Source of the DNA: an uncultured delta proteobacterium
GTDB lineage: Bacteria; Desulfobacterota; RBG-13-43-22
DNA length: 64,000 bases
Direction of reading: 5' to 3'
NCBI GenBank assembly: GCA_963711835.1
Contig: CAVQFQ010000004.1
Location: 416,001-480,000, forward strand
In this document: positions 1 through 64,000 of the stretch, in pieces
Layout of the letters: every line of letters starts with the position of its first letter
How positions within the stretch are numbered: position 1 is the first letter of the stretch
Program-made: the position numbers and the translations under genes
Notes under the pieces: generated by a model
What the model saw: only the letters and a program-made list of their open reading frames with translations
What the model was told of the DNA's origin: nothing
The model's database searches: none

Positions 1-2436
1 CAATTGGCCTTTGCCAAGGCCGGGGCTATTCAATGCGGTTTCTGCACGCCGGGCCTGATCGTTCGCTCAAAGGCCCTGCTCGATAAAAATCCGAGGCCCG
101 GCCGGGAAGAAATAGGTACCTTTCTCCAACCCCATCTTTGCCGTTGCACTGGCTATCAGAAGGTCTTCGAAGCCATCGAACTGGCGGCCGCAGTCCTGAG
201 GGGGGAAACCGGCCCGATTTCCCTCAAGACGGAAGGCGGTCTCATCGGCCAGCCGGTGGCCAGGATGGATGCCCTGCAAAAAGCCACCGGCACGGCCCTC
301 TATGCCGATGATATCGCTGTTGATGGCTGCTGCTTCCTGAAGGTCCTGAGGAGTCCTCATCCACACGCCCGAATTCTCAAAATAGACAAGGCGGAGGCCG
401 AACAGGCCCCCGGAGTGGTGGCGGTCTTCACGGCTGAGGATGTGGACGGAACCAATATCCTGAAGATGGCGGCGGACGACCAGCCGCTGCTTTGCCGGGA
501 CAAGGTCCGGTTTATCGGCGACCCCTTAGCCGCCGTGGTGGCGGCATCCGAGGGGGAGGCCTTGCGGGCCCTCGAGTTGATCGAGGTGTCCTACGAGCCG
601 CTCGAACCGGTGCTGACCCCCTGGGAGGCGCTCCGGGAGGGGGCCCCGAAGGTGCACGACGATCGGGATAACCTGTTCTTCCAACAACCGATTATCTTCG
701 GGGGCGGCGGGCAGGGTTTCCCGGAGACCGATTTTACAGTAGAGGCCCGCTATACCACCCAGACGGTTGATCATGCCTACCTGGAGCCGGATTCGGGGAT
801 CGCTTTCATCCATGAAAACGGACAACTGGTAATCCTATCGGGAAGCCAAAATATCCATGCTCACCGAAAAACAATCGCCGGAGCGATCGGGCTCCCCATC
901 GAACAGGTGCGGGTGATCCAACCGCCCATGGGAGGCGCCTTCGGTGGGCACCTTGATGTCTCCGTCGGCGGTCTGCTCGGCCTGGCCGCCTGGAAACTGA
1001 AGAGGCCGGTGAAACTGGTTTTCACCAGGGCCGAGACCTTTCAGGCTACGACCAAACGGCATCCCTTTTATCTGAACCTGAAAATCGGAGCCAATAAGGA
1101 CGGCACCTTTACCGGCCTCCAGGGTGAGGTGTTGGCCGATGGCGGGGCTTACCAGTCTTTTTCCAAAAGCGTCACCACCCGGGGCCTAGCCCACGCCAGC
1201 GGTCCCTATCGATTTCGTTGGGCGAATCTTCTGGGCCGAGCGGTTTACACGAACACCGCCATCCGGGGAGCCATGCGGGGATTCGGCGTACCCCAAACAA
1301 TTTTCGCCCTCGAATCGGCGGTGGATGAACTGGCCCTCCAAATGGGGATCGATCCGCTTGAACTGCGCCTTAAAAATGCCTTTGTCCCGGGGGATGTAAC
1401 CATCTGCGGGCAGACCCTGGCCGACGCCTTTGGGTTCCGGGAATGCCTGGAAACCCTGCAACCCCACTACCGGCGGGCCTTGGCGGAGGCGAAAAGCAAC
1501 GGAAACGCCGAGGTGAAACGCGGTGTCGGTCTTGCGGGCATTTGGTTCGGTCCCGGCCGCAGCGCCCCCGATCAATCCGAAGCCTGGGCCGAGCTGTTAC
1601 CGGATGACCGGCTTCAGGTTTGGATCGGTGCAGCCGATATGGGCCAGGGGGCGGAAACGCTATTCTGGCAGGTGGCCGCCGAGACCATGGGTTTCCCCCT
1701 CGAACGAGTCCAGGTGTGCACGACCGATACCCGCTTCACGCCTGACGGCAACTTTTCCGCGGGCAGCCGACAGACCTATGTATCGGGTCGGGCGGTCCAG
1801 ATGGCGGTCGAGGAACTGAAAAAAAACATGGAGGATAATGGGACCGCCGGTTATGAACAAATGAAGGCCAAGGGTTTGCCCACTCTCTTTAAAGCAGTCA
1901 ACCGGCCGGAAACCACGAAACTGGACCCCGAAGACGGCCGGGGAGTCCCCTGGGAGACCTACTCCTTCGGAGTCCAGATGGCGGAAGTGGCGGTGGAGGT
2001 GGAGACCGGCCGAGTAAAGGTGTTGAAGGTGACTTCGGTGAATGATCTGGGCACGGTAATCAACCGACAGATTGTGGAGGGGCAGATCGAGGGGGCCATC
2101 CTGATGGGACTGGGTTATGCCTTGACGGAGGAATTTGTTGACAACGTCACCGATAGTTTTGCCAAATTCCGGATACCGCGGGCCAAAGACACCCCCCTTA
2201 TGGAGGTGATCACCCTGAACATCCCGAGGAAGAAAGGTCCTTTCGGAGCTTCGGGCACGGCCGAATATGCCGATGCGCCCACGGCCCCGGCGATTATGAA
2301 CGCCGTCGCCAACGCCTGCGGGGCCCGAATCCGGGATCTGCCGGCAACTCCCGACAAGGTCAAGGCGGCCCTGAAGGGATCGAGGCTTTGGAGACCCGGT
2401 ATTATCCCATTAAGCGCTGAGAGGCCACGTTGTTAA
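1..2436 (+). CDS. Aldehyde oxidoreductase / xanthine dehydrogenase family molybdoprotein with N-terminal [2Fe-2S] domain (5'-truncated by window)
   Basis: QCGFCTPG...CRCTGY Fe-S motif; GGAFGG, AMRGFG and GQIEG molybdo-hydroxylase motifs; frame open from position 1. Confidence 0.9.
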   Translation, partial: QLAFAKAGAIQCGFCTPGLIVRSKALLDKNPRPGREEIGTFLQPHLCRCTGYQKVFEAIELAAAVLRGETGPISLKTEGGLIGQPVARMDALQKATGTALYADDIAVDGCCFLKVLRSPHPHARILKIDKAEAEQAPGVVAVFTAEDVDGTNILKMAADDQPLLCRDKVRFIGDPLAAVVAASEGEALRALELIEVSYEPLEPVLTPWEALREGAPKVHDDRDNLFFQQPIIFGGGGQGFPETDFTVEARYTTQTVDHAYLEPDSGIAFIHENGQLVILSGSQNIHAHRKTIAGAIGLPIEQVRVIQPPMGGAFGGHLDVSVGGLLGLAAWKLKRPVKLVFTRAETFQATTKRHPFYLNLKIGANKDGTFTGLQGEVLADGGAYQSFSKSVTTRGLAHASGPYRFRWANLLGRAVYTNTAIRGAMRGFGVPQTIFALESAVDELALQMGIDPLELRLKNAFVPGDVTICGQTLADAFGFRECLETLQPHYRRALAEAKSNGNAEVKRGVGLAGIWFGPGRSAPDQSEAWAELLPDDRLQVWIGAADMGQGAETLFWQVAAETMGFPLERVQVCTTDTRFTPDGNFSAGSRQTYVSGRAVQMAVEELKKNMEDNGTAGYEQMKAKGLPTLFKAVNRPETTKLDPEDGRGVPWETYSFGVQMAEVAVEVETGRVKVLKVTSVNDLGTVINRQIVEGQIEGAILMGLGYALTEEFVDNVTDSFAKFRIPRAKDTPLMEVITLNIPRKKGPFGASGTAEYADAPTAPAIMNAVANACGARIRDLPATPDKVKAALKGSRLWRPGIIPLSAERPRC

Positions 2437-3359
2437 TTAAACCTGATTGTCTTTCCTGCATTGTAAACATGGTCGTCATATCGATGAGAAAAATTTCTAC
2501 CCCGGATGACTTCCTTAAAAAATTGCTGCCCCCCATTTTAGAAATCTCCTCCCTTCGGGGTTTGAACTGGAATTTGACCAGTGCCGAGGTAGTGGAAGAG
2601 GTTATGAAAAAGATCACGGAAGCCGTCAATAACCCTGATCCCTTTTCTGATCTTAAATTTCAGCAAAACAACCAAGGCTTATCGCTTTACCCAAGATTAA
2701 AAAAAATGGTGGAAGAGGCCGCCGACCCTCTTCAGGCGGCTGTTCGGCTGGCTATCATCGGCAATTCGATAGACCTAATGGTGTTGGGTCAATGGTCGGA
2801 TTTTGAAAAATCTCCTTTCAGCGACGCAATGAGCCCAATTCCCAAGGAAGACTTTGTTCCTTTTCAGAAAAAAATAATCCAGACCCATCGGATAGTCTAT
2901 CTGGGAGACAATGCCGGTGAAATCATATTTGACCGGGTGCTCATAGAAACCCTCCAGGAGATGTATCAACCTGAAATTCTATTCGTAGCCCGGAGTGTCC
3001 CCACCTTAAATGATGTCACCTTGAAAGAGGTCCGCCAGGTGGGGCTGGATAAGATCGTTGAGGTTATTGAAAATGGTCTTGAGGGCCCAGTCCCCGGGAC
3101 GATATTATCCCGGTGTTCACCTGAATTGAGAAAAAGGATGGAGGAATCGGACTTAATCATCTCTAAGGGTGGAGGGAATTTTGATACCTTGGATGAAGAT
3201 AGACCTCTTCAAAAAGACATTGCTTTCATGTTAATGTCCAAATGTCTTCCCTATTGCCATCTCTTCCACAGTCAACTGAATCACCCCATACTGGCCAATT
3301 ATTTTTACACCAAGAAATTTTCCGATGCAACTGAGGATCAAAATATTAGACCTGCCTGA
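2430..3359 (+). CDS. DUF89/ARMT1-like damage-control phosphatase
   Basis: N-terminal CxxC, AIIGNSID, DNAGE, LNDVT and ISKGGGNF motifs; overlaps the upstream stop. Confidence 0.85.
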   Translation: MLIKPDCLSCIVNMVVISMRKISTPDDFLKKLLPPILEISSLRGLNWNLTSAEVVEEVMKKITEAVNNPDPFSDLKFQQNNQGLSLYPRLKKMVEEAADPLQAAVRLAIIGNSIDLMVLGQWSDFEKSPFSDAMSPIPKEDFVPFQKKIIQTHRIVYLGDNAGEIIFDRVLIETLQEMYQPEILFVARSVPTLNDVTLKEVRQVGLDKIVEVIENGLEGPVPGTILSRCSPELRKRMEESDLIISKGGGNFDTLDEDRPLQKDIAFMLMSKCLPYCHLFHSQLNHPILANYFYTKKFSDATEDQNIRPA

Positions 3360-3480
3360 GCTCGTTGAAATTTTCGGTCAGGGGTTTTTCCTTTTTTCCG
3401 GAAAACCCGTTTCAGAGGGGCAGGGTTATTTCTTTCTCAAAATAACTTGATTTTTTGGCCGGACATAACCATTATTTAAA

Positions 3481-3635
3481 AGAGAGCAGGCTTTCGAACA
3501 AGGTTTATAAAACTTTTGACCTCATTGCCAGGGAAGTCCGTCTGAGGCGGACCGCCGCTGGGGGGAGAAAGAACTGATTCCGGAGTCCTGCTTCAACGGG
3601 GCTGACAGTCGAGTCGGCAACCGGTGTTGCCAAGA
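3481..3635 (+). other. Putative structured 5' leader upstream of abfD
   Basis: GAGCAGGCTTTCGAA pairs imperfectly with TTCCGGAGTCCTGCTT and encloses two hairpins; followed by a GGCAAC-CGGT-GTTGCC hairpin; no known riboswitch recognised. Confidence 0.25.
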
Positions 3636-3668
3636 CAAACCAAAATGGATTGAGGGAGTGCAAAAAAC

Positions 3669-5126
3669 ATGAAGATAAAAACCGCCCAGGATTACCTGCA
3701 GAGTTTAAGAAAGCTCAATCACGTTGTCTATTATAAAGGTAAAAGGATTAAAGATGTAACCAGACATCCGGCCACCGCCCCTCATGTCCGGGCGGCGGCC
3801 ATGACCTATGCCTTGGTCAATGATCCCAAAACCAAAGACCTGGCCACGGCCACCTCCCACCTGACCGGGAAGACCATCAGCCGCTTTACTCATGTCCATC
3901 AAAATGTTGAAGATCTGATCAAAAAAGTAAAGCTGCTTCGGGTCCTGGGCCAGAAGACCGGCACCTGCTTTCAGCGCTGCGTCGGGTTGGACGGGATTAA
4001 TGCCGTTTATTCCGTGGCCTATGAGATTGATCAAAAATACAAGACCGACTATTTGGAGCGATTTAAAAAGTGGCTGACCTATATCCAGGAAGAAAATCTG
4101 ATGGTGGTCGGGGCCATGACCGATCCCAAGGGCGACCGCTCCAAAGGACCGGCCGAGCAATCCGATCCGGATCAGTATCTTCATGTGGTGGAACGACGGG
4201 AAGACGGGCTAGTCATCAAGGGGGCGAAATTGCACATGACCGGGGGGATTAACTCCCACGAGATCCTGGTCATGCCCACGACGGCCATGGATGCCAATTC
4301 CAAGGATTATGCCGTGATCTGTGCCGTACCGGCCAATGCCCCGGGGGTGACCATGATCTTCGGGCGCCAGGCCAGCGATGACCGCCGGGATAAGAAGGAA
4401 CGGATCGATTCCGGGAAGCCCACGTTCGGAGCCGTGGGCGGCGAAGCCGTCATCGCTTTCGAGAATGTTTTTGTGCCCTGGGATCGGGTCTTTATGAACG
4501 GAGAAACCGAATTCACCGGCGTCTTAGTTTATCGCTTTGCCGCCCATCACCGCGCCAATTACGGGGCCTGCAAGACCGGGCTGATTGATGTCCTGACCGG
4601 GGCGGTGGCTTATTTGACTCAGATTCAGGGAACGGGAAAGGCTTCCCATGTACGGGATAAGATCACCGAAATGATCCATCTTTCAGAAACCCTTTACAGT
4701 TCCTCCATCGCCTGCTCGGCCGAAGGCCTACCCACCCCCTCCGGGGCATACCTGGTGGATACCATGCTGGCCAATGTCTGCAAGCAGAATGTGACCCGCT
4801 TTCATTTCGAAGTAGCCCGCCTGGCTACGGATTTAGCCGGCGGCTTTTTAGCCACCCTGCCCAGTGAGTATGATCTGAAAAGTGAGGAGGTGGGGCACCT
4901 GGTGAGAAAATATTTCTCCGGGGTGGCGGATATCCCCACCGAGGACCGGATCAAGATCGGACGCCTGATCGAGGCCATGACCGGCGGCACCGCCCTGGTG
5001 GAATCCATGCACGGGGCCGGCTCCCCCCAGGCCCAGCGGGTGATGATCCTGCGGGAAGGGGATCTGGATAAAAAGGTGAAACTGGCCAAGGCCCTGGCCG
5101 GCATCCCGCCCAGCAGGTCAAAATAG
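3669..5126 (+). CDS. abfD: 4-hydroxybutyryl-CoA dehydratase / vinylacetyl-CoA isomerase
   Basis: CFQRCVG, MTDPKGDRS, HHRANYGACK and ESMHGAGSPQAQR motifs including the Fe-S Cys/His ligands. Confidence 0.85.
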   Translation: MKIKTAQDYLQSLRKLNHVVYYKGKRIKDVTRHPATAPHVRAAAMTYALVNDPKTKDLATATSHLTGKTISRFTHVHQNVEDLIKKVKLLRVLGQKTGTCFQRCVGLDGINAVYSVAYEIDQKYKTDYLERFKKWLTYIQEENLMVVGAMTDPKGDRSKGPAEQSDPDQYLHVVERREDGLVIKGAKLHMTGGINSHEILVMPTTAMDANSKDYAVICAVPANAPGVTMIFGRQASDDRRDKKERIDSGKPTFGAVGGEAVIAFENVFVPWDRVFMNGETEFTGVLVYRFAAHHRANYGACKTGLIDVLTGAVAYLTQIQGTGKASHVRDKITEMIHLSETLYSSSIACSAEGLPTPSGAYLVDTMLANVCKQNVTRFHFEVARLATDLAGGFLATLPSEYDLKSEEVGHLVRKYFSGVADIPTEDRIKIGRLIEAMTGGTALVESMHGAGSPQAQRVMILREGDLDKKVKLAKALAGIPPSRSK

Positions 5127-5175
5127 ACACCGGGGATTACTTTCTTATACCGAAGAAAGTCGGAAGAGAAAAGGC

Positions 5176-5928
5176 ATGATGTCCAATGAAATTTGGGTCC
5201 TGGCCGGGACGGCCGCCTCGCTGGGTTTTGTCCATACCCTGATCGGCCCGGACCACTACGTCCCCTTTATTGCCATGAGCCGGGCCCGCCGCTGGTCTCA
5301 TTCCAAAACAGTCATTATCTCATTTTTGTGCGGCCTTGGGCATGTATTCAGCTCGGTCATTTTGGGATTTATCGGGATTGCCCTCGGCCTGGCTGTCTCC
5401 CGGCTGGAGCAGTTCGAGTCGGCCCGGGGAGGAGTGGCGGCCTGGCTGCTGATCGGCTTCGGCTTGGCCTACTTTATCTGGGGTCTGCTTCGGGCCGTTA
5501 AAAACAGGAAGCACCACCATGCCCACCTCCATCCTGACGGGGAAGCGCACGAACACCCCCACGGCCATCAGGATGAACATGTCCACGTCCATGACCACCA
5601 AAAGGCTTCAGATCATAACCCGGGTCTCCGGCCCGAACCAAAAGCCAACATCACTCCCTGGATCTTATTCACGATCTTTGTCTTCGGCCCCTGCGAGGTA
5701 CTGATTCCCCTGGTCATGTATCCGGCGGCCAAGCACAACTTCTTGGGAGTGGTCGTAGTTACGGTCGCCTTCGGCCTGACCACGATCCTGACCATGCTGG
5801 CCGTCATTTCGGCCTCTTCCTGGGGAATGCGCTTCATCCGCCTGGGAAGGCTGGAATCTTATTCCCATGCCCTGGCCGGGGCGGTCATTCTCATCTGCGG
5901 ATTGAGCGTTCAATTCCTGGGGCTTTAA
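5176..5928 (+). CDS. UreH/NiCoT-like nickel/cobalt membrane transporter with His-rich loop
   Basis: HTLIGPDH, GLGH and GPCE motifs, His-rich loop, about 6 TM segments. Confidence 0.75.
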   Translation: MMSNEIWVLAGTAASLGFVHTLIGPDHYVPFIAMSRARRWSHSKTVIISFLCGLGHVFSSVILGFIGIALGLAVSRLEQFESARGGVAAWLLIGFGLAYFIWGLLRAVKNRKHHHAHLHPDGEAHEHPHGHQDEHVHVHDHQKASDHNPGLRPEPKANITPWILFTIFVFGPCEVLIPLVMYPAAKHNFLGVVVVTVAFGLTTILTMLAVISASSWGMRFIRLGRLESYSHALAGAVILICGLSVQFLGL

Positions 5929-6166
5929 GCTCCTCCCGAAAAAGCCGACCCGCGGGGAGAGGCCAAAAGCAACGCCTCCCTTCCATCGGGAAAGGGGCTT
6001 TTGCTCATCCTGATGATCCGAATAGTTTTCTCCGGGGCAGCGCCTCCCAAAAAACAATACCCGTCCGGGCTATTGCATAATCCACAAGCAATACCTATTT
6101 TTTATTTACATAACGGGAGGACGGGATAAAGGAAAATCTCCCCATAAAGCTCAGAAGGAGGAAAAC

Positions 6167-6970
6167 ATGAACAACCCATTGAAAATTATCACGTTTTTTA
6201 CCTTGCTGGTCGGCCTGACAGGATGGGTCGGCGCGGAGACTAATATCCAGGGAAAGACTGTGGAGTACGTGGCGCAGGGAGTCAAAATGCAGGGTTACCT
6301 GGCCTATGATGAGAGTCTCCAAAGTCGGCGTCCGGGGGTTGTGGTGGTTCATGAATGGTGGGGACTAAACGACTATGCCCGGAAGCGGGCCCATATGCTG
6401 GCCGAGCTTGGATATACAGCTCTGGCCCTGGATATGTACGGGGAAGGCAAAACAGCCCTGCACCCGGAAGAAGCCGGGAAATTCTCATCGGAGCTTATGA
6501 AAAATTTCGACGCGGCCAAGGCGCGTTTTTTGGCGGGGCTGGATTTCCTGAAACAGCAGCCGAGCGTAGATCCCAACCGGGTGGCAGCCATAGGGTATTG
6601 TTTCGGAGGGGGCGTGGTGCTCAATATGGCCCGGCAAGGGGTGGATATCAAGGGGGGTGCCAGTTTTCATGGAAATCTGACCGCAATCAAACCGGCCCTA
6701 CCCGGTTCCGTCAAGGCCAGAATCCTGGTCCTCCACGGAGAAGAGGACAAGTTCATCACACCCGGACAAATCCAAGGATTTAAGGATGAGATGAAGGCTG
6801 CCGGTGCCGATTTCCAATTCATCTCCTACCCGGGAGCGGTTCACAGCTTCACCAATCCCGAGGCCGACGAATTAGGCAAGAAGTATAAAATCCCGATCGG
6901 ATATAACGCCGCGGCTGACAAAAAATCCTGGGAGGCCTTGAAGGAATTTTTGAAAAAGATTTTTGAATAA
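6167..6970 (+). CDS. Dienelactone hydrolase family protein, exported
   Basis: Signal peptide, HEWWGLN, GYCFGG and HSFTN motifs; AGGAGG RBS. Confidence 0.9.
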   Translation: MNNPLKIITFFTLLVGLTGWVGAETNIQGKTVEYVAQGVKMQGYLAYDESLQSRRPGVVVVHEWWGLNDYARKRAHMLAELGYTALALDMYGEGKTALHPEEAGKFSSELMKNFDAAKARFLAGLDFLKQQPSVDPNRVAAIGYCFGGGVVLNMARQGVDIKGGASFHGNLTAIKPALPGSVKARILVLHGEEDKFITPGQIQGFKDEMKAAGADFQFISYPGAVHSFTNPEADELGKKYKIPIGYNAAADKKSWEALKEFLKKIFE

Positions 6971-6975
6971 TGAGT

Positions 6976-7007
6976 TCTCATCCGGAAAAGATCCTTTCCG
7001 GATGAGA
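6976..7007. terminator. Hairpin after the hydrolase gene, possible terminator
   Basis: TCTCATCCGGAAA / TTTCCGGATGAGA perfect 13-bp stem; no U-tract. Confidence 0.5.
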
Positions 7008-7083
7008 GCCTTCAGCCGTCAGATTCAGCTTTCATTTTAAAGCACACTTTAGTGGAGTATCCTGGTATTACCTTTACGAGGCT

Positions 7084-7111
7084 GTCATTCCGGGCTTGAC
7101 CCGGAATTCAG
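7084..7111. repeat. GTCATTCCGG-type short palindromic element
   Basis: GTCATTCCGGGCTTGACCCGGAATTC resembles widespread GTCATTCC...GGAATC intergenic palindromes; single copy here. Confidence 0.5.
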
Positions 7112-7167
7112 TATGTTATTGTTAGATTTCCGCTTTCCTCAACTTCTTTATTTGAAAGGAAGCCCCT

Positions 7168-7869
7168 ATGGCGAAAAAGAGAGTTCTTCCTTCCTGCGCA
7201 TCCTGTGAGGTGGTCATAAACAAAAAAGTCTGTTATACCCGTGAGGGGATCGGCTCTAAGGGCTGTCCGACCCTGACGGAAAAAAAGACCCTGGACGAAG
7301 CCAATCAGGAATATGAGGATCCCCGGACCCGGGAATTTGCCCGCCAGGCCTCCCTTCAGGAGGCCGCCTGCTATGCCAACCGCCACCAGCGGCCCTATGT
7401 CATGCAGCCGACCAAGACCCGAATCACGGAAATCTGCGAATTCGCCCAACGGATGGGCTACCGACGCCTGGGACTGGCCTTCTGTATCGGCCTGTCCAGG
7501 GAAGCCAGGACCGTTGAAGAGGTCTTCAAGGCCTACGGGTTTGAAGTGGTTTCGGTGCTTTGCAAAGCCGGCCGAACCCCCAAGGAAAAGATCGGAATCA
7601 GGGATGAGGAAAAGATCTACCAGGGTACGGACGAGGCTATGTGCAACCCGATCTATCAGGCCCGGATTCTTAATCAGGCCGAGACGGAATTGAATGTCCT
7701 TTTAGGGCTCTGCGTAGGACACGATTCTCTTTTCTTTAAATATGCCCAAGCCCCGTCAACAGTCCTGGCGGTCAAGGACCGCGTTACCGGGCACAACCCC
7801 CTGGCCGCCATCTATCAAAAAGACAGCTATTACCGAAAAATCACCCATCCTTCGGTCACCAAGGGATAA
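7168..7869 (+). CDS. DUF1847 putative metal-binding protein
   Basis: CxxC, GLAFCIGL, MCNPI, GLCVGHDSLF and KDRVTGHNP motifs. Confidence 0.85.
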   Translation: MAKKRVLPSCASCEVVINKKVCYTREGIGSKGCPTLTEKKTLDEANQEYEDPRTREFARQASLQEAACYANRHQRPYVMQPTKTRITEICEFAQRMGYRRLGLAFCIGLSREARTVEEVFKAYGFEVVSVLCKAGRTPKEKIGIRDEEKIYQGTDEAMCNPIYQARILNQAETELNVLLGLCVGHDSLFFKYAQAPSTVLAVKDRVTGHNPLAAIYQKDSYYRKITHPSVTKG

Positions 7870-7924
7870 ACCGGGTTTGGATTCGCGGGAGGGGTCGTTG
7901 ATCCGCCTTTCCCTGGCCGGCAAC

Positions 7925-8761
7925 CTACCGAACCTTTGGTTTAAAGGCCTGGACCTTCAAGCTGGCCACGGAATCAAAGCCAGCCTTCAATTGCTCGGGA
8001 GAAAGATTCAATTGCTCCATCACCTCCCGGCCCAGGGGATCATGCTGAAAAAGATCAAACGGCACCGGGGTTTCCTCCAAGACCTCCACCCTTTCAAATC
8101 CGGCGGCCTCGATGGCGGCCAGGTAATCTCCCCGCCTGACGGCCCCGGCCAAACAGGCCACATAGGCGCCCGCGGACTCCGAGACCGCCTGAGGCAAATC
8201 TCTAAGCCAGACCACGTCGGAGATCATGATCCGTCCCCCGGGTTTGAGGACCCGCCAGGCTTCCTGAAAAACCCTTCTTTTATCCGGCGCCAGATTGATT
8301 ACGCAATTGGAAATGATCAGATCCGCCGTATTATCGGCTGCCGGCAGGTTCTCGATTTCCCCAAGCCGGAACTCCACATTGTTAACCTCCCCTTTGCGGG
8401 CATTTTCCCGGGCCTTGGCGACCATCTCCGGAGTCATATCCACCCCGATCACCTTGCCCTGCTCCCCGACCTGCCTGGCGGCCAGAAAACAATCGAAGCC
8501 CGCCCCTGACCCGAGGTCTAAGACCACTTCCCCTTCTCTCAAAGAAGCCAGGGCCAGGGGATTGCCGCAACCCAACCCCAGGTTGGCTCCCTCCGGAACC
8601 GCCTGCAAATCCTCATCGGAGTAGCCCATCCGGCGGCTCAGATCCTCTGCCGTTGTCAGACTGCCGCAGCAGGAAGTATTGGGCAGACAACAGGACCCCC
8701 CCTGCCGGGCTATTTGGGCATACCCTTCCCGAACCACTTTTTTGACTTCCTCTTCCTTCAT
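7925..8761 (-). CDS. arsM: Arsenite S-adenosylmethionine methyltransferase
   Basis: N-terminal CC pairs, NLGLGCGNP, LDLGSGAGFD and ISNCVINL; AGGAGG RBS supports a start at 8767 or 8761 rather than 8797. Confidence 0.9.
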   Translation of the reverse strand: MKEEEVKKVVREGYAQIARQGGSCCLPNTSCCGSLTTAEDLSRRMGYSDEDLQAVPEGANLGLGCGNPLALASLREGEVVLDLGSGAGFDCFLAARQVGEQGKVIGVDMTPEMVAKARENARKGEVNNVEFRLGEIENLPAADNTADLIISNCVINLAPDKRRVFQEAWRVLKPGGRIMISDVVWLRDLPQAVSESAGAYVACLAGAVRRGDYLAAIEAAGFERVEVLEETPVPFDLFQHDPLGREVMEQLNLSPEQLKAGFDSVASLKVQAFKPKVR

Positions 8762-8785
8762 GCTCACCCCTCCTTTTTGTCTTTT

Positions 8786-9088
8786 GGTAACGTTCAACAG
8801 TTATGGCAATGGCGTATTATTGCCTGACTGGGGGACCGGGGGTCTCGATTTCAAGGTTGTCCGAAAGGGTATCCGCAGCCCCCAACCCGGCCCGAATTTC
8901 TAAGTTGGTTGGGAGCCGGGCATTCACCTAAGACGATAAATCGCTTTGGTGTTGGCCTGTTTCTAAATCCACTTATAACTTCCTGCCCGGGGTCAGGGTG
9001 CCGGCGTTTTGGCGGACAATCCTTGAAATCGAAACCCCCGATCCCTTTGGGTATCAGAAATAGTATGCCTCAACTTTTGAACGTTACT
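8786..9088 (-). mobile_element. MITE-like element, end type A, shared hairpin core
   Basis: TIRs GGTAACGTTCAACAGTT / AACTTTTGAACGTTACT; flanks TGTCTTTT / TTTCTTTT (7/8); core homologous to the 26.0, 39.0 and 39.6 kb copies. Confidence 0.85.
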
Positions 9089-9094
9089 TTTCTT

Positions 9095-9367
9095 TTAGTT
9101 CTTCTCTTTAAACTCCCGCACCATGGGCCCCAGGATATCCTTGGCCATCTCGGACAGCTCGTCGGCTTTGAGGAGAAACAGGCAGCAGACCTTGCCGTCT
9201 TTCTCCCAGCTCATCACCGCCAGCTTGTCGCCGGGTCGGATCTGGGCTTTTTCCCGGATCTCTTTGGGCAGGACCATCTGGCCCCGGTCATCGACACTGA
9301 CCAGGGATTCCATCCGGTAGCGGCCGGCCGTAGGGCTGCAACAGGGCTCCTTGCTTTTTCCAGCCAC
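9095..9367 (-). CDS. AbrB-fold protein of the HgcAB-associated (HgcC-like) type
   Basis: SVDDRGQMVLPKEIR...GDKL AbrB/SpoVT signature plus two CC pairs; GGAGG RBS and GTG start. Confidence 0.75.
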   Translation of the reverse strand: MAGKSKEPCCSPTAGRYRMESLVSVDDRGQMVLPKEIREKAQIRPGDKLAVMSWEKDGKVCCLFLLKADELSEMAKDILGPMVREFKEKN

Positions 9368-9404
9368 CGTATCACCTCCACTCTTTTATCAGAAAAATAT
9401 AATT

Positions 9405-9422
9405 AATCAGATTATTCTGATT
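9405..9422. promoter_or_regulatory. Palindromic operator upstream of the HgcC-like/arsM unit
   Basis: AATCAGA-TTAT-TCTGATT; minus-strand TTGACA at 9459-9454. Confidence 0.5.
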
Positions 9423-9592
9423 TATCTGTATATGTAAAACAGAGAAGAGGGTTTGTCAATAGGTTTTTACTTAAGTGTCTCCACCCGGAAATCACAGATT
9501 TTCGGATAAGCACAAATTAAATCTTTTCTTTTTTTTAGGAGTATTATAGGAATTAAAGTTGTCTCCAAAGAATCCCCCTGGGAGGAAAGATT

Positions 9593-10933
9593 ATGCCGTC
9601 ACCCCAATTGCCTCCTTACGACCATCAGCCGAAACCTTATTCCGGTCCATCCCCGGAAGAGGTCTTGGCCCTCCGGAAGCAGGTTCTCAACCCAGGGCTG
9701 CTCACCTATTATCAGCAGCCGCTCATGATCGTCGAAGGATCCATGCAGTATGTTTATGATGAAAAGGGGCGCCGTTATCTGGATGCCTTTGCCGGGGTGG
9801 TCTCCATCAGCGTCGGCCATGGCCATCCTTATGTTCTACAGAAGGCCCGGGAGCAACTCGAACTCCTGCCTTACTTGCCCACTCTTTATCTGCACCCCCG
9901 GATATCCGAATATGGCCGGATGCTGGCCGAAAAGATGCCCGGGGATTTGAAGGTCTGCCACTTTGTCAATTCCGGATCGGAAGCCAACGAGTTGGCTTTG
10001 CTGATGGCCCGCCTTTACACCGGCAACTACGAGATTATCGCCTTGCGTAATGCCTACCACGGCAACAGCGCCTCGACCATGGGGCTGACGGCCCACAGCA
10101 CCTGGAAATATAACACACCCCATAGCTTTGGAGTCCATCACGCCCAGGCGCCCTACCCCTACCGGGGCCTCTGGGGCCAAGAAGATCCCGAGGCCGGGGC
10201 CAATTATGCCGCGGACATCAAGAGCCTGATCGACTATGCCACCCCGGGCCGGGTGGCGGGCTTTTTTGCCGAGTCTATTCAAGGCGTCGGCGGGGCCGTG
10301 GTTTATCCCGACGGCTACCTGGAACGAGCCTATGCCCATGTCCGCCAGGCTGGGGGGCTGTGTATTGCTGATGAGGTTCAAACCGGTTTCGGGCGCACCG
10401 GGACCCATTTCTGGGGATTTGAAACCCAAGGGGTCCTGCCGGATATCGTCACCATGGCTAAAGGCATCGGCAACGGCATCCCTTTGGCCGCGGTCGTTAC
10501 CAGGCCGGAAATCGCCCGGGTTCTGGCCGAGCGGATCCACTTCAATACCTTCGGGGGAAACCCGTTCTGCTGCGCCATAGGGAAAGCCGTCCTGGAAGTG
10601 ATCGAGCGGGAAGGTCTTCAGCGAAACTGCCTGGAACAGGGTGACTATCTGTTGGATGGCTTAAAAAAACTGGCCTCCAGGCACAGCCTGATCGGGGAGG
10701 TGCGCGGTAAAGGATTAATGATCGGGGTGGAGCTGGTACGGGATTTAAAGACCAAAGAACCGGCCTCGGAGGCATGTGCCCGGGTCTTTGAGAGGGTTAA
10801 GGAATTGGGGGTGCTGATTGGAAAAGGAGGCTTCTTCGGGAATGTCCTTCGTATCAAGCCCCCCATGTGCCTGACTCGGCCGGATGTGGATTTTCTGATT
10901 GAAGTTCTGGATCTGGCCCTGAAGGAAGTTTAG
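9593..10933 (+). CDS. Class III PLP aminotransferase (alanine-glyoxylate aminotransferase 2-like)
   Basis: [32 protein letters not shown] and NTFGGNP. Confidence 0.9.
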
Positions 10934-10968
10934 GCCAGATCCTCACAAGTTATAATCGGCGACGTGTT

Positions 10969-11304
10969 TTAGTACCTCCGGCCGCCTCCTCCGCCGCCGC
11001 TTCGACCGCCCCCGCCGCTGCGGCCGCCACCGAAGCCTCTTCCCCCTCCCGATTCTTTTCGGGGTTTGGCTTCGTTGACAATCAGTTTTTTGCCGTAAAG
11101 TTCTCCATTGTTGAACGATTTAATGACCTCGGCCGCTTCCTCCTCCGTATCCATTTCCACAAAACCGAAACCCCGGGAAAGGCCGGTATAGCGATCCCGG
11201 ACGATCTGGACCGAAACCACCTTTCCGAGTTGCTCGAAATTATGACGCAGATCATCTTCGGTTGCTTCCTGGGCCAAATTGCCGATGTAAATTTTTTTCT
11301 CCAT
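10969..11304 (-). CDS. RRM RNA-binding protein with Gly-rich tail
   Basis: RNP2 IYIGNL and RNP1 RGFGFVEM. Confidence 0.95.
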   Translation of the reverse strand: MEKKIYIGNLAQEATEDDLRHNFEQLGKVVSVQIVRDRYTGLSRGFGFVEMDTEEEAAEVIKSFNNGELYGKKLIVNEAKPRKESGGGRGFGGGRSGGGGRSGGGGGGRRY

Positions 11305-11537
11305 GCTGGGTCTCCTCCTTCAGATAAGGGTTACTGCCTAAAAAAATAACCCGCCTTGATTTTAGTAGTCCCGGCGGGTTATTCTCAACGGTTTGAACTT
11401 ACTAAAATTATTTGTCTTGAGTGGGTGTCCTGAACTCAAACATCACATTCGATTAGGCGTATTATAATCGAAAAGCACCCTTTGGTCAAGGAAAAAGGTG
11501 GGATCCTTTCCGACGCTGAAATTCACTATCCGAAAAG

Positions 11538-11638
11538 AAAATTATCCCCCTATCGGCCAAGACCGTGCCCGGCAGTTTCCGGGCGGTCGAGGGTCCTGGG
11601 ATGCTTTCACCGTCTTGTCGGCCGATAAGAATAATTTT
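11538..11638. repeat. About 100 bp element with imperfect 27-bp terminal inverted repeats
   Basis: AAAATTATCCCCCTATCGGCCAAGACCG versus CGTCTTGTCGGCCGATAAGAATAATTTT. Confidence 0.55.
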
Positions 11639-11956
11639 TCATATCGGAGGGGCGATGGTCACCAGAAGCCTGAGGTCGGTATCGGCGGCCAGCCCATGGG
11701 GTTCGCTGATGTCGCAGACCAAAACGTCCCCTTTCCGGGCCGGTATCTCGCTGTTGTCTTTGCCCAAAAACTTTCCTGAGCCTTCCAGGACCACCAGGCA
11801 CACCTGTCCCTCGATGTCGTGGGCGTGGACCGGTAAAAGCTGTCCGGCCTTAAAGTTGAAATTGAGGATTTTGAAGTAAGGTGAGTCATGGACCAAAAGC
11901 CTCTTGAAGGACAGGTCGGCGAAATCATTGGCTTCATAGAGATTGACCTTTTTCAT
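11639..11956 (-). CDS. Small cupin domain protein
   Basis: PVHAH...VLEGSG...PHG cupin motifs; GGAGG RBS. Confidence 0.85.
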   Translation of the reverse strand: MKKVNLYEANDFADLSFKRLLVHDSPYFKILNFNFKAGQLLPVHAHDIEGQVCLVVLEGSGKFLGKDNSEIPARKGDVLVCDISEPHGLAADTDLRLLVTIAPPI

Positions 11957-12158
11957 CTTTCCTCCTTTTTCATTCTCTTAACCTTTTTCCCCCTTAAATA
12001 TAAAGTTTTTCTTCCCTTACATCCATATTAAAATGACTAGGATGCCGGTATTATGGTCAAACAAACTGGCATCTAAGTTATGCTAACCAATTAATTATTA
12101 TATTAAATTAAGATTATCCCTTCTCACTTTCGGAAGGTAATGTAATTCTGAAAATTTT

Positions 12159-13706
12159 TTAATCGGTGATAACTAAGGGAAGATATATCTTATGACTTGA
12201 ATTATTAGCTGTCTTAAAAATCCCAGTAATATAGAGGTCTCTGTTCATGGTCAGGGTGCAGGAAGGATTGGTTCCGCTGCAGGCGTCCCTAACCACCCGG
12301 CAAATTCCGATCCGGAATTGGGTGTAGCCGTCAGGGTCACAACCGTCCCGGCACTAAATCTGTCTCCGGGAGGGTTCTTTACTATGGTACCGCGCCCCGA
12401 ACCAACTTTGAAAACTTGGAGAGAATAATTGATATTGGTGAGAGTTAAGAAGGAAGCGTTGATGTTGTGGTTAGCTGTGACGTTACTGAAGGTATAACTT
12501 GTCACCGCCCCAACCGAGGTCCCATCCGCGGTAACAGCGGCCACCCGATAGCCCGCGGCCGGGGTAATAGTGAAGGTTCGGCTGGCGCCATAATTGACCG
12601 TGGTGGTGCCGGCAGGGGAGATAGAGCCGTTGGCCCCGGCCGTTGCCGTGATCGTATAGGCCTTTAGATTGAAACCGGCTGTTTTCGTGGTATTGCTGTT
12701 CATGGTCACGGTGCAGGTGAGGCTGGACCCGCACCCCCCGGACCAGCCGCTAAAAACCGAACTGGCGTCGGCTGTCGCCGTCAGAGTCACCAACGTTCCT
12801 GGGTTGAAAGAAGATCCTGTCGGACTGTTGGTGACAGAGCCGGTTCCAGTCCCATTTTTCAAAACCGTCAACGTATAGGTAGTGCCAATAGCAAAAGTCG
12901 CGGAAATCGTATGATTAGCCGTAACATTACTGAAGGTGTAACTTGTCACCGCCCCTACCGAGGTCCCATCTACGGTAACCGCGGCCACCCGATAGCCCGC
13001 GGCCGGGGTAATAGTAAAGGTTCGGCTGGCGCCATGAATTGACCGTGGTAGTGCCGGCAGGGGAGATAGAGCCGTTGGCCCCGGCCGTGGCCGTGATCGT
13101 ATAGGTCTTTAGGTTGAAAGCGGCTGTTATCCGTGGTATTGCTGTTCATGGTCACGGTGCAGGTGGGGCTGGTCCCGCTGCAGCCCCCGGACCAGCCGCT
13201 AAAAACCGAACTGGCATCGGCTGTCGCCGTCAGGGTCACCGCACGCCCCCAATGCATAGGCCTCGGAACAGTCTGTCCCGCAACCAATGCCTGTTGCTGA
13301 AACGGTCCCGGTCCCATTCCCCTGCTTGGTCACCGTCAGGGTCAGCTGTTTGAACCGATGAAGAATAGCTTACCTCGTTGGAATAGCCGCTGCTCGCGCC
13401 TTGGGTATTTTCGGCAGTCAAGGCAAAGTAGTAAGTTGTTCCAGCATTCAAGTTAGTGAGGGTATAAATGAGGTTCAAACCCACATCGATATGTTGCGAG
13501 TAGGTCATGGATGCTGTTCCGTAATGAAGCCTATATCTTGCCAAATTTGATTCGGTATTGGGGTCCCAGGCCAGGGTGACCTGGGCCGAAAAACTGATTG
13601 ATGGAAGAATAAAGAGGAAGAATAAGACCAGGGTGGGAAGACAAAACCTTGAGAGGAGGGATAGGAATCCCTTCACCCGGTTTCTTTGGGAATCTATAAA
13701 AGCCAT
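12159..13706 (-). pseudogene. Exported FN3 + divergent InlB B-repeat surface protein, split by several frameshifts (possibly sequencing errors)
   Basis: Signal peptide, VTLAWDPN...YYFALTA FN3 domain, tandem VTLTATAD...FSGWSGGC and YTITATAGANGSISP repeats over 4 frames; final frame ends KIYLPLVITD* at 12159. Confidence 0.75.
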
Positions 13707-13809
13707 TTTATATATCCATCACTTTAACCTTTATTAGGATTAGCGAATTACTGAGTGACTTCCTCAAATGGATTTATTATTTTCTTGGTTGATTAACTAA
13801 AAAACCCGA

Positions 13810-13825
13810 TGCATTTTTTGTTCCA
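13810..13825 (-). promoter_or_regulatory. Putative sigma54 -24/-12 promoter
   Basis: TGGAACAAAAAATGCA (GG-N10-GC) about 100 bp upstream of the FN3 gene. Confidence 0.45.
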
Positions 13826-14100
13826 CCAGCCTTTCATTGTTAAATACGATTAAATATCGTCTGCTTATCTTTTAGGAAGAAAACTTCAAATCCACTTTGA
13901 TGCAGGAAAATCCAGACGAAATTATTTTAAAAGGGGAACGAATTAAGCGGTTAGATTTGGGCTGGTTTTTAACTTACTATTATAAAAGCGTTTTTTCGCG
14001 GCTGCCAAATGAAGGGTTTCCCACACACCCCACTTGGAATAATTTGACGGAAGAGGAAGTGACATTATTGCCCTGTTAGAGTCGGGGACAAACCAATTTG

Positions 14101-14428
14101 GCATATCGGAGGGGCGATGGTCACCAGAAGCCTGAGGTCGGTATCGGCTGCCAGACCATGGGTTCGCTGATGTCGCAGACCGGAACGTCACGTTTCCGGG
14201 CCGGCATCTCGCTGTTGTCTACCTAAAAACTTTCCGGAGCCTTCCAGGACCGACCAGGCAGTTTACCGTGTCCCTCGACTGTCGTGGGCAGTGGACCGGC
14301 GGGATAATGCTGGCTCCGGCCTTGAAGTTGAAATTCAGGATCTTGAGGTCAGGCGAATCGTGGACCAAGAGCCTCTTGAAGGACAGGTCGGCGAAATCAT
14401 CGGCTTCATAAAGATTGACCTTTTTCAT
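14101..14428 (-). pseudogene. Second, frameshifted copy of the cupin gene
   Basis: Near-identical to 11639-11956, with synonymous substitutions, many 1-bp indels and a lost stop. Confidence 0.8.
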
Positions 14429-14688
14429 TTTTCCTCCTTTGCGGGCGTTTCCTGAAATCCCTTCGCCGGCCGTCAGGGTTTATCCGGAAACCTTCCCCGA
14501 CCCTATCCGGCAGCTTCTCCGTCCATTCTTTCGGAATGTATAAATGAATTTCGCTTTTTTTATTTTGACAACCATAGCATAGGTGTCGTATTTTTTTTAA
14601 TATAAAAATACTGGTTCATTAAACGCTTTCCCCTGGCTGGCACCAAACGCCGATTTCAGTCTTTCGTCCACGACGATAAGCGGTCACC

Positions 14689-15309
14689 ATGGACCTATCC
14701 ACCTTGCTCTATTTTCTCGGCGCATCGATCGCCCTTACCTTAGCTCCCGGTCCTGACAACCTCTTTGTCATTACGCAGGGAATTACCCGGGGAAGGAAGC
14801 CGGCCATCATTACCGCCATTGGGATGTGCAGCGGGATCAGTATCCATACCACGGCAGCGGCTTTCGGAATCTCGGCGGTATTCTATTCCTCGGCCGTTGC
14901 CTTCAAGGCCGTCAAGTACGCCGGAGCAGCCTACCTGCTGATCCTGGCCTATAAAACGCTGAAGCAACGCTCCGCCATAAAACTCGCGATCGCTGATGAT
15001 CGGACTGCTGTCGCCTTGTTTAAGCGGGGATTTATTATGAATGTCCTCAATCCGAAGGTGGCCATGTTCTTTCTGGCTTTTCTGCCGCAGTTCGTGACCT
15101 CCCAGACCCGCTATTTCCCCCTCCAGCTGCTGCTGCTGGGATTCATCTTCATGGTGCAGGGCGTAATCATTTTTTCTCTGATCGGCTATTTCTCGGGCAG
15201 TATCGGCAAGTTCATCCTGGCCCGGCCAAAGATCGCGAAGGTTTGTGACTGGTTGACAGCCGGGATCCTGGCTTCCTTAGGCGTCAAATTGGCCCTGGCT
15301 GAACGATGA
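14689..15309 (+). CDS. LysE/RhtB family exporter
   Basis: APGPDN, GAAYL and NVLNPKVAMFFLAFLPQF. Confidence 0.9.
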   Translation: MDLSTLLYFLGASIALTLAPGPDNLFVITQGITRGRKPAIITAIGMCSGISIHTTAAAFGISAVFYSSAVAFKAVKYAGAAYLLILAYKTLKQRSAIKLAIADDRTAVALFKRGFIMNVLNPKVAMFFLAFLPQFVTSQTRYFPLQLLLLGFIFMVQGVIIFSLIGYFSGSIGKFILARPKIAKVCDWLTAGILASLGVKLALAER

Positions 15310-15458
15310 TCCTGGATCAGGGAACCCGGATGCTGCACCGGTCCGAACATGTTCCCTCTTAAATTTTTATTGATCCAAGATAAAATTCGGTTGACACTTT
15401 TTTAAAATTTATATAACATCTTAATAATTCAATGAAATTTAAAGGACGGGAAGAAGCT

Positions 15459-15857
15459 ATGGAAGTTAAGGATGTTAAGGCCTTGTTTACCGATGAAACG
15501 CTCAAAATGATTTTTCCAGCTCAAAAGGCGGACCAGTTTTTTGAGGCCTTATATGGGGATGTGGAGGAAGGGGCTTATGACATCAGGTTGAAGTTTAAAG
15601 ACCATGATCCGGCTCGAAAGAATCTCACTTTTTTAATTGAACTTATTGAAAGAAAAGGGAAATGTCTTGTTTGCAACCTGACTTACGGCCTGCCGGAAGT
15701 CTTTTCGCGGCACCCTGTTATTAATATAAATGGGATCGTCAGGGAGATTGAAAAGCTGTTAGGAAAGACGGCCGAAGGGAGCCGTTGGTCTTTGGGGAAG
15801 ACCCTGCCGGTTTCCAATACGCTTCATGCCATCCCCCTGATTATCTCCCTTAAATGA
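15459..15857 (+). CDS. Conserved hypothetical protein with CxxC
   Basis: FFEALYGD...GKCLVCNLTYGLPEVFSRHP, a motif I recall from sulfate-reducer proteins; TTGACA/TATAAC promoter upstream. Confidence 0.7.
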   Translation: MEVKDVKALFTDETLKMIFPAQKADQFFEALYGDVEEGAYDIRLKFKDHDPARKNLTFLIELIERKGKCLVCNLTYGLPEVFSRHPVININGIVREIEKLLGKTAEGSRWSLGKTLPVSNTLHAIPLIISLK

Positions 15858-15904
15858 TCTGTAACAGTGTCCGACAAGTCAGGAGGGTCTCGCCGGAATC
15901 CTAA

Positions 15905-16648
15905 ATGATCGAAAACGAATATGAAAAGATGTATCGGCTGGAGGACACGCATTGGTGGTTCCGGGCCAAAAGAAATTATGTAAAGACCGTCCTGGATCTG
16001 TTCCTGAAAAAGAAACACCTGAGAATATTGGATCTGGGTTGCGGCACGGGCCGGATGGTGGACTTGTTGCAGGAATATGGTGCGGTTTTCGGATTGGACT
16101 TTCACCAAGGGGCCTGCCATTTTGCCCGCCGTCGAAAAGAGTTCCCCCTGGTCCGGGGAGATGCCAACCGCCTTCCCTTTAAAAAGAACTCGTTTGATCT
16201 TATCAGCGCTTTTGATTTATTATACCACCAGGGAATAGGAAACGACCAATACGTCCTGGAACAGGCCTATGATTTGTTGACCCAGGGAGGCACCCTCATC
16301 ATTACCGATTCGGCCTTCGAATTCTTGAAAAGCCGGCACGATCTGGCCGTCATGGCCCGTCACCGCTATACCCTGAGAGAGCTTACCGATAAACTTCAGG
16401 GCCAGGGGTTTACCATTATAAAAAAAACCTATCTCTACTTTGTACTTTTTCCGTTGGTGGCGGTTTCCAGACTGGCGAACAAAATAATATTAGCCCTTAG
16501 CCAGCCCGAAATCCGTTCCGATCTAAAAGAAACTCCCAATTCAATCAATGGGTTACTGGTTAGGCTGTTATCCTGGGAAGGGAGGCTGTTGAAATATTTA
16601 AGCTTTCCTATGGGTTCCTCTCTTTTAATCTTGGCCAAAAGGAATTAA
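15905..16648 (+). CDS. Class I SAM-dependent methyltransferase
   Basis: EDTHWWF and ILDLGCGTG. Confidence 0.85.
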   Translation: MIENEYEKMYRLEDTHWWFRAKRNYVKTVLDLFLKKKHLRILDLGCGTGRMVDLLQEYGAVFGLDFHQGACHFARRRKEFPLVRGDANRLPFKKNSFDLISAFDLLYHQGIGNDQYVLEQAYDLLTQGGTLIITDSAFEFLKSRHDLAVMARHRYTLRELTDKLQGQGFTIIKKTYLYFVLFPLVAVSRLANKIILALSQPEIRSDLKETPNSINGLLVRLLSWEGRLLKYLSFPMGSSLLILAKRN

Positions 16649-16651
16649 ATC

Positions 16652-17017
16652 GTGGCCCATCTCCTTTTAATCTTCATATCCGTTATACTGACCGCGGCCG
16701 GCCAGTTATGTTTCCGGAAAGGCATGGCCGGGATTCAGGCCGCCCAGGAAAAAGCAGCCCTCGGTAAACTGATTCTCTCCGGTTTATTGAACGGATACGT
16801 GCTCACCGGTTTTATCTTCTTTGGAGCCGGTGCTTTGCTCTGGCTGGGAGTTCTGGCCAAAGAGGAAGTCAGCTACGCTTATCCCCTCTCCAGCCTCGGT
16901 TACCTAATCGTCCTTCTGGGGTCCTCACTCTTATTCCAGGAACAGGTCACCCTGCCCAGAATATTGGGCGTCCTCTTCATCCTGATCGGGGTCTTTTTGG
17001 TTGAAATCAGCCGCTGA
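16652..17017 (+). CDS. SMR/EamA-type small membrane protein (ArnE/ArnF-like)
   Basis: 4 TM segments, GQLCFRKG and VSYAYP. Confidence 0.75.
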   Translation: MAHLLLIFISVILTAAGQLCFRKGMAGIQAAQEKAALGKLILSGLLNGYVLTGFIFFGAGALLWLGVLAKEEVSYAYPLSSLGYLIVLLGSSLLFQEQVTLPRILGVLFILIGVFLVEISR

Positions 17018-17090
17018 ATAACAGCCCTTCGGGCCGGCCATCGGTCTCTTTTTGAGCCCAGCCTCCCGGGCCTGGTCTCTCCCGGGGAAA

Positions 17091-17116
17091 ATATTGATTG
17101 ACAAATCAATCAATAT
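17091..17116. promoter_or_regulatory. Probable TetR operator overlapping a -35 box
   Basis: Perfect 11-bp inverted repeat ATATTGATTGA-CAAA-TCAATCAATAT containing TTGACA, 20 bp before the TetR ATG. Confidence 0.7.
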
Positions 17117-17135
17117 CTGCTAACAGCCTATCCAT

Positions 17136-17771
17136 ATGAAAAAGGACTGGGAAGAATTCAAGAAGGAAAAACAGTCGGTCATCTTTGAGGCCACCCTCAA
17201 GGTCATCAAAGAAAAGGGATTCCACCAGGCCCGGATGGCCGATATTGCCCAGGCCGCCGGTATTTCCTACGGATTGGTCTATCATTACTTTAAGAACAAG
17301 GAAGGGTTGTTCAATCAAATCCTCAATCAGTGGTGGGAGGAACTCTATCGTCTGCTGGAATCGGTTCGAAAAAGCGGCGGGGATTTCCCTGAAAAGTTAA
17401 AAAAAATTCTTCATTACTTTTTGGATATTTACCAGCATAAACCCGACCTGATCCATATTTTCATTACCCAGATATCCAGGTCCTCCAATAACATGACCAA
17501 GAGCCGCCTGGAACATTTCAAGAAATTTATTTCCCTGACCGAGACTATCCTGCAGGAAGGGCAGCAGCAGGGATTTCTCCGAAAGGATTTTGAAGCCCGC
17601 TATCTGACCTATATATTTTTAGGGGCCCTGGAGACCTTCATGTCCATCATGGTTTTGGGGAACCAGAAGATCAAAGACGATCTTCAGAAGGAACGGATCA
17701 CCCAGAGTATGTTGGAGGTTTTTCTTAACGGAGCCAGAAACCGTTCCTATCGGTCAGCGATCAGCCAATAG
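17136..17771 (+). CDS. TetR/AcrR family regulator
   Basis: KGFHQARMADIAQAAGISYGLVYHYFKNKE HTH. Confidence 0.92.
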   Translation: MKKDWEEFKKEKQSVIFEATLKVIKEKGFHQARMADIAQAAGISYGLVYHYFKNKEGLFNQILNQWWEELYRLLESVRKSGGDFPEKLKKILHYFLDIYQHKPDLIHIFITQISRSSNNMTKSRLEHFKKFISLTETILQEGQQQGFLRKDFEARYLTYIFLGALETFMSIMVLGNQKIKDDLQKERITQSMLEVFLNGARNRSYRSAISQ

Positions 17772-17786
17772 GTAAAAGGAATTCTT

Positions 17787-18932
17787 ATGGACTTTGCCTT
17801 CACCGAGGAACAATTGCTTTTTAAGGAACAGGTCCTCAAGTTTGCCCGCAAGGAAATAGTTCCCCGCTGTCAGGACCATGATCTGAAGGGTCAATTTGAT
17901 TTTGAGTCCTTTCGGAAATTGGGCGAATTCGGCCTCCTGGGTCTGCATCTTCCCGAAGCATTAGGGGGCAGCGGGGCCGATGTGGTCACTTCCGTACTCG
18001 CGGCCGAGGCCCTTGGGGAGGCCGGAGTGGACGGGGGCCTGACCCTTTCCTACGGGGCCCACACCTATCTCTGCGCCGATACGATTTTTTCCCACGGCAC
18101 AGAGGCCCAGCGCCGGAAATACGTTCCCCGACTGGCCAGCGGCGAGTTGATCGGCTGCATGGGTTTGACCGAACCCGGAGCCGGTTCCGATGTTACCGCC
18201 CTTTCCACCCGGGCGGTCAAGCAAGGCGACCATTATCTTCTGAACGGCTCGAAGATGTTCATCACCAACGGTCCCATTGCCGATGTGGCGGTCGTCTATG
18301 CCAGGACCTCAACCGCCGGTGAACGGCATGAAGGTATTTCTGCTTTTATCATCGAGAAGGGGACCAAAGGCTTCAGCGCCGGCAACAAGCTGAACAAAAT
18401 GGGAGTCCGATCCTCTTATACCTCGGCCCTTTATTTGGAAGACTGCCTGGTCCCGGCCGAGAATCTTTTGGGCCAGGAAGGCCTGGGATTTCTGATGGCC
18501 ATGCAGACCGTGGAATGGGACCGGAGCACCTTGATGGCCCCTTTCCTGGGAGGGATCACCTATATCCTGGAAAAGTCCTGCCGCTACAGCAGAGAGAGGC
18601 AGCAGTTCGGCCGGCCCATTGCCGACTATCAGGCCATTAAACACAAAATCGCCGATATAAAGGTTTTCCTGGAAGCGGCCCGTTCCTTGATTTATCGCAT
18701 GGCCTGGTGCAAGGACCAGGGCCGGCCTCTCAATCACCTGGAAGCGGCCATAGCCAAGCTCTTTATCGGGGATTGGAGTCTGGTCCCGACCAATCATGCC
18801 GTCATCATCCACGGCGGCTACGGTTACTGCCACGAATACGATGTGGAAAGAACCTTTCGTGACAGCCGCCTGGCCCCGATCGGAGGCGGAACCTCCGAGA
18901 TTCAAAAGATGATTATTTCCCGTTTGATGTAG
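17787..18932 (+). CDS. Acyl-CoA dehydrogenase
   Basis: LTEPGAGSD, KMFITNG, RQQFGRPI, HGGYGY and GGGTSEIQ. Confidence 0.92.
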   Translation: MDFAFTEEQLLFKEQVLKFARKEIVPRCQDHDLKGQFDFESFRKLGEFGLLGLHLPEALGGSGADVVTSVLAAEALGEAGVDGGLTLSYGAHTYLCADTIFSHGTEAQRRKYVPRLASGELIGCMGLTEPGAGSDVTALSTRAVKQGDHYLLNGSKMFITNGPIADVAVVYARTSTAGERHEGISAFIIEKGTKGFSAGNKLNKMGVRSSYTSALYLEDCLVPAENLLGQEGLGFLMAMQTVEWDRSTLMAPFLGGITYILEKSCRYSRERQQFGRPIADYQAIKHKIADIKVFLEAARSLIYRMAWCKDQGRPLNHLEAAIAKLFIGDWSLVPTNHAVIIHGGYGYCHEYDVERTFRDSRLAPIGGGTSEIQKMIISRLM

Positions 18933-18940
18933 AGGCCAAC

Positions 18941-20092
18941 ATGAATTTTGATCTAAGCGACTATCAAAAAGGAATACGAAAGGACCTGGCCGACTTATTA
19001 AAGGAGGAGGCCGGCCGATTCGCTGCCTTGAGAGATGAAGATCCCAAGACGCTTCAACAGAGGATGCGGAATTTTTTCCAAAAACTGGAAGGCCGCACCG
19101 TATACCTTCACTTGGGGCTCGATCCCCAGGAATTGAAGGAGTCGACCTTTGCTCAAGCCTTGAACAGCATTTTTTTAGGCCAGGAATTAGCCAAGGTCTC
19201 CCCCTCCTTATATATCGCCCTGGAGACGAGCACCCGGCTGTTCGGCTGGATCATTGCCCGCTTTGGAATGGAAACAAACCGCCGGGACTTCCTGATGCCT
19301 CTTCAAAAGGGACAAAAGATCGGGGCGGTGGGCCTGGCCGAATCTTCCGGAAATTTTCCCAAAAATGAAATAGAGACTACCGCCCGGCAGGAGGGGGATT
19401 TTTATCGTATATCGGGATTAAAAAAACAGGTCATCAATGCCCCGATCGCCGATTTTTTTGCCCTAACCGGCCGGATCGACGGGCAAGAGGCTGTCTTTTT
19501 ACTCTCCGCCGACCAGGAAGGTCTGCAGGTTGGGGCTTCCCTGAAAACCCTGGGTTTTCAGGGCTTGACCCAATCCGAGGTCCACTTAAACCAATGCCTG
19601 ATTCCGGCCGACCAGGTCATCGGACCCTTGGCCGATGAGGCCCTTTTTCTTCCTATCCAAATCCGACAAAATCTGATTTACACCCTGGCCTCTTTTGGAA
19701 TCATGGAACGGGCCATCAAGGCCGCCAAACATTATTCCGGAAAAAGCCAGGACGGCGGCAAGCCGCCGCAAGCCTATCAGGAGATCCGTTTCAAGCTGGC
19801 GGAGATGTTTACCCTCTTGCAGACCTCGCAGTGGCTGCTCTACCGGGCAGCCTGGATGTTGGAGGCTCGGATGTCCGAAGCGGAAACAGTGGCTGCCGCC
19901 GCCAAGGTCTTTATCACCGAGTCGGCTGAGGAGGTGACCAGAGGGGCCCTGCAGATCATGGGCTTCGAAGGGTATCAGTCCGGCCATGACTTGGAGGAAT
20001 GCTTCCGGGATGCCCGACTGGGTCCGGTGGCCGGAGAAACCTCAGAAGTACTCCGGATGCGCATTGCCGATGATTGTTTGGGAAAGTACTGA
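18941..20092 (+). CDS. Divergent acyl-CoA dehydrogenase family protein
   Basis: C-terminal YQEIRFKLAEM...ALQIMG...FRDAR conserved; N-terminal FAD motif degenerate (LAESSGNF). Confidence 0.8.
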   Translation: MNFDLSDYQKGIRKDLADLLKEEAGRFAALRDEDPKTLQQRMRNFFQKLEGRTVYLHLGLDPQELKESTFAQALNSIFLGQELAKVSPSLYIALETSTRLFGWIIARFGMETNRRDFLMPLQKGQKIGAVGLAESSGNFPKNEIETTARQEGDFYRISGLKKQVINAPIADFFALTGRIDGQEAVFLLSADQEGLQVGASLKTLGFQGLTQSEVHLNQCLIPADQVIGPLADEALFLPIQIRQNLIYTLASFGIMERAIKAAKHYSGKSQDGGKPPQAYQEIRFKLAEMFTLLQTSQWLLYRAAWMLEARMSEAETVAAAAKVFITESAEEVTRGALQIMGFEGYQSGHDLEECFRDARLGPVAGETSEVLRMRIADDCLGKY

Positions 20093-20167
20093 AAAAGATT
20101 GGGCCAGAGGACCGACAGGCTTAAGGTTTGAGGCAGTTTGTTTTTCTAACAGACAAGGGATTGCGCT

Positions 20168-21784
20168 ATGGAAACCATCGAAACCCGCATCGACACCCGT
20201 TCCCAGGAGTATCAAGATAATTTCCGGCACAACCTGGGCCTGGTGGATCTTCTCAACCACGAGTTGAAGAAGGCCCGGGAGGATCGGTCCGACAAGTCTA
20301 TCGCCCGCATGAAGGAGCAGGGAAAACTCCTGCCCCGAAAGCGCCTGGACCTTCTTCTAGATCGGAATACCCCCTTTCTGGAAATCGGCCCTCTGGCCGC
20401 TTACGACCTTTACGATAAAAAGGTTTACGGGGCCGGAATCATAGCCGGCATCGGGATGGTCGAAGGCCGGGAAGTCCTGGTTCATGCCAACGATTCCCTG
20501 ATCAAGGGCGGGACCATCTACCCCATGGGCGTCAAGAAAGGGCTCCGGATTCAAACCCTGGCCATGGAAAACCGCCTGCCGATCATCAACCTGGTCGATT
20601 CCGGGGGGGCCTATCTGCCCCTGCAATCCGAGATTTTTCCGGATGCCGATGACGGCGGACGCATTTTTTACAACCAGGCCGTAATTTCCAAAATGGGGAT
20701 CCCCCAGATCTGCGGCGTTATGGGACTATGCACCGCCGGGGCCGCCTATATCCCGGCCATGAGCGACGAGGTAGTCCATGTCAAGGGCACCGGGGCCATT
20801 TTCCTGGGAGGGCCGCCCCTGGTCCTGGCCGCCACCGGAGAAGAAGTCACGGCCGATGAATTAGGCGGGGCCCTGGTCCATTGCCGCCAATCCGGCGTTT
20901 CCGACTACTTGGCCGAGGATGATGCCCACTGCATAGAAATCATTCGCCAGATCGTTAAGAACCTTCCTCCAACCCGAAAAACCGAGATCGGCCTGCAGGA
21001 ACCCAAACCAACTCTTTACGACCCCAAGGAACTCTACGGGATCGTTCCCCAGAAGTTAAGCACACCCTATGATGTCCGGGAAGTCATCGCCCGGATGGTG
21101 GACGGCAGTGAGTTTTTGGAATTCAAGGCCCAGTTCGGAACAACCCTGGTCTGCGGCTGGGCCTATATCCACGGCTACCCGGTGGGGATCCTGGGCAATA
21201 ATGGCATCCTTTTTTCGGACAGCTCGCTGAAGGCCACCCAATTCATCCAGCTCTGTGACAAGCGCGGCATCCCCTTGGTCTTTTTGCAGAATATCAACGG
21301 GTATATCATCGGCAAGGAATACGAACGCATCGGCATCACCAAAGACGGCCATAAAATGGTCAATGCCGTCTCCACGGCCACCGTCCCCAAATTCACGGTT
21401 ATCATCGGGGCCTCCTTCGGGGCCGGCAATTACGGCATGTGCGGCCGGGCCTATGGGCCTCGCTTCCTTTGGATGTGGCCCAATGCCCAAATCGGCGTTA
21501 TGGGAGGAGAACAAGCAGCCGACGTCCTGATCACCGTCAAGAACGACCAGTTGGGCCGGGAAGGGCAGCCTTTCCTGCCGGAGGAGATGGTCCGGCAGAT
21601 CCGGGAACCCATTATCGCCTCGGCCCTTAGAGAGGGCAATGCCTATTATTCTACGGCCAATCTCTGGGACGACGGCATCCTGGATCCGGCCAAAACGCGT
21701 GATGTGCTCGGACTGGCCATATCGGCGGCCCTGAATGCCCCGCTGCGGCATGACGTTTATGGGTATGGGACGTTCAGGATGTAA
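20168..21784 (+). CDS. Methylcrotonyl/geranyl-CoA carboxylase-type carboxyltransferase (beta) subunit
   Basis: LVDSGGAYLP, GGRIFYNQ, CTAGAAY, FGAGNYGMCGRAY and WDDGILDP. Confidence 0.9.
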   Translation: METIETRIDTRSQEYQDNFRHNLGLVDLLNHELKKAREDRSDKSIARMKEQGKLLPRKRLDLLLDRNTPFLEIGPLAAYDLYDKKVYGAGIIAGIGMVEGREVLVHANDSLIKGGTIYPMGVKKGLRIQTLAMENRLPIINLVDSGGAYLPLQSEIFPDADDGGRIFYNQAVISKMGIPQICGVMGLCTAGAAYIPAMSDEVVHVKGTGAIFLGGPPLVLAATGEEVTADELGGALVHCRQSGVSDYLAEDDAHCIEIIRQIVKNLPPTRKTEIGLQEPKPTLYDPKELYGIVPQKLSTPYDVREVIARMVDGSEFLEFKAQFGTTLVCGWAYIHGYPVGILGNNGILFSDSSLKATQFIQLCDKRGIPLVFLQNINGYIIGKEYERIGITKDGHKMVNAVSTATVPKFTVIIGASFGAGNYGMCGRAYGPRFLWMWPNAQIGVMGGEQAADVLITVKNDQLGREGQPFLPEEMVRQIREPIIASALREGNAYYSTANLWDDGILDPAKTRDVLGLAISAALNAPLRHDVYGYGTFRM

Positions 21785-21858
21785 GCAAAACGGATGACCT
21801 TAGGGTGCGGCGACTTTTGCCGCCCCGCTGCCAACAGGGAATAAAGGTCTTATGGGTA

Positions 21859-23349
21859 ATGTCCATGTTTAAAAAAGTGTTGATCGCCAATCGCGGTGAG
21901 ATTGCCGTCCGGATTATGCGGACCTGCCGGGAAATGGGCCTCCGGACCGTAGCCGTTTATTCCGAGGTCGACCGCATGGCCCTCCATGTCCTGGAGGCCG
22001 ATGAAGCGGTCTATCTGGGAGAGGCGGAACCGGCTCAAAGCTACTTGAATAAGGACCGGATTATTGAGGCTGCCCGCCGGACCCAATCCGAAGCCATACA
22101 CCCGGGCTACGGCTTCCTGGCTGAAAATGAAAATTTCGCCGAGGCCTGCCACCAGGCCGGGATTGTTTTTATCGGGCCCCCGGCCAAGGTGATTCGCGCA
22201 TTGGGCAACAAAACCGTTGCCAGACGCATCATGTCAGAAGCCGGTGTTCCGGTCATTCCCGGCATGATGGGAACCGCGATTGATCCCAAACTATTGTCTC
22301 AGGAAGCAGATCGGATTGGGTATCCTGTTATTATTAAGGCCGAAGCCGGCGGCGGCGGAAAAGGCATGCGCATTGTTCGGAATCCGCTTGACCTGGAGGA
22401 GGCCTGCCTCTCCTGCCGAAGCGAAGCCGAAAAGGCCTTTGGGAACGAATCCGTATACCTTGAAAAGCACCTGGAATCTCCCCGGCACATTGAATTCCAA
22501 ATCCTGGCCGACAACTGGGGGAATGTGGTCCAGCTCTTTGAACGGGAGTGCTCGATTCAAAGAAGGCATCAGAAGATTATTGAAGAAACCCCCTCCCCGG
22601 CCCTCACCCCAGACCTTCGAGACCTTATGGGTCAGGCAGCCATCTCCGCAGCCAGGGCCTCCGGCTATGTCAATGCCGGGACGGTCGAATTTCTACTCGA
22701 TGGCCAGGGACAATTTTATTTTTTGGAAGTCAACACCCGGCTCCAGGTCGAACATCCTATTACCGAATGCACCACCGGGCTGGACCTGGTCCGGGAACAG
22801 ATAAAGGTGGCCGCCGGAGAGCCCCTGTCTTTTTCGCAAAACGACCTTCGGCAGACAGGCCATGCCATCGAATGCCGGATCTATGCCGAAGACCCGGAAA
22901 ATAATTTCTTTCCCGATCCGGGCAACATCCTCTTTCTAAATGAACCGGCCGGGCCGGGGATCCGCCACGATTGTGGTATTTATGCCGGGGCCGAAGTACC
23001 GGTGGATTACGATCCCATTCTCAGCAAGCTGATCGTCTTTGCCTCCACCCGGGAAGCGGCCCGGCAACGGATGATTCGGGCGCTTAAAAACTGCGTCATC
23101 CTGGGGATTAAAACCACCCTGCCTTTTTTACTGGATGTGATCGCATCCTCCCCGTTTGCCGAAGGTCAAACCAACACGGTTTTCATCGATCGACACTTCG
23201 GCAACTGGAGGCAGGAAAATAAGCGCCGGGATCTGGCCGGGATCATCTATGCGCTGGATGAGGTTACCGGCGCTACCCGGCCCCAGGTCCCCTTTGCCGG
23301 ATCCGGCCTGCTCACCCCCTGGGAAACCCTGGGGCATTGGAGGATCTGA
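21859..23349 (+). CDS. Biotin carboxylase subunit
   Basis: VLIANRGEIA, HPGYGFLAEN, GGGGKGM, ECSIQRRHQK and EVNTRLQVEH. Confidence 0.93.
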   Translation: MSMFKKVLIANRGEIAVRIMRTCREMGLRTVAVYSEVDRMALHVLEADEAVYLGEAEPAQSYLNKDRIIEAARRTQSEAIHPGYGFLAENENFAEACHQAGIVFIGPPAKVIRALGNKTVARRIMSEAGVPVIPGMMGTAIDPKLLSQEADRIGYPVIIKAEAGGGGKGMRIVRNPLDLEEACLSCRSEAEKAFGNESVYLEKHLESPRHIEFQILADNWGNVVQLFERECSIQRRHQKIIEETPSPALTPDLRDLMGQAAISAARASGYVNAGTVEFLLDGQGQFYFLEVNTRLQVEHPITECTTGLDLVREQIKVAAGEPLSFSQNDLRQTGHAIECRIYAEDPENNFFPDPGNILFLNEPAGPGIRHDCGIYAGAEVPVDYDPILSKLIVFASTREAARQRMIRALKNCVILGIKTTLPFLLDVIASSPFAEGQTNTVFIDRHFGNWRQENKRRDLAGIIYALDEVTGATRPQVPFAGSGLLTPWETLGHWRI

Positions 23350-23355
23350 TAGCCC

Positions 23356-23874
23356 ATGAAATATGAATTAAAAATCGGCCAAGAGGCGGTTCAGGTTGAG
23401 TTGATCCCCGGCGATCTTCCCCAGACAGGTCAAGCACTGATTGGTGAAAACCAATACCAGGTCGCCTATCAACCGGTATCCCCTCATCAGCTGCAGATGC
23501 TGGTGAACGGTGAACCGATAAAGGCCTTTATCGTCAGGGACGGTGATCAAAAGCATATAGGTATTGACGGCCAGGTCTTTCGCGTTTCCCAGGGAGATCA
23601 AGGGAAAGGCCGCCAAAGACGTTCCGCCGGGCCGGAGGAAACCCCGGGGGAGGTTACCCCGCCGATGCCTTCGGTAGTGGTGCGCATCCTGGTCAAGGAA
23701 GGGGACTGGGTGGTTAAGGACCAGGGATTGATGGTCGTTTCGGCCATGAAGATGGAGACCACGCTGAAGGCCCCGCATAATGGAAAAGTAATTAAAATCA
23801 ACACCGCCCTCCAGGCCAAGGTCATGCCGGGCGACAAACTGGTGGAAATCCAGGAAGGGACACAAGATGAGTGA
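23356..23874 (+). CDS. Biotin carboxyl carrier protein
   Basis: SAMKME biotinylation motif. Confidence 0.9.
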   Translation: MKYELKIGQEAVQVELIPGDLPQTGQALIGENQYQVAYQPVSPHQLQMLVNGEPIKAFIVRDGDQKHIGIDGQVFRVSQGDQGKGRQRRSAGPEETPGEVTPPMPSVVVRILVKEGDWVVKDQGLMVVSAMKMETTLKAPHNGKVIKINTALQAKVMPGDKLVEIQEGTQDE

Positions 23875-24643
23875 GGATCTGCTGTACACGGTCAAGGATT
23901 ATGTGGCGACCTTCACCCTGAACCGGGAGGCCCGCCGAAATGCCATCAGCCAGGATATGATTACCGCCTTTCACCGCTACCTGGACCAAGCCGATCAGGA
24001 TGAAACAATCCGGGCCGTTTGTGTCACCGGAACCGGTGACAAGTCCTTCTGTGCCGGAGCCGACCTCCTGGTGACGCTGGCCAGGGAGGATGAAGATCGG
24101 CTGGCCGGTGCCCGAAACTACGCCGCCCTTCTCAAGAAGATCGTTCGTTTCAATAAACCGGTGGTCGCCCGGGTCAACGGGGCCTGCCTGGCCGGCGGAT
24201 TGGGATTGATGCTGGCCTGTGATATCGTTATCGCCCGCAGGGATGTGGCCTTCTGGACGCCGGAAGTGAATGTGGGTATCTTTCCCATGATGGTCGGAGC
24301 CCTTCTGATGCGCCATTTGTCTCCGAAGAAAGTCATGGACATGGTTCTGACCGGACGTAAAATCAATGCTCCGGAAGCGGAGCAAGTCGGCCTGATCAGC
24401 CGGGCGGTTGAACTCGAAAAGTTCGACCAGGAGGTCGAAGCGACCTTAAACCTCTTGATCTCCAAGAGTCCGATAGGATTGCGGATCGGCAAGGAGGCTT
24501 TTTATGCCGCCGGCGACCTGCCTTTTGAAGAGGCGGTTGATTATCTCTGCCTGGCCCTGGGCCGGGCCATCTCCACCGAGGATGCCACGGAAGGGATGAT
24601 GGCCTTTATCGAAAAACGGGAGCCAAAATTTAAGGGGCGATAA
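23867..24643 (+). CDS. Enoyl-CoA hydratase/isomerase (crotonase) family
   Basis: FCAGADL, AGGLGL, PEVNVG and EKREPKF. Confidence 0.9.
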   Translation: MSEDLLYTVKDYVATFTLNREARRNAISQDMITAFHRYLDQADQDETIRAVCVTGTGDKSFCAGADLLVTLAREDEDRLAGARNYAALLKKIVRFNKPVVARVNGACLAGGLGLMLACDIVIARRDVAFWTPEVNVGIFPMMVGALLMRHLSPKKVMDMVLTGRKINAPEAEQVGLISRAVELEKFDQEVEATLNLLISKSPIGLRIGKEAFYAAGDLPFEEAVDYLCLALGRAISTEDATEGMMAFIEKREPKFKGR

Positions 24644-24680
24644 GGCGGAATCGATAGCGGCGTTGCTTAATGGAGTTACA

Positions 24681-25133
24681 ATGGACTTTCAGCTCGGCAA
24701 AAGTTATGATGAAATACAGATAGGGGATAAGGCCTCCTTTTCCAAGACCATTACCGAAACCGATGTCTACCTCTTTGCCGGCATCAGCGGGGATTTCAAT
24801 CCCATGCACGTCAATGAGGAATTCGCCAAGCTGACGCCTTTCAAGACCCGGATTGCCCATGGGGCCTTGCCCCAAAGCCTGATCGCACCGGTCTTGGGTA
24901 CCAGACTCCCGGGTCTGGGAACCGTGGCCGTAGAAATAACCACCCGTTTTAGAAAACCGACTTTTTTCGGAGATACGGTCACGGCCACGGCCGAAGTGAT
25001 TGAAAAGATCGAGATTAAAAAAAGGGTCCGGATGAAACTGACCTGGACCAATCAGCGCCGGGAACTTATCGGCGACGGGGAAGCCTTGGTCATCCCCCCG
25101 CCGAAGATGGAAGAGTTAATAACCGCCTTATAA
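24681..25133 (+). CDS. MaoC-type (R)-specific enoyl-CoA hydratase
   Basis: SGDFNPMH...RIAHG; GGAG RBS before the ATG at 24681. Confidence 0.9.
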   Translation: MDFQLGKSYDEIQIGDKASFSKTITETDVYLFAGISGDFNPMHVNEEFAKLTPFKTRIAHGALPQSLIAPVLGTRLPGLGTVAVEITTRFRKPTFFGDTVTATAEVIEKIEIKKRVRMKLTWTNQRRELIGDGEALVIPPPKMEELITAL

Positions 25134-25360
25134 TGGTATCTAACCGATGGGGCCGCTTTTTCTTCCGTCTGTGGCTTTCGGGCTGGTCTTTTTTCCGGAC
25201 TTATCCAGGGGGTATCCCTTACCCCTTCCGCATTCTCGCCCGCTAAAAATCAGCGGTCGAGTCCCGCTGTAGCGGGATTTCCCCATGGGTAAGTCCGGAA
25301 AAGACGGCGCCCTTTCGCCAATGACTCCAGAATAAACAGCCCAACCGGTTTGGGTAACGT
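25133..25360. mobile_element. Second hairpin-forming dispersed repeat (family C), copy 1
   Basis: 25157-25244 recurs at 63914-64000; internal stem 25181-25207 / 25286-25311; degenerate terminal repeats. Confidence 0.65.
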
Positions 25361-25433
25361 CAGTCTTATCGTGAGATTGTTATTAACACCAAAAGGGGAG
25401 AACCCCGAATTCAACACAAAGGAGGAAATTAAA

Positions 25434-25760
25434 ATGGCTTTTACCAACGTGAAAGAAGTGTTTGACAAGATGGCCAGTGTTTTCAACCCCAGTGCCGCCG
25501 GCAGCCTCAATGCGGTATTTCAGTACGATATCACCGGCGACGGAGGAGGAAAGTGGGCGGTTGAGGTTAAGGAAGGGACTTGCAATGTTACCGAAGGGTC
25601 CCATGCCTCTCCGAGCGTAACCATGACCATGGCTGCCGATACCTGGCTGGCCATTGTCAACAAGGAATTGAATGGCATGCAGGCCTTCATGAGCGGCAAG
25701 CTGAAAGCCAGCGGCGACATCATGCTGGCCCAGCGGGTCACCCAACTCTTCCCGCTGTAA
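25434..25760 (+). CDS. SCP2 sterol-binding domain protein
   Basis: FQYDITGDGGGKW...MQAFMSGKLKASGD; AGGAGG RBS. Confidence 0.9.
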   Translation: MAFTNVKEVFDKMASVFNPSAAGSLNAVFQYDITGDGGGKWAVEVKEGTCNVTEGSHASPSVTMTMAADTWLAIVNKELNGMQAFMSGKLKASGDIMLAQRVTQLFPL

Positions 25761-25856
25761 TAACTAACCTGGAAGCTGACTGGAGTTAATCCAACGGGGG
25801 GATGGTGCCTCAAAGGACATTCCTGCTTCCCTGCCTATCGGTTTATTAGGTTACCT

Positions 25857-25885
25857 GTAGGGGCGGGCTTCAGGCCCGCCCCTGC
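25857..25885. repeat. GTAG-type REP-like hairpin
   Basis: GTAG followed by GGGCGGGC-TTCAG-GCCCGCCC. Confidence 0.6.
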
Positions 25886-25941
25886 GATCCGACCGGGGCC
25901 AGTCGGGCTGGGGAAGAAACAGGCTAAATGCTTTAATCTTT

Positions 25942-26273
25942 GGGATAGTCCCAAAGTTACGTGATTATCAAACTGAAGGGGTAGCCTCTTAAGATAGTAA
26001 ATCACCCCAAAGAGCTTCAGGGGTCTTGATTTCAAGGATCGTCCGCCAAAACGCCGGCAGCTTGAACCCGAGCAGGAAGTTTATAAGTGGCGTTAGAAAC
26101 AGGCCAACACCAAAGCGAGTTATCATCTTGGGTGAATGCCCGGCTCCTAGCCAACTTAGAAATTAGGGCCGGGTTGGGGCTATGGACATCCTTTCGGACG
26201 ACCTTGAAATCAAGACCCCTGAAGCTCTCGACGAATGGATAGCTTAAAAATCACGTAACCTTGGGACAAACTC
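25942..26273 (+). mobile_element. MITE-like element, end type B, shared hairpin core
   Basis: 25-bp TIRs GGGATAGTCCCAAAGTTACGTGATT / AATCACGTAACCTTGGGACAAACTC (21/25); perfect 8-bp duplication TAATCTTT. Confidence 0.9.
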
Positions 26274-26297
26274 TAATCTTTAAATGGTAAGGGTGCT

Positions 26298-27437
26298 ATG
26301 TCATTTCAGGAATATTTCGGCGAAACCCACAACCTGGTCCGGCAGACGGTCCGGAAGTTTGTTGAAAGGGAAATCAAGCCTTTCGTAAATCAGTGGGAGG
26401 AGAAGGGCGAATTTCCCCGAGAACTTTACGGCAAGGCCGGAGAGACCGGGATTTTGGGAATCGGCTACCCGGAAGGTTACGGCGGCAGCGGCGGCGATAT
26501 TTTTATTAAAGTAGCCGCCGCTGAAGAAATCCTCCGCTGCGGCTCAGGCGGAGTGGCCGCGGGGTTGGGCTCCCTGGACATTGGCCTGCCGCCGATCGTG
26601 AAGTTCGGCCAACCTTCGCTGAAGGAGCGTCTCATCCCGCCCGTCCTGAGAGGTGATAAAATTTGCGCCCTGGCCATTACCGAACCCGACGCTGGCTCTG
26701 ATGTGGGCGGCATAAAGACCCGGGCCGTCCGCCAGGGCGATCACTACCGGGTCAACGGCCGCAAGACCTTTATTACCAGCGGCGGCCGGGCTGATGTCCT
26801 GACCTGCGCTGTTCGCACCGGCGAACCGGGCCCTCACGGGGTGAGCCTGCTGGTTATCGAAAAAGAAACACCGGGCTTTTCCGTGGCTACTGTGTTCAAA
26901 AAAATGGGCTGGTGGGCCTCGGATACAGCCGAACTGGTTTTTGAAGATTGCCTGGTTCCGGCTGAAAATTTACTGGGTGAAGAGAACCAGGGATTCTATG
27001 GGATCATGGCCAATTTTCAGAACGAACGGCTGCAACTGGCCCTGATGGCCAACATGACCGCTCAACTGGCCTATGAAGAATCCCTGAAATACGTGAAACA
27101 GCGGGAGGCCTTCGGCAGGCGTCTGGAGGGCTTTCAGGTCACCCGTCACAAACTGGCCGACATGGCCACCTTGATTGAAGCCAGCCGGGAATTTACCTAT
27201 CGGATTGCAGCCAAGATGGACGCTGGTCTCAATGTCATTAAAGAGATCTCCATGGCCAAGAATTTTTCCTGCCTGGTCAGCGACCGGGTTACTTATGATG
27301 CCGTGCAGCTTCACGGCGGCTACGGCTATATGCGGGAATATCTGGTGGAAAGGCTTTACCGGGACAACCGCATCCTTTCCATCGGAGGGGGCACCCAGGA
27401 AATCATGAAGGAGATCATTTCAAAAATGATTCTTTAG
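26298..27437 (+). CDS. Acyl-CoA dehydrogenase (citronellyl-CoA dehydrogenase AtuD-like)
   Basis: AITEPDAGSD, KMGWWASDTAEL, NFQNERL and IGGGTQEIMK. Confidence 0.88.
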   Translation: MSFQEYFGETHNLVRQTVRKFVEREIKPFVNQWEEKGEFPRELYGKAGETGILGIGYPEGYGGSGGDIFIKVAAAEEILRCGSGGVAAGLGSLDIGLPPIVKFGQPSLKERLIPPVLRGDKICALAITEPDAGSDVGGIKTRAVRQGDHYRVNGRKTFITSGGRADVLTCAVRTGEPGPHGVSLLVIEKETPGFSVATVFKKMGWWASDTAELVFEDCLVPAENLLGEENQGFYGIMANFQNERLQLALMANMTAQLAYEESLKYVKQREAFGRRLEGFQVTRHKLADMATLIEASREFTYRIAAKMDAGLNVIKEISMAKNFSCLVSDRVTYDAVQLHGGYGYMREYLVERLYRDNRILSIGGGTQEIMKEIISKMIL

Positions 27438-27444
27438 TCGTAAT

Positions 27445-27513
27445 GTTCAGGGTCCAGGGTACAAGGGAAACGATATTTTTAATCCCTTGCGCCCTGTACC
27501 GTGCGCCTTGCGC
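27445..27513. repeat. Inverted heptamer-type repeat tract
   Basis: CAGGGTCCAGGGTACAAGG ... CCTTGCGCCCTGTACCGTGCGCCTTGCGCC. Confidence 0.55.
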
Positions 27514-27599
27514 CAATCCGAAAACAGGTTTAGGGTCGGAGCGTTCCAGTCCTTAACCTGTAGCGAGAAATCCATTATTAAACTTGTAAGGAGGATCCC

Positions 27600-30020
27600 A
27601 TGAGTTATCAAATCAAACGCGCCATGGTCATCGGTTCCGGGGTCATGGGCGGCGGGATTGCCGGCCATCTGGCCAACGCCGGTATCCCGGTTTACCTGGT
27701 GGACATTGTGCCCCGCAAGCTGACCCCTGCGGAAGAAGCCAAAGGCCTCACGCTGGAGAGTCCGGCTGTGCGAAACCGGATCGTCAATCAGGGGATGGAC
27801 TATTTAAAAAAATCCAAACCCCCCGGGTTGTTCAGCCCCACCCGTCTAGAACTGATCAGCGCCGGGAACATGGAGGACCAGTGGGACTGGATTAAAGAGG
27901 CCGACTGGATTATCGAGGTGGTCGTGGAAAACCTGGAGATTAAGCATCAGGTCATGGCCAGGATTGAGGAAACCCGCCGTCCGGGAAGCATTGTTTCCAG
28001 CAATACCTCCGGCCTGCCTATCGGCCGGATTGCCGAAGGCCGGTCCGATGAGTTTAAGGCCCATTTCCTGGGAACCCACTTCTTTAACCCGGCCCGTTAC
28101 CTGAAATTGCTGGAAATCATCCCCACGCCGGATACGGATCCCGAGCTGGTCAAATTCATGATGAAATTCGGGGAACGCCGTTTGGGCAAGACCATGGTCT
28201 TGTGCAAAGACACTCCCAACTTCATCGCCAACCGGGTAGCCTCCATTACCGGGACCTCGGGATTGAACTACATCCTGCAGAACGACTACACCATCGAAGA
28301 AGTCGATGCCGTAACCGGCCCCCTGATCGGCCATCCCAAAACCGCTTCCTTCCGCCTCCAGGATCTGGTGGGTCTGGATGTAAGCAGCCACGTAGCCAAT
28401 AATCTTTATCCGGCCATACCCGATGATCCTTTCCGGGAAGCCATTGTTGGTCCGGTCAAAGACCTGATCTCCAACATGGTGGGAAAAGGCTGGCTGGGGA
28501 ACAAGGCCGGCCAGGGCTTTTATAAAAAAATTAAAACGCCTAACGGCAAGAAGGCCTATCAGGTCCTGGATCTCAAAACCTTGGCCTACCGGGATGAACA
28601 GAAACCATCCCTGCCCCTGGTCAAGCAGGCCAAGGCAATCGAGTCCCTGCCGGACCGCCTTCGATTCATCATTAAGCAGGATGACAGGATGGCCAGGCTG
28701 ATCTGGAACAATACCGCTCTGGCCCTGGCGTACTGTGCCTACCTGATCCCGGAAATCAGCGACTCTTTTTTTGCGGTGGATGACGCCGTCAAGTCGGGCT
28801 TCTTTCATGAGATGGGCCCTTTTGAAATCTGGGACGCCCTGGGGGTAAAGGAAACGGCCGCCCGCATGGAAGCCGACGGCTTTACCGTCGCAGCCTGGGT
28901 AAAGGAAATGATCCAGGCCGGCGGAGAAAGCTTTTATCAGAAAGAAGGGATTAAAAAATTATATTGGGATCAGAACAGACGGGCCTACCGGCCTATGCCG
29001 GTGGATCCCAATCTCATCATCCTGGCCGATCGCAAGGAAGAGGTCGGGGTGGTGGCCAAGAACTTCAGCGCTTCCCTGATTGATTTGGGTGACGGGGTGC
29101 TCGGCCTGGAATTCCATTCCAAGATGAACGCCCTGGATCCCGATATCTTTGCCATGGGTTACACGGCCCTGGAGGAGTTGGAAAAGGACGCCTATGTCGG
29201 GCTGGTCATCGGCAACCAGGCCCAGAATTTCTCGGTCGGCGCCAATGTCTTTAACGTAGTTATGGCGGCCGAGAACAAGATGTGGGATGAAATAGAAAAA
29301 GGCACCAAAAGTCTCCAGGACCTGATGATGGGCTTCCGCTACTGTCCCAAACCCGTGGTGGCCGCCCCGTACGGTATGGCCCTGGGCGGCGGAGCCGAGG
29401 TCTGTCTGGCCGCCGACCGCATCTGCGCCGCAGCCGAGTCCTATATCGGCTTGGTCGAGGTCGGCGTCGGCCTGCTGCCGGCCGGCGGCGGCTGCCGGGA
29501 GCTCTTGAAACGAGTGGTCAGCCCGCCCATGAAGATCGCCGATTCGGATCCCCTGCCCTTTTTGGGCAAGGTCTTTGAAAACATCGCCATGGCCAAGGTC
29601 AGCGCCAGCGCCCTGCAGGCCCGGGAGATGGGCTTTCTGACCGAGGCCGACCCGATTGTCATGAAGGCCGAACACATCCTGGCTGAGGCCAAACGGATGG
29701 TGTTGGAAATGGCTGCAGCAGGGTATGCCCCACCGGCGCGGACCAAGTCCGTCTACGCACTGGGGAAACGCGGCATAGCCGCCCTGGGCATAATGGTTAA
29801 GACCATGCGCTGGGGGGACTATATTTCCGATTACGACATGTTCATCGCCAATAAGATCGCTTATGTCCTGTCAGGCGGCCCGCTCAGCGCCCCCCAGTGG
29901 GTGGATGAACAGGTTATTCTGGACCTGGAGCGCGAGGCCTTTCTCTCCCTTTGCGGGCAGGAAAAAACCATTGAACGCATTAAACATCTGCTGATGACCG
30001 GCAAGCCCTTGCGGAATTAA
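27600..30020 (+). CDS. 3-hydroxyacyl-CoA dehydrogenase / enoyl-CoA hydratase (FadN-type)
   Basis: GSGVMGGG, SSNTSG, HFFNPARY and KDTPNFIANR; C-terminal crotonase domain. Confidence 0.92.
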   Translation: MSYQIKRAMVIGSGVMGGGIAGHLANAGIPVYLVDIVPRKLTPAEEAKGLTLESPAVRNRIVNQGMDYLKKSKPPGLFSPTRLELISAGNMEDQWDWIKEADWIIEVVVENLEIKHQVMARIEETRRPGSIVSSNTSGLPIGRIAEGRSDEFKAHFLGTHFFNPARYLKLLEIIPTPDTDPELVKFMMKFGERRLGKTMVLCKDTPNFIANRVASITGTSGLNYILQNDYTIEEVDAVTGPLIGHPKTASFRLQDLVGLDVSSHVANNLYPAIPDDPFREAIVGPVKDLISNMVGKGWLGNKAGQGFYKKIKTPNGKKAYQVLDLKTLAYRDEQKPSLPLVKQAKAIESLPDRLRFIIKQDDRMARLIWNNTALALAYCAYLIPEISDSFFAVDDAVKSGFFHEMGPFEIWDALGVKETAARMEADGFTVAAWVKEMIQAGGESFYQKEGIKKLYWDQNRRAYRPMPVDPNLIILADRKEEVGVVAKNFSASLIDLGDGVLGLEFHSKMNALDPDIFAMGYTALEELEKDAYVGLVIGNQAQNFSVGANVFNVVMAAENKMWDEIEKGTKSLQDLMMGFRYCPKPVVAAPYGMALGGGAEVCLAADRICAAAESYIGLVEVGVGLLPAGGGCRELLKRVVSPPMKIADSDPLPFLGKVFENIAMAKVSASALQAREMGFLTEADPIVMKAEHILAEAKRMVLEMAAAGYAPPARTKSVYALGKRGIAALGIMVKTMRWGDYISDYDMFIANKIAYVLSGGPLSAPQWVDEQVILDLEREAFLSLCGQEKTIERIKHLLMTGKPLRN

Positions 30021-30029
30021 GGAGGAATT

Positions 30030-31211
30030 ATGATGAAAGAAGTCTGGATTGTCTCAGCGGCACGGACCGCTGTGGGACGGGCCAAACGGGGAACCCTGGT
30101 AAACGAGCGCCCCGATGATATGGCCGCCGTCTGTCTAAATGAAGTCATTAAACGGGCCCCCGGGGTAGAGAAGGGCGAGGTCGATGATGTGGTCCTGGGC
30201 TGCGCCTTTCCCGAACACACCCAGGGCATGAATATGGGCCGCCTGGCCCTGTTGCGGGCCGGGTTTCCTTATACGGTTCCGGGTCAAACCATCAACCGTT
30301 TCTGCTCCTCCGGGCTGCAGGCCATCGCCATCGGCGCCCAGCAGATCCTGACCGGTATGTGCGAAGTGGTCATTGCCGGGGGCGCGGAGTCCATGAGCCA
30401 GGTGCCTATGCCGGGCCTCTTTTTTTCGCCGAACCCGACGGCAGTAGCCGAGTTCCCCGAACTCTATATGGGTATGGGTCTGACGGCCGAAGAGGTGGCC
30501 AAGAAATACAACGTCAGCCGTCAGGACCAGGATGCCTTCGGTCTGCGCAGCAATGAAAAGGCCCTGGCCGCCATCAAGGCCGGAAAATTCAAGGACGAGG
30601 TCGTTCCCCTGGAGGTCAAAACCGTCCAGGTGGGCGACGACGGCAAGATAAAAGAGAAAGTCAAGGTCTTTGCCGTGGATGAAGGCCCCCGGGCCACTAC
30701 CCTGGAACAGATGGCCTCCCTCAAACCGGCCTTTATGAAAAACGGCACGGTCACAGCCGGCAATTCTTCCCAGATGAGCGATGCCGCTGCCGCCGTCTTA
30801 ATGATGACGGCTGAAAAAGCCAAGGCCAAGGGTCTGAAGCCCCTGGCCCGTTATGTGGGTTTTGCCGTGGCCGGGGTACCGCCGGAAATCATGGGTGTGG
30901 GACCCATGTACGCTATTCCCCAGGTGATGAAGGTCACCGGCCTGAAGCTGGATCAGATCGATTTGTTTGAAATCAATGAGGCCTTTGCCTCCCAGGCCCT
31001 GGCCAGCGTCCGTGAATTGGGCATCGACCCTGACAAGGTCAACGTCAACGGCGGCGCCATTGCCCTGGGTCATCCCCTGGGAGCCACCGGGGCCAAGCTG
31101 ACCGTCCAAATCCTTTCTGAGATGAAACGCCGAGGATCCAAATACGGCGTGGTCTCCATGTGTATCGGCGGCGGTATGGGCGCAGCCGGGATTTTTGAAA
31201 ATCTGCAATAA
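30030..31211 (+). CDS. Acetyl-CoA C-acyltransferase (thiolase)
   Basis: [20 protein letters not shown] and CIGGGMG. Confidence 0.95.
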
Positions 31212-31219
31212 ATAAACAG

Positions 31220-31280
31220 CTCGAGGGGCAAGGTGCAGGACGCCAGTCCTGCACCTTGCCCCTTGAGCCTTACACCTTTA
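31220..31280. repeat. Inverted heptamer-type repeat / hairpin
   Basis: GGGGCAAGGTGCAGGAC / GTCCTGCACCTTGCCCC followed by CCTTGAGCCTTACACCTT. Confidence 0.6.
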
Positions 31281-31348
31281 GTTTCACACCTTAATTTTTA
31301 GTCCCACATCAATACCCTGCACTTCAGGCCTTACGACTTTAGGAGGAA

Positions 31349-33145
31349 ATGATGGAAACCATCTCCACGGTATTCCTCAGGCAGGTCATGAAATACCAAA
31401 CCCGTCCTGCTTTGATGGTTAAAAAGGAAGGGACCTATCAGCCCCTTTCCTGGCAGGATTGGTATGAACAGGTGGCCTCATTCGGCCTGGGACTTCATGA
31501 CTTGGAGATCGGCCCCGGAGATGCCGTGGCCATCCTCTGCAACAACCGCCCCGAGTGGATGACCGCCGATCTGGCCATCTTAGGTCTGGGGGCTATGACC
31601 ATTCCCATCTATGCCACCAACACCGCTGATCAGGCGGCCTTTATCCTTCAAGACGCCCGATGCAAGGCTGTCATTGTAGAAAACCCCGATCAGTGGCAAA
31701 AAATTGCCCTGGTCAAGAACCGACTGACTGATTTGAACACGGTCATCCAAATGGACGGGCTCCCTCATTCCACCTCAAACCGTTTGGCCTTTTTCGATGT
31801 TCTGGCCAAAGGCCTGGGCCTGCTGAAAACGGATCCGGGCCTTTTCCCCAGGCTTTCTTCTCAGGCTCTCCCGGAAGATATCTGTACCATTGTCTATACT
31901 TCAGGAACCACCGGGCCTCCCAAAGGGGCCATGCTCAGCCATGATAATATCCTCTCCGTAATCCGGATGCTCGGCCGGGTTGTTCCGGCCACCGACCGGG
32001 ACAGCTACGTATCCTTTCTGCCTCTCTCCCATGTCTTTGAAAGGATCGGAGGCTTTTTCAACGGCATCTATGTCGGGGTAACCATTTTCCTTGCCGAAAG
32101 CATGGATACCCTGGCCCGGAATATCCAGGAGGCTAAGCCCACCATTCTCATGACCGTCCCTCGACTGCTGGAAAAGGTCTATGCCACGATTCAGAATCGC
32201 GTCAAGGAGGAGTCCTCCACCAAGCAGGCAATTTTTAACTGGTCCCAAAAAATAGGCCGGGAAAAGGGTCGCCGGCAGATGTTGAATCAAGCCGTGCCCT
32301 TCAGCCTGCGCTGGAAACATGCCCTGGCCTATCAACTGGTTTTTAGAAAATTGAAACAGGCTTTAGGTGGAAGGATTCGGTTCCTGGTTTCCGCCGGTGC
32401 CCCCATCTCCCAAGAAATCGTCGAGTTTTTCAGCGCCGCTGGTCTTTACGTTATGGAAGGGTACGGGGCCACGGAAACCTCGGCTCCGGTCTCGGTCAAT
32501 GTCCTGGATGATTATCGTTTCGGAACAGTCGGCAAACCGCTGCCCGGGGTGGAAATTCGGATTGATCCCCTAAACGGCGAGATCCTGGTTAAGGGCGGGA
32601 ATATCTTTAAGGGTTACACCAACCTCCCGGGAGGAAACGGCCCGGTCCTTCACCGAAGACGGGTTTTTCCGCACCGGCGATGTAGGGCACCTGGATAAAG
32701 ACGGGTTTCTGGTTATTACCGACCGCATTAAAGATTTGATCATTACCTCCGGCGGCAAAAATGTAGCCCCCCAGAATATCGAGAACCTTTTCAAAGGCGA
32801 TCCCCTTTTCAGCCAGGTGGTCATTATCGGGGAACGGCGGAAATTCTGGCCGCCCTTCTCAACCTTGATCCGGATGAGGTCTCGCGAAAGGGACGGGCCC
32901 TTGGCCTGATAGATCCGGACTTAAATGCTCTGATGGACGACCCGCGTATCCTGGACTGGGTTCGGGATAAGGTACGGGAGAAAAATAAGCGCCTGGCCCG
33001 ATATGAACAGGTAAAAGAATTCCGGATCCTCAAAACCCCCTTCAGCCAGGAGGGCGGCGAACTGACCCCGACCCTGAAACTCCGCCGCAAGGTGATCATG
33101 GAGAAATACAGGGAACTCATCGAATCCATGTATCCTCCTGATTAG
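31349..33145 (+). pseudogene. Long-chain acyl-CoA ligase (AMP-binding), frameshifted near 32630 and 32850 (likely sequencing errors)
   Basis: YTSGTTGPPKG and EGYGATE; continuation RTGDVG...ITDRIKDLIITSGGKN and ELTPTLKLRR in other frames. Confidence 0.85.
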
Positions 33146-33153
33146 GAAATCAA

Positions 33154-33726
33154 TTACGACATCCGGAAAGGGGCTTGCCCTTGACAGGCCAGGCAGATCG
33201 GCCCGTCAGCCGCCGGGTACGATTCCCGACATTGGGCACAGACGGCAAAGGCCCCCCGGCGGCGGACGGCGATAAAATCCGCATCAAGCTTTACGGGGCG
33301 AAAACTGCACAGCGTTGATCCCGCTTCCAAAATCTGTTCATTGAGCGATTGGAGGTTTTGTTGGGCCTTGGGTTTCAGTTTGAAAAACCAGTCCTTGATC
33401 TCCGGCCAGGCTTCCAGCTTAAGAGGATCAACGAATACCCGCACCCCTTCTCCGCCTGGTTTTCGGTAAAGAATCAGGGCATATCGGCCCAGATTCAGGA
33501 CCCGGAGCCAGCCGTTTCCCACCGTGCAGGGCGTCAATAACTGAATGGCATCGGGAAGACACTTGGGGGTCTCGCTCAGGGCGTCATAGAACTCCCCGGG
33601 AGGCAGATGCTTCAGGGCCAGATCCACCATGAAGCCGCCGAGCACCATACCCGGGGCCGGGTGGCCGTGAAAAGCCTCTACCTTTTGAAGGTAATCCTCA
33701 AGAGCGATGGCGCCGACCCTGGTCAT
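33154..33726 (-). CDS. FmdE family protein with C-terminal zinc ribbon
   Basis: FHGHPAPG, CLPDAIQLLTPCTVGNG and CxxC...CxxC; ATGA overlap with the upstream gene. Confidence 0.85.
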   Translation of the reverse strand: MTRVGAIALEDYLQKVEAFHGHPAPGMVLGGFMVDLALKHLPPGEFYDALSETPKCLPDAIQLLTPCTVGNGWLRVLNLGRYALILYRKPGGEGVRVFVDPLKLEAWPEIKDWFFKLKPKAQQNLQSLNEQILEAGSTLCSFRPVKLDADFIAVRRRGAFAVCAQCRESYPAADGPICLACQGQAPFRMS

Positions 33727-35966
33727 GGGGCCGCTTCGATCCGGCAGCACACATAGCGGTGCATGGGCGTTCCCGCGATCGGATCCCGGTGCGTATTTTT
33801 AGTCAGCCGGTTCACGTTGATCCCGTAGATCTTCCCCGGATACTCCAACCCGAACCCATGGGGGATGATAACCGTTCCCGGCCGGGAAGACTCGGCCGTC
33901 TCCAGTTCTATTTCTTCGCTTCCGGCCTCGGTGATGACCCGGACCTTCTGGCCGTCCTTAAAACCCAGCCTGGCGGCATCCCCCGGGTGCATGGCCAGGG
34001 TACAGGCCCGCCGTTCTTTGTTCCAGGCCGGATCACGCATCAAGGTGTTGGCGTTCATATCCATGTGCCGGCCGGCCATCAGGATAAAGGGAAAGTCCTG
34101 GTTTCCTCCCTCCAGGGAGGCCGCCTCGGATTGGGGCTCGATGGATTGAACCCATTCGGCCATTTCGGGGATGTGGATATGGATCCGTTTATCCTCCGTG
34201 GATAGGGCTTCCAGATTATTTTCAGTATCCGATCGTCCGATCCAGAGCCCTTCGGGATGATCCAGTATGGCCTGAAAAATCTGCTCCCCCATAAGAGGTC
34301 CGGGGGTGAACCCGGCCCGGGCGGCGTTCTCCTGAAAACCCTTCGGGGTTGTCTGGAGCAGACCCCAGAGGGCCGCCAGGTTGGCCGATCCCATTTCCTT
34401 CCCTAAGGTTTTGGCCAGGACAAAAGGCATGGCCTTCATGGCCTCTGGGTGTTCCTGGATAAATTGCATCAGGGCCAAACCGTATCCCAGCCGGTCTCCT
34501 TTGACGGCTTCGCGAAGGTTTGGGGGAATCTCGGGGATTAATCCCAGTCGATCAGCCAGAAGAACCATGATCTGGCCTACCTCCAGACGCTCCCCTTCAG
34601 GAGTCAGGACGGGCCGCCGCATCTGGAAATAGATCTCCGGATAGTTCCACGCAAAGAAGGTGCCGTCCCAGGATTCATAGCCGGATCGGGCCGGCAGGAC
34701 ATAATGAGAAAGGACTGCGGTCTCGGTCATGGCCAGTTCGCAGGTCACCAGCAGATCCAGGCTGCGGAAAGCCTGCTCATAGGCGGTGGTATCCGCATAG
34801 GAGCGAAGCGGATTGGATCCGGAGCATAAGACAGCCCGGAGTCTTTCCGGGTGGTCGCTCATGATCTCTTCGGGCATGACATTGGGAGGAAAGGTACCCA
34901 TGATAGCCGGGAAATCGGTGGCTACGGTTCGCCAGGTCCGGGGATCCCGTTCATCGGAATGGGAGCCGATGGGCATGAGATGACCGGGGATGACATTCCC
35001 CCCCGGGACGCCGATGCGCCCGCAAATCGCCAGGAGAATGACGGCCAGGTAAGTGGTGGCCGTGCTGTGCCGATTCATATAAACCCCCAGATCCGGGTGC
35101 AGGGCTGATTTGCGACCGGCAACCAATTGACAGACCCGGCGGACTTGGTCATAGTTCAGTTCGCAGACCTTCACGGCTGCCCGGGCATCAAAGCCCGAAA
35201 ACCAGGGCAGCACCTCTTCGAACCCCTTTACCTGTTGCGACAAATAATCCGCGTCCTGCCACCCTTCCTGAAGGATGATGGCGATCATGGCCCGGGTAAG
35301 CAGGGCATCGGTCCCCGGTTTTATCGGCAGGTGAATATCCGCAATAGCCGCCGTCTCCGTGCGTCTGGGATCAATAACCACCAAGACCTTATCCGGGTCT
35401 TTGGCGAATTTCGTCAGAAAACGACGGGCCTGGGGCATCTGATGACTCATCATGCCGTTCCAGCCGACAGCCAGGAGGACCTCGGTGTTGTCGTGATCGG
35501 GGATGCCGAAGAGGTATTGGCGCCCCACGGCCCGGCCCCAGGCCCAGAAATTGCCGGTCAGTTCCTGGGCCAGGGCGCTGTAGTGATAGTGTGAGCCCAG
35601 GCCGCGCAGCAGCCGGACCCCGAAGGCCGCTTCAAAGTGACAACCCTGGCCCCCGCCTCCCATGTAGGCCAAGGACCGAGGACCATGGGCCGACACGATC
35701 GCCCGAAGCTTCTCGGCGATTTCAGCCAGGGCCTGCTCCCAGGAAATGCGCTCAAAATTACCTCCCACTCGCTTCAGCGGATGATCGAGCCGCTGGGCAT
35801 GATGCTGATGGAAGGCTATGTTGAGGCCTTTGCGGCAGACATAGCCTTGGCTGCGGGGGTTGTCCTGGTCCGGCCGCACCTTGACCAGGCGGTTTTCTTG
35901 AACCTGAACCTCGAGGCCGCAGTTCTGAGCGCAGAGCACACAGGAGGTTTTATGCCACTCCATCAT
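33723..35966 (-). CDS. Molybdopterin (bis-MGD) oxidoreductase with N-terminal 4Fe-4S
   Basis: CVLCAQNC...CRKG, IDPRRTETA, IKPGTD and MTETA; molydop-binding C-terminus; no Tat signal seen. Confidence 0.9.
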   Translation of the reverse strand: MMEWHKTSCVLCAQNCGLEVQVQENRLVKVRPDQDNPRSQGYVCRKGLNIAFHQHHAQRLDHPLKRVGGNFERISWEQALAEIAEKLRAIVSAHGPRSLAYMGGGGQGCHFEAAFGVRLLRGLGSHYHYSALAQELTGNFWAWGRAVGRQYLFGIPDHDNTEVLLAVGWNGMMSHQMPQARRFLTKFAKDPDKVLVVIDPRRTETAAIADIHLPIKPGTDALLTRAMIAIILQEGWQDADYLSQQVKGFEEVLPWFSGFDARAAVKVCELNYDQVRRVCQLVAGRKSALHPDLGVYMNRHSTATTYLAVILLAICGRIGVPGGNVIPGHLMPIGSHSDERDPRTWRTVATDFPAIMGTFPPNVMPEEIMSDHPERLRAVLCSGSNPLRSYADTTAYEQAFRSLDLLVTCELAMTETAVLSHYVLPARSGYESWDGTFFAWNYPEIYFQMRRPVLTPEGERLEVGQIMVLLADRLGLIPEIPPNLREAVKGDRLGYGLALMQFIQEHPEAMKAMPFVLAKTLGKEMGSANLAALWGLLQTTPKGFQENAARAGFTPGPLMGEQIFQAILDHPEGLWIGRSDTENNLEALSTEDKRIHIHIPEMAEWVQSIEPQSEAASLEGGNQDFPFILMAGRHMDMNANTLMRDPAWNKERRACTLAMHPGDAARLGFKDGQKVRVITEAGSEEIELETAESSRPGTVIIPHGFGLEYPGKIYGINVNRLTKNTHRDPIAGTPMHRYVCCRIEAAP

Positions 35967-35994
35967 TGATCCTCTCTTTCCGGGCAAACCCGTC

Positions 35995-36060
35995 GGTATC
36001 GTTCAAAAGGTTGGGCTTTATCTTTTTGATAGCCGATGAAAGGGGACCGGGGGTCCCCTT
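35995..36060 (+). mobile_element. Solo left end of a type A element, no core
   Basis: GGTATCGTTCAAAAGGTT...AAGGGGACCGG matches 38953-39008; no right end seen. Confidence 0.55.
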
Positions 36061-36189
36061 GTCCTTTTCGGAACCCAATGAAAAAAGTATAGGACAGGGA
36101 AGTAACGAGGGTCAAGGAGAAAACAGGGAAAGGAGAGATCTCCTGTCTAAGAAGAGATTAATGCTAAGCGGGCAAGGCGGCTGTTCAGA

Positions 36190-36321
36190 TTAATTCCAGT
36201 AATAGACCAGTCTTCGGATGAGCTGATGTCTTTCCTTGACCGGGAGATCCCAATAGAGAGCACTCTCCATCAGGATAGTGACAATTTCTTCAATAATTTT
36301 TTCTACGGTAAGTTGTTTCAT
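36190..36321 (-). CDS. 43-aa small protein absent from the ORF track
   Basis: MKQLTVEKIIEEIVTILMESALYWDLPVKERHQLIRRLVYYWN*; amphipathic helices; sigma54-like promoter upstream. Confidence 0.6.
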   Translation of the reverse strand: MKQLTVEKIIEEIVTILMESALYWDLPVKERHQLIRRLVYYWN

Positions 36322-36375
36322 AGACCCCATCCCCATGACTAAAAGTTTGAAGGAAATGTTTATGAACCATAATTA

Positions 36376-36391
36376 TGCAAATAGCGTTCCT
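36376..36391 (-). promoter_or_regulatory. Putative sigma54 promoter
   Basis: AGGAACGCTATTTGCA (GG-N10-GC with TTGC). Confidence 0.6.
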
Positions 36392-36537
36392 CCCGCCTGC
36401 ATTTTCAAAAAGAGGGCCGTCGTCGTAAAAACTTGCTGATAATATTAGAGATTTCAATTTGAGGAAACTTCGGGGCTAAAAAGGGCCACAAATAACCGCC
36501 CGGAAGGTGGGAAAAACTTTCTCCTTATTTTCCCTTT

Positions 36538-36582
36538 GGTTGCTTAGACAGTCTGTTTTGAGAATTTATCCCTAACGTTCAA
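36538..36582. repeat. 45-bp box, copy 1 (possible activator-binding site)
   Basis: 37/45 identical to 39458-39502. Confidence 0.65.
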
Positions 36583-38897
36583 TCCTTCTCTTCTAAGACC
36601 TCTTTGACAAAGACAGCCACCAAATCCGGATCAAATTGTGATCCCGCGTGGCCTTCAAGCTCTGCTTTGGCTTCTTCGGGACTGAGGGCCTTGCGATAGG
36701 GCCGGTCGTTCATCATGACATCAAAGGCATCCAGGATAAAAACCATCCTGGCGACCAAGGGGATTTCCTCACCCTTTAAGCCTCTGGGGTATCCTCTCCC
36801 ATCCCACCGTTCATGGGCCGACCAGATCGCTTCGGCAACCGAGGCAATCTCCGGGGTGGCCCTGGCGATGCGGTATCCTGTTTCAGGGTGCTTCTTTATG
36901 ATCTTAAATTCTTGATCGGTCAGGGGGCCGTTTTTATTCAAAATATCATCCGGGATAACGACCTTCCCAATATCGTGGAGTTCCGTGGCCAGGACCACCT
37001 TCTTGGATTCCTCCTCGGACAACCCGACTTTTTCAGCAAACTTTTGGGCCAGGCTCTGCATACGCCCCATGTGTTCTTCGGTGCCGTGGTCCTTTTCAAC
37101 CATGGTGGCCTTGAGGACCGTTAGGATTGATTTTCGGACATCTTCCCGTTTGGGGATCTTTTCCCGAAGAAGCCGCCTGTCCGCTTCCTTGAAGGATTCG
37201 AGCAATGTTTTTGAGAAATCATCCCGGGCATCACCACCCATCGAAACACTGATCGGATGCTTTCCTTTCGGCAATCCATTATTATACGAAAGGAGGCTGT
37301 TTTTAAAACGCAGGACAGCGGCTTCTATCTTGGTTTGGTCGATATTCTTTAAAATTACGGCGAACTCGTCGCCGCCGATCCGGGCGATCACATCGGAAGG
37401 GCGAAAGCTCTTCTTCAGCAGGCCGGCCACCTCTTTTAATAGACGATCCCCTTCCGGGTGCCCGAAGGTATCATTGACGAATTTCAGGCCGTCGATATCG
37501 AGCAACAGGATGCCGACTTTCATCTCCCGCTCATTGGAAAGAAGCCTCATTTCTTCTTCGAAAAAGTTGCGGTTATAGAGACCGGTTAGAGGATCATGGG
37601 TGGCGGCCTGTTTGAGCTGCTCTTCCGCCTGTCGCCTTTCGGTGATATCCCGGAGTATGACCGTCAAGAATTTTTCATTTCCGGTCCGGTAGGAAGCCGC
37701 GGAGATTTCAATAGGGAATTCGGTTCCGTCCTTTTTAAGGCCCAGGGTCTGGATGGTAATCTCGGCTCCCGGTTCGGGATCTTCCATCAGCAGCCGATTA
37801 AATTCATTTTGATAATAATGGTGGTCGTCACTTTCCTTGATCAGGAGGGTAACCGATTCGCCGATCACTTCCTGGTCGGTATAGCCGAAAATGACCTCGC
37901 CAGCCGGGCTCCAGGTTAAAATGGTTCCTTGGCCGTCCAGGGTAAAGATGGCTTCACTGGCCGTCTCGATCAAGGACCGGAACCGTTCCTCGCTGTCGAG
38001 CAGGGCGCTTTCGAACCGTTTTCTTTCTTCGATTTCCTGCTGCATCAATTCGTTGGCGCGGGTTAATTGAGAGGTTCGCCCATCGACCTGGTTTTGATAC
38101 TGCTTGAGTTGTACCAGCATGGTATTAAAGGCCTGAGCCAAGTCAGAGATCTCATCATTGGACTTGATGGAGATATAACCGTCAAATTTCCGGTCGGCAA
38201 TTTCTTCAGCGGCCTTCTGTAAACGCTGGGCCGGAGAGGTTATCCTCTTGGTCAAAAAGAAGGTTAACCCCACCCCGACTAAAACCAGCAGAACGGTAAT
38301 CAAGGCGGTATTCAGGATAAAATGGGAGATCCGGGTATTGATCTTCTCCTGGCCCAGCCCTAAATAAACAAACCCAAGCAGTTGGGGTTGCTTTTTGGAA
38401 TTTCGCGGGTCGTCAATGGAGAATTCAGGCAGGATGACCCCCTCTGAACTTTTCCAGACCGGTGCCCGGACTTCGAAATATTCCTTGCCGTCGCTCTCAT
38501 TAATAAATTCGCCAAACGCGGTTTGCTCCGGTGGTGAGGCCCTGAATCGGCTACCTTCCTTTAATAAGGCCACACTGGGATTAAACAGGATTTCGGTCAG
38601 AATGGTATCTGCCGCGCTTTTAATACGGACATAGACAATGTCCGAGTTCAGGGCCAGCCCCTTAACAATCTGCGACAGGGAGGCCTTATTGCCCTGAAGG
38701 ATTCCCGGCTCACAGGTCTTGGCGGTCATCTCCGCCAGCACCAGGCCGTGATCCAAAAGCTCCTGGCGGACATTTTTCATCTCGGCCTTGACAACAAAAT
38801 AGGATAGACCGACGGCCGTCATCAAAATGGAGAAAATAGTCAGTAAATTGAATTTGGTGGCCAGGCTAAGCCGGATTTTTTTTCGGTTTTTTTTCAT
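36579..38897 (-). CDS. Membrane HAMP-PAS-GGDEF-HD-GYP c-di-GMP enzyme
   Basis: 2 TM segments, HAMP, PAS (DGTEFPIE), RPSD I-site plus GGDEF, LHDIGK and HERWDGRGYP. Confidence 0.92.
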   Translation of the reverse strand: MKKNRKKIRLSLATKFNLLTIFSILMTAVGLSYFVVKAEMKNVRQELLDHGLVLAEMTAKTCEPGILQGNKASLSQIVKGLALNSDIVYVRIKSAADTILTEILFNPSVALLKEGSRFRASPPEQTAFGEFINESDGKEYFEVRAPVWKSSEGVILPEFSIDDPRNSKKQPQLLGFVYLGLGQEKINTRISHFILNTALITVLLVLVGVGLTFFLTKRITSPAQRLQKAAEEIADRKFDGYISIKSNDEISDLAQAFNTMLVQLKQYQNQVDGRTSQLTRANELMQQEIEERKRFESALLDSEERFRSLIETASEAIFTLDGQGTILTWSPAGEVIFGYTDQEVIGESVTLLIKESDDHHYYQNEFNRLLMEDPEPGAEITIQTLGLKKDGTEFPIEISAASYRTGNEKFLTVILRDITERRQAEEQLKQAATHDPLTGLYNRNFFEEEMRLLSNEREMKVGILLLDIDGLKFVNDTFGHPEGDRLLKEVAGLLKKSFRPSDVIARIGGDEFAVILKNIDQTKIEAAVLRFKNSLLSYNNGLPKGKHPISVSMGGDARDDFSKTLLESFKEADRRLLREKIPKREDVRKSILTVLKATMVEKDHGTEEHMGRMQSLAQKFAEKVGLSEEESKKVVLATELHDIGKVVIPDDILNKNGPLTDQEFKIIKKHPETGYRIARATPEIASVAEAIWSAHERWDGRGYPRGLKGEEIPLVARMVFILDAFDVMMNDRPYRKALSPEEAKAELEGHAGSQFDPDLVAVFVKEVLEEKD

Positions 38898-38952
38898 GTC
38901 ACTTGAGAAACAACCCCTTCCGAAATACCCTCTGGCAGGGCGGTAATTTTTT

Positions 38953-39260
38953 GGTATCGTTCAAAAGTTGTGGCATTATATTTCTGATACCGGAGGGAAG
39001 GGGACCGGTGGTCTTGATTTCAAGGTTGTCCACCATAAACTCCTCACTTTGAAACCGGGCTGGAAGGGTGACGATAATGCCTTAAGCAGGCCTTCACCAA
39101 AGCTGTTTGTCCGGTTGGGTGAATGCCCGGCTCTAAACCAACCTTAGAAATCTGGGCCGGATTGGCGGGAAAGATCCCCCTTTGGACAAGCCTTGAAATC
39201 AAGACCACCGGTCCCCAGTCAGGCCATAATGCGCCAATGCCAAAACTTTTGAACGATACT
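38953..39260 (+). mobile_element. MITE-like element, end type A, diverged core
   Basis: TIRs GGTATCGTTCAAAAGTT / AACTTTTGAACGATACT; perfect 8-bp duplication AATTTTTT. Confidence 0.88.
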
Positions 39261-39305
39261 AATTTTTTAGAGAGCTCCAACACTATAAAACCCCCCAAAA
39301 TTATT

Positions 39306-39321
39306 TGCAAATTCTATTCCC
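39306..39321 (-). promoter_or_regulatory. Putative sigma54 promoter
   Basis: GGGAATAGAATTTGCA (GG-N10-GC with TTGC). Confidence 0.5.
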
Positions 39322-39457
39322 GGGATTTAGGTGCCTTGGGGCGGAAAAGCGATTTAAATAACCTATCAAAATAATTAATTAAAACGACTTAGAAGCCTGG
39401 ACTGAAAAATTGGAGGCGCCTTGACCGGCCCAACTATGGTCTAAAACTTCATTTTTT

Positions 39458-39502
39458 AGTTGTTTAGACAGCCTGTTTAGAAAATCTATCTCTAACTTTC
39501 AA
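39458..39502. repeat. 45-bp box, copy 2
   Basis: 37/45 identical to 36538-36582. Confidence 0.65.
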
Positions 39503-39518
39503 GGATAGAAAAAGATAT

Positions 39519-39909
39519 GGAATAGCCAAAGGTTCCGTGATTCTCAACCCGAAGGGGTAGCCTCTTAAAAAATTACATCACCACAAAGGGCTTCGGGGAT
39601 CTTGATTTCAAGGATCGTCTGCCAAAACGCCAGCAGTCTGACCCCGGCAAGTAGTTTATAAGTGGTTTTGAAACAGGCCAACACCAGAGCGATTTACCAT
39701 CTTGGATGAATTCCCGGATCCCAACCAACTTAGTCCGCCGCGGCGGACGGGCCGGGTTCTTCGCATCCAAAACAATGCTCAGTCCCACTCCTGCGGAGTG
39801 GATCCCAGTTTGGGGCTATGGATACCCTTTCGGACAATCTTGAAATCAAGACCCCCGAAGCCCTCGACGAATGGATGGCCTAAAAATCACCTGACCTTGG
39901 GACAAACTC
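39519..39909 (+). mobile_element. MITE-like element, end type B, with two internal insertions
   Basis: Colinear with 25942-26273; flanks AAAGATAT / AAAAATTT (6/8). Confidence 0.85.
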
Positions 39910-39938
39910 AAAAATTTCAAATAGCTTTAGGTTGGGTT

Positions 39939-40868
39939 TCAGGCGGCCCCACCTCTTAAACCGATTTTGGAGGTCTTTCTTTTTGCCGCCTCACAGATGG
40001 CTGAAATCACTTTCTTGGAAGAAGCCACCACAATCCCCCCCAGCAGGCGGGCCGCCTCCAGGCTGGCCAGACGGCGGATGGACTTGGTTTCCAATTTCAC
40101 CAAGGCCCCGCAATATTTTTTTGTAATGATCCCGGTGCGCAGGGTCAGATAGGCATTGGCTGTCCCGTCCAGGAGGGAATTGGTAACGATCGCAGCGGCC
40201 ACCTTGACGCCGGGAACCAGGCCGGCCAGAGACGTCCCGACCACATTAGTAATAATGGGCTCAATTTGTTCGCTGATATCCAGGTCCTCCAGTTCCAAGG
40301 CCAGAAAAGTAGCCGCCCCGACGTTAGCGTAAAGATGAAACATATCTCGGACAGCCGGTCGCTGGTTATAGATGTGGGCGACTTGCCAAACTAGACCTAA
40401 CTGGGCCGCCAAAACAGTAATGGCATCCAGCCGACCCGACTGGGAAACGGCAGTGCTGACGAAAACGGTCGCGGCGGCCTTCTTGGTTGTCTCATCCGCC
40501 TTTCGGTCCAAAATCCGGATGGCCTTTTCTATGTCCGCCCGCCTTGAAAAATCGGAGACCATCTCTTTTAAGTGACGATTAAACACAAGTCGCCGGCCAA
40601 GTGCGGTTAAAAAGGAAGTGAATTCGGGAGAGGGTTCACGGTCTGGAGGTATGAGGGGTTTGGGAAGTCTCAGGAATAAATACACCGGAATCAGAATCGC
40701 AACGGCGTAAAACAGGATCAGACTGTATAAGACGGCCTTTCCGAAGACTTCATGAACGGAATGGGCCAACTGAACTACCTGGTTGGTCTGGTTTATAACA
40801 AACAGAATGAAACCGAGAATAATGAAGGCTGCGGCCAGGGTAATGGCCTTACGAATAGGTCTGGTCAT
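39939..40868 (-). CDS. DUF697/YcjF-like membrane protein
   Basis: 2 TM segments, STAVSQSGRLD and GTANAYLTLRTG. Confidence 0.75.
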   Translation of the reverse strand: MTRPIRKAITLAAAFIILGFILFVINQTNQVVQLAHSVHEVFGKAVLYSLILFYAVAILIPVYLFLRLPKPLIPPDREPSPEFTSFLTALGRRLVFNRHLKEMVSDFSRRADIEKAIRILDRKADETTKKAAATVFVSTAVSQSGRLDAITVLAAQLGLVWQVAHIYNQRPAVRDMFHLYANVGAATFLALELEDLDISEQIEPIITNVVGTSLAGLVPGVKVAAAIVTNSLLDGTANAYLTLRTGIITKKYCGALVKLETKSIRRLASLEAARLLGGIVVASSKKVISAICEAAKRKTSKIGLRGGAA

Positions 40869-40911
40869 AGGCACCTCTCCTGCCACCCTACCCCAAGGGA
40901 ACCTATGGGCC

Positions 40912-41895
40912 TCATCCCCTGAGGACAAAAAGAATTAACGGGAGGGATTCTCCGGGAGAAGGCCTCGACGGGGACAGGGTCAGATAGGCTCTGCCGTTTG
41001 CTGCCAGTCCAAGCCCGGTCAAGGCAGTCTGGAGGTCATGGGCCAATCCTTCCCTTTCCGACGGCGCCGAGGTCTTGATTAGGTTGTTGAGGGTTTCTCG
41101 AATCGGCCTCAGGACCTCTTTTTGTGGCCAACTTTTTAACCTATCTTGAAAGGTTTTAAAGGGAATGGACCCGATCTCCGGCAAGGGGATCCATAAAGCC
41201 TGCTTGTCTTCAAAGTCCAACCCGAAAAACTCCGAACCGACCCATCGTTGGGTGCTCAGGAGACAGGAGGATTCGGGTCCAAGCTCGGTTTTCAATTTCC
41301 ACCAGGCCTTAAGAGCTGGGGTACAGACTATCTCGGTCTGCCGGCGTTCAACGAATCCCGATTCAAATTTTCCCCAATTCACCGCTTCCTCAAAACCCTC
41401 TTGCCATCCCTCGGACAAGGATTTTTCGCCGGCCTCAATTTTTTTCAGGGACTGAACGATTTCCCATTCCTGCAGCATCCAATCGTGGATCAGGCTGAGA
41501 AGAATATCCCCCTCCAGCCGGTTTTCAGGCTTTTCATTCTCGGCCGGAGGTCTCCCCCGGAGGAGGCTTAAAATTTCGTCCCGGCTTTCCAGGGGCACTG
41601 CCGGCCTGGCTTCTTTGAGCACCTCAAGAAAACTCCGGTCAGGGTTGCCGGCCAGAAAAGTCTGAATTTCCCTTAATCGTTTATCTTTTTCCCGGATCTC
41701 CTCCCGGGTTCTTTGAGGGGAAAGGATTTGAACCAAGCCCTGAACGATGAGGCCTTCATAAGGAACAGGAAGCCGCAAAGGGAAGGGATGAAGAAAGGTA
41801 ACCTGGTCAAACAATATCAAAGACCAGGCCAGGGGTTCCTCCTCGATCAGGGTGTAGGGGCAGATCAGAACTTTCTGGAGTAAAGGGCTTTTCAT
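40912..41895 (-). CDS. Hypothetical protein
   Basis: 327-aa ORF with ATG start and TTGACA upstream; family not recognised. Confidence 0.65.
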   Translation of the reverse strand: MKSPLLQKVLICPYTLIEEEPLAWSLILFDQVTFLHPFPLRLPVPYEGLIVQGLVQILSPQRTREEIREKDKRLREIQTFLAGNPDRSFLEVLKEARPAVPLESRDEILSLLRGRPPAENEKPENRLEGDILLSLIHDWMLQEWEIVQSLKKIEAGEKSLSEGWQEGFEEAVNWGKFESGFVERRQTEIVCTPALKAWWKLKTELGPESSCLLSTQRWVGSEFFGLDFEDKQALWIPLPEIGSIPFKTFQDRLKSWPQKEVLRPIRETLNNLIKTSAPSEREGLAHDLQTALTGLGLAANGRAYLTLSPSRPSPGESLPLILFVLRG

Positions 41896-42052
41896 TAAAA
41901 AAATCTATGAAAAATCAAGGTCTTTGTCAATAAAAACCTCGGGTTTTCCTTCAAATAATTTCCTTGTAAGCGGATAAAAGCCGGTGGTATATTTTTATCG
42001 AATGGTCTGTTTTGTCCTGTATTGTCTTGGGCAAAAAATATTTATTGAACCA

Positions 42053-42850
42053 ATGCCAAAAATAACAGCCAACGGAATCGAAATCTATTATGAAATTCAT
42101 GGCCGGGGAGATCCCCTGATCCTGATCATGGGGCTCAGGAGAAATGCCGAGTGGTGGTACGGCCAGCTCCCCGCCTTGTCAAAAAAGTTTCAGGTTCTGG
42201 TGTTTGACAACCGGGGAGCCGGCCGCTCGGACAAACCGGCCATGGATTATTCCATTCCCCTCTTTGCCGACGATACGGCGGCCCTGATGCAGGCCCTAGG
42301 TATCCACCAGGCCCATGTGCTGGGGATTTCCATGGGCGGCTACATCGCCCAGGAACTGGCCATCAACTACCCGGGGACGGTCAGGGGCCTGATCCTGGGC
42401 TGCACCGGTCCCGGCGGCAGCAGGGCGGTCCTGATGAGCCCGGAGCGGCTGGCCACTTTTATTGCCAATAAGGGGCTCACCCCGGAACAAATCCTGCGCA
42501 AGGATATGGATATTTTTTTTTCAGAAAGATTCATCCAAGAAAACCCGGAAAAGATCAAGGAGTTCGTTGAGATTTCTATGCGCTACTATCAGCCCCCCGA
42601 GGCCTTCCTGCGGCAATTTGCCGCCTGCCAGGCCCATGATACCGGAGACCTCCTCCACCGGATAACCCATCCCACCCTGATCCTATCCGGAGATGACGAT
42701 CCCCTGGTTCCCCCTGAAAATTCGCGTCTGCTGAAAGAACTCCTTCCCCAGGCGGAACTCTTTTTTTCCCCCGGCGGCCGCCATTGCTTTTTTATCGAGG
42801 CCGCCGAATCGTTTAATCATAAGGTGCTCGATTTCCTTAAAGCCCTTTAG
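42053..42850 (+). CDS. Alpha/beta hydrolase
   Basis: FDNRGAGRS and GISMGG nucleophile elbow; D and H triad candidates. Confidence 0.9.
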   Translation: MPKITANGIEIYYEIHGRGDPLILIMGLRRNAEWWYGQLPALSKKFQVLVFDNRGAGRSDKPAMDYSIPLFADDTAALMQALGIHQAHVLGISMGGYIAQELAINYPGTVRGLILGCTGPGGSRAVLMSPERLATFIANKGLTPEQILRKDMDIFFSERFIQENPEKIKEFVEISMRYYQPPEAFLRQFAACQAHDTGDLLHRITHPTLILSGDDDPLVPPENSRLLKELLPQAELFFSPGGRHCFFIEAAESFNHKVLDFLKAL

Positions 42851-42858
42851 GATAATCT

Positions 42859-43762
42859 ATGGCCCTGACAAAAAAAAAGGGGGGGGGGGTTTTTGATCCT
42901 CCTCGTGAGTCTTCTGATAACCGCCTCATCTCTAAAAGCGGATATTTTAGGCCCCTTAATTACCGAAACAGCCGATCCCATCGGCAAACATAACTTGGCC
43001 TTGCAGTTTTCGTCTTTTCTCTTCATCAAAGCCGGTGATTACGACGATCAGGGGGGGAAAAAGGTTCTTCCCGGTGGCGATCGCAATAATAAGCTAACTG
43101 CGGTTCTTAAACCCGTTTACGGTTTGCTGAACACGATGGATCTCTTCGCCGAGATCCCCTACCAAGTTAACTTCGCCCGTCAGGGGAGTGCCTCAGCCCA
43201 GGACGGAGGCCTGGCTGATATTTTTTTGGGGGCCAAATACCGCTTTTGGGAGGGGAAAGAGGATAGCTGGCAACCCTCTCTGACCGGAATTTTTAAGGCC
43301 AAGTTCCCCACCGGGGAATACGAACACCTCTCTCCGGATAAACTGGAGACCGATAAGACCGGGAATGGTTCTTATGAATATTACCTCTCGGCCATTGTTT
43401 CAAAAACTTGGGGGGACTGGTGTCTTCATTTTAATCTGGGTTATAACTGGACAACGGAAGTCTCTGTCGACGGGGTCCAAACTAAACACGGAAACATTTG
43501 GTTCTATAATTTGGCCGCCGAATGGTCGTTTGACAAAAATTGGGATTTGATCGCCGAACTGAATGGTTGGCAACAAGAAAAAACCAGGGAAAACGGCCAG
43601 CCGGTAGATTACACAGATGCCCGCACCCTGGCTTTCATCCTCGCTTTAGGTTGGAGAGTCCACGATAATACCTTCGCTCTGGCCGGGGTTTCTTTTCCCC
43701 TAAGTGGGAAGAATACTGAATTTGGCCTTACTCCCGGGCTTTTGCTTAATATTAATTTTTAA
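42859..43762 (+). CDS. MetA-pathway-type outer-membrane beta-barrel; signal peptide out of frame at a G11 tract
   Basis: GLADIFLGAKYRF, KFPTG, GNGSY and terminal Phe; the ATG at 42859 is in frame only with one base fewer in the homopolymer. Confidence 0.75.
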
Positions 43763-43766
43763 AGGA

Positions 43767-44423
43767 CTATTGACTGTCGGAATAAAGTACGGCCAGGATC
43801 AGGGCCGGTTCGGCCTCATGGCATTCCACCAGGTGGGGGAGAGTGGAATGATAATAAATGGAATCTCCCGGACAGAGAACATCCGTAAAATCGGAGAGGG
43901 TTACTTTGACCATTCCGTTCAGCACATAGATAAATTCCTCCCCTTCGTGCCGGGAAGGTTTCTTGGAACCCGAAGCCGGTTCGAGCGTGACCAGGAAAGG
44001 CTCCATGTGCCATTCCTTCATTTCAGGACACAGGGACTGGTAAGAATAGCCGTAAGACAGTCCGGCCTTGGAGGCAAACCGGGATAATAACTTCCCCTCC
44101 CCTTGGCGGACGATCGTGAAGGCCTTTTCCCCCGGGGCGGATATCAACGCCCCCATCTTCATCTCCAAAGCCTTGGCCAGTTTAATCAGCGTCCCGAGGG
44201 AGGGCGATATGACATGATTTTCAATCTGGGAAAGCATGGCCTGGGAAAAGCCCGTTCGTTCGGACAAAACCTGCAGGGAGAGGTTTTTATCATTTCTCAA
44301 CTGTTTGATGCGCTCTCCTACCGAAATCGCATCCGGGGCCTCCTGGCCCTTCTCTTCCCCGCTTAAGGTGTCCAACAAAACTTCGTGGGAGTCCCGTCCC
44401 TCTCCAAAAATATCCTGAGCCAT
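43767..44423 (-). CDS. XRE HTH + cupin regulator
   Basis: LSQIEN HTH; MEPFLV, HEGEEF and GDSIYY. Confidence 0.9.
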   Translation of the reverse strand: MAQDIFGEGRDSHEVLLDTLSGEEKGQEAPDAISVGERIKQLRNDKNLSLQVLSERTGFSQAMLSQIENHVISPSLGTLIKLAKALEMKMGALISAPGEKAFTIVRQGEGKLLSRFASKAGLSYGYSYQSLCPEMKEWHMEPFLVTLEPASGSKKPSRHEGEEFIYVLNGMVKVTLSDFTDVLCPGDSIYYHSTLPHLVECHEAEPALILAVLYSDSQ

Positions 44424-44542
44424 GAAACCTCCAAAAAAGATGGGTTCGAGTCCGCTATGGCGGAAAGGGTTCGAGGGTTAGGGCCAAAAAAGGCTTTTAC
44501 TTAATCTTGACCCGGCCCCTGGAATCCCGGGACCCTTCTTTT

Positions 44543-45238
44543 TCACTTTTCCTGCGTATACAGTACGGCCAGAATTTTGGCATTCCGGCTTCCCCAACAA
44601 CGCACCCGATGGGCCATAGTGGAATCATAATAGATGGAATCTTCCGATCCCAGAATTTCCCGGTTCTCCCCCAGGAGCACTTCAATCTGCCCCTCTAAAA
44701 CATAAATAAACTCTTCCCCGTCATGCGTGGAGGTGGGTTCCTCCTGGGTGGTCGGTTCCAGAGAGACCAAAAAGGGTTCCATATTCCGGTCTCTTTTTTC
44801 CGGTGCCAGAGATTCGTAGGAATATCCGTAGCGAAGCGTTTTTTGGGACCCGTAGCGAGAAACAATTTTACGGTTCTTTTTCCGAACTACCGTATAGGGC
44901 CTGGTTTCCCCCTGGACCAGCAGATAGCCCATCTTCATTTCCAGGGCCCGGGCCAGCTTGACCAGATCGCCCAGGGGAGGCAAAACCTGGCCGTTTTCAA
45001 TCTGGGATATCAGGGATTCCGGGAACCCGGTTCGTTGAGCCACATCCAGCAGAGAGAGCTGCTTCATTTCCCGAACCGCCTTTATCCGCGCCCCTACCGA
45101 CTGGGAAATCGGGACCTCCTCAACCATTCCCGAAGAACGACTGATGCCGTCCAAAAAATCCGCTTCTGCGGAAGGGGAAAAATCCTTCATATTTTCCAAG
45201 AGGTCGCCGTACCCCTTTTCTTCTTTGGGTTCTTCCAT
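44543..45238 (-). CDS. XRE HTH + cupin regulator
   Basis: ISQIEN, MEPFLV and HDGEEF; AGGAG RBS before 45238. Confidence 0.9.
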   Translation of the reverse strand: MEEPKEEKGYGDLLENMKDFSPSAEADFLDGISRSSGMVEEVPISQSVGARIKAVREMKQLSLLDVAQRTGFPESLISQIENGQVLPPLGDLVKLARALEMKMGYLLVQGETRPYTVVRKKNRKIVSRYGSQKTLRYGYSYESLAPEKRDRNMEPFLVSLEPTTQEEPTSTHDGEEFIYVLEGQIEVLLGENREILGSEDSIYYDSTMAHRVRCWGSRNAKILAVLYTQEK

Positions 45239-45537
45239 AAAAAGTCTCCTCTGGTACACCCTGAGTTGGACCGGACGACCAAGTCCCTTGATTGAAATAT
45301 ACCAAAGGAAAAATCAGGAAACAAGAACTTTATCCCGACCATAACCTCCTTCAGAACCCTGTTACGGGAAACTTTGACTTGACAAAAACCTTGAATTTAT
45401 TATTCTTAAGTCTATCTGGAGGCTGGTCAACCGCGGATCCAAGCCTTAATAACAGGCGCAAAATAATACAGATGGAAAAGACAGCATCAGTCGGTACAGG
45501 CCATTATGAGAAGGTTACCGGCAAGCATCGAGGGAAT

Positions 45538-46014
45538 ATGAAGATCGGCGTAATCTCCGATACCCACTTGGCCCGGGTCACCCCCTGGTTGGAACAGCTT
45601 ATGGCGACTTATTTTAAGGAGGTGGATCTGGTCCTTCATGCCGGGGATATGGTCGGATTGGAGGTCTATCAATTTCTAAAGGCCTGGAAGGTGGTGGCGG
45701 TCCAGGGGAATATGGATGGACCCTCTCTGCGGGAACTCCTTCCCCGAAAGAAGGTCCTCTCTCTGGGCGCTTTCCGAATCGGATTGATCCACGGCTGGGG
45801 TTCTGCCTGGGGATTGGAAGGCCGGCTTCGTCCTGAATTTTCCGGAGTTGATTGTCTGGTCTATGGCCATTCCCATACGGCCGCCAACCACCGGGAAGAA
45901 GGGCTTCTGTTTTTCAACCCGGGCTCCGCTGCCGAAGCCGGCCTGCGCAGCCGTTCCTCGGTGGGTCTTATGCACCTGAATGACCGCCTGACCGGAGAAA
46001 TTATACAACTTTAA
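45538..46014 (+). CDS. YfcE/MJ0936 family metallophosphoesterase
   Basis: SDTH, HAGD, GNMD, GHSH and NPGS. Confidence 0.92.
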   Translation: MKIGVISDTHLARVTPWLEQLMATYFKEVDLVLHAGDMVGLEVYQFLKAWKVVAVQGNMDGPSLRELLPRKKVLSLGAFRIGLIHGWGSAWGLEGRLRPEFSGVDCLVYGHSHTAANHREEGLLFFNPGSAAEAGLRSRSSVGLMHLNDRLTGEIIQL

Positions 46015-46032
46015 GAGGAAAGCGAGAAGAGC

Positions 46033-46533
46033 ATGAAGGTCTTATGGGCCCCCTGGCGTATGGAATATATCTCCAATAATACTAAAGAAAACGGCTGTAT
46101 CTTTTGCCCGGGACAGAAAGGGAGCTTAAGGGAAAGGCAGATCCTTTATCTGGGGAAACATTCCCTAGCCATGATGAACAAGTATCCTTACATCAACGGG
46201 CATCTCCTGGTGGCCCCTACCCGCCATGTCCCGGCTCTGGATCAACTGCGGCCGCCCGAGATCGTAGCGCTGATGAGCCTGGTCAACCATTCCCTTCATA
46301 TCCTTAAGAAGGCCATGAAAGCCGAAGGGTTTAATGTGGGTCTGAATCTAGGAAAAGTGGCCGGGGCCGGGGTGGAAGAGCATCTTCATTTTCATATTGT
46401 TCCCCGCTGGAACGGCGATACCAATTTCATGACCGTTTTTGGAGACGTTCGGGTCATTCCCGAGCATCTGGAAGAGACCTACTCCCGATTATCCCGGCTG
46501 TTCAAAATTGTGAAGGAGAACGATGATGCGTAA
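46033..46533 (+). CDS. HIT family nucleotide hydrolase
   Basis: LWAPWR, CIFC and HLHFHIVPRW. Confidence 0.92.
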   Translation: MKVLWAPWRMEYISNNTKENGCIFCPGQKGSLRERQILYLGKHSLAMMNKYPYINGHLLVAPTRHVPALDQLRPPEIVALMSLVNHSLHILKKAMKAEGFNVGLNLGKVAGAGVEEHLHFHIVPRWNGDTNFMTVFGDVRVIPEHLEETYSRLSRLFKIVKENDDA

Positions 46534-46888
46534 TCTCAAACTATTCTTTTATGGTCTGCTCATCCTGCTCTTTATAATCTTTCTGCTCCAGAATTATTCC
46601 ACCCTGACCTCCAGCCATTCCCTGCGGCTGAATCTCGGCGTTTTGCTGCTTGAATCAGTGCCCCTGCCCTTCTACTTGGTCGTTGTCCTGACCTTTTTCT
46701 CCGGCCTTTTTTTAGCCGCCCTGATGGGCGTTTTTGATCGCCGCCGGCTGACCAAAGCGTTGAAAGAGGCCCGGAACCTCAACCTGGAGTTGGAAAAGAA
46801 ACTGAAGTCCCAGACTCCTCCACGGGAAGCCCTACCTGCGAAATCGGATAGCCCCGGTTTGTCCGGGCGGGGAAAAGGGACGGGATGA
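46523..46888 (+). CDS. LapA family membrane protein
   Basis: TM-QN-loop-TM-coiled-coil layout. Confidence 0.65.
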   Translation: MMRNLKLFFYGLLILLFIIFLLQNYSTLTSSHSLRLNLGVLLLESVPLPFYLVVVLTFFSGLFLAALMGVFDRRRLTKALKEARNLNLELEKKLKSQTPPREALPAKSDSPGLSGRGKGTG

Positions 46889-47032
46889 TTCTTCCCCTCT
46901 TCAGGAAGATCCTTCCTTTCAACACCAGGAACCCCTTGGATTCGAAACCCGCTTCCTATGTCTTTCAGCGTTGCGGAAGCCCTTCCGGCCCTCGGAAAAA
47001 GGCCCTGAAACGATAAAGGTCATTCCCCCGGT

Positions 47033-49654
47033 ATGTCGAAAATCACCCCGATGTTGGAGCAGTACCTGGAGATCAAAGAAAAATACCGGGATTTTATCCT
47101 TTTTTACCAGTTGGGTGATTTCTTTGAAATGTTTTTTGAGGATGCCCTGCTGGCTTCCCGTCTCCTGGAAATTACCCTGACCTCCAGAAACAGAGGGGAA
47201 GCGGACCGAGTTCCCATGTGCGGGGTGCCGGTGCAGGCCGCTTCCGGGTATGTGGCCCGGCTGGTTGAAAAGGGGTACAAGGTAGCCTTGTGCGAGCAGG
47301 TGGAGGATCCCTCCCAGGCGAAAGGGATCGTGCGACGGGAAGTTACCCGGCTGGTTACCCCGGGCCTCTTTATCGACGAAGCCCAGGGTCAAACCAACCG
47401 CTACCTGGCCTGTCTCTCCTTCCGGGATAGCCTCTTCGGACTTGCCTCCCTGGATCTTTCCACCGGGACATTCCGGGTCACGGAATTAACTGAAATGGAG
47501 AAGGCCTTTGAAGAGGTGGGCCGCATCGCCCCTCCGGAGATCCTCCTTTCCAGGTCTGTTAAGGATGATCCCGCTGCCCAAGAATTCATGAATCGGCTTT
47601 CGCCGTATTTCCTGACCTTCCAGGACGAGGGATCCTTCGATCTTGCCCGGGCCCAGGACCTTCTCGAAAAGCATTTCCAGGTCCATTCCCTGGCCGGGTT
47701 TGGGGCTGAGACCCTGACCGAGGGCATCCGGGCCGCCGGAGCCCTGCTTTTTTATTTGAGGGAAACCCAGCCAGGAGACTTAATCCATATTCAGCCGCTC
47801 CAGGTCTATCACCTGTCTCATTTTATGGTCTTGTCTGAAACAACCCAGCGGCATCTGGAGCTCTTCCAAACCTTGTACCGGGGGAAACGGCAAGGGTCCT
47901 TGATTTCCGTCCTGGATCTGACCCTGACCGCCATGGGCAGCCGGAGGTTGAAGCACTGGCTTCAATATCCCTTGCTGGAGCGGGAAGAGATTCAGGAACG
48001 GCTGGATCGGGTGGAGGCTTTGGTGGACGACCCATCCCTGCGCCAGGATCTCCGGAGCCGCCTCAGGGGAATCTATGACATCGAACGATTGGTCGCCAAG
48101 GCCTGCCTGAACCAGGCCAATCCCCGGGATCTGGTGGCTTTAAAGAATTCTTTACAGCAGCTCCCGTGGGTCGCTCAGGCCCTTCAGAAAAGCCTCCATC
48201 CCCGACTGCAGGAATTAGGTTCGGGACTGGATCTGCTCTCGGATGTGGCTCTTCTCATTTCCCAGGCCTTGCTGGATGAGCCTTCCCTGGTCCTGAAGGA
48301 TAAGGAGGCCAGGGTAATCCGTCCCGGCTACCATACCGTCCTGGATAACTATTTAATGGCCGGTTCGGAAGGAAAACAATGGATTGCCGCCCTGGAAACA
48401 AAGGAGAAAAAAAGGACCGGCATCTCCTCTTTAAAAGTCGGCTATAACCGGGTCTTCGGTTATTATCTTGAAGTCTCCCGGGCCAACCTTCATCTGATAC
48501 CCGATGATTATCAAAGGAAGCAGACCCTGACCAACGGGGAACGGTTTTTGACGCCCGAGCTTAAGGAAAAAGAAATCCAGGTCCTGGAGGCCGAAGAAAA
48601 ACGTTGGCAGATGGAGAGGCAGCTTTTTCAGGAGGTCCGGGAAAAGGTAGCTCAGGAAAGCAGCCGTTTGCAGAAGACGGCTCAAATCATAGCCGATCTG
48701 GATTGCCTCAGCGCCCTGGCTCAAGTCGCCCAGGAAAACCGCTATTGCAAACCGGTCCTCCGGGATGGAGAAACAATAGCGCTAACAGAAAGCCGCCATC
48801 CGGTAATAGAAAAAAACCTTCCGGCCAACCGTTTCGTTCCCAATTCGATTGTCCTTACCAATGACGAAGAGCAGATGATCATTATTACCGGGCCTAATAT
48901 GGCCGGAAAATCCACCTTCCTGCGCCAGGTGGCCCTGGCCGTTCTTTTGGCTCAAATAGGCTCTTTTGTTCCGGCCCAGGCAGCCGAACTGGGCTTGGTG
49001 GACCGGATCTTTACCCGGGTGGGGGCCTCCGACGACCTGTCCTCAGGGCAAAGCACCTTCATGGTCGAGATGCAGGAGACGGCTCAAATCCTCCATCAGG
49101 CTACCAGCAGGAGCCTGGTCCTGCTCGATGAGATAGGACGGGGAACCAGCACCTTCGACGGCTTAAGTATCGCCTGGGCGGTGGCCGAATACCTCCATGA
49201 CTTGAAAGGCCGGGGAGTCAAGACCCTCTTCGCCACCCACTATCACGAATTGACCGACTTGACCAGAACCAAAAAAAAGGTTAAGAATGTTCATGTGGCG
49301 GTCAAGGAGTTTAACCAGCAGATCATCTTTTTGCGCAAATTGCAGGAAGGGGGAACCAGCCGCAGTTATGGGATCCAGGTGGCCAAGCTGGCCGGCCTTC
49401 CAATGACGGTTATCGAGAGGGCCCGGGAAGTTTTGGAAAATATCGAAAAAGGAGAGTTTGATTTTTTGGGGCAGCCGGCCCTGTCTCATTCCGCGGCCCC
49501 AAGACAGGGGGAATGGTCCGCTCAGATGGACCTTTTTTCGAAAGCCGAAGGTCCGGTCCAGGAACGGTTGAGAAACCTTTCCCTTGATGAAATGACTCCA
49601 CTGCAGGCCTTGATAACTTTGAAAGAATTAAAAGATCTCCTTGAACATGGATAG
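47033..49654 (+). CDS. mutS: DNA mismatch repair protein MutS
   Basis: TPMLEQY, GDFFEMF, GPNMAGKST, STFMVEM, DEIGRGT and SYGIQVA. Confidence 0.97.
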   Translation: MSKITPMLEQYLEIKEKYRDFILFYQLGDFFEMFFEDALLASRLLEITLTSRNRGEADRVPMCGVPVQAASGYVARLVEKGYKVALCEQVEDPSQAKGIVRREVTRLVTPGLFIDEAQGQTNRYLACLSFRDSLFGLASLDLSTGTFRVTELTEMEKAFEEVGRIAPPEILLSRSVKDDPAAQEFMNRLSPYFLTFQDEGSFDLARAQDLLEKHFQVHSLAGFGAETLTEGIRAAGALLFYLRETQPGDLIHIQPLQVYHLSHFMVLSETTQRHLELFQTLYRGKRQGSLISVLDLTLTAMGSRRLKHWLQYPLLEREEIQERLDRVEALVDDPSLRQDLRSRLRGIYDIERLVAKACLNQANPRDLVALKNSLQQLPWVAQALQKSLHPRLQELGSGLDLLSDVALLISQALLDEPSLVLKDKEARVIRPGYHTVLDNYLMAGSEGKQWIAALETKEKKRTGISSLKVGYNRVFGYYLEVSRANLHLIPDDYQRKQTLTNGERFLTPELKEKEIQVLEAEEKRWQMERQLFQEVREKVAQESSRLQKTAQIIADLDCLSALAQVAQENRYCKPVLRDGETIALTESRHPVIEKNLPANRFVPNSIVLTNDEEQMIIITGPNMAGKSTFLRQVALAVLLAQIGSFVPAQAAELGLVDRIFTRVGASDDLSSGQSTFMVEMQETAQILHQATSRSLVLLDEIGRGTSTFDGLSIAWAVAEYLHDLKGRGVKTLFATHYHELTDLTRTKKKVKNVHVAVKEFNQQIIFLRKLQEGGTSRSYGIQVAKLAGLPMTVIERAREVLENIEKGEFDFLGQPALSHSAAPRQGEWSAQMDLFSKAEGPVQERLRNLSLDEMTPLQALITLKELKDLLEHG

Positions 49655-51431
49655 ATTGCATTATCAGCGACTACTTCCAATCCTCTGCGCAGGTCTGATA
49701 GGGATCCTTCTGGCCTTCGCTTCCTTTGGCCGGCCGGCCTGGTCCGCTCTGACCGACCAGGAATTGGAGGAACGCTACACCCAGGCCAGGCAGGCCTTTT
49801 CCGCTCTGGAGAAATCTCCCCAAAAAAAATTTCGCCACCACTGGCAGCCCCTGATCGATCAATTCCAGGAGATCTACAAGCAGTCTCCCCAGACCCCCTG
49901 GGGAGAAAGGTCCATGTTCATGGTCGGGCGGATTTATTACCGTCTTCATCAGTGGTCCGGCCTGGAATCCGATCTGGACCTGTCTCTGGACCATCTGACG
50001 CGGTTTGTGAACCATTATCCCCAGAGTTCCCTGGCCGATGACGCCCTTTTCATGAGCGCCGAAATAACCTTTCAGCAGAAAAAAAACCCCGAAAAGGCCC
50101 GCCAGTTACTTCAGTCGCTGATTACAACCTATCCTCAGGCAGATATGAGAAAAAAGGCCGAGGAGCTTTTGGCCCAGGTGGACAAGGGCACCTCCTTGAA
50201 AGAGACCCCCAAATCCGTACCGTTGGAAAACCTTTACTTCGAGGAGACCAGTAAAGAAACTTCCGAGCCGGAGGCCGGTCCAAAATATCCCCAGATAACC
50301 GGCCTGCGGCATTGGTCCACCCCGCAGTATACCCGGGTGGCCGTTGATGTAGCGGAAAAAATCTCCTTTCGGCACCGATTGCTTAAAAAAGATCCAACCA
50401 TTGAAAAACCCGAGAGGCTTTATCTGGACCTCTATCCGGCCCGGCTGGTCAAAGGACAGATTTCTCCCTTGACTATTGATGACGGTCTGCTTCGAGGCGC
50501 CAGGATCGGCCAGTATGACGCCTCCACCGTCCGTCTGGTTTTGGATATAGAAAGCATTAAGGGCTACAAGATCTTTTTCCTGGAAAACCCCTTTCGCCTG
50601 ATTGTGGATGTGACCGGGAAAGAGAAGGCGGCCGCCGTCCGCCCTCCGGACCCGACCGTCAAAGACCAGAAGTTGTCCCTGGCCCAGCAACTGGGCCTGG
50701 GCGTTCGGCGGGTGGTTATTGATCCGGGACACGGAGGCAAGGACAAGGGCGCCAGCGGCCATAACGGAAACCTGTATGAAAAAGATCTGGTCTTGAAGAT
50801 CGCCAAAAAGCTGTCCCAGCGGCTGCACCAGGAACTCAAGCTGCAGACCTTTTTGACCCGGGATACGGACCGTTTCATCCCGCTGGAGGAAAGGACGGCC
50901 ATTGCCAACACCAAGAATGCCGACCTCTTTGTCTCCATCCATGTCAATGCCAGTCCCAACCCCCTGGCCGAGGGCATAGAAACGTACTTCCTGAACCTGA
51001 CCTCCGATGAAGAATCCATCCGGGTAGCGGCTCTGGAAAACGCCACCTCCAACAAACGGATCGGGGAACTGCAAAAAATCCTCAAAGACCTGATGTTGAA
51101 CACCAAGATCGACGAGTCTTGCCGTCTGGCCAACCACGTCCAGCAGAACCTGATCCTCTGTTTAAACGAAAAATTCGGGCCGGTGAAAAATCTGGGGGTC
51201 AAGCAGGCCCCTTTCTATGTCTTGATCGGTGCCCAGATGCCCGCGGTGCTGGTCGAAGCCTCCTTTATCTCCAATCCTAAGGAAAGCGAACGGCTGATGC
51301 AGGATGACTATATTGAGCAGGTTGTCGATGGGATTATGAAAGGGCTCGATAGTTATATCAGGGAATCCAAGTCGGCCGGAATTAGGGAAAGTCCCGGATC
51401 CCGCAAGCCTCCTTTTCTTTCAAAAAAATAA
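49641..51431 (+). CDS. N-acetylmuramoyl-L-alanine amidase with TPR and AMIN domains
   Basis: IDPGHGGKD, SIHVNA and PAVLVEASFISN. Confidence 0.92.
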   Translation: MNMDRLHYQRLLPILCAGLIGILLAFASFGRPAWSALTDQELEERYTQARQAFSALEKSPQKKFRHHWQPLIDQFQEIYKQSPQTPWGERSMFMVGRIYYRLHQWSGLESDLDLSLDHLTRFVNHYPQSSLADDALFMSAEITFQQKKNPEKARQLLQSLITTYPQADMRKKAEELLAQVDKGTSLKETPKSVPLENLYFEETSKETSEPEAGPKYPQITGLRHWSTPQYTRVAVDVAEKISFRHRLLKKDPTIEKPERLYLDLYPARLVKGQISPLTIDDGLLRGARIGQYDASTVRLVLDIESIKGYKIFFLENPFRLIVDVTGKEKAAAVRPPDPTVKDQKLSLAQQLGLGVRRVVIDPGHGGKDKGASGHNGNLYEKDLVLKIAKKLSQRLHQELKLQTFLTRDTDRFIPLEERTAIANTKNADLFVSIHVNASPNPLAEGIETYFLNLTSDEESIRVAALENATSNKRIGELQKILKDLMLNTKIDESCRLANHVQQNLILCLNEKFGPVKNLGVKQAPFYVLIGAQMPAVLVEASFISNPKESERLMQDDYIEQVVDGIMKGLDSYIRESKSAGIRESPGSRKPPFLSKK

Positions 51432-51452
51432 AAAACGGCCCTCAGGCAGGCC

Positions 51453-53387
51453 TTAATGTCTGGGGCAGAATTCGGTCGGCTCCGTGCCGCTGACATAGAC
51501 CTCTTCCTTGGTGACCGGACAATTGGGGTTTGCCAGCAGGCCGCTCCTGGGATCAATCAGGGCCGTCACCACCCCTTCGGGGCGGGTAAAATCCATAATC
51601 GGTTTATCCTCCAAGGCGGCTTTCATGAACCGCGCCCAGATAGGGGCGCAGATGGCCCCTCCGGTAAATCCCTTTCCGCCGGGCCTCGGCTTATCGTATC
51701 CCACCCAAACCCCGGTGATCAACTGAGGCGTATAGCCGATAAACCAGGTGTCCCGGTAATCGTCGGTGGTACCGGTCTTGCCGGCCGACGGTCGCTCCTG
51801 GGCAAATTTGGAAATCCCTTTAGCAGTCCCGTAGATCAGGACATCCTTCAGCATCTGGGTCATGACATAGGCCGTGGCCGGGGGTATGGCCGGATTAACA
51901 ACTGTTGGGTTTTCAGTCCAGATTTGCCGGGTGCGGTCGAAGAATCGCACCCAGGTCCTGGGTTCCGGACGCTGGCCCTGATTGGCCAGGGGCATATAAG
52001 CCGCTACCAGCTCGCTCAGGGAAACCTCCTCGGTCCCTAAGGCCAAAGACAGGTCATTGGGAGAGCGAAAAGAGATCCCCATGAGGCCGGCGTAATTGAG
52101 AAAATAAGGGATACCCATTTCATCGAGCAATTTGACGGTAATGATGTTGTTGGAGTAGGCCAGGGCCTGACGGAGACTGACTTGCCCATAGTGTTTCCGT
52201 TCGTAATTCAGGGGGGTCCATTTTTCACCGCCCCCTTTATTATAGGAAACCGGCGTGTCCTCTTTAATGGACCCGGCGGTAAAACCCAGGTCCAGGGCTG
52301 CGGCGTAAATCAAGGGCTTAATGGCCGAACCGGGCTGGCGTTTGGCATAAAAGGCCCGGTTGTAGGGACTTTGCTTAAAATCGACTCCTCCCACTACGGC
52401 CAAAACATCTCCGGTAGAGGGATCGAGGCAGATTAAGGCCCCCTGCAACCCGGAATTGATCCGGGATACGCCTTCCCGCAAGACCTGTTCGGCCAGTTTC
52501 TGAAGGCCCAGGTCGATAGGGATGGTGACTTCCAACCCCCCCTGCTCCAGGGCCTCCGGGCCGACAAGTTCCAACAGCTTGTTGCGGATATGCGCCAGAT
52601 AATAGGGCGCTTCCCCCGGCCTGATCACCGAAACAGGGCTGGCCAGGCCTTTTTCTCCCCTCTGGGGAGGAATCATCTTCAACTCGACCATCCGGCGCAG
52701 GACCAGATTTCTCCTCCCCAGGACCTGGGAAGATTTCCCGAAAGGATTATAGCGGGCCGGGGCCTTGGGAATGGCAGCCAGCAGGGCACATTCCGGCTCG
52801 CTCAAGTCCTCCGGATTTTTATCAAAGTACAGGTGGGCGGCCTGAGCGATCCCCCAGGCCCCATTACCGAAATAGACCTCATTGAAATACATTTCCAGGA
52901 TCTGGCGTTTGGTGTACTTCCGTTCGTACTCCATGGCCAAGAAACCTTCTTTAACCTTCCGTTGCAGGGTCTTTTCACCGGAAAGATATTTGTTTTTGAT
53001 CAGTTGCTGGGTGATCGTTGAACCGCCCTCGGCCATTTTCCCTTTAATCACATCCTTGACCAAGGCCCGGGCGATCCCCCTCAGATCAATGCCTTTATGG
53101 TCGAAAAAGCGGGCATCCTCAATGGCCACCAGGGCATTCTGAAGAAAAACCGGTATCCGTTCAATGGGAACCCAGTATCGTTTTTCCGGCAGGATCCGAC
53201 CCACAAAACGGGCTTGGAGGTCGAAAACCTTGATCGAACTGTAGCGCGGAGGCAGGGCAGGAAAAGGGGCCGATTTTTCCTGGGCCCAGGAAGCCTCGGT
53301 TAGACCAAAAACCAGAGAGCAGGCCAAGACCCAGGTCAGAGCCCCACGGGTATAAGAAAATTTCATTTTTTGTTTCAGTTTTTTCAT
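51453..53387 (-). CDS. Class A penicillin-binding protein (PBP1A family)
   Basis: EDARFFDH, GGSTITQQ, SAIK, SNN and KTG. Confidence 0.93.
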   Translation of the reverse strand: MKKLKQKMKFSYTRGALTWVLACSLVFGLTEASWAQEKSAPFPALPPRYSSIKVFDLQARFVGRILPEKRYWVPIERIPVFLQNALVAIEDARFFDHKGIDLRGIARALVKDVIKGKMAEGGSTITQQLIKNKYLSGEKTLQRKVKEGFLAMEYERKYTKRQILEMYFNEVYFGNGAWGIAQAAHLYFDKNPEDLSEPECALLAAIPKAPARYNPFGKSSQVLGRRNLVLRRMVELKMIPPQRGEKGLASPVSVIRPGEAPYYLAHIRNKLLELVGPEALEQGGLEVTIPIDLGLQKLAEQVLREGVSRINSGLQGALICLDPSTGDVLAVVGGVDFKQSPYNRAFYAKRQPGSAIKPLIYAAALDLGFTAGSIKEDTPVSYNKGGGEKWTPLNYERKHYGQVSLRQALAYSNNIITVKLLDEMGIPYFLNYAGLMGISFRSPNDLSLALGTEEVSLSELVAAYMPLANQGQRPEPRTWVRFFDRTRQIWTENPTVVNPAIPPATAYVMTQMLKDVLIYGTAKGISKFAQERPSAGKTGTTDDYRDTWFIGYTPQLITGVWVGYDKPRPGGKGFTGGAICAPIWARFMKAALEDKPIMDFTRPEGVVTALIDPRSGLLANPNCPVTKEEVYVSGTEPTEFCPRH

Positions 53388-53581
53388 ATCCTGTTCAACT
53401 TAATCTGCAAATTAAAACAGACCGTTTTAATTCAGAAAGACCCTTTATGGATCAATTTTTATACCACATCAAGACTCATTATATCCGATAGACGGACGGC
53501 TTCAAGGATTTTTTCCTCCTTTTCCTAACCCCCTAACTACGTAATGCAATATTTCAAAAAACCTTTTTAAGAGAAATCTCC

Positions 53582-53610
53582 TTGACAAAATTTAAAAAAT
53601 GGATGATAGT
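53582..53610 (+). promoter_or_regulatory. Sigma70 promoter of the tRNA operon
   Basis: TTGACA-N17-GATAGT. Confidence 0.6.
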
Positions 53611-53625
53611 ACGATTTTTTAAAAT

Positions 53626-53701
53626 GGGCCGTTAACTCAGGAGGTAGAGTATCTGCCTTTTAAGCAGAGAGTCGCTGGTTCGAGTCCAGCACGGCCCACC
53701 A
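53626..53701 (+). tRNA. tRNA-Lys(TTT)
   Basis: Cloverleaf; TCTGC-CT-TTT-AA-GCAGA anticodon arm; GTTCGA; CCA. Confidence 0.96.
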
Positions 53702-53708
53702 CCCATGT

Positions 53709-53786
53709 GTCCCCATCGTCTAGCCTGGCCCAGGACACCGGCCTTTCACGCCGGCAACACGGGTTCAAATCCCGTTGGGGACGCCA
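53709..53786 (+). tRNA. tRNA-Glu(TTC)
   Basis: Cloverleaf; CCGGC-CT-TTC-AC-GCCGG; GTTCAA; CCA. Confidence 0.96.
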
Positions 53787-53799
53787 ATGAAATTCACCG

Positions 53800-53827
53800 G
53801 GTCAGCCGAATGGGCTGACTTTTTTTT
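53800..53827 (+). terminator. Intrinsic terminator
   Basis: GTCAGCC-GAATG-GGCTGAC followed by a T run. Confidence 0.85.
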
Positions 53828-53960
53828 ACACGATTCGGAAGTTTTACTATTTTCATACCCCGTTACTCATGATATAGAAACGCCAAGACCGCAGGGCCGG
53901 GCCGGACACAGGCCGCCAAAAGAGGCGGCCTTTTTAAGAATAAATGGAATCATCCTTTTT

Positions 53961-54734
53961 ATGGGGTCTACCGCTGATATTTTTCCGAACCGCCTTTTCC
54001 CAAGAAATGGAAGCCCCCTCTTGAGGCGGCTTTTTATTCGGCCCTCGCTTTTGCTTTTGGGCCTTCTTCTCTTTTTTCCAGGAATCGCCCAAACACAGAC
54101 CGAACCTCTTAAGCAGCCTAAATCGACCAGACCCTGGAGTGTCCTGATCCATGCCCAATATTGCTGGCCTTACCAATATGTTTCCGAAATCCTCTATGAA
54201 AATTTTCGGATGACCGGTCTCGGCCTTTCCCTGGAAAAAGAATGCGGTCTCTGGCCTTTTTTCAACAATAAAAAGCTGGTCGAATCTCTGCTCTTTGAAT
54301 TCCGGTTTTCCCGGATCTGGGGCAAAGACATTGAATTGGTCCGGGATCAGGTTTCCCCGGAAACCTGGGAAAAGGCGCAACGGGAAGGCCATCGTCCCCG
54401 GACAAATTGGGACCAATATCAGATCGGCCTGACCCCTTATTACCGCCTCTATTATCCCCTGTCGGATCAGATACGCATCTATGGTGAGATCGGTTTGGGA
54501 TTTACCTTCCTCACTGAACCGCTGATTGAGGAGGGCACCCAGTGGAATTTCCTCATGACCGGAGGATTGGGTTTAGATTGGAAGATAGAAAAAATCCCCC
54601 TTTATTCCTTTGTCCGCTTTGAACATTTCAGCAACGGCGGCAAGCTCTGGAGAGAAGGGTTTACCGATAAACGGGTGATCGGACCGGAGACGATCGTCTT
54701 CGGAGTTGGGATGCGCTTTCCTTTGAAATGGTAA
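53961..54734 (+). CDS. PagL-like lipid A deacylase / acyloxyacyl hydrolase family outer-membrane protein
   Basis: GTQWNF and RFEHFSNG (H-x-S-N); start uncertain. Confidence 0.65.
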   Translation: MGSTADIFPNRLFPRNGSPLLRRLFIRPSLLLLGLLLFFPGIAQTQTEPLKQPKSTRPWSVLIHAQYCWPYQYVSEILYENFRMTGLGLSLEKECGLWPFFNNKKLVESLLFEFRFSRIWGKDIELVRDQVSPETWEKAQREGHRPRTNWDQYQIGLTPYYRLYYPLSDQIRIYGEIGLGFTFLTEPLIEEGTQWNFLMTGGLGLDWKIEKIPLYSFVRFEHFSNGGKLWREGFTDKRVIGPETIVFGVGMRFPLKW

Positions 54735-54738
54735 TTGA

Positions 54739-54866
54739 TAAATCCGAAGCACGAAACCCGAAACAAGCACGAATTTATAAAATCCAAATGTTCGAAACAA
54801 AAGGTTTTGAGTTTTGATATTTGGGCATTTGGATTTGTTTCGGATTTCGAATTTGAAACTTTAAAA
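54739..54866. repeat. Inverted short-unit repeat tract between convergent genes
   Basis: AAATCCGAAGCACGAAACCCGAAACAA... versus ...TTGTTTCGGATTTCGAATTT. Confidence 0.65.
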
Positions 54867-54881
54867 ATCAAAGATCTTGCG

Positions 54882-56693
54882 TTACTCTTTGTACATGGAT
54901 TCGATCAGGTCTTTATACTGGGCGTTGATGGCCTTCCGCTTGACCTTCATGGTCGGGGTCACTTCGCCGTCTTCAGTATAAAGTTTTTTGTCCAGGATGC
55001 GGAACTTGCGGATATTCTCCACCCGGGCGACTTGTTTGTTGACCTTGTTGATCTCCTGCTGAATCAACTCCATCACCTCCGGGGCCTTGGTTAACGTGGC
55101 AAAGGTGGTGAACTGGACCTTCTGGTCCTGGGCGAACTTGACCACGTTTTCTTCATCGATCACGATCAGGGCGGATAAAAACTTGCGGCGGTCCCCGATG
55201 ACCACGGCGTCGTTGATATAGGGCGAAAATTTGAGCAGGTTCTCGATAAATTGGGGAGCGACATTCTTCCCGCCGGCGGTAATAATCAGGTCTTTCTTGC
55301 GGTCGGTGATCTTCAAGTAACCTTCGGCATCGATCTCCCCCACATCTCCGGTCTGCAGCCAGCCGTCTTCGGAGAGGGCCTCCCGGGTATGCTCTTCATC
55401 CCGGTAATACCCCTTAAAAATCCCCTTATGACGAACCAGGATCTCCCCGTCCTCAGCGATCCGGACTTCGGTGCCCGGCAAGGCCCGACCGACCGTACCC
55501 AGCTTGAAATGATGCTCATCGGACATATGGGTCACACCGGTGGTTTCCGTCATTCCATAGCCTTCCCGGATGGGAATGCCGATGCTTTGAAAAAATTTGA
55601 GGATATTGTGCGAAATGGGGGCGGCCCCTGAGAATCCGATCCGGACCCGGTCAAAGCCGAGCCTTTTTTTCAGCTTTCGAAATACGATAAAATGCGCCAG
55701 AAAATAGGTCAGCGCCAACCAAGAGGAAACGGCCTGCCCGGCTAATTTGGCCTCGTTGTAACGGGTGCCTATTTTTAATGCCTGCTGAAAGGCCAACTTC
55801 TTGAATAAGGTGGCATCCTTCATTCTTAGAACTATACCGGAATAGTACTTCTCCCAAATTCGGGGAACGGCATGAAAAAGGGTCGGTGAGACATCCCGCA
55901 TATCGGACATGACCGTATCCGTATTTTCCGTGAAATTGACGATATGCCCCACCGTCATATGAATCATTAAATCATAGATCTGTTCATAAACGTGGTTTAA
56001 GGGCAGGAAAGAAATGCTCTCGTCGTCCCGGGTGCCCTGGGAAATGGAATTGGCTTTTTCGCCGATCCAGAGGTAGCCTTCGTGGGTCAGCATCGCCCCT
56101 TTGGGAGGACCGGTGGTCCCGGAAGTATAGACGATGCCGGCTACATCCTCTCCTTTTCCAGGTGCAACCAATTGCTCAAAAAGTCCCGGATGTTCCTGTT
56201 CCTCCTTTTTGCCCAAGGCGAGCAACTGGTCGAAACTCATGAACATGGGATCTTTAAAATGTTTGAGGCCCTCCATCTCCCAAACGATCAATTTTCGCAA
56301 GAGGGGGGTCCGCTCCCGGAAAGTCAAAGCCTTATCCAACTGCTCTTCGTCTTCACAGATGTAGACCACAGATTCGGAATGGCCGACCACATACTCGCAT
56401 TCCGCGGTCGGGTTGGTGGTGTAAACCCCGACGAAGGTTCCCCCGCAGGCCATGACGCCTAAGGCCGAATACAGCCATTCGGGCCGGTTTTCCCCGATGA
56501 TGGCCACGTGATCCCCAGGGTTCACCCCCAGGGACTTAAGCCCCAGGGCCACATATTTGACATTTTCCAGATATTCCACCCAGGTGATGTCTCTCCAAAG
56601 CCCCAGGTGCTTTTCACGAAGGGCAACCCGAGTGGGCTGTTTTTGAACCATTTGGATTAAGGCTTTGGGTAGCGTATCAACACCATTCATCAC
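54882..56693 (-). CDS. Long-chain acyl-CoA ligase (AMP-binding)
   Basis: YTSGTTGPPKG, EGYGMTE, TGDVG and TPTMKVKR. Confidence 0.92.
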   Translation of the reverse strand: MMNGVDTLPKALIQMVQKQPTRVALREKHLGLWRDITWVEYLENVKYVALGLKSLGVNPGDHVAIIGENRPEWLYSALGVMACGGTFVGVYTTNPTAECEYVVGHSESVVYICEDEEQLDKALTFRERTPLLRKLIVWEMEGLKHFKDPMFMSFDQLLALGKKEEQEHPGLFEQLVAPGKGEDVAGIVYTSGTTGPPKGAMLTHEGYLWIGEKANSISQGTRDDESISFLPLNHVYEQIYDLMIHMTVGHIVNFTENTDTVMSDMRDVSPTLFHAVPRIWEKYYSGIVLRMKDATLFKKLAFQQALKIGTRYNEAKLAGQAVSSWLALTYFLAHFIVFRKLKKRLGFDRVRIGFSGAAPISHNILKFFQSIGIPIREGYGMTETTGVTHMSDEHHFKLGTVGRALPGTEVRIAEDGEILVRHKGIFKGYYRDEEHTREALSEDGWLQTGDVGEIDAEGYLKITDRKKDLIITAGGKNVAPQFIENLLKFSPYINDAVVIGDRRKFLSALIVIDEENVVKFAQDQKVQFTTFATLTKAPEVMELIQQEINKVNKQVARVENIRKFRILDKKLYTEDGEVTPTMKVKRKAINAQYKDLIESMYKE

Positions 56694-56744
56694 ATAGGTT
56701 TCATTCTCTAAGCTTCCATAAGGGATTCGAAATTTTGTTTCTTT

Positions 56745-57527
56745 TTACCTGAATCTTACTTTCCGCCGATAGCGCTTATACCCCTTGACTGATTTCTCCT
56801 TGGCGATTCCGAGATAAAATTCCTTGACGTCCTCGTCTTCCTTTAAAGCTGCGGGTTTATCCGCCCGGACAATCCGACCATTTTCCATCAAATAAGCGAA
56901 GTGGGAATAATGGAGGGCCATATTGACGTTCTGCTCCACCAGGAAAATGGTTACCTTTTCCTTCTCGTTTATATCTTTAATGATGTTGAATATATCACGG
57001 GTCAAGAGGGGCGACATCCCGAGAGAGGGTTCATCCAACATTAACAGTTTGGGGCGGCTCATCAAGGCCCTTCCAATGGCCAGCATCTGTTGCTCCCCGC
57101 CGCTTAGGTAACCCGCTTCCTGGTCCTTTCTTTCCCTCAAAATCGGGAAGAACTGCATGATTCGTTCAATATCCTCCCGGACCTGTTTTTTATCCTTGCG
57201 GACATAGGCCCCCATTTGGATGTTTTCCATAACCGAAAGTTCCGGAAAGACCTCGCGGCCTTCCGGCACATAGCTGATACCCATTTTGACGATCTGATCC
57301 GTGTCCAGACGATCGATGCGAACGCCCAGGAACTCAATCGTTCCCTTTTCCGGCTGTTCCTTTTTCTGATCGTAGAGCAGCCGCATGATCGTTTTCAGGG
57401 TCGTCGTCTTGCCGGCCCCGTTTGATCCCAGCAGGGCCACCACCTGGCCTTCTTCAATTTCAAACGAGATCCCGTGCAGGGCCCGGATCAGATCGTACCA
57501 GGTCTCTATGTTTTTAACCTGAAGCAT
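56745..57527 (-). CDS. LivF-type ABC ATPase
   Basis: GSNGAGKT, LSGGEQQ and LDEPS. Confidence 0.92.
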   Translation of the reverse strand: MLQVKNIETWYDLIRALHGISFEIEEGQVVALLGSNGAGKTTTLKTIMRLLYDQKKEQPEKGTIEFLGVRIDRLDTDQIVKMGISYVPEGREVFPELSVMENIQMGAYVRKDKKQVREDIERIMQFFPILRERKDQEAGYLSGGEQQMLAIGRALMSRPKLLMLDEPSLGMSPLLTRDIFNIIKDINEKEKVTIFLVEQNVNMALHYSHFAYLMENGRIVRADKPAALKEDEDVKEFYLGIAKEKSVKGYKRYRRKVRFR

Positions 57528-58300
57528 TATATTCCCTCCCCCAGATAGGCCTTAACGACTTCGGGATGATTCTGGACCTCTTGGGGTGTTCCTTCCGTTA
57601 TCTGGATCCCATGGTTGATGGCCAGGATTCGGTCCGAGATACCCATGACCATGTTCATATCATGTTCAATCAGCAGGACGGTTACTTTATAATCTTCTCG
57701 AATATCCCGGACCCAGATGCCGAGATCTTCCTTCTCTTCGGTGTTCATGCCGGCTGACGGCTCATCCAGACAGAGGACTTTCGGCTCCAGGGCCAGGGCC
57801 CGCCCCAGTTCCACTAACTTGCGTTTTCCATAGGGCAGATTGCCGACAAACTGGTCCCGCACCGATTGCAGGTCTAAAAAGTCAATGATATTTTCCACGA
57901 TTTCGCGATGCTTGATTTCTTCGCGGGCCGCCGGGGATCTCTTGCCCCACATGAAGGCGCCGGAAAAGATGCCGGTTTTCATATGGATATGCCGGCCCAG
58001 CATCAGATTGTCCATAACGGTGGCCTTGGAAAAAAGTTCGATATTTTGAAAAGTGCGGGCAATGCCCCTACGGGCGATCCGATCCGGGGTCAGGCCTACC
58101 AGATTTTCCCCGTCCAGGACAACCCGGCCCTCATCGGGTTTATAAATACCGCTTATCAAGTTATAAATGGTGGTCTTGCCGGAACCGTTGGGACCGATGA
58201 TGGAAAAGATGGAATTTTTCTCTACGTTGAAACTGACGTTATTGACGGCGGTTAAACCGCCGAAGCGGATGGTCAGGTTTTCGACACCAAAATGAGTCAT
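57527..58300 (-). CDS. LivG-type ABC ATPase
   Basis: GPNGSGKT, RTFQN, IEHDM and AYLG. Confidence 0.92.
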   Translation of the reverse strand: MTHFGVENLTIRFGGLTAVNNVSFNVEKNSIFSIIGPNGSGKTTIYNLISGIYKPDEGRVVLDGENLVGLTPDRIARRGIARTFQNIELFSKATVMDNLMLGRHIHMKTGIFSGAFMWGKRSPAAREEIKHREIVENIIDFLDLQSVRDQFVGNLPYGKRKLVELGRALALEPKVLCLDEPSAGMNTEEKEDLGIWVRDIREDYKVTVLLIEHDMNMVMGISDRILAINHGIQITEGTPQEVQNHPEVVKAYLGEGI

Positions 58301-58311
58301 AATTCGTTCTC

Positions 58312-58381
58312 ACTCAGGAATTCAGGAGGTCAGGAGCCAGTATCCAGAATAAAAATCTTTCTGAATTCTGACTCCTGAATG
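58312..58381. repeat. Inverted heptamer repeat tract inside the operon
   Basis: TCAGGAATTCAGGAGGTCAGGAGCCAG ... CTGAATTCTGACTCCTGAAT. Confidence 0.6.
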
Positions 58382-58394
58382 CTCAGTTCTGTTC

Positions 58395-59587
58395 CTATTT
58401 GTTTTTCCAGATGGCCATTTCGTTCGCTTCCCAACTTTGCAGCGTAATATAAGAAGCATTGGGACCGCATTTTTGGATCATGACAGAGTCGGTTCCCTGG
58501 TGTTCCTTTTCCGTCCAGGTAATCTTGGGACCGATCCCCTGGAAGTCCTTCATGGAATTCAAGGCCTTCAGGGTGGCTTCGGTGCTCAGGTTTTTGCCGA
58601 CCCTTTTTAAGGCCTCCACAAGGGGCTCGGCAAACATAATCCCGGCATAATAGAAGGTACCCCATCTTTCATCAGGAGTGTACTTCTTGGCCGCCTCACG
58701 GTATTTAACCATCAAGGGGTTCTTGGAATCCGGGGTCTCGCCAAAGGCCCCGGTGATGACGCCTTCCCACAACCCGCCGGAGATTTTATTCATAAAGGGA
58801 TAGTCCGACAAGGTATTGGAAGAGACCCACTGGGGTTTGAAACCAACAGAGGCCGCTGTTTTCAAGGTAACTGCCGCCAGGGTCGGGTTGGACCACATAA
58901 AGACCACCTCGGCCCCGGAGTTCTTAAGTTTCAGAACCTGGGAGGAAAGGTCCTTTTCCATCGGTTCTAAGGGTATCTCTGCAACCAAATCCATCTTATA
59001 TTTCGCCAGTCTTCGTTTGCAGCCATCGAGGCCGTTTTTCCCGTAGGTATCATTTTGATACAGGAAGCCGATTTTCTTGGCCTTCATTTTTTCCACCATA
59101 TACTTGGTCAGGATGCTGACCTCGTCGTCATAGAGCGGATAGAGGGCAAAAAGATACGGGTCATTGGGCTCCACGTATTCTTTGATCGCGGTGGCCGGGC
59201 CGACCCAGATAATCTTATTTTGGCTCAGATAATCTTTTACCGCCATACCGCAGGCCGCACCTACTCCGCCCACAAAGGCAAAGATGCCGTTTCTTTCCAC
59301 CAGCTCTTTGACCACGGTTTTGGTCTGGGCCGGGTTATACATATCGTCCCGGAGAAAATATTTGATTTTCCGGCCGTGAATGCCTCCTTCGTCATTGACG
59401 ATGGTAAACAGCAGGCCGCTGCCGCGGGCCACGGAACCCCAGGGGGCCGCCGGGCCGGTCTGAGGCCCCCACTGGCCGATGCGGATTTCCTTGTCGTCAA
59501 ATCCCGGAGGATTGGCGAAACTTAAGGGCGCCAGAACCACCAGCGACGGTCAGAGACAGCATTAGCATAAACAACAATTTTCTTCAT
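58395..59587 (-). CDS. LivK-type periplasmic binding protein; signal peptide frameshifted
   Basis: PQTGPAA, VNDEGGIHGRKI and YQNDTYG; ATG at 59587 with GAGG RBS joins the frame if two single-base insertions are removed. Confidence 0.85.
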
Positions 59588-59723
59588 AATCGTTTTCCTC
59601 CTCAAATATTTAATTTTGTGAATTAAAAAAACGGATCGCTGCCCTCGGCCAAAGGAGCCATGAGGACTGAGTCTTCAAGGTGCATTGACCTTTTCCCAAG
59701 ATCACCCGACCTCCCGAGACAGT

Positions 59724-60200
59724 CTATAATTTGTACCATCTTCCCCCCTCTTTCACGAAAGGGAAGTCATAGTTCACCAGAGACTGTTGTTCGCTATCCC
59801 GATAGCGGATGATCACGTCCACTTCCACCCGGGCGAAGCCCTCCAGGTTCGGATATTTTTCTTTTCCCGGGTTTTCCGGGGTTATTCGGATAGTAAGGAT
59901 CTTATAGGAAGCAATTCGTACTGGAGAAGATTGGGCCTCGGCCCGATAGGCCTCAAAATTGTTGGCCTTGCAATATTCAGAGGCCGGATAGAGGCTTCCA
60001 TAAACTTCCTTGAAATCCCTTCTCACTTCAGCGTCCAGGTAGCGCTTGGCCGCCTTCTCAACTTCTCTTTGCTTATCGTTGAGTGTTTCCGTGTTCCCAG
60101 ACCAGGCGAAGGGCGTGTAAAAAAGAGTAAGAAGGAATCCCAAAAAAAGAATTCCCTTGAACCCTTGAACCCTCGACCCCTTGAACCCTTCTAATGCCAA
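59724..60200 (-). CDS. Hypothetical exported protein (NTF2-like) within the ABC operon
   Basis: Signal peptide and terminal FVKEGGRWY; N-terminus encoded by 8-mer repeats, start uncertain. Confidence 0.6.
   Translation of the reverse strand: MALEGFKGSRVQGFKGILFLGFLLTLFYTPFAWSGNTETLNDKQREVEKAAKRYLDAEVRRDFKEVYGSLYPASEYCKANNFEAYRAEAQSSPVRIASYKILTIRITPENPGKEKYPNLEGFARVEVDVIIRYRDSEQQSLVNYDFPFVKEGGRWYKL
60154..60190. repeat. Octamer tandem repeat (CCCTTGAA)n
   Basis: CCCTTGAA CCCTTGAA CCCTCGAC CCCTTGAA CCCTT. Confidence 0.7.
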
Positions 60201-60204
60201 GACG

Positions 60205-61077
60205 TCACACTTTCTTTACGTAATGTTTGACGAACAGCCCGCTGGGCCTGACACACAGGACCAGGACGATGACGACAAAGGCCACGATGGGCTTCCACTC
60301 CGGCCAGACATACCCGAATAAATTCTCAATCAACCCCAGCAGTTCCCCGCCGATGACAATTCCCGGAATGCTCATCAATCCTCCGAGTACCGCCGCGGCA
60401 AAGGCCCTCATGAAGGGCTCCATCATGTAGGCCGGATCCAGGGTGGCCCGGCCGGCAAAAAACATGGCCGCCGTCGCCCCGATAAAGGAACTGAATCCCC
60501 AGGCCAGGGAAAAGACCCGCTCCGTTCTAACCCCCATGATTTTAGCCGCGTGCTGATTCTGCTGGGTGGCCCGCATGGCCACGCCCAATTTGGTATATCT
60601 GAAAAAAAGAAACAACAGGATCATAAGAACACCGGCGGCAATGAATACGGCAATGGACCAGTCGTTGATTATAAGCCCCTTGATAGGTTCGTAGGTCTTC
60701 AGGACGGAAAAAGGCAAGACGAATTCCTTTTGCTCCGATCCCCATTTCCAACTGGCCAGACCCATGAGCAGCATTTCCACTCCCAGGGTTATGACAATCA
60801 AACCCAGGAGGTTGGGATTTTTGGCCGGACGCAGAAAAATGAACTCGATAACCATGCCCAGAAGGATGGCGAAAATCATGGTCATCAGGTAGGCCAGCCA
60901 AAAGGGAACCTGATACATGGTTAACAAGTGGTAGGTTACATAGGTGGAAAACATGGCCATTTCCCCCTGGCCGAAATTGACCACCTCGGAGGTCTTATAA
61001 ATAATGACCACCGCAATTCCAAACAAGCCGTAACAGGCCCCTATGGCCAAACCTTCAATTATCAATTGTCCAATCAT
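60205..61077 (-). CDS. LivH-type ABC permease
   Basis: VVNFGQGE, GVAMRA, FAAAVLGG and RPSGLF. Confidence 0.92.
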   Translation of the reverse strand: MIGQLIIEGLAIGACYGLFGIAVVIIYKTSEVVNFGQGEMAMFSTYVTYHLLTMYQVPFWLAYLMTMIFAILLGMVIEFIFLRPAKNPNLLGLIVITLGVEMLLMGLASWKWGSEQKEFVLPFSVLKTYEPIKGLIINDWSIAVFIAAGVLMILLFLFFRYTKLGVAMRATQQNQHAAKIMGVRTERVFSLAWGFSSFIGATAAMFFAGRATLDPAYMMEPFMRAFAAAVLGGLMSIPGIVIGGELLGLIENLFGYVWPEWKPIVAFVVIVLVLCVRPSGLFVKHYVKKV

Positions 61078-61095
61078 TGCTTTTTCTTCGTCCCT

Positions 61096-61260
61096 TTAGT
61101 CTATTTAGTCTATTTAGTCTATTCTGGTCTATTCGGTCTGGTTTACGTCTTTGATCTGTCGCTTTTGTCGGTCTTTTACGTCCTGAACGCCGAACGCCGA
61201 ACTCCTACGCCATACGCTCCTACGCCTCTCGCCGAACTCTGAACTCCGCACGCCGTACGC
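61096..61260. repeat. 9-mer and 7-mer tandem repeat tracts between the permease genes
   Basis: (TTAGTCTAT)3 plus degenerate copies, then CCGAACG/CCTACG-type heptamers. Confidence 0.75.
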
Positions 61261-61264
61261 TTCT

Positions 61265-62336
61265 TTAAAAAGGCCAGGCTTTCCAGTACTTCTTAAGCCG
61301 TATCCAGATTCCGAAAATCCCTAAAGGTTCAAAAATAATGATGGCAAGCATGATCAGGCCCAGGATGATGCTGTTGAAATTTTCCAGGCCGATGACGGTG
61401 AACCACTTTCTCGAAACGGCAACCAGCAGGTCGCCTATAATAGGCTTTTCAGCTATGTTCTTTAAGAGGTTGTACTGCAGATAGGTGATCAGTACGGCCC
61501 CGCAGATGGAGCCCATAATCGATCCCAAGCCTCCTACAACCACCATGACCAGGAAAATGATGGACAGGATCAAGGTGAAGGTGAAGGGATCAAAGAAACC
61601 CAAGACAAAACCGAAGAGACCCCCGGCAATGCCGGTGTAGAAGGCGCTGACCATGAAGGAAAGGGTCTTATAGAAGGTCAGGTTGATGCCGATTACTTCG
61701 GCGGCGATATCGCTGTCCCGGATGGCCACAAAAGATCTGCCCACCCGGGTTTTCATCAGATTCCGGGCCGATATGACCATAAAAATGGTAATGATCAGAA
61801 TCAAATAGTACTTGCTGAGATCCGTTTCCAGGATCCAGTGGCCACCCGAACTGCGGGATGCCCAAATCCAGTGGCGGGGCATGAATACCCATCCGTCCCC
61901 CAAAGACCTCCCAGCGGCCGATGACATGCATGATGGTCAAACCGAAGCCCATGGAGGCGATGGCCAGGTAAGGTCCTTCCAGGCGCAAGGCCGGCAGGCC
62001 GAGAATAAAGCCGAAAAAGGCCGCAATAAAGCCGGCCAGAGGCAGGGCCAGAAAAAAAGGGATTTGCAGCTTGGCCATTAACAGGGCTGTCGCATAGGCG
62101 CCGATGGCAAAAAAACCGGCGTGTCCTAATGAGATCTGACCGGTATAGCCCATGAGGATGTTGAGCCCTACGGCCATGATGACATGGACCAGAATGATAT
62201 TGAACAGAAAAACATAATAAGATGGGGCATAAAGGGGAAAGGTTACCAGAAAGGCCAGCAAGGCCATGGCCCAAAAGAAAATCACCCCGCTATCAAACAG
62301 TTGAACATCTTCGTAATAATTTCGTTTTCGATCCAT
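61265..62336 (-). pseudogene. LivM-type ABC permease, one frameshift near 61830-61860 (likely sequencing error)
   Basis: GYTGQISLGHAGF and RLEGPYLA in one frame; GRSFVAIRD and VVGGLGS in another. Confidence 0.85.
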
Positions 62337-62411
62337 ATCGCCTTCTTATCGTGAAATTTTGCACTTATTCGATAGCATTGATTGCCCCATTAGGCAATAC
62401 TTTTTTATCAA

Positions 62412-62801
62412 TTACTTCGAACGGCTTTTTCCTTTTTGGGCCACACGTTCGACCACTTTTTCATAATAGACCTGATTTTCTTCAAAAAGGGGGGAGACTT
62501 TGCGCATCATGTTGAGCTTCATGATCATGAAATTGAGGCGTTTCATCTGGCGGTACTTCTCGTCCAGGTCCTCTATGCCCTGAATCATTTCCCCCAGGTT
62601 ATTGATCTCCTTTTTCAGCTCCAGTTCCGGGGGGAGGCAGTCGGCATTTTTGAGGATCTTATAGGCCAGCCGCAATTCTTCCGGGATGCCGCTCTCGTCC
62701 TCCAGACGAAGCGGTTCCCCTTTGCCGGGCAGGTCGTCGAACTCGCCGTTGCGCAGGGCTTCCTGGATCTTTCGTTCGGCGATAAGGTGAGAGAAAAACA
62801 T
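62412..62801 (-). CDS. DUF1992 / DnaJ-C28 conserved-domain protein
   Basis: IAERKIQEA...GEFDDLPGKGEPL...LKNA..LPPE. Confidence 0.88.
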   Translation of the reverse strand: MFFSHLIAERKIQEALRNGEFDDLPGKGEPLRLEDESGIPEELRLAYKILKNADCLPPELELKKEINNLGEMIQGIEDLDEKYRQMKRLNFMIMKLNMMRKVSPLFEENQVYYEKVVERVAQKGKSRSK

Positions 62802-62865
62802 AGGCTGAGCAGATAAGGATTGCGTTTGATCGTAGGCAGAATTATACCAGGCGTAGCTCCTCTAA

Positions 62866-63852
62866 TCAACCTCCGATTTTTATCATCGGCCGCTGGCACT
62901 TTCGGGGAATGGGATCTGAGGAAAAGGCCGGCTGCCTGGGTTTCTGGGCAATGGCTGCCTGAATGGCCTCTTCCAGTTCCGAATCGGAAGCCCCCAGCCG
63001 CAGCAGGAGACGCAAGTCGGTTTCCTTATCGGAAAAGATGCAAACCCGGAGCCGGCCCTCGGCTGTCACCCGGAGACGGTTGCAGGCCGGGCAGAAATGA
63101 TCGCTGATGGGGCTGATCAAGCCGATTTCCCCTTTTGCTCCGGCATAGGCCATCCGCCTGGCCGGCCCGTCCAGACCCGAGCCATTGACGGGATGAAGCG
63201 GCCCCAGGCTTTCAAGACGCTGCTGAATCTCTTCCGCCGAAAGGAACCGTTCTTCTTTCCAGTTATTTTCCGGCCCTATGGGCATGTATTCAATAAAACG
63301 GATATGAAACGGTTCTTCCCGAGAAAGCCGGCCGAAAGAAAGTATTTCATCATCATTGATGCCCCGCATGGCCACGACATTAATTTTAATAGGTTCGAAT
63401 CCGATTTCTTTGGCCCGTTCAATGCCCTGCCAGACCCGGTTGAAATCATCAACCCGGGTGATCCGTTCGAATTTTTCCCGGATCAGGGTGTCCAGGCTGA
63501 TGTTGATTCTTCGTATGCCGGCCTCCCACAAGGCCTCGATCCGTTCCGTCAATAAAACGCCGTTGGTGGTCAGACTGATATCCTTAAGACCCGGGATCTG
63601 TTTCAGCAGGGCCATAAAGGGAATCACCCCTTTTCTAACCAGAGGTTCCCCGCCGGTCAGGCGTATCTTTTCAATGCCCATCTTCACACTGAGCCGCGCC
63701 AGTCGAAGCAGTTCCTCATAACTGAGGATTTCATCGTGGCTGAATTTGGGAATTCCTCCCTCGGGCATGCAATATATACAGCGCAGGTTGCAGCGGTCGG
63801 TTAGGGAGAGACGCAGGTAATTGAGGCGGCGGTGGTAAGAATCGAAGAGCAT
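62866..63852 (-). CDS. moaA: GTP 3',8-cyclase
   Basis: CNLRCIYC radical SAM motif, TGGEP, CxxCNRLR and terminal IGG. Confidence 0.96.
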   Translation of the reverse strand: MLFDSYHRRLNYLRLSLTDRCNLRCIYCMPEGGIPKFSHDEILSYEELLRLARLSVKMGIEKIRLTGGEPLVRKGVIPFMALLKQIPGLKDISLTTNGVLLTERIEALWEAGIRRINISLDTLIREKFERITRVDDFNRVWQGIERAKEIGFEPIKINVVAMRGINDDEILSFGRLSREEPFHIRFIEYMPIGPENNWKEERFLSAEEIQQRLESLGPLHPVNGSGLDGPARRMAYAGAKGEIGLISPISDHFCPACNRLRVTAEGRLRVCIFSDKETDLRLLLRLGASDSELEEAIQAAIAQKPRQPAFSSDPIPRKCQRPMIKIGG

Positions 63853-63859
63853 GCTAAGT

Positions 63860-64000
63860 CACGTTACCTAAATATTAAAGTTCTCATAGTTGTATTTCCC
63901 GGGTGAGGCTGCATTTTCTTCCGTCTGCGGCTTTCGGGCTGGTCTTTTCTGCAGACTTATCCATGGGAGACCCTTTACCCCCTCCGCATTCTCGCCCGCT
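63860..64000. mobile_element. Family C repeat, copy 2 (truncated by window)
   Basis: 63914-64000 matches 25157-25244; ACGTTACCTAAA at 63861 matches the reverse complement of the copy 1 right end (ACGTTACCCAAA). Confidence 0.65.

Follow-up and report, generated by a model that had tools for sequence, protein, structure and literature searches.

MITEs with ISH6-like ends share a non-coding fold-back core in an uncultured member of the Desulfobacterota

The window, which is the 64,000-nucleotide stretch of contig CAVQFQ010000004.1 analysed here (uncultured delta proteobacterium; Desulfobacterota; RBG-13-43-22), contains four non-coding MITEs in which ends of about 25 bp resembling those of the ISH6 family enclose a fold-back passenger of about 215 bp, designated below as the core, while the sequence around a core is designated as its shell. 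The account that we consider rather probable is that the core is likely immobile by itself, is copied in trans, and has been re-carried via recombination in its stem. The elements are MITE-class members with ISH6 ends that form an apparently undescribed family, and no description of the core family was found in the literature on MITEs, ISH6, and REPINs (ISfinder and subscription journals being outside the scope of this search).

All four elements, their ends, and their core blocks were found where the first-pass annotation had placed them; they are 303–391 bp long, possess paired ends, and lack a transposase. The features are as follows.

8786..9088, no strand: MITE with ISH6 subgroup-A ends (shell subfamily A1) and a B-type core interior
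8832..9045, minus strand relative to the profile: core of this element, 214 bp, with a closing stem of about 33 bp
8778..8785 (left, plus strand) and 9089-9096 (right): 8-bp target duplication of the 8.8-kb A element, 7/8 match
25942..26273, no strand: MITE with ISH6 subgroup-B ends, 8/8 duplication at 25934-25941 and 26274-26281
26011..26228, plus strand: core of the 26-kb B element, with the same private changes against the family consensus in both arms
35995..36058, plus strand: truncated A end, halting at a mini-hairpin stub of the core stem base
38953..39260, no strand: MITE with ISH6 subgroup-A ends (subfamily A2), 8/8 duplication
39000..39216, plus strand: A2-type core, outer stem perfect over 26 bp
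39456..39510, minus strand: right end, without terminal inverted repeat, of the D-type shell around the 39519..39909 B element
39519..39909, no strand: MITE with ISH6 subgroup-B ends, an older copy with a 6/8 duplication, nested in the D-type shell
39588..39864, plus strand: core of this element, 277 bp, with an insert of about 60 bp that starts with a 16-bp palindrome at 39733-39748
39910..39935, minus strand: left end of the D-type shell around the 39519..39909 B element

The neighbours of the four elements are ordinary genes, for example, those of a methyltransferase, an acyl-CoA dehydrogenase, and a GGDEF/HD protein.

The four elements are confirmed as MITEs with 8-bp target duplications. 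The flank agreement claimed earlier (7/8 and 8/8 for type A; 8/8 and 6/8 for type B) was reproduced exactly, and genome-wide the flanking 8-mers agree in at least 7 of 8 positions in 25/34 A and 33/46 B elements, as compared with 5.7% (A) and 4.2% (B) of shuffled flank pairs, while duplication lengths of 7, 9, and 10 tried on the same flanks gave no fit. The search for empty sites that had been proposed was successful for the 38953-39260 copy, for which a contig of a related strain shows an empty site with one T-rich target copy kept; the 8.8-kb copy is missing from another contig, where the junction is imprecise.

These elements are no chance resemblance but belong to a large set. With a profile built from 25 cores, 141 elements were detected in the 3.9-Mb genome, of which 119 carry the full-length core. 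According to shell motifs 32 of these cores lie in A, 46 in B, 21 in D, and 16 in E shells, and 4 are without label, with about three labels erroneous on inspection owing to nesting. The D shell has no terminal repeats, the E shell is flanked by TA, a fifth shell, F, surrounds cores in two other genera, and single examples of further shells occur. The IS-like part of the shells comprises only the terminal 24–30 bases, and the linkers between it and the core vary between shell families and between genomes.

The first-pass annotation likened the A ends to IS6/IS1 and the B ends to IS256, and neither likeness held. A complete IS with A ends (L178) encodes a 459-aa protein that matches the ISH6 model NF041731 with 483 bits (E 5e-145; cut-off 240 bits), and no IS6 or IS1 model is among the matches listed. 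Complete ISs with B ends are 1424–1428 bp long; the single protein tested, that of the 1428-bp L194, reaches 412 bits with NF041731 (E 2e-123), whereas the B-type transposase gains 42 bits with IS256 against a cut-off of 150, and in 17 IS256 loci there was no B end within 3 mismatches. Judged by these transposases, which are 24% identical, the A and B ends are assigned to two subgroups of the ISH6 family. In the sections of PMC3942029 covered here, Mutator-like families including ISH6 are described as producing 8-9-bp duplications, and AANATNTT is given as the ISH6 target motif; 9/25 A and 4/33 B duplications lie within one mismatch of it against a background of 0.7%, the agreement being weaker for B than for A.

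The E ends match those of a 1115-bp IS630-type IS, in which they enclose a DDE_3 transposase; in one case an E-type element has inserted into a D end, and TA is duplicated there. Since A and B both belong to ISH6, the claim that unrelated families are involved rests on the E shell (IS630) and not on A versus B. The A end is widespread, occurring in 33/401 genomes of the phylum. No core profile match was found in complete A-type, B-type, or IS630-type ISs, and an autonomous carrier of the core was found neither in 20 UPF0236/IS256 loci nor in 58 B-end loci other than MITE copies, 30 IS630 loci, or 3 metagenome matches. The view of the elements as non-autonomous and modular is borne out by this absence of the core from the ISs lending their ends and by the incongruent histories of cores and ends described below. 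Partner ISs for shells D and F were sought and not found. A D-end match beside an IS256 gene turned out to be the remnant of a neighbour and not a partner IS, and an idea of an IS110 bridge RNA was abandoned, both IS110 genes of the genome being without core or shell ends; the D ends likewise are not carried by these two loci. Other hairpin passengers are also present in E and D shells, two of them in E, which suggests that packaging of hairpin DNA is common in this lineage.

The inner inverted repeat reported at the core boundary is present but longer than claimed: its arms measure about 33–34 bp (median stem length 34 bp); outward they extend into a shell-associated base, inward as far as TTGTCC. 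Searches with the first model detected the core in at least 19/21 class genomes and those with the second model in 5/5 divergent class members, as against 0/146 phylum genomes outside the class, where stricter filters were applied than within it. Plasmids and phages searched gave no core match, 7 viral pattern matches being rejected as not cores; none of the 24 sequencing runs listed held half of the searched words. A collapsed form of the inner arms, which we take to resemble IS-end hairpins, occurred in 0/301 genomes. As far as these sequences allow, the core is best read as an old passenger of class-wide age and range.

The histories of cores and ends are incongruent. In the window the core of the 8.8-kb A element indeed shares 88.8% interior identity with the 26-kb B core, as compared with 74.1% with the other A core, and when the 119 interiors were placed in one tree, 8 copies with A shells fell among B-shelled ones. 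Seven of these 8 copies belong to one shell subfamily and 1 to the other (29/32 A copies used), so that two events may account for all A copies with a B-type interior. Across genomes, a tree of 57 representatives, obtained after dropping 3 rearranged or decayed rows, needs 12 shell changes against a minimum of 5, with the labels still strongly clustered. A single clade was rejected by AU tests for the A-shelled cores (p 1.3e-6) and for the B-shelled cores (p 0.0099), these values being somewhat favoured, as four rows were joined after the first trees had been viewed. Moreover, the cores in A shells of two relatives fall outside the well-supported clade that holds the A and B cores of this genome. 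Thus the proposed swapping of cargo between end types proved real, but swaps between A and B are few, with most of the swapped copies in one subfamily. The interior mixing in this genome is mainly between A and B, whose arms share the middle, and in the A copies here the stem base is E-like whereas the inner arms are B-like; these mixed arms point to exchange at the shared G-run. Altogether the core appears to have changed carriers several times.

All variable columns in the terminal stem show covariation. The 74 A and B copies compared contain 29 deviations that appear in mirrored form in the two arms, as against 2.25 expected if the arms were independent, some of them shared by descent (distinct variants 10 and 12), while single-arm deviations number 38. 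Among the arm mismatches A-C/C-A (52) and G-U/U-G (54) are equally frequent, favouring neither strand. In four 197-nt variants the arms are extended inward, two of these being nearly whole palindromes. Both core orientations occur in every shell (A 26:3, B 30:9, D 14:7, E 12:2). Short shells mostly retain a stem stub, short A and B copies resemble deletions, and many D stubs finish at the G-run/C-run tip with a central T or A. Template switching is described in the sections of PMC8794818 covered here as yielding longer stems, inverted loops, and multiple compensatory changes, its examples being short RNA hairpin loops and not a loop of 150 nt. By analogy, template switching across the 150-nt loop may be the cause of the arm matching. 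Co-change of the arms at DNA level without G-U strand bias, orientation bias, or interior covariation is in keeping with template switching and speaks against an RNA gene.

The favoured account, in which ISH6-ended MITEs carry the core as a likely hitchhiker and not as an RNA gene, can be set out as a series of predicted steps. Transposases supplied in trans would likely copy the shells; new composites would arise by capture of an existing core, along with 20–50 bp of unrelated flank, between two IS ends; interiors would be traded by gene conversion between copies with common arm sequence; and switching of template in the hairpin would keep the arms matched, invert the loop, or delete it to stubs. 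Persistence of the core would then come from its abundance and easy re-packaging and not from an RNA product. Several observations stand against the hitchhiker reading. The nearly constant boundary and stem length of the core are what a mobile unit with defined ends would show, and the conservation of interior motifs, which are symmetric and kept in sequence across four genera, is not predicted by pure hitchhiking. For the capture step neither a core-free ancestral shell of a core-carrying subfamily nor an intermediate was recognised. Finally, no autonomous ISH6 or IS630 element was found in the assembly of this organism, which is 89% complete.

A further reading, possible but doubtful in our estimation, is one in which the core is a hyperparasite: a class-old, protein-free hairpin with defined ends that would install itself in, or assemble, MITEs from any active IS family (ISH6, IS630, and others) and confer on them a transposition advantage. 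If this were true, the core would outlive each IS family that it borrows. Related to it is the idea, which we judge unlikely, that the core is itself mobile and enters the interiors of MITEs and ISs as a parasite of other transposons, a putative hairpin-reading HUH nuclease or recombinase inserting it without duplicating the target. In agreement with it the core has sharp GG..CC edges in a wide range of unrelated contexts, and those inspected show no duplication where the core begins and ends; its stem is near-constant in length, with the outer boundary kept across unrelated linkers, its arms vary freely between lineages while co-varying, and it is confined to one class. Most A, B, and E stems keep a one-base bulge that could serve for recognition, and the many D stubs ending at the tip also agree with this idea; however, the bulge is missing from F-type and most D-type cores, and the stubs are explained by deletion of the hairpin as well. 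Neither has a naked core been seen among the 119 full copies, 115 of which lie in shells while the inspected ones of the other 4 lie between repeat ends, nor was a core found within about 1.5 kb of 30 Y1-transposase, 22 IS256/UPF0236/IS110, or 30 IS630 loci.

That the core is a functional structured or cis-acting RNA (a nuclease target, for example, or a polymerase decoy resembling 6S RNA) and that core-bearing MITEs are selected because this RNA benefits the host is in our view quite improbable. Such a role would be consistent with the rod-like shape, interrupted by AT-rich internal loops, into which several copies fold, with the symmetric conserved motifs, with interior folding that against shuffles gives mean z values of -1.65 and -1.56 on the two strands (inflated by two palindromic copies), and with contigs of one metatranscriptome covering parts of the elements, although contigs of a multicopy repeat cannot reveal a discrete transcript. 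Nevertheless, the search of the whole window against Rfam returned two tRNAs only at gathering level, and one core searched at E<=10 gave chance-level matches only. Strong covariation is confined to the terminal stem, and neither mismatches nor folding are asymmetric between strands. The orientation with and against co-directional neighbour genes is 32:32, and cores lie between convergent genes in 17/118 cases as compared with 374/2251 background spacers, that is, without enrichment under rough ORF calls. A structured-RNA function of the cargo found no support in Rfam matches, mismatch asymmetry, folding, covariation, or orientation. As for 6S RNA in particular, the genome has no RF00013 match and no PF01812 gene marking the usual locus, and the spacer after zapA, with a 21-nt likeness of -0.2 bits, fails the core profile.

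The presence of both orientations in all four shells, together with one sigma-70-like site in the 39-kb A core, may recall an invertible switch with the 33-bp arms as recombinase sites and an interior promoter flipped by a host invertase. This is very improbable given that the crossover points differ along the arms (the bulge is flipped in 3 copies), that the arm sequence differs between lineages, that scanning for promoters yielded 3 sites where 1.0 +/- 0.9 were expected, with no site in the B core scanned, and that no strand-changing joint is among the matches listed, bearing in mind that contigs drop rare variants. Finally, it is hardly credible that the core is the internal remnant of one known IS to which A and B ends could be aligned: these ends are homologous and both ISH6, but the core is absent from the complete A-type and B-type ISH6 and IS630 elements and is present also in IS630-type and repeat-less shells.

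Non-autonomous IS ends with captured DNA are familiar from mobile insertion cassettes, transporter IS, and plant Pack-MULEs. The core is likewise captured DNA within IS ends; it differs from such passengers in being non-coding, self-complementary, present in more than 100 copies, and common to unrelated end families. ERIC/IRU and Correia/NEMIS are palindromic MITEs with their own ends and duplications that undergo internal deletions and nested insertions; the core is also a fold-back intergenic repeat with deletions and nesting, but it makes no duplication itself and is carried between foreign ends of several types. The ISH6 family corresponds to p-MULT 2 of the Mutator superfamily, with ISDesp5 as an example, in the sections of PMC3942029 covered here, where Pack-MULEs are mentioned in passing and from whose main text the word MITE is absent. 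The present elements resemble ISH6 in the A and B terminal repeats, the 8-bp AT-rich duplications, and the enrichment of the target motif, while differing in the lack of a transposase, with IS-like sequence limited to about 25 terminal bases and a foreign hairpin interior. The likeness to IS630 (Tc1/mariner-related) concerns the ends and the TA duplication of E shells; its transposase family is unrelated to that of ISH6, yet IS630 MITEs hold the same core.

REPINs, as characterised in the sections of PMC3116915 covered here, are free-standing repeats that are bounded by invariant 16-mers and located close to RAYT genes. With regard to these features the core is similar in its long hairpin, compensatory arm changes, extragenic location, and multiple copies, and different in its varying arms, its location in IS-derived shells, and the absence of linkage to Y1 genes. 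Identity with REPINs was rejected, as the invariant REP 16-mers are missing, and so was RAYT linkage: none of 30 Y1 loci had a core nearby, and the nearest core lies 5.8 kb from the own Y1 genes checked (6 of 12).

In summary, these results give no pointer to a new enzyme or pathway, and their importance lies elsewhere. MITE partners are now available for the little-studied bacterial ISH6 family. The core family, with its strong stem covariation and no sign of RNA function, is a warning for the discovery of RNA motifs. Lastly, MITEs are usually viewed as deletion products of one IS that die with that IS, while the occurrence throughout a class of one non-coding module on the ends of at least two unrelated transposase families would be a route to long-term survival for selfish DNA.

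Besides the core, the E and D shells carry other palindromic passengers, and the related elements are as follows.

Elements with the core or other passengers (G000, genome under study; G301, genome outside the class)
Window 25121-25387: E MITE (IS630-type), non-core hairpin passenger
Window 63873-64000: E MITE (IS630-type), non-core hairpin passenger
G000:C13:34215-34509: non-core palindromic passenger, E/D shell group
G000:C4:87114-87439: non-core palindromic passenger, E/D shell group
G000:C25:37184-37367: non-core palindromic passenger, E/D shell group
Window 39456-39935: shell D
G000:C16:105746-106107: shell D
G000:C26:21354: shell D
G000:C4:371098: shell D
G000:C10:53484-55972 (L019): A-type MITE, split core
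G301:C7:310946-311292 (L179): MITE (about 350 bp), B-like ISH6 ends, located outside the class

The two E MITEs of the window share a second hairpin passenger of about 200 bp, which is present in about 11 genome copies and is surrounded by the E shell in every copy with readable flanks; for the element at 25121-25387 an empty site was found, as contigs from two runs skip it. The passengers at the three C13, C4, and C25 loci include tandem 7-mer hairpins. Shell D, a frequent host of B-element insertions, has a CTAA-like sequence at each end and subterminal inverted repeats; terminal repeats are absent. A solitary D-shell right end (window 36538-36580) overlaps the stop codon of a GGDEF/HD gene.

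Within the core consensus the conserved interior motifs are symmetric around the centre with a spacing of roughly 30 bp, as candidate protein sites on the same face would be. Several cores contain an inserted 16-bp GC-rich palindrome (window 39733-39748), also present in other genome repeats. In L019 a 2.2-kb IS interrupts the core, and a direct repeat some 10 bp long accompanies it. The two ORFs of this IS encode an HTH protein and a 451-aa protein that matches DDE_Tnp_1 and, only weakly, an IS4 model. This genome also has, at G000:C17:767718 (L187), a single F-type core with a decayed shell of type F, a form otherwise characteristic of other genera; it may reflect transfer or bin contamination (6.4%).

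Rfam matches to 6S RNA were absent from the entire assembly, including the spacer after zapA (L050, G000:C17:254609-255290), and the assembly yielded no PF01812 gene; a divergent 6S RNA may have escaped recognition. Y1-transposase genes occur in 21/21 class genomes (2-20 per genome), many being of the long RAYT-like type. A GTAG-led REP-like hairpin (window 25857-25884) lies immediately upstream of the B element at 25942-26273. Elsewhere, window 11633-14440 contains tandem coding repeats of about 445 bp and segments duplicated at 2.46-kb spacing.

The passenger of L179 differs from the core, and its closing inverted repeat contains TTATCCACA. Each of the three passengers seen is closed by a TT(A/G/T)TCCA-type motif, which presumably resembles a DnaA box.

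Follow-up and report, generated by a model that had tools for sequence, protein, structure and literature searches.

Several families of short intergenic repeats, such as the Correia elements (CREE) of Neisseria and ERIC, occur in multiple copies, carry terminal repeats, and have a strong predicted fold, as do the elements described here. Inversion and RNase III cleavage are among the properties reported for Correia elements (PMC10969869). The present elements differ from Correia and ERIC in that the long stem lies internal to the transposon ends, the same hairpin (the "passenger") is common to at least five types of transposon shell, and the arm sequence varies by subfamily while its self-complementarity is kept. 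Template-switched inverted repeats also have matched arms, extended stems, and inverted spacers, as observed here, and arm homogenization and spacer inversion are among the outcomes described for template switching (PMC8604942, PMC8794818). In the yeast study within these reports, spacers of up to 70 nt were screened, and the inverted ones were a few bases long (PMC8604942, PMC8794818), whereas the spacer here is far longer (i.e., 150 bp) and we infer the mechanism from sequence alone.

TIRtrons (TIRYT) are described as TnpA-REP subclass 2.1 Y1 HUH genes located between terminal inverted repeats (PMC3733652, PMC6006769). They are abundant in the genome and family studied here. Like our arms, their repeats are G-rich, of similar length, alike within an element, and different between elements. 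Unlike them, the arms read GGGGTCTT and do not match the motif GGGG[AT][CG]A[CG], their matrix scores lie at or near background, and no core was found beside a gene of this type; the matrix comparison gave no support to a TIRtron/TIRYT origin of the arms. Among loci L043 to L098, a sample of the genes of the family, no TIRYT gene was located between passenger-type arms.

A hairpin carried by gene-less transposons

The window is the whole 64,000-nucleotide stretch that was analyzed, derived from an uncultured delta proteobacterium, and the copies and remnants found in it are listed in Table 1. The passenger consists of a 33-bp arm, a core of ~150 bp, and a second arm, i.e., a hairpin of ~215 bases within a MITE shell. 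The genome contains 115 near-complete copies, of which 31 are in shells A and A' and 44 are labeled B, and the elements in the window range from 303 to 391 bp. The carriers are small transposons without genes. The initial annotation correctly recognized the closing stem of a "cassette" but overlooked that a transposon shell flanked by target-site duplications encloses this stem as its inner part. The passenger is shared by shells A, A', B, E, F, and G, and the arm sequences differ by shell. Two of the 115 copies have unclassified flanks; in relatives, nearly all of the 52 parsed passengers (60 fetched) had a shell end. No match to the core was found in plasmid records, phage records, or viral contigs.

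TABLE 1 Features of the hairpin-bearing elements in the window
Feature	Position	Strand	Remark
MITE copy 1	8786..9088	-	ISH6-type shell A and hairpin passenger
Copy 1 target duplication	8778-8785 and 9089-9096		8 bp, 1 mismatch
Copy 1 arm, 3' in core sense	8832..8863	-	
Copy 1 core	8864..9012	-	149 bp
Copy 1 arm, 5' in core sense	9013..9045	-	Extra base; 2 mismatches with partner
Arm pairs, stem at 8.8 kb			TCGATTTC/GAAATCGA and TTGTCCG/CGGACAA
MITE copy 2	25942..26273	+	Shell B and passenger
Copy 2 target duplication	25934-25941 and 26274-26281		8 bp, perfect
Copy 2 left arm	26011..26045	+	1-nt bulge flanked on both sides by symmetric changes
Copy 2 core	26046..26194	+	149 bp; conserved mirror-placed motifs
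Copy 2 right arm	26195..26228	+	
Arm pairs, stem at 26 kb			GAGCTTCAGG/CCTGAAGCTC and TCGTCCG/CGGACGA
Shell A, truncated	35995..36059	+	Left end and collapsed small hairpin, no core
MITE copy 3	38953..39260	+	ISH6-type shell A, second core subtype
Copy 3 target duplication	38945-38952 and 39261-39268		8 bp, perfect
Copy 3 left arm	39000..39032	+	
Copy 3 core	39033..39182	+	150 bp
Copy 3 right arm	39183..39216	+	Extra base
Arm pairs, stem at 39.0 kb			CCGGTGG/CCACCGG and TTGTCCA/TGGACAA
Degenerate F-type shell ends around copy 4	39460..39935	+	About 39460-39500 and 39910-39935, by eye against F ends
MITE copy 4	39519..39909	+	Decayed shell B and passenger; 8-bp flanks with 2 differing positions, by eye
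Copy 4 passenger	39587..39864	+	Arms about 39587-39621 and 39832-39864; 3 mismatches and a gap
Arm pair, stem at 39.6 kb			GGGCTTCGGG/CCCGAAGCCC

Copy 4 is a MITE nested inside an F-type MITE, and its core is ~60 bp longer, with small palindromes inserted. At the locus of copy 2, a related population has 149 bp in place of 501 bp: one contig lacks copy 2 and joins position 25787 to position 26289 via 149 other letters, which is not a clean empty site. For shells A and B, an 8-bp duplication with at most one mismatch was detected in 47 of the 66 copies with both ends located (shuffles: mean, 2.1; maximum, 9); nine further A/B copies had no locatable end.

The elements are non-coding, with no conserved reading frame seen and 1-nt indels in the cores; a coding origin of the core was rejected, since reading frames that are open in one subfamily are interrupted in others (by eye). 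Two kinds of larger element were also rejected. A 2.5-kb copy (C10:53481-55975) considered as a master element contains an unrelated two-gene IS inserted into the core (helix-turn-helix and DDE_Tnp_1, with its own 15-bp ends and 7-bp duplication), and the 2.4-kb stretches between paired B ends on contigs C17 and C27 contain ordinary genes lying between neighboring copies.

Shell A starts with GGTA-CGT, as does ISDesp5 (rows of Table S1 of PMC3942029), an ISH6-family insertion sequence (p-MULT 2, Mutator superfamily) from uncultured Desulfobacterium. The first 17 bp of shell A are shared with 1.47- to 1.65-kb elements encoding a ~465-aa protein that scores 460 bits on NF041731 (cutoff, 240); one such autonomous element (L123; 1,651 bp; 460 bits) has a perfect 8-bp duplication. 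The A/B duplications are AT-rich (A at position 2 in 43 of 47; T at position 7 in 40 of 47), in agreement with the ISH6 preference AANATNTT. In contrast to the autonomous ISH6 elements, the MITEs described here lack a transposase gene and carry the passenger, which is missing from those elements and from most other MITEs sharing the shell A end. Shell B has the end skeleton and the 8-bp duplication of shell A. We infer that both shells were spread by an ISH6 transposase acting in trans.

With the query used, no ISH6 gene was found in the genome or in 20 relatives. Searches for autonomous partners returned none for shell B, E, F, or G. The genome contains no PF00872 or PF06782 transposase, and three PF06782 matches in relatives were rejected as shell partners because they showed no shell ends by eye. 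The hairpin family, although unusual, is likely to be largely ordinary mobile DNA.

Matched arms and conserved core motifs

All of the arm pairs listed in the initial annotation were found in the sequence, and its observation that arms match better within than between copies applies genome-wide (identity, 0.95 to 0.97 versus 0.82 to 0.95). Its claim that compensation preserves the stem in every copy was overstated. A 1-nt bulge is the sole imperfection of the stems at 26 and 39.0 kb, while uncompensated substitution mismatches occur in the stem at 8.8 kb (two, in addition to the bulge) and in that at 39.6 kb (three, with a gap).

Arm concordance was assessed in 106 copies of shells A, B, E, and F (i.e., excluding four A' copies, two unclassified copies, and three damaged or misfiled rows). 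Events with the same change in both arms numbered 110, versus about 29 by shuffling, and one-armed changes numbered 121. Departures from the consensus in both arms were 27, 18, 7, and 58 for A, B, E, and F, respectively (shuffle means, 7.1, 5.2, 0.8, and 15.9), and none of 2,000 shuffles reached the observed value in any shell. Private to single copies were 20 both-arm substitutions and 40 one-arm changes, whereas independent double hits predict 0.7 to 4.6 private symmetric changes. Of the private symmetric changes, 6 are transitions and 14 are transversions, without the transition excess expected from stepwise compensation through G·U; the contrast with the one-arm private changes (22:18) did not reach significance (p=0.10). 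Target duplications start out identical at insertion; in 62 A/B copies, they now differ at 56 of 496 positions (11.3%), a decay possibly inflated by misplaced ends, and the arms differ at 47 of 1,798 (2.6%). Low arm mismatch alone cannot separate conversion from purifying selection.

In a 43-sequence alignment, two-sided changes occurred at 11 of 19 closing-stem pairs and at 0 of 7 interior pairs. At conserved interior pairs, restoring changes numbered 0 to 2 versus 31 to 32 one-sided changes, and the core-only consensus fold had a structure conservation index of 0.08 to 0.09. Conversion is favored because the covariation lies only in the arms and not in the interior. The initial annotation had reasoned that symmetry confined to the arms would point to DNA conversion and away from a functional RNA, and this is the pattern that we found; conversion between arms, which it had also proposed, thus gained support, while selection on an RNA fold lost it, given this confinement and the lack of a G·U preference.

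The 1-nt bulge lies 6 to 7 bp from the inner end of the stem and is kept in 83 of 92 A, A', B, and E copies and in 32 of 50 copies in relatives; it is missing from 15 of 21 F copies. From genome to genome, the core motifs hardly vary and keep a fixed spacing, and the linkers drift. Four short invariant stems share one center (core position 75.5 to 76).

Inversion and rewriting of the core

Each of the four main shells holds the core in both orientations. The counts of forward and inverted copies are 24/3 (A), 33/11 (B), 14/3 (E), and 9/12 (F), with 4/0 in A'; inversion, seen in a quarter of the copies, had escaped the initial annotation. On a 111-row core tree, the orientation label switches 21 times (9 switches forced by well-supported branches), compared with a shuffle mean of about 26. 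Since orientation is slightly more clustered than chance (3 to 5 of 500 shuffles were as low), some inversions were inherited. In 10 copies with an inverted core of one type, the bulge moved with the core eight times and stayed with the shell twice; therefore, the crossover point varies. Single copies carry templated changes outside the arms: one (C25:34105) has a perfect 44-bp palindrome at the core center, and the central 27 nt are inverted in another (C17:515039). Several copies show a stem extended inward. Of 38 classifiable copies of shell B, 2 have swapped termini and 3 have homogenized termini. At two orthologous loci from other populations, the orientation is unchanged and the arms show three one-arm changes and none that is symmetric, so neither a flip nor a conversion was observed in situ. 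Among the joints listed for contigs on 24.5 to 40.5 kb, where contigs break in repeats, none was a strand change at an arm.

Probable arm-to-arm copying and its alternatives

We consider it probable that, after insertion, the copying of DNA from arm to arm keeps the arms matched and inverts the core, the passenger being a non-coding hairpin in non-autonomous transposons. The element would become single-stranded at the replication fork, allowing its arms to pair; a mutation could then be copied to the partner arm or erased through template switching by the polymerase or through recombination over short tracts. Such events would sometimes invert the core or extend the stem inward, and deletion of the hairpin at short repeats would leave an empty shell; empty shells as preexisting targets are disfavored, as their junctions lie at varied short repeats. 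Passengers probably come to lie in a new shell when MITEs insert into one another and the nested structure is then trimmed; recombination between copies with a common arm sequence is a second probable route. The lack of a G·U bias and of a sense preference is a further point for arm-to-arm copying. Against it, plain long-tract copying should erase the bulge, yet the 26-kb copy is symmetric on both sides of the bulge, and neutral hitchhiking does not explain the invariant core motifs. Inversion of 150 bp may need recombination instead of template switching. The family is a clean natural case of "compensatory" long-stem changes that likely arise without RNA selection and a caution for covariation screens run on repeat families; one genome provides >100 dated copies in which to measure copying between arms, inversion, and loss of the hairpin by deletion.

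Selection of the stem as RNA, co-transcribed with its neighbors and acting as an RNase III substrate or message shield, would parallel the RNase III cleavage of Correia repeats (PMC10969869) and would suit the fold of the whole passenger (-112.1 kcal/mol; z = -9.35), the 49 of 109 stems without a substitution mismatch, and the location of most copies between co-oriented genes. The core alone, however, has a z of -1.50, lacks covariation, and inverts freely (another set of z-scores, computed per core, was set aside because of an unstable shuffle). There is no excess of G·U over A·C among residual arm mismatches on the core strand (48 versus 46) or on the likely transcribed strand (26 versus 20; p=0.46). 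Orientation is two sense and two antisense in the window, as initially annotated, and 38 sense and 37 antisense genome-wide (75 copies between co-oriented genes; crude ORF calls). Gene context (co-oriented/divergent/convergent, 75/24/14) follows the background (855/295/211), with no enrichment downstream of genes. At gathering score, Rfam matched only two tRNAs in the window, and the best match at the 26-kb copy had an E value of 2.1. We regard selection as RNA as improbable. More improbable still is a phase-variable switch (promoter or terminator) in which a site-specific invertase flips the core and homogenizes the arms by strand exchange. The arm size is typical of invertase sites, and both orientations occur in all main shells. 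Inversions have also been reported for Correia elements (PMC10969869). An invertase is nevertheless difficult to reconcile with the absence of a fixed crossover site and with symmetric changes located throughout the arm, at the shell termini, and in the core center. Moreover, the passenger encodes no protein, the 26-kb copy has one promoter-like site (0.5 expected), located in the shell instead of the core, and no terminator, and the contigs of both orthologous loci keep one orientation.

The kept bulge, the invariant mirror-placed motifs, and the presence of one passenger in at least five shells keep alive a role as a folded-DNA substrate, and the single-stranded DNA fold suggested in the initial annotation may still apply. 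The passenger could itself be a mobile unit or mobility signal, whose folded single strand (long stem, extrahelical base, mirror motifs) is read by a dedicated enzyme (e.g., a Y1 HUH transposase or single-stranded DNA recombinase), with pairing instead of sequence being selected and with delivery into MITEs in either orientation; we consider this unlikely. Equally doubtful is the 215-bp hairpin as a hyperparasite, i.e., a folded single-stranded DNA cassette that its own enzyme would recognize by the extrahelical base and the series of mirror motifs. It would colonize MITEs unrelated to one another (ISH6-type, TTAA-targeting, asymmetric-ended, and others), lying in either orientation, and would be amplified by them across a whole bacterial family. 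If the passenger did have its own enzyme, it would represent a new layer of mobile-element parasitism. With a matrix from 25 Y1 repeats, the arms score near background (median, -12.2; repeat self-scores, 6.9 to 23.7), no core was found at any Y1 or IS110 locus scanned, and no passenger in the genome or among those parsed from relatives is clearly shell-less. Cores mix only between shells with a common arm sequence (A with B), as homology-driven exchange predicts, and the private symmetric changes would still require a copying step. In favor of a mobile unit, in addition to the bulge, the four stems on a common center, and the sharing of one core despite different arms, Y1_Tnp matches number 12 in the genome, the majority being long genes flanked by their own terminal inverted repeats, and the arms share with one Y1 repeat group the GGGGTC start and its distance to a TTG-C motif.

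Anatomy and census of the passenger element

The elements have the order end, spacer, arm, ~150-bp core, arm, spacer, and end, and the stem of the passenger (i.e., the gene-less hairpin formed by arms and core) lies 45 to 70 bp inward of a second inverted-repeat pair, which is flanked by an 8-bp direct repeat. The same core is common to several shells, or transposon-end types (A, A', B, E, F, and rarely G). Shells A, A', and B have 17-bp ends and an 8-bp duplication, shell E has TTAA at both ends, and shell F has unlike ends without a terminal repeat. Both ends could be placed in 66 A/B copies, and in 47 of these the duplication carried at most one mismatch (2.1 by shuffling). A profile search matched 152 regions of the genome (118 near complete), and 115 copies were retained after removal of two assembly duplicates and one IS-interrupted copy; these counts still include a duplicate pair recognized later and lack a few short-core F copies that escaped the near-complete filter. 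Near-identical duplicated stretches occur in the bin (C27 versus C17, C1 versus C21, and C24 versus C5), consistent with strain mixing (6.4% contamination). Shells lacking the passenger exist, as collapsed hairpins in this genome and with other cargo in relatives, and no passenger was seen clearly outside a shell among this genome's copies or the parsed copies of relatives.

Cores also receive insertions of their own. An IS with 15-bp ends and a 7-bp duplication (locus L011) lies in a small palindrome within one core; it encodes a helix-turn-helix protein and DDE_Tnp_1, its two genes being probably related by a frameshift, and scores under the cutoff for every NCBIfam IS model listed. Small palindromes of the CCCGC...GCGGG type are inserted in place within cores, and similar inserts recur at a few core positions; one such insert, of 12 nt, is missing from the orthologous locus L194.

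Origin of the matched arms

All four copies and all arm pairs listed in the initial annotation were found in the window sequence, and the observation of matched arms is confirmed. The claim that the closing stem is preserved in every copy was slightly too strong: in pairwise arm alignments, the 26-kb and 39.0-kb stems have no mismatch and one 1-nt bulge each, while the 8.8-kb stem has a bulge and two mismatches and the 39.6-kb stem has a gap and three mismatches.

Among 106 copies (shells A, B, E, and F), the same departure from the consensus occurred in both arms 110 times, versus approximately 29 by shuffling (0 of 2,000 shuffles reached the observed concordance in any shell), and 121 changes were one-armed. 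Since shared ancestry inflates this total, private alleles provide a better test: 20 are shared by the two arms of one copy, compared with an expectation of 0.7 to 4.6 from independent double hits, and 40 are confined to one arm. Shell F, which is more diverse, contributed eight of the 20, and shell E contributed none. Fourteen of the 20 were transversions, a contrast with one-arm changes that is not significant (P = 0.10); one study of template switching reports that transversions were favored in bacterial data (PMC8604942). Target duplications differed at 11.3% of positions and arms at 2.6% in the same 62 copies. Parsing succeeded for 52 of the 60 copies retrieved from relatives, and 30 of these 52 had no arm substitution mismatch despite widely differing arm sequences.

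Two explanations had been offered for this agreement, namely, selection on an RNA or single-stranded DNA fold and conversion between the arms. The RNA reading appears unsupported, with the G·U, strand, gene-context, interior-covariation, and Rfam tests all negative. Residual mismatches comprised 48 G·U-type and 46 A·C-type pairs on the core strand (26 and 20, respectively, on the likely transcribed strand); the core was sense in 38 copies and antisense in 37, and gene context equaled background (both by crude ORF calls). No complementary covariation was found in the core among 38 core representatives (structure conservation index, <0.1), conserved interior pairs had 31 to 32 one-sided and 0 to 2 restoring changes, and the passenger had no Rfam match. 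Two-sided changes were restricted to the closing stem in a 43-row alignment, and DNA-level copying between the arms is the most likely reading, one that we consider fairly probable. Template switching yields homogenized arms, extended stems, and inverted spacers, according to two studies (PMC8604942 and PMC8794818). Of 111 classified copies, 29 carry the core in the opposite orientation with respect to the shell, and all four main shells are represented among them; the core tree, which is short and star-like with bootstrap support not fully settled, contains 21 orientation switches, 9 of them forced by strong branches. The crossover point varies among copies. In one copy the core center is occupied by a perfect 44-bp palindrome and in another the central 27 nt are inverted, and shell termini were swapped or homogenized in 5 of 38 B copies. 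In the same tree, A-shell copies are interspersed among B-shell copies and E cores keep to shell E, a pattern that fits an exchange that would require shared arm sequence. The cassette appears to behave as a MITE in which the arms of an internal inverted repeat are homogenized and its spacer is inverted.

Several features sit less easily with copying between the arms. Close to where the stem ends on its inner side, 83 of 92 A/A'/B/E copies retain a single extra base, as do 32 of 50 copies from relatives; 15 of 21 F copies lack it. We infer that it could be protected by efficient mismatch repair of 1-nt loops, and the genome encodes MutS; alternatively, the extrahelical base might itself be functional. 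Near-invariant core motifs, ~30 to 31 bp apart and mirror-placed about position 76, point to a substrate of folded DNA or to sites bound by protein, and less to neutral cargo. At two orthologous loci from other populations, the orientation was the same and all changes were one-armed; thus, neither inversion nor conversion was caught in place.

Shell relationships, distribution, and neighboring features

The shell A end matched 121 stretches in a metagenome scan, including complete 1.47- to 1.65-kb elements with a ~465-amino-acid gene, none of which carries a core. NF041731, an ISH6 model, gave the protein of one such element (L123) a score of 460 bits, confirming shell A as an ISH6 derivative. 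With the query used, the ISH6 transposase was found neither in this genome, which is 89% complete, nor in 20 relatives, and searches for autonomous partners of shells B, E, F, and G found none. F-type shells at L223 to L236, L237, L243, L248, and L251 (84 to 400 bp; varied cargo; this family and two others) have unlike hairpin-like ends cut adjoining TTAG; by anatomy, their mobilizer may be HUH- or IS110-like. Y1 genes are present in every genome of the family (21 of 21). This genome has seven intact Y1 HUH genes of the TIRYT type, each flanked by inverted repeats of its own (25 to 35 bp), with the left repeat ending at a TTGACA-like hexamer in several. A link of the arms to the TIRYT genes was not supported: the arms scored near background on the TIRYT-repeat matrix, and no core adjoins a TIRYT gene among the loci scanned. 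Nesting of one MITE in another, followed by trimming, is a plausible route by which the passenger may have changed shells, because copy 4 (a B element) lies inside F-type ends and the short repeats at a hairpin's base serve as sites of its deletion.

A full F-type element query matched 21 of 21 genomes of the class; the match was limited to the shell end in 5 genomes (genera g2 and g3), which indicates that the core is restricted to part of the family. The core pattern occurred in 26 stretches of the genome collection; four uncultured records labeled Deltaproteobacteria or Pseudomonadota, such as RBG_13_43_22, account for 21. The passenger appears to belong to none of the families tested. No description of it was found in the literature searched, where most subscription papers fell outside reach, and the accessible text of a MITE review (PMC10969869) contains none of the terms nested, cargo, passenger, and ISH6.

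Locations of features in the window and on other contigs (C) of this genome
Feature	Location	Remarks
Duplicate passenger pair	C1:259; C21:25634	
Two-gene IS (L011)	C10:53481-55975	
Core with palindrome insert (ortholog, L194)	C21:188086	
Intact TIRYT-type genes	C12:141793; C17:498780; C17:165498; C8:125762; C5:298416; C10:57915; C17:331913	
MutS gene	Window 47033-49654	
REP-like palindrome	Window 25857-25886	Starts GTAG; just upstream of copy 2; single genome match at threshold used
Solitary F-type shell end	Window ~36538-36580	Overlaps 3' end of PAS-GGDEF-HD gene
Separate ~170-bp repeat	Window 25127-25300; 63883-64000	11 genome matches
Probable decayed surface-protein locus	Window 11565-14440	Contains three ~450-bp internal repeats; its short frames encode InlB B-repeat and fibronectin III domains
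Block duplicated within that locus	Window 11633-11968; 14095-14440	

An E shell at L364 carries cargo that, judged by eye, is similar to the ~170-bp repeat.
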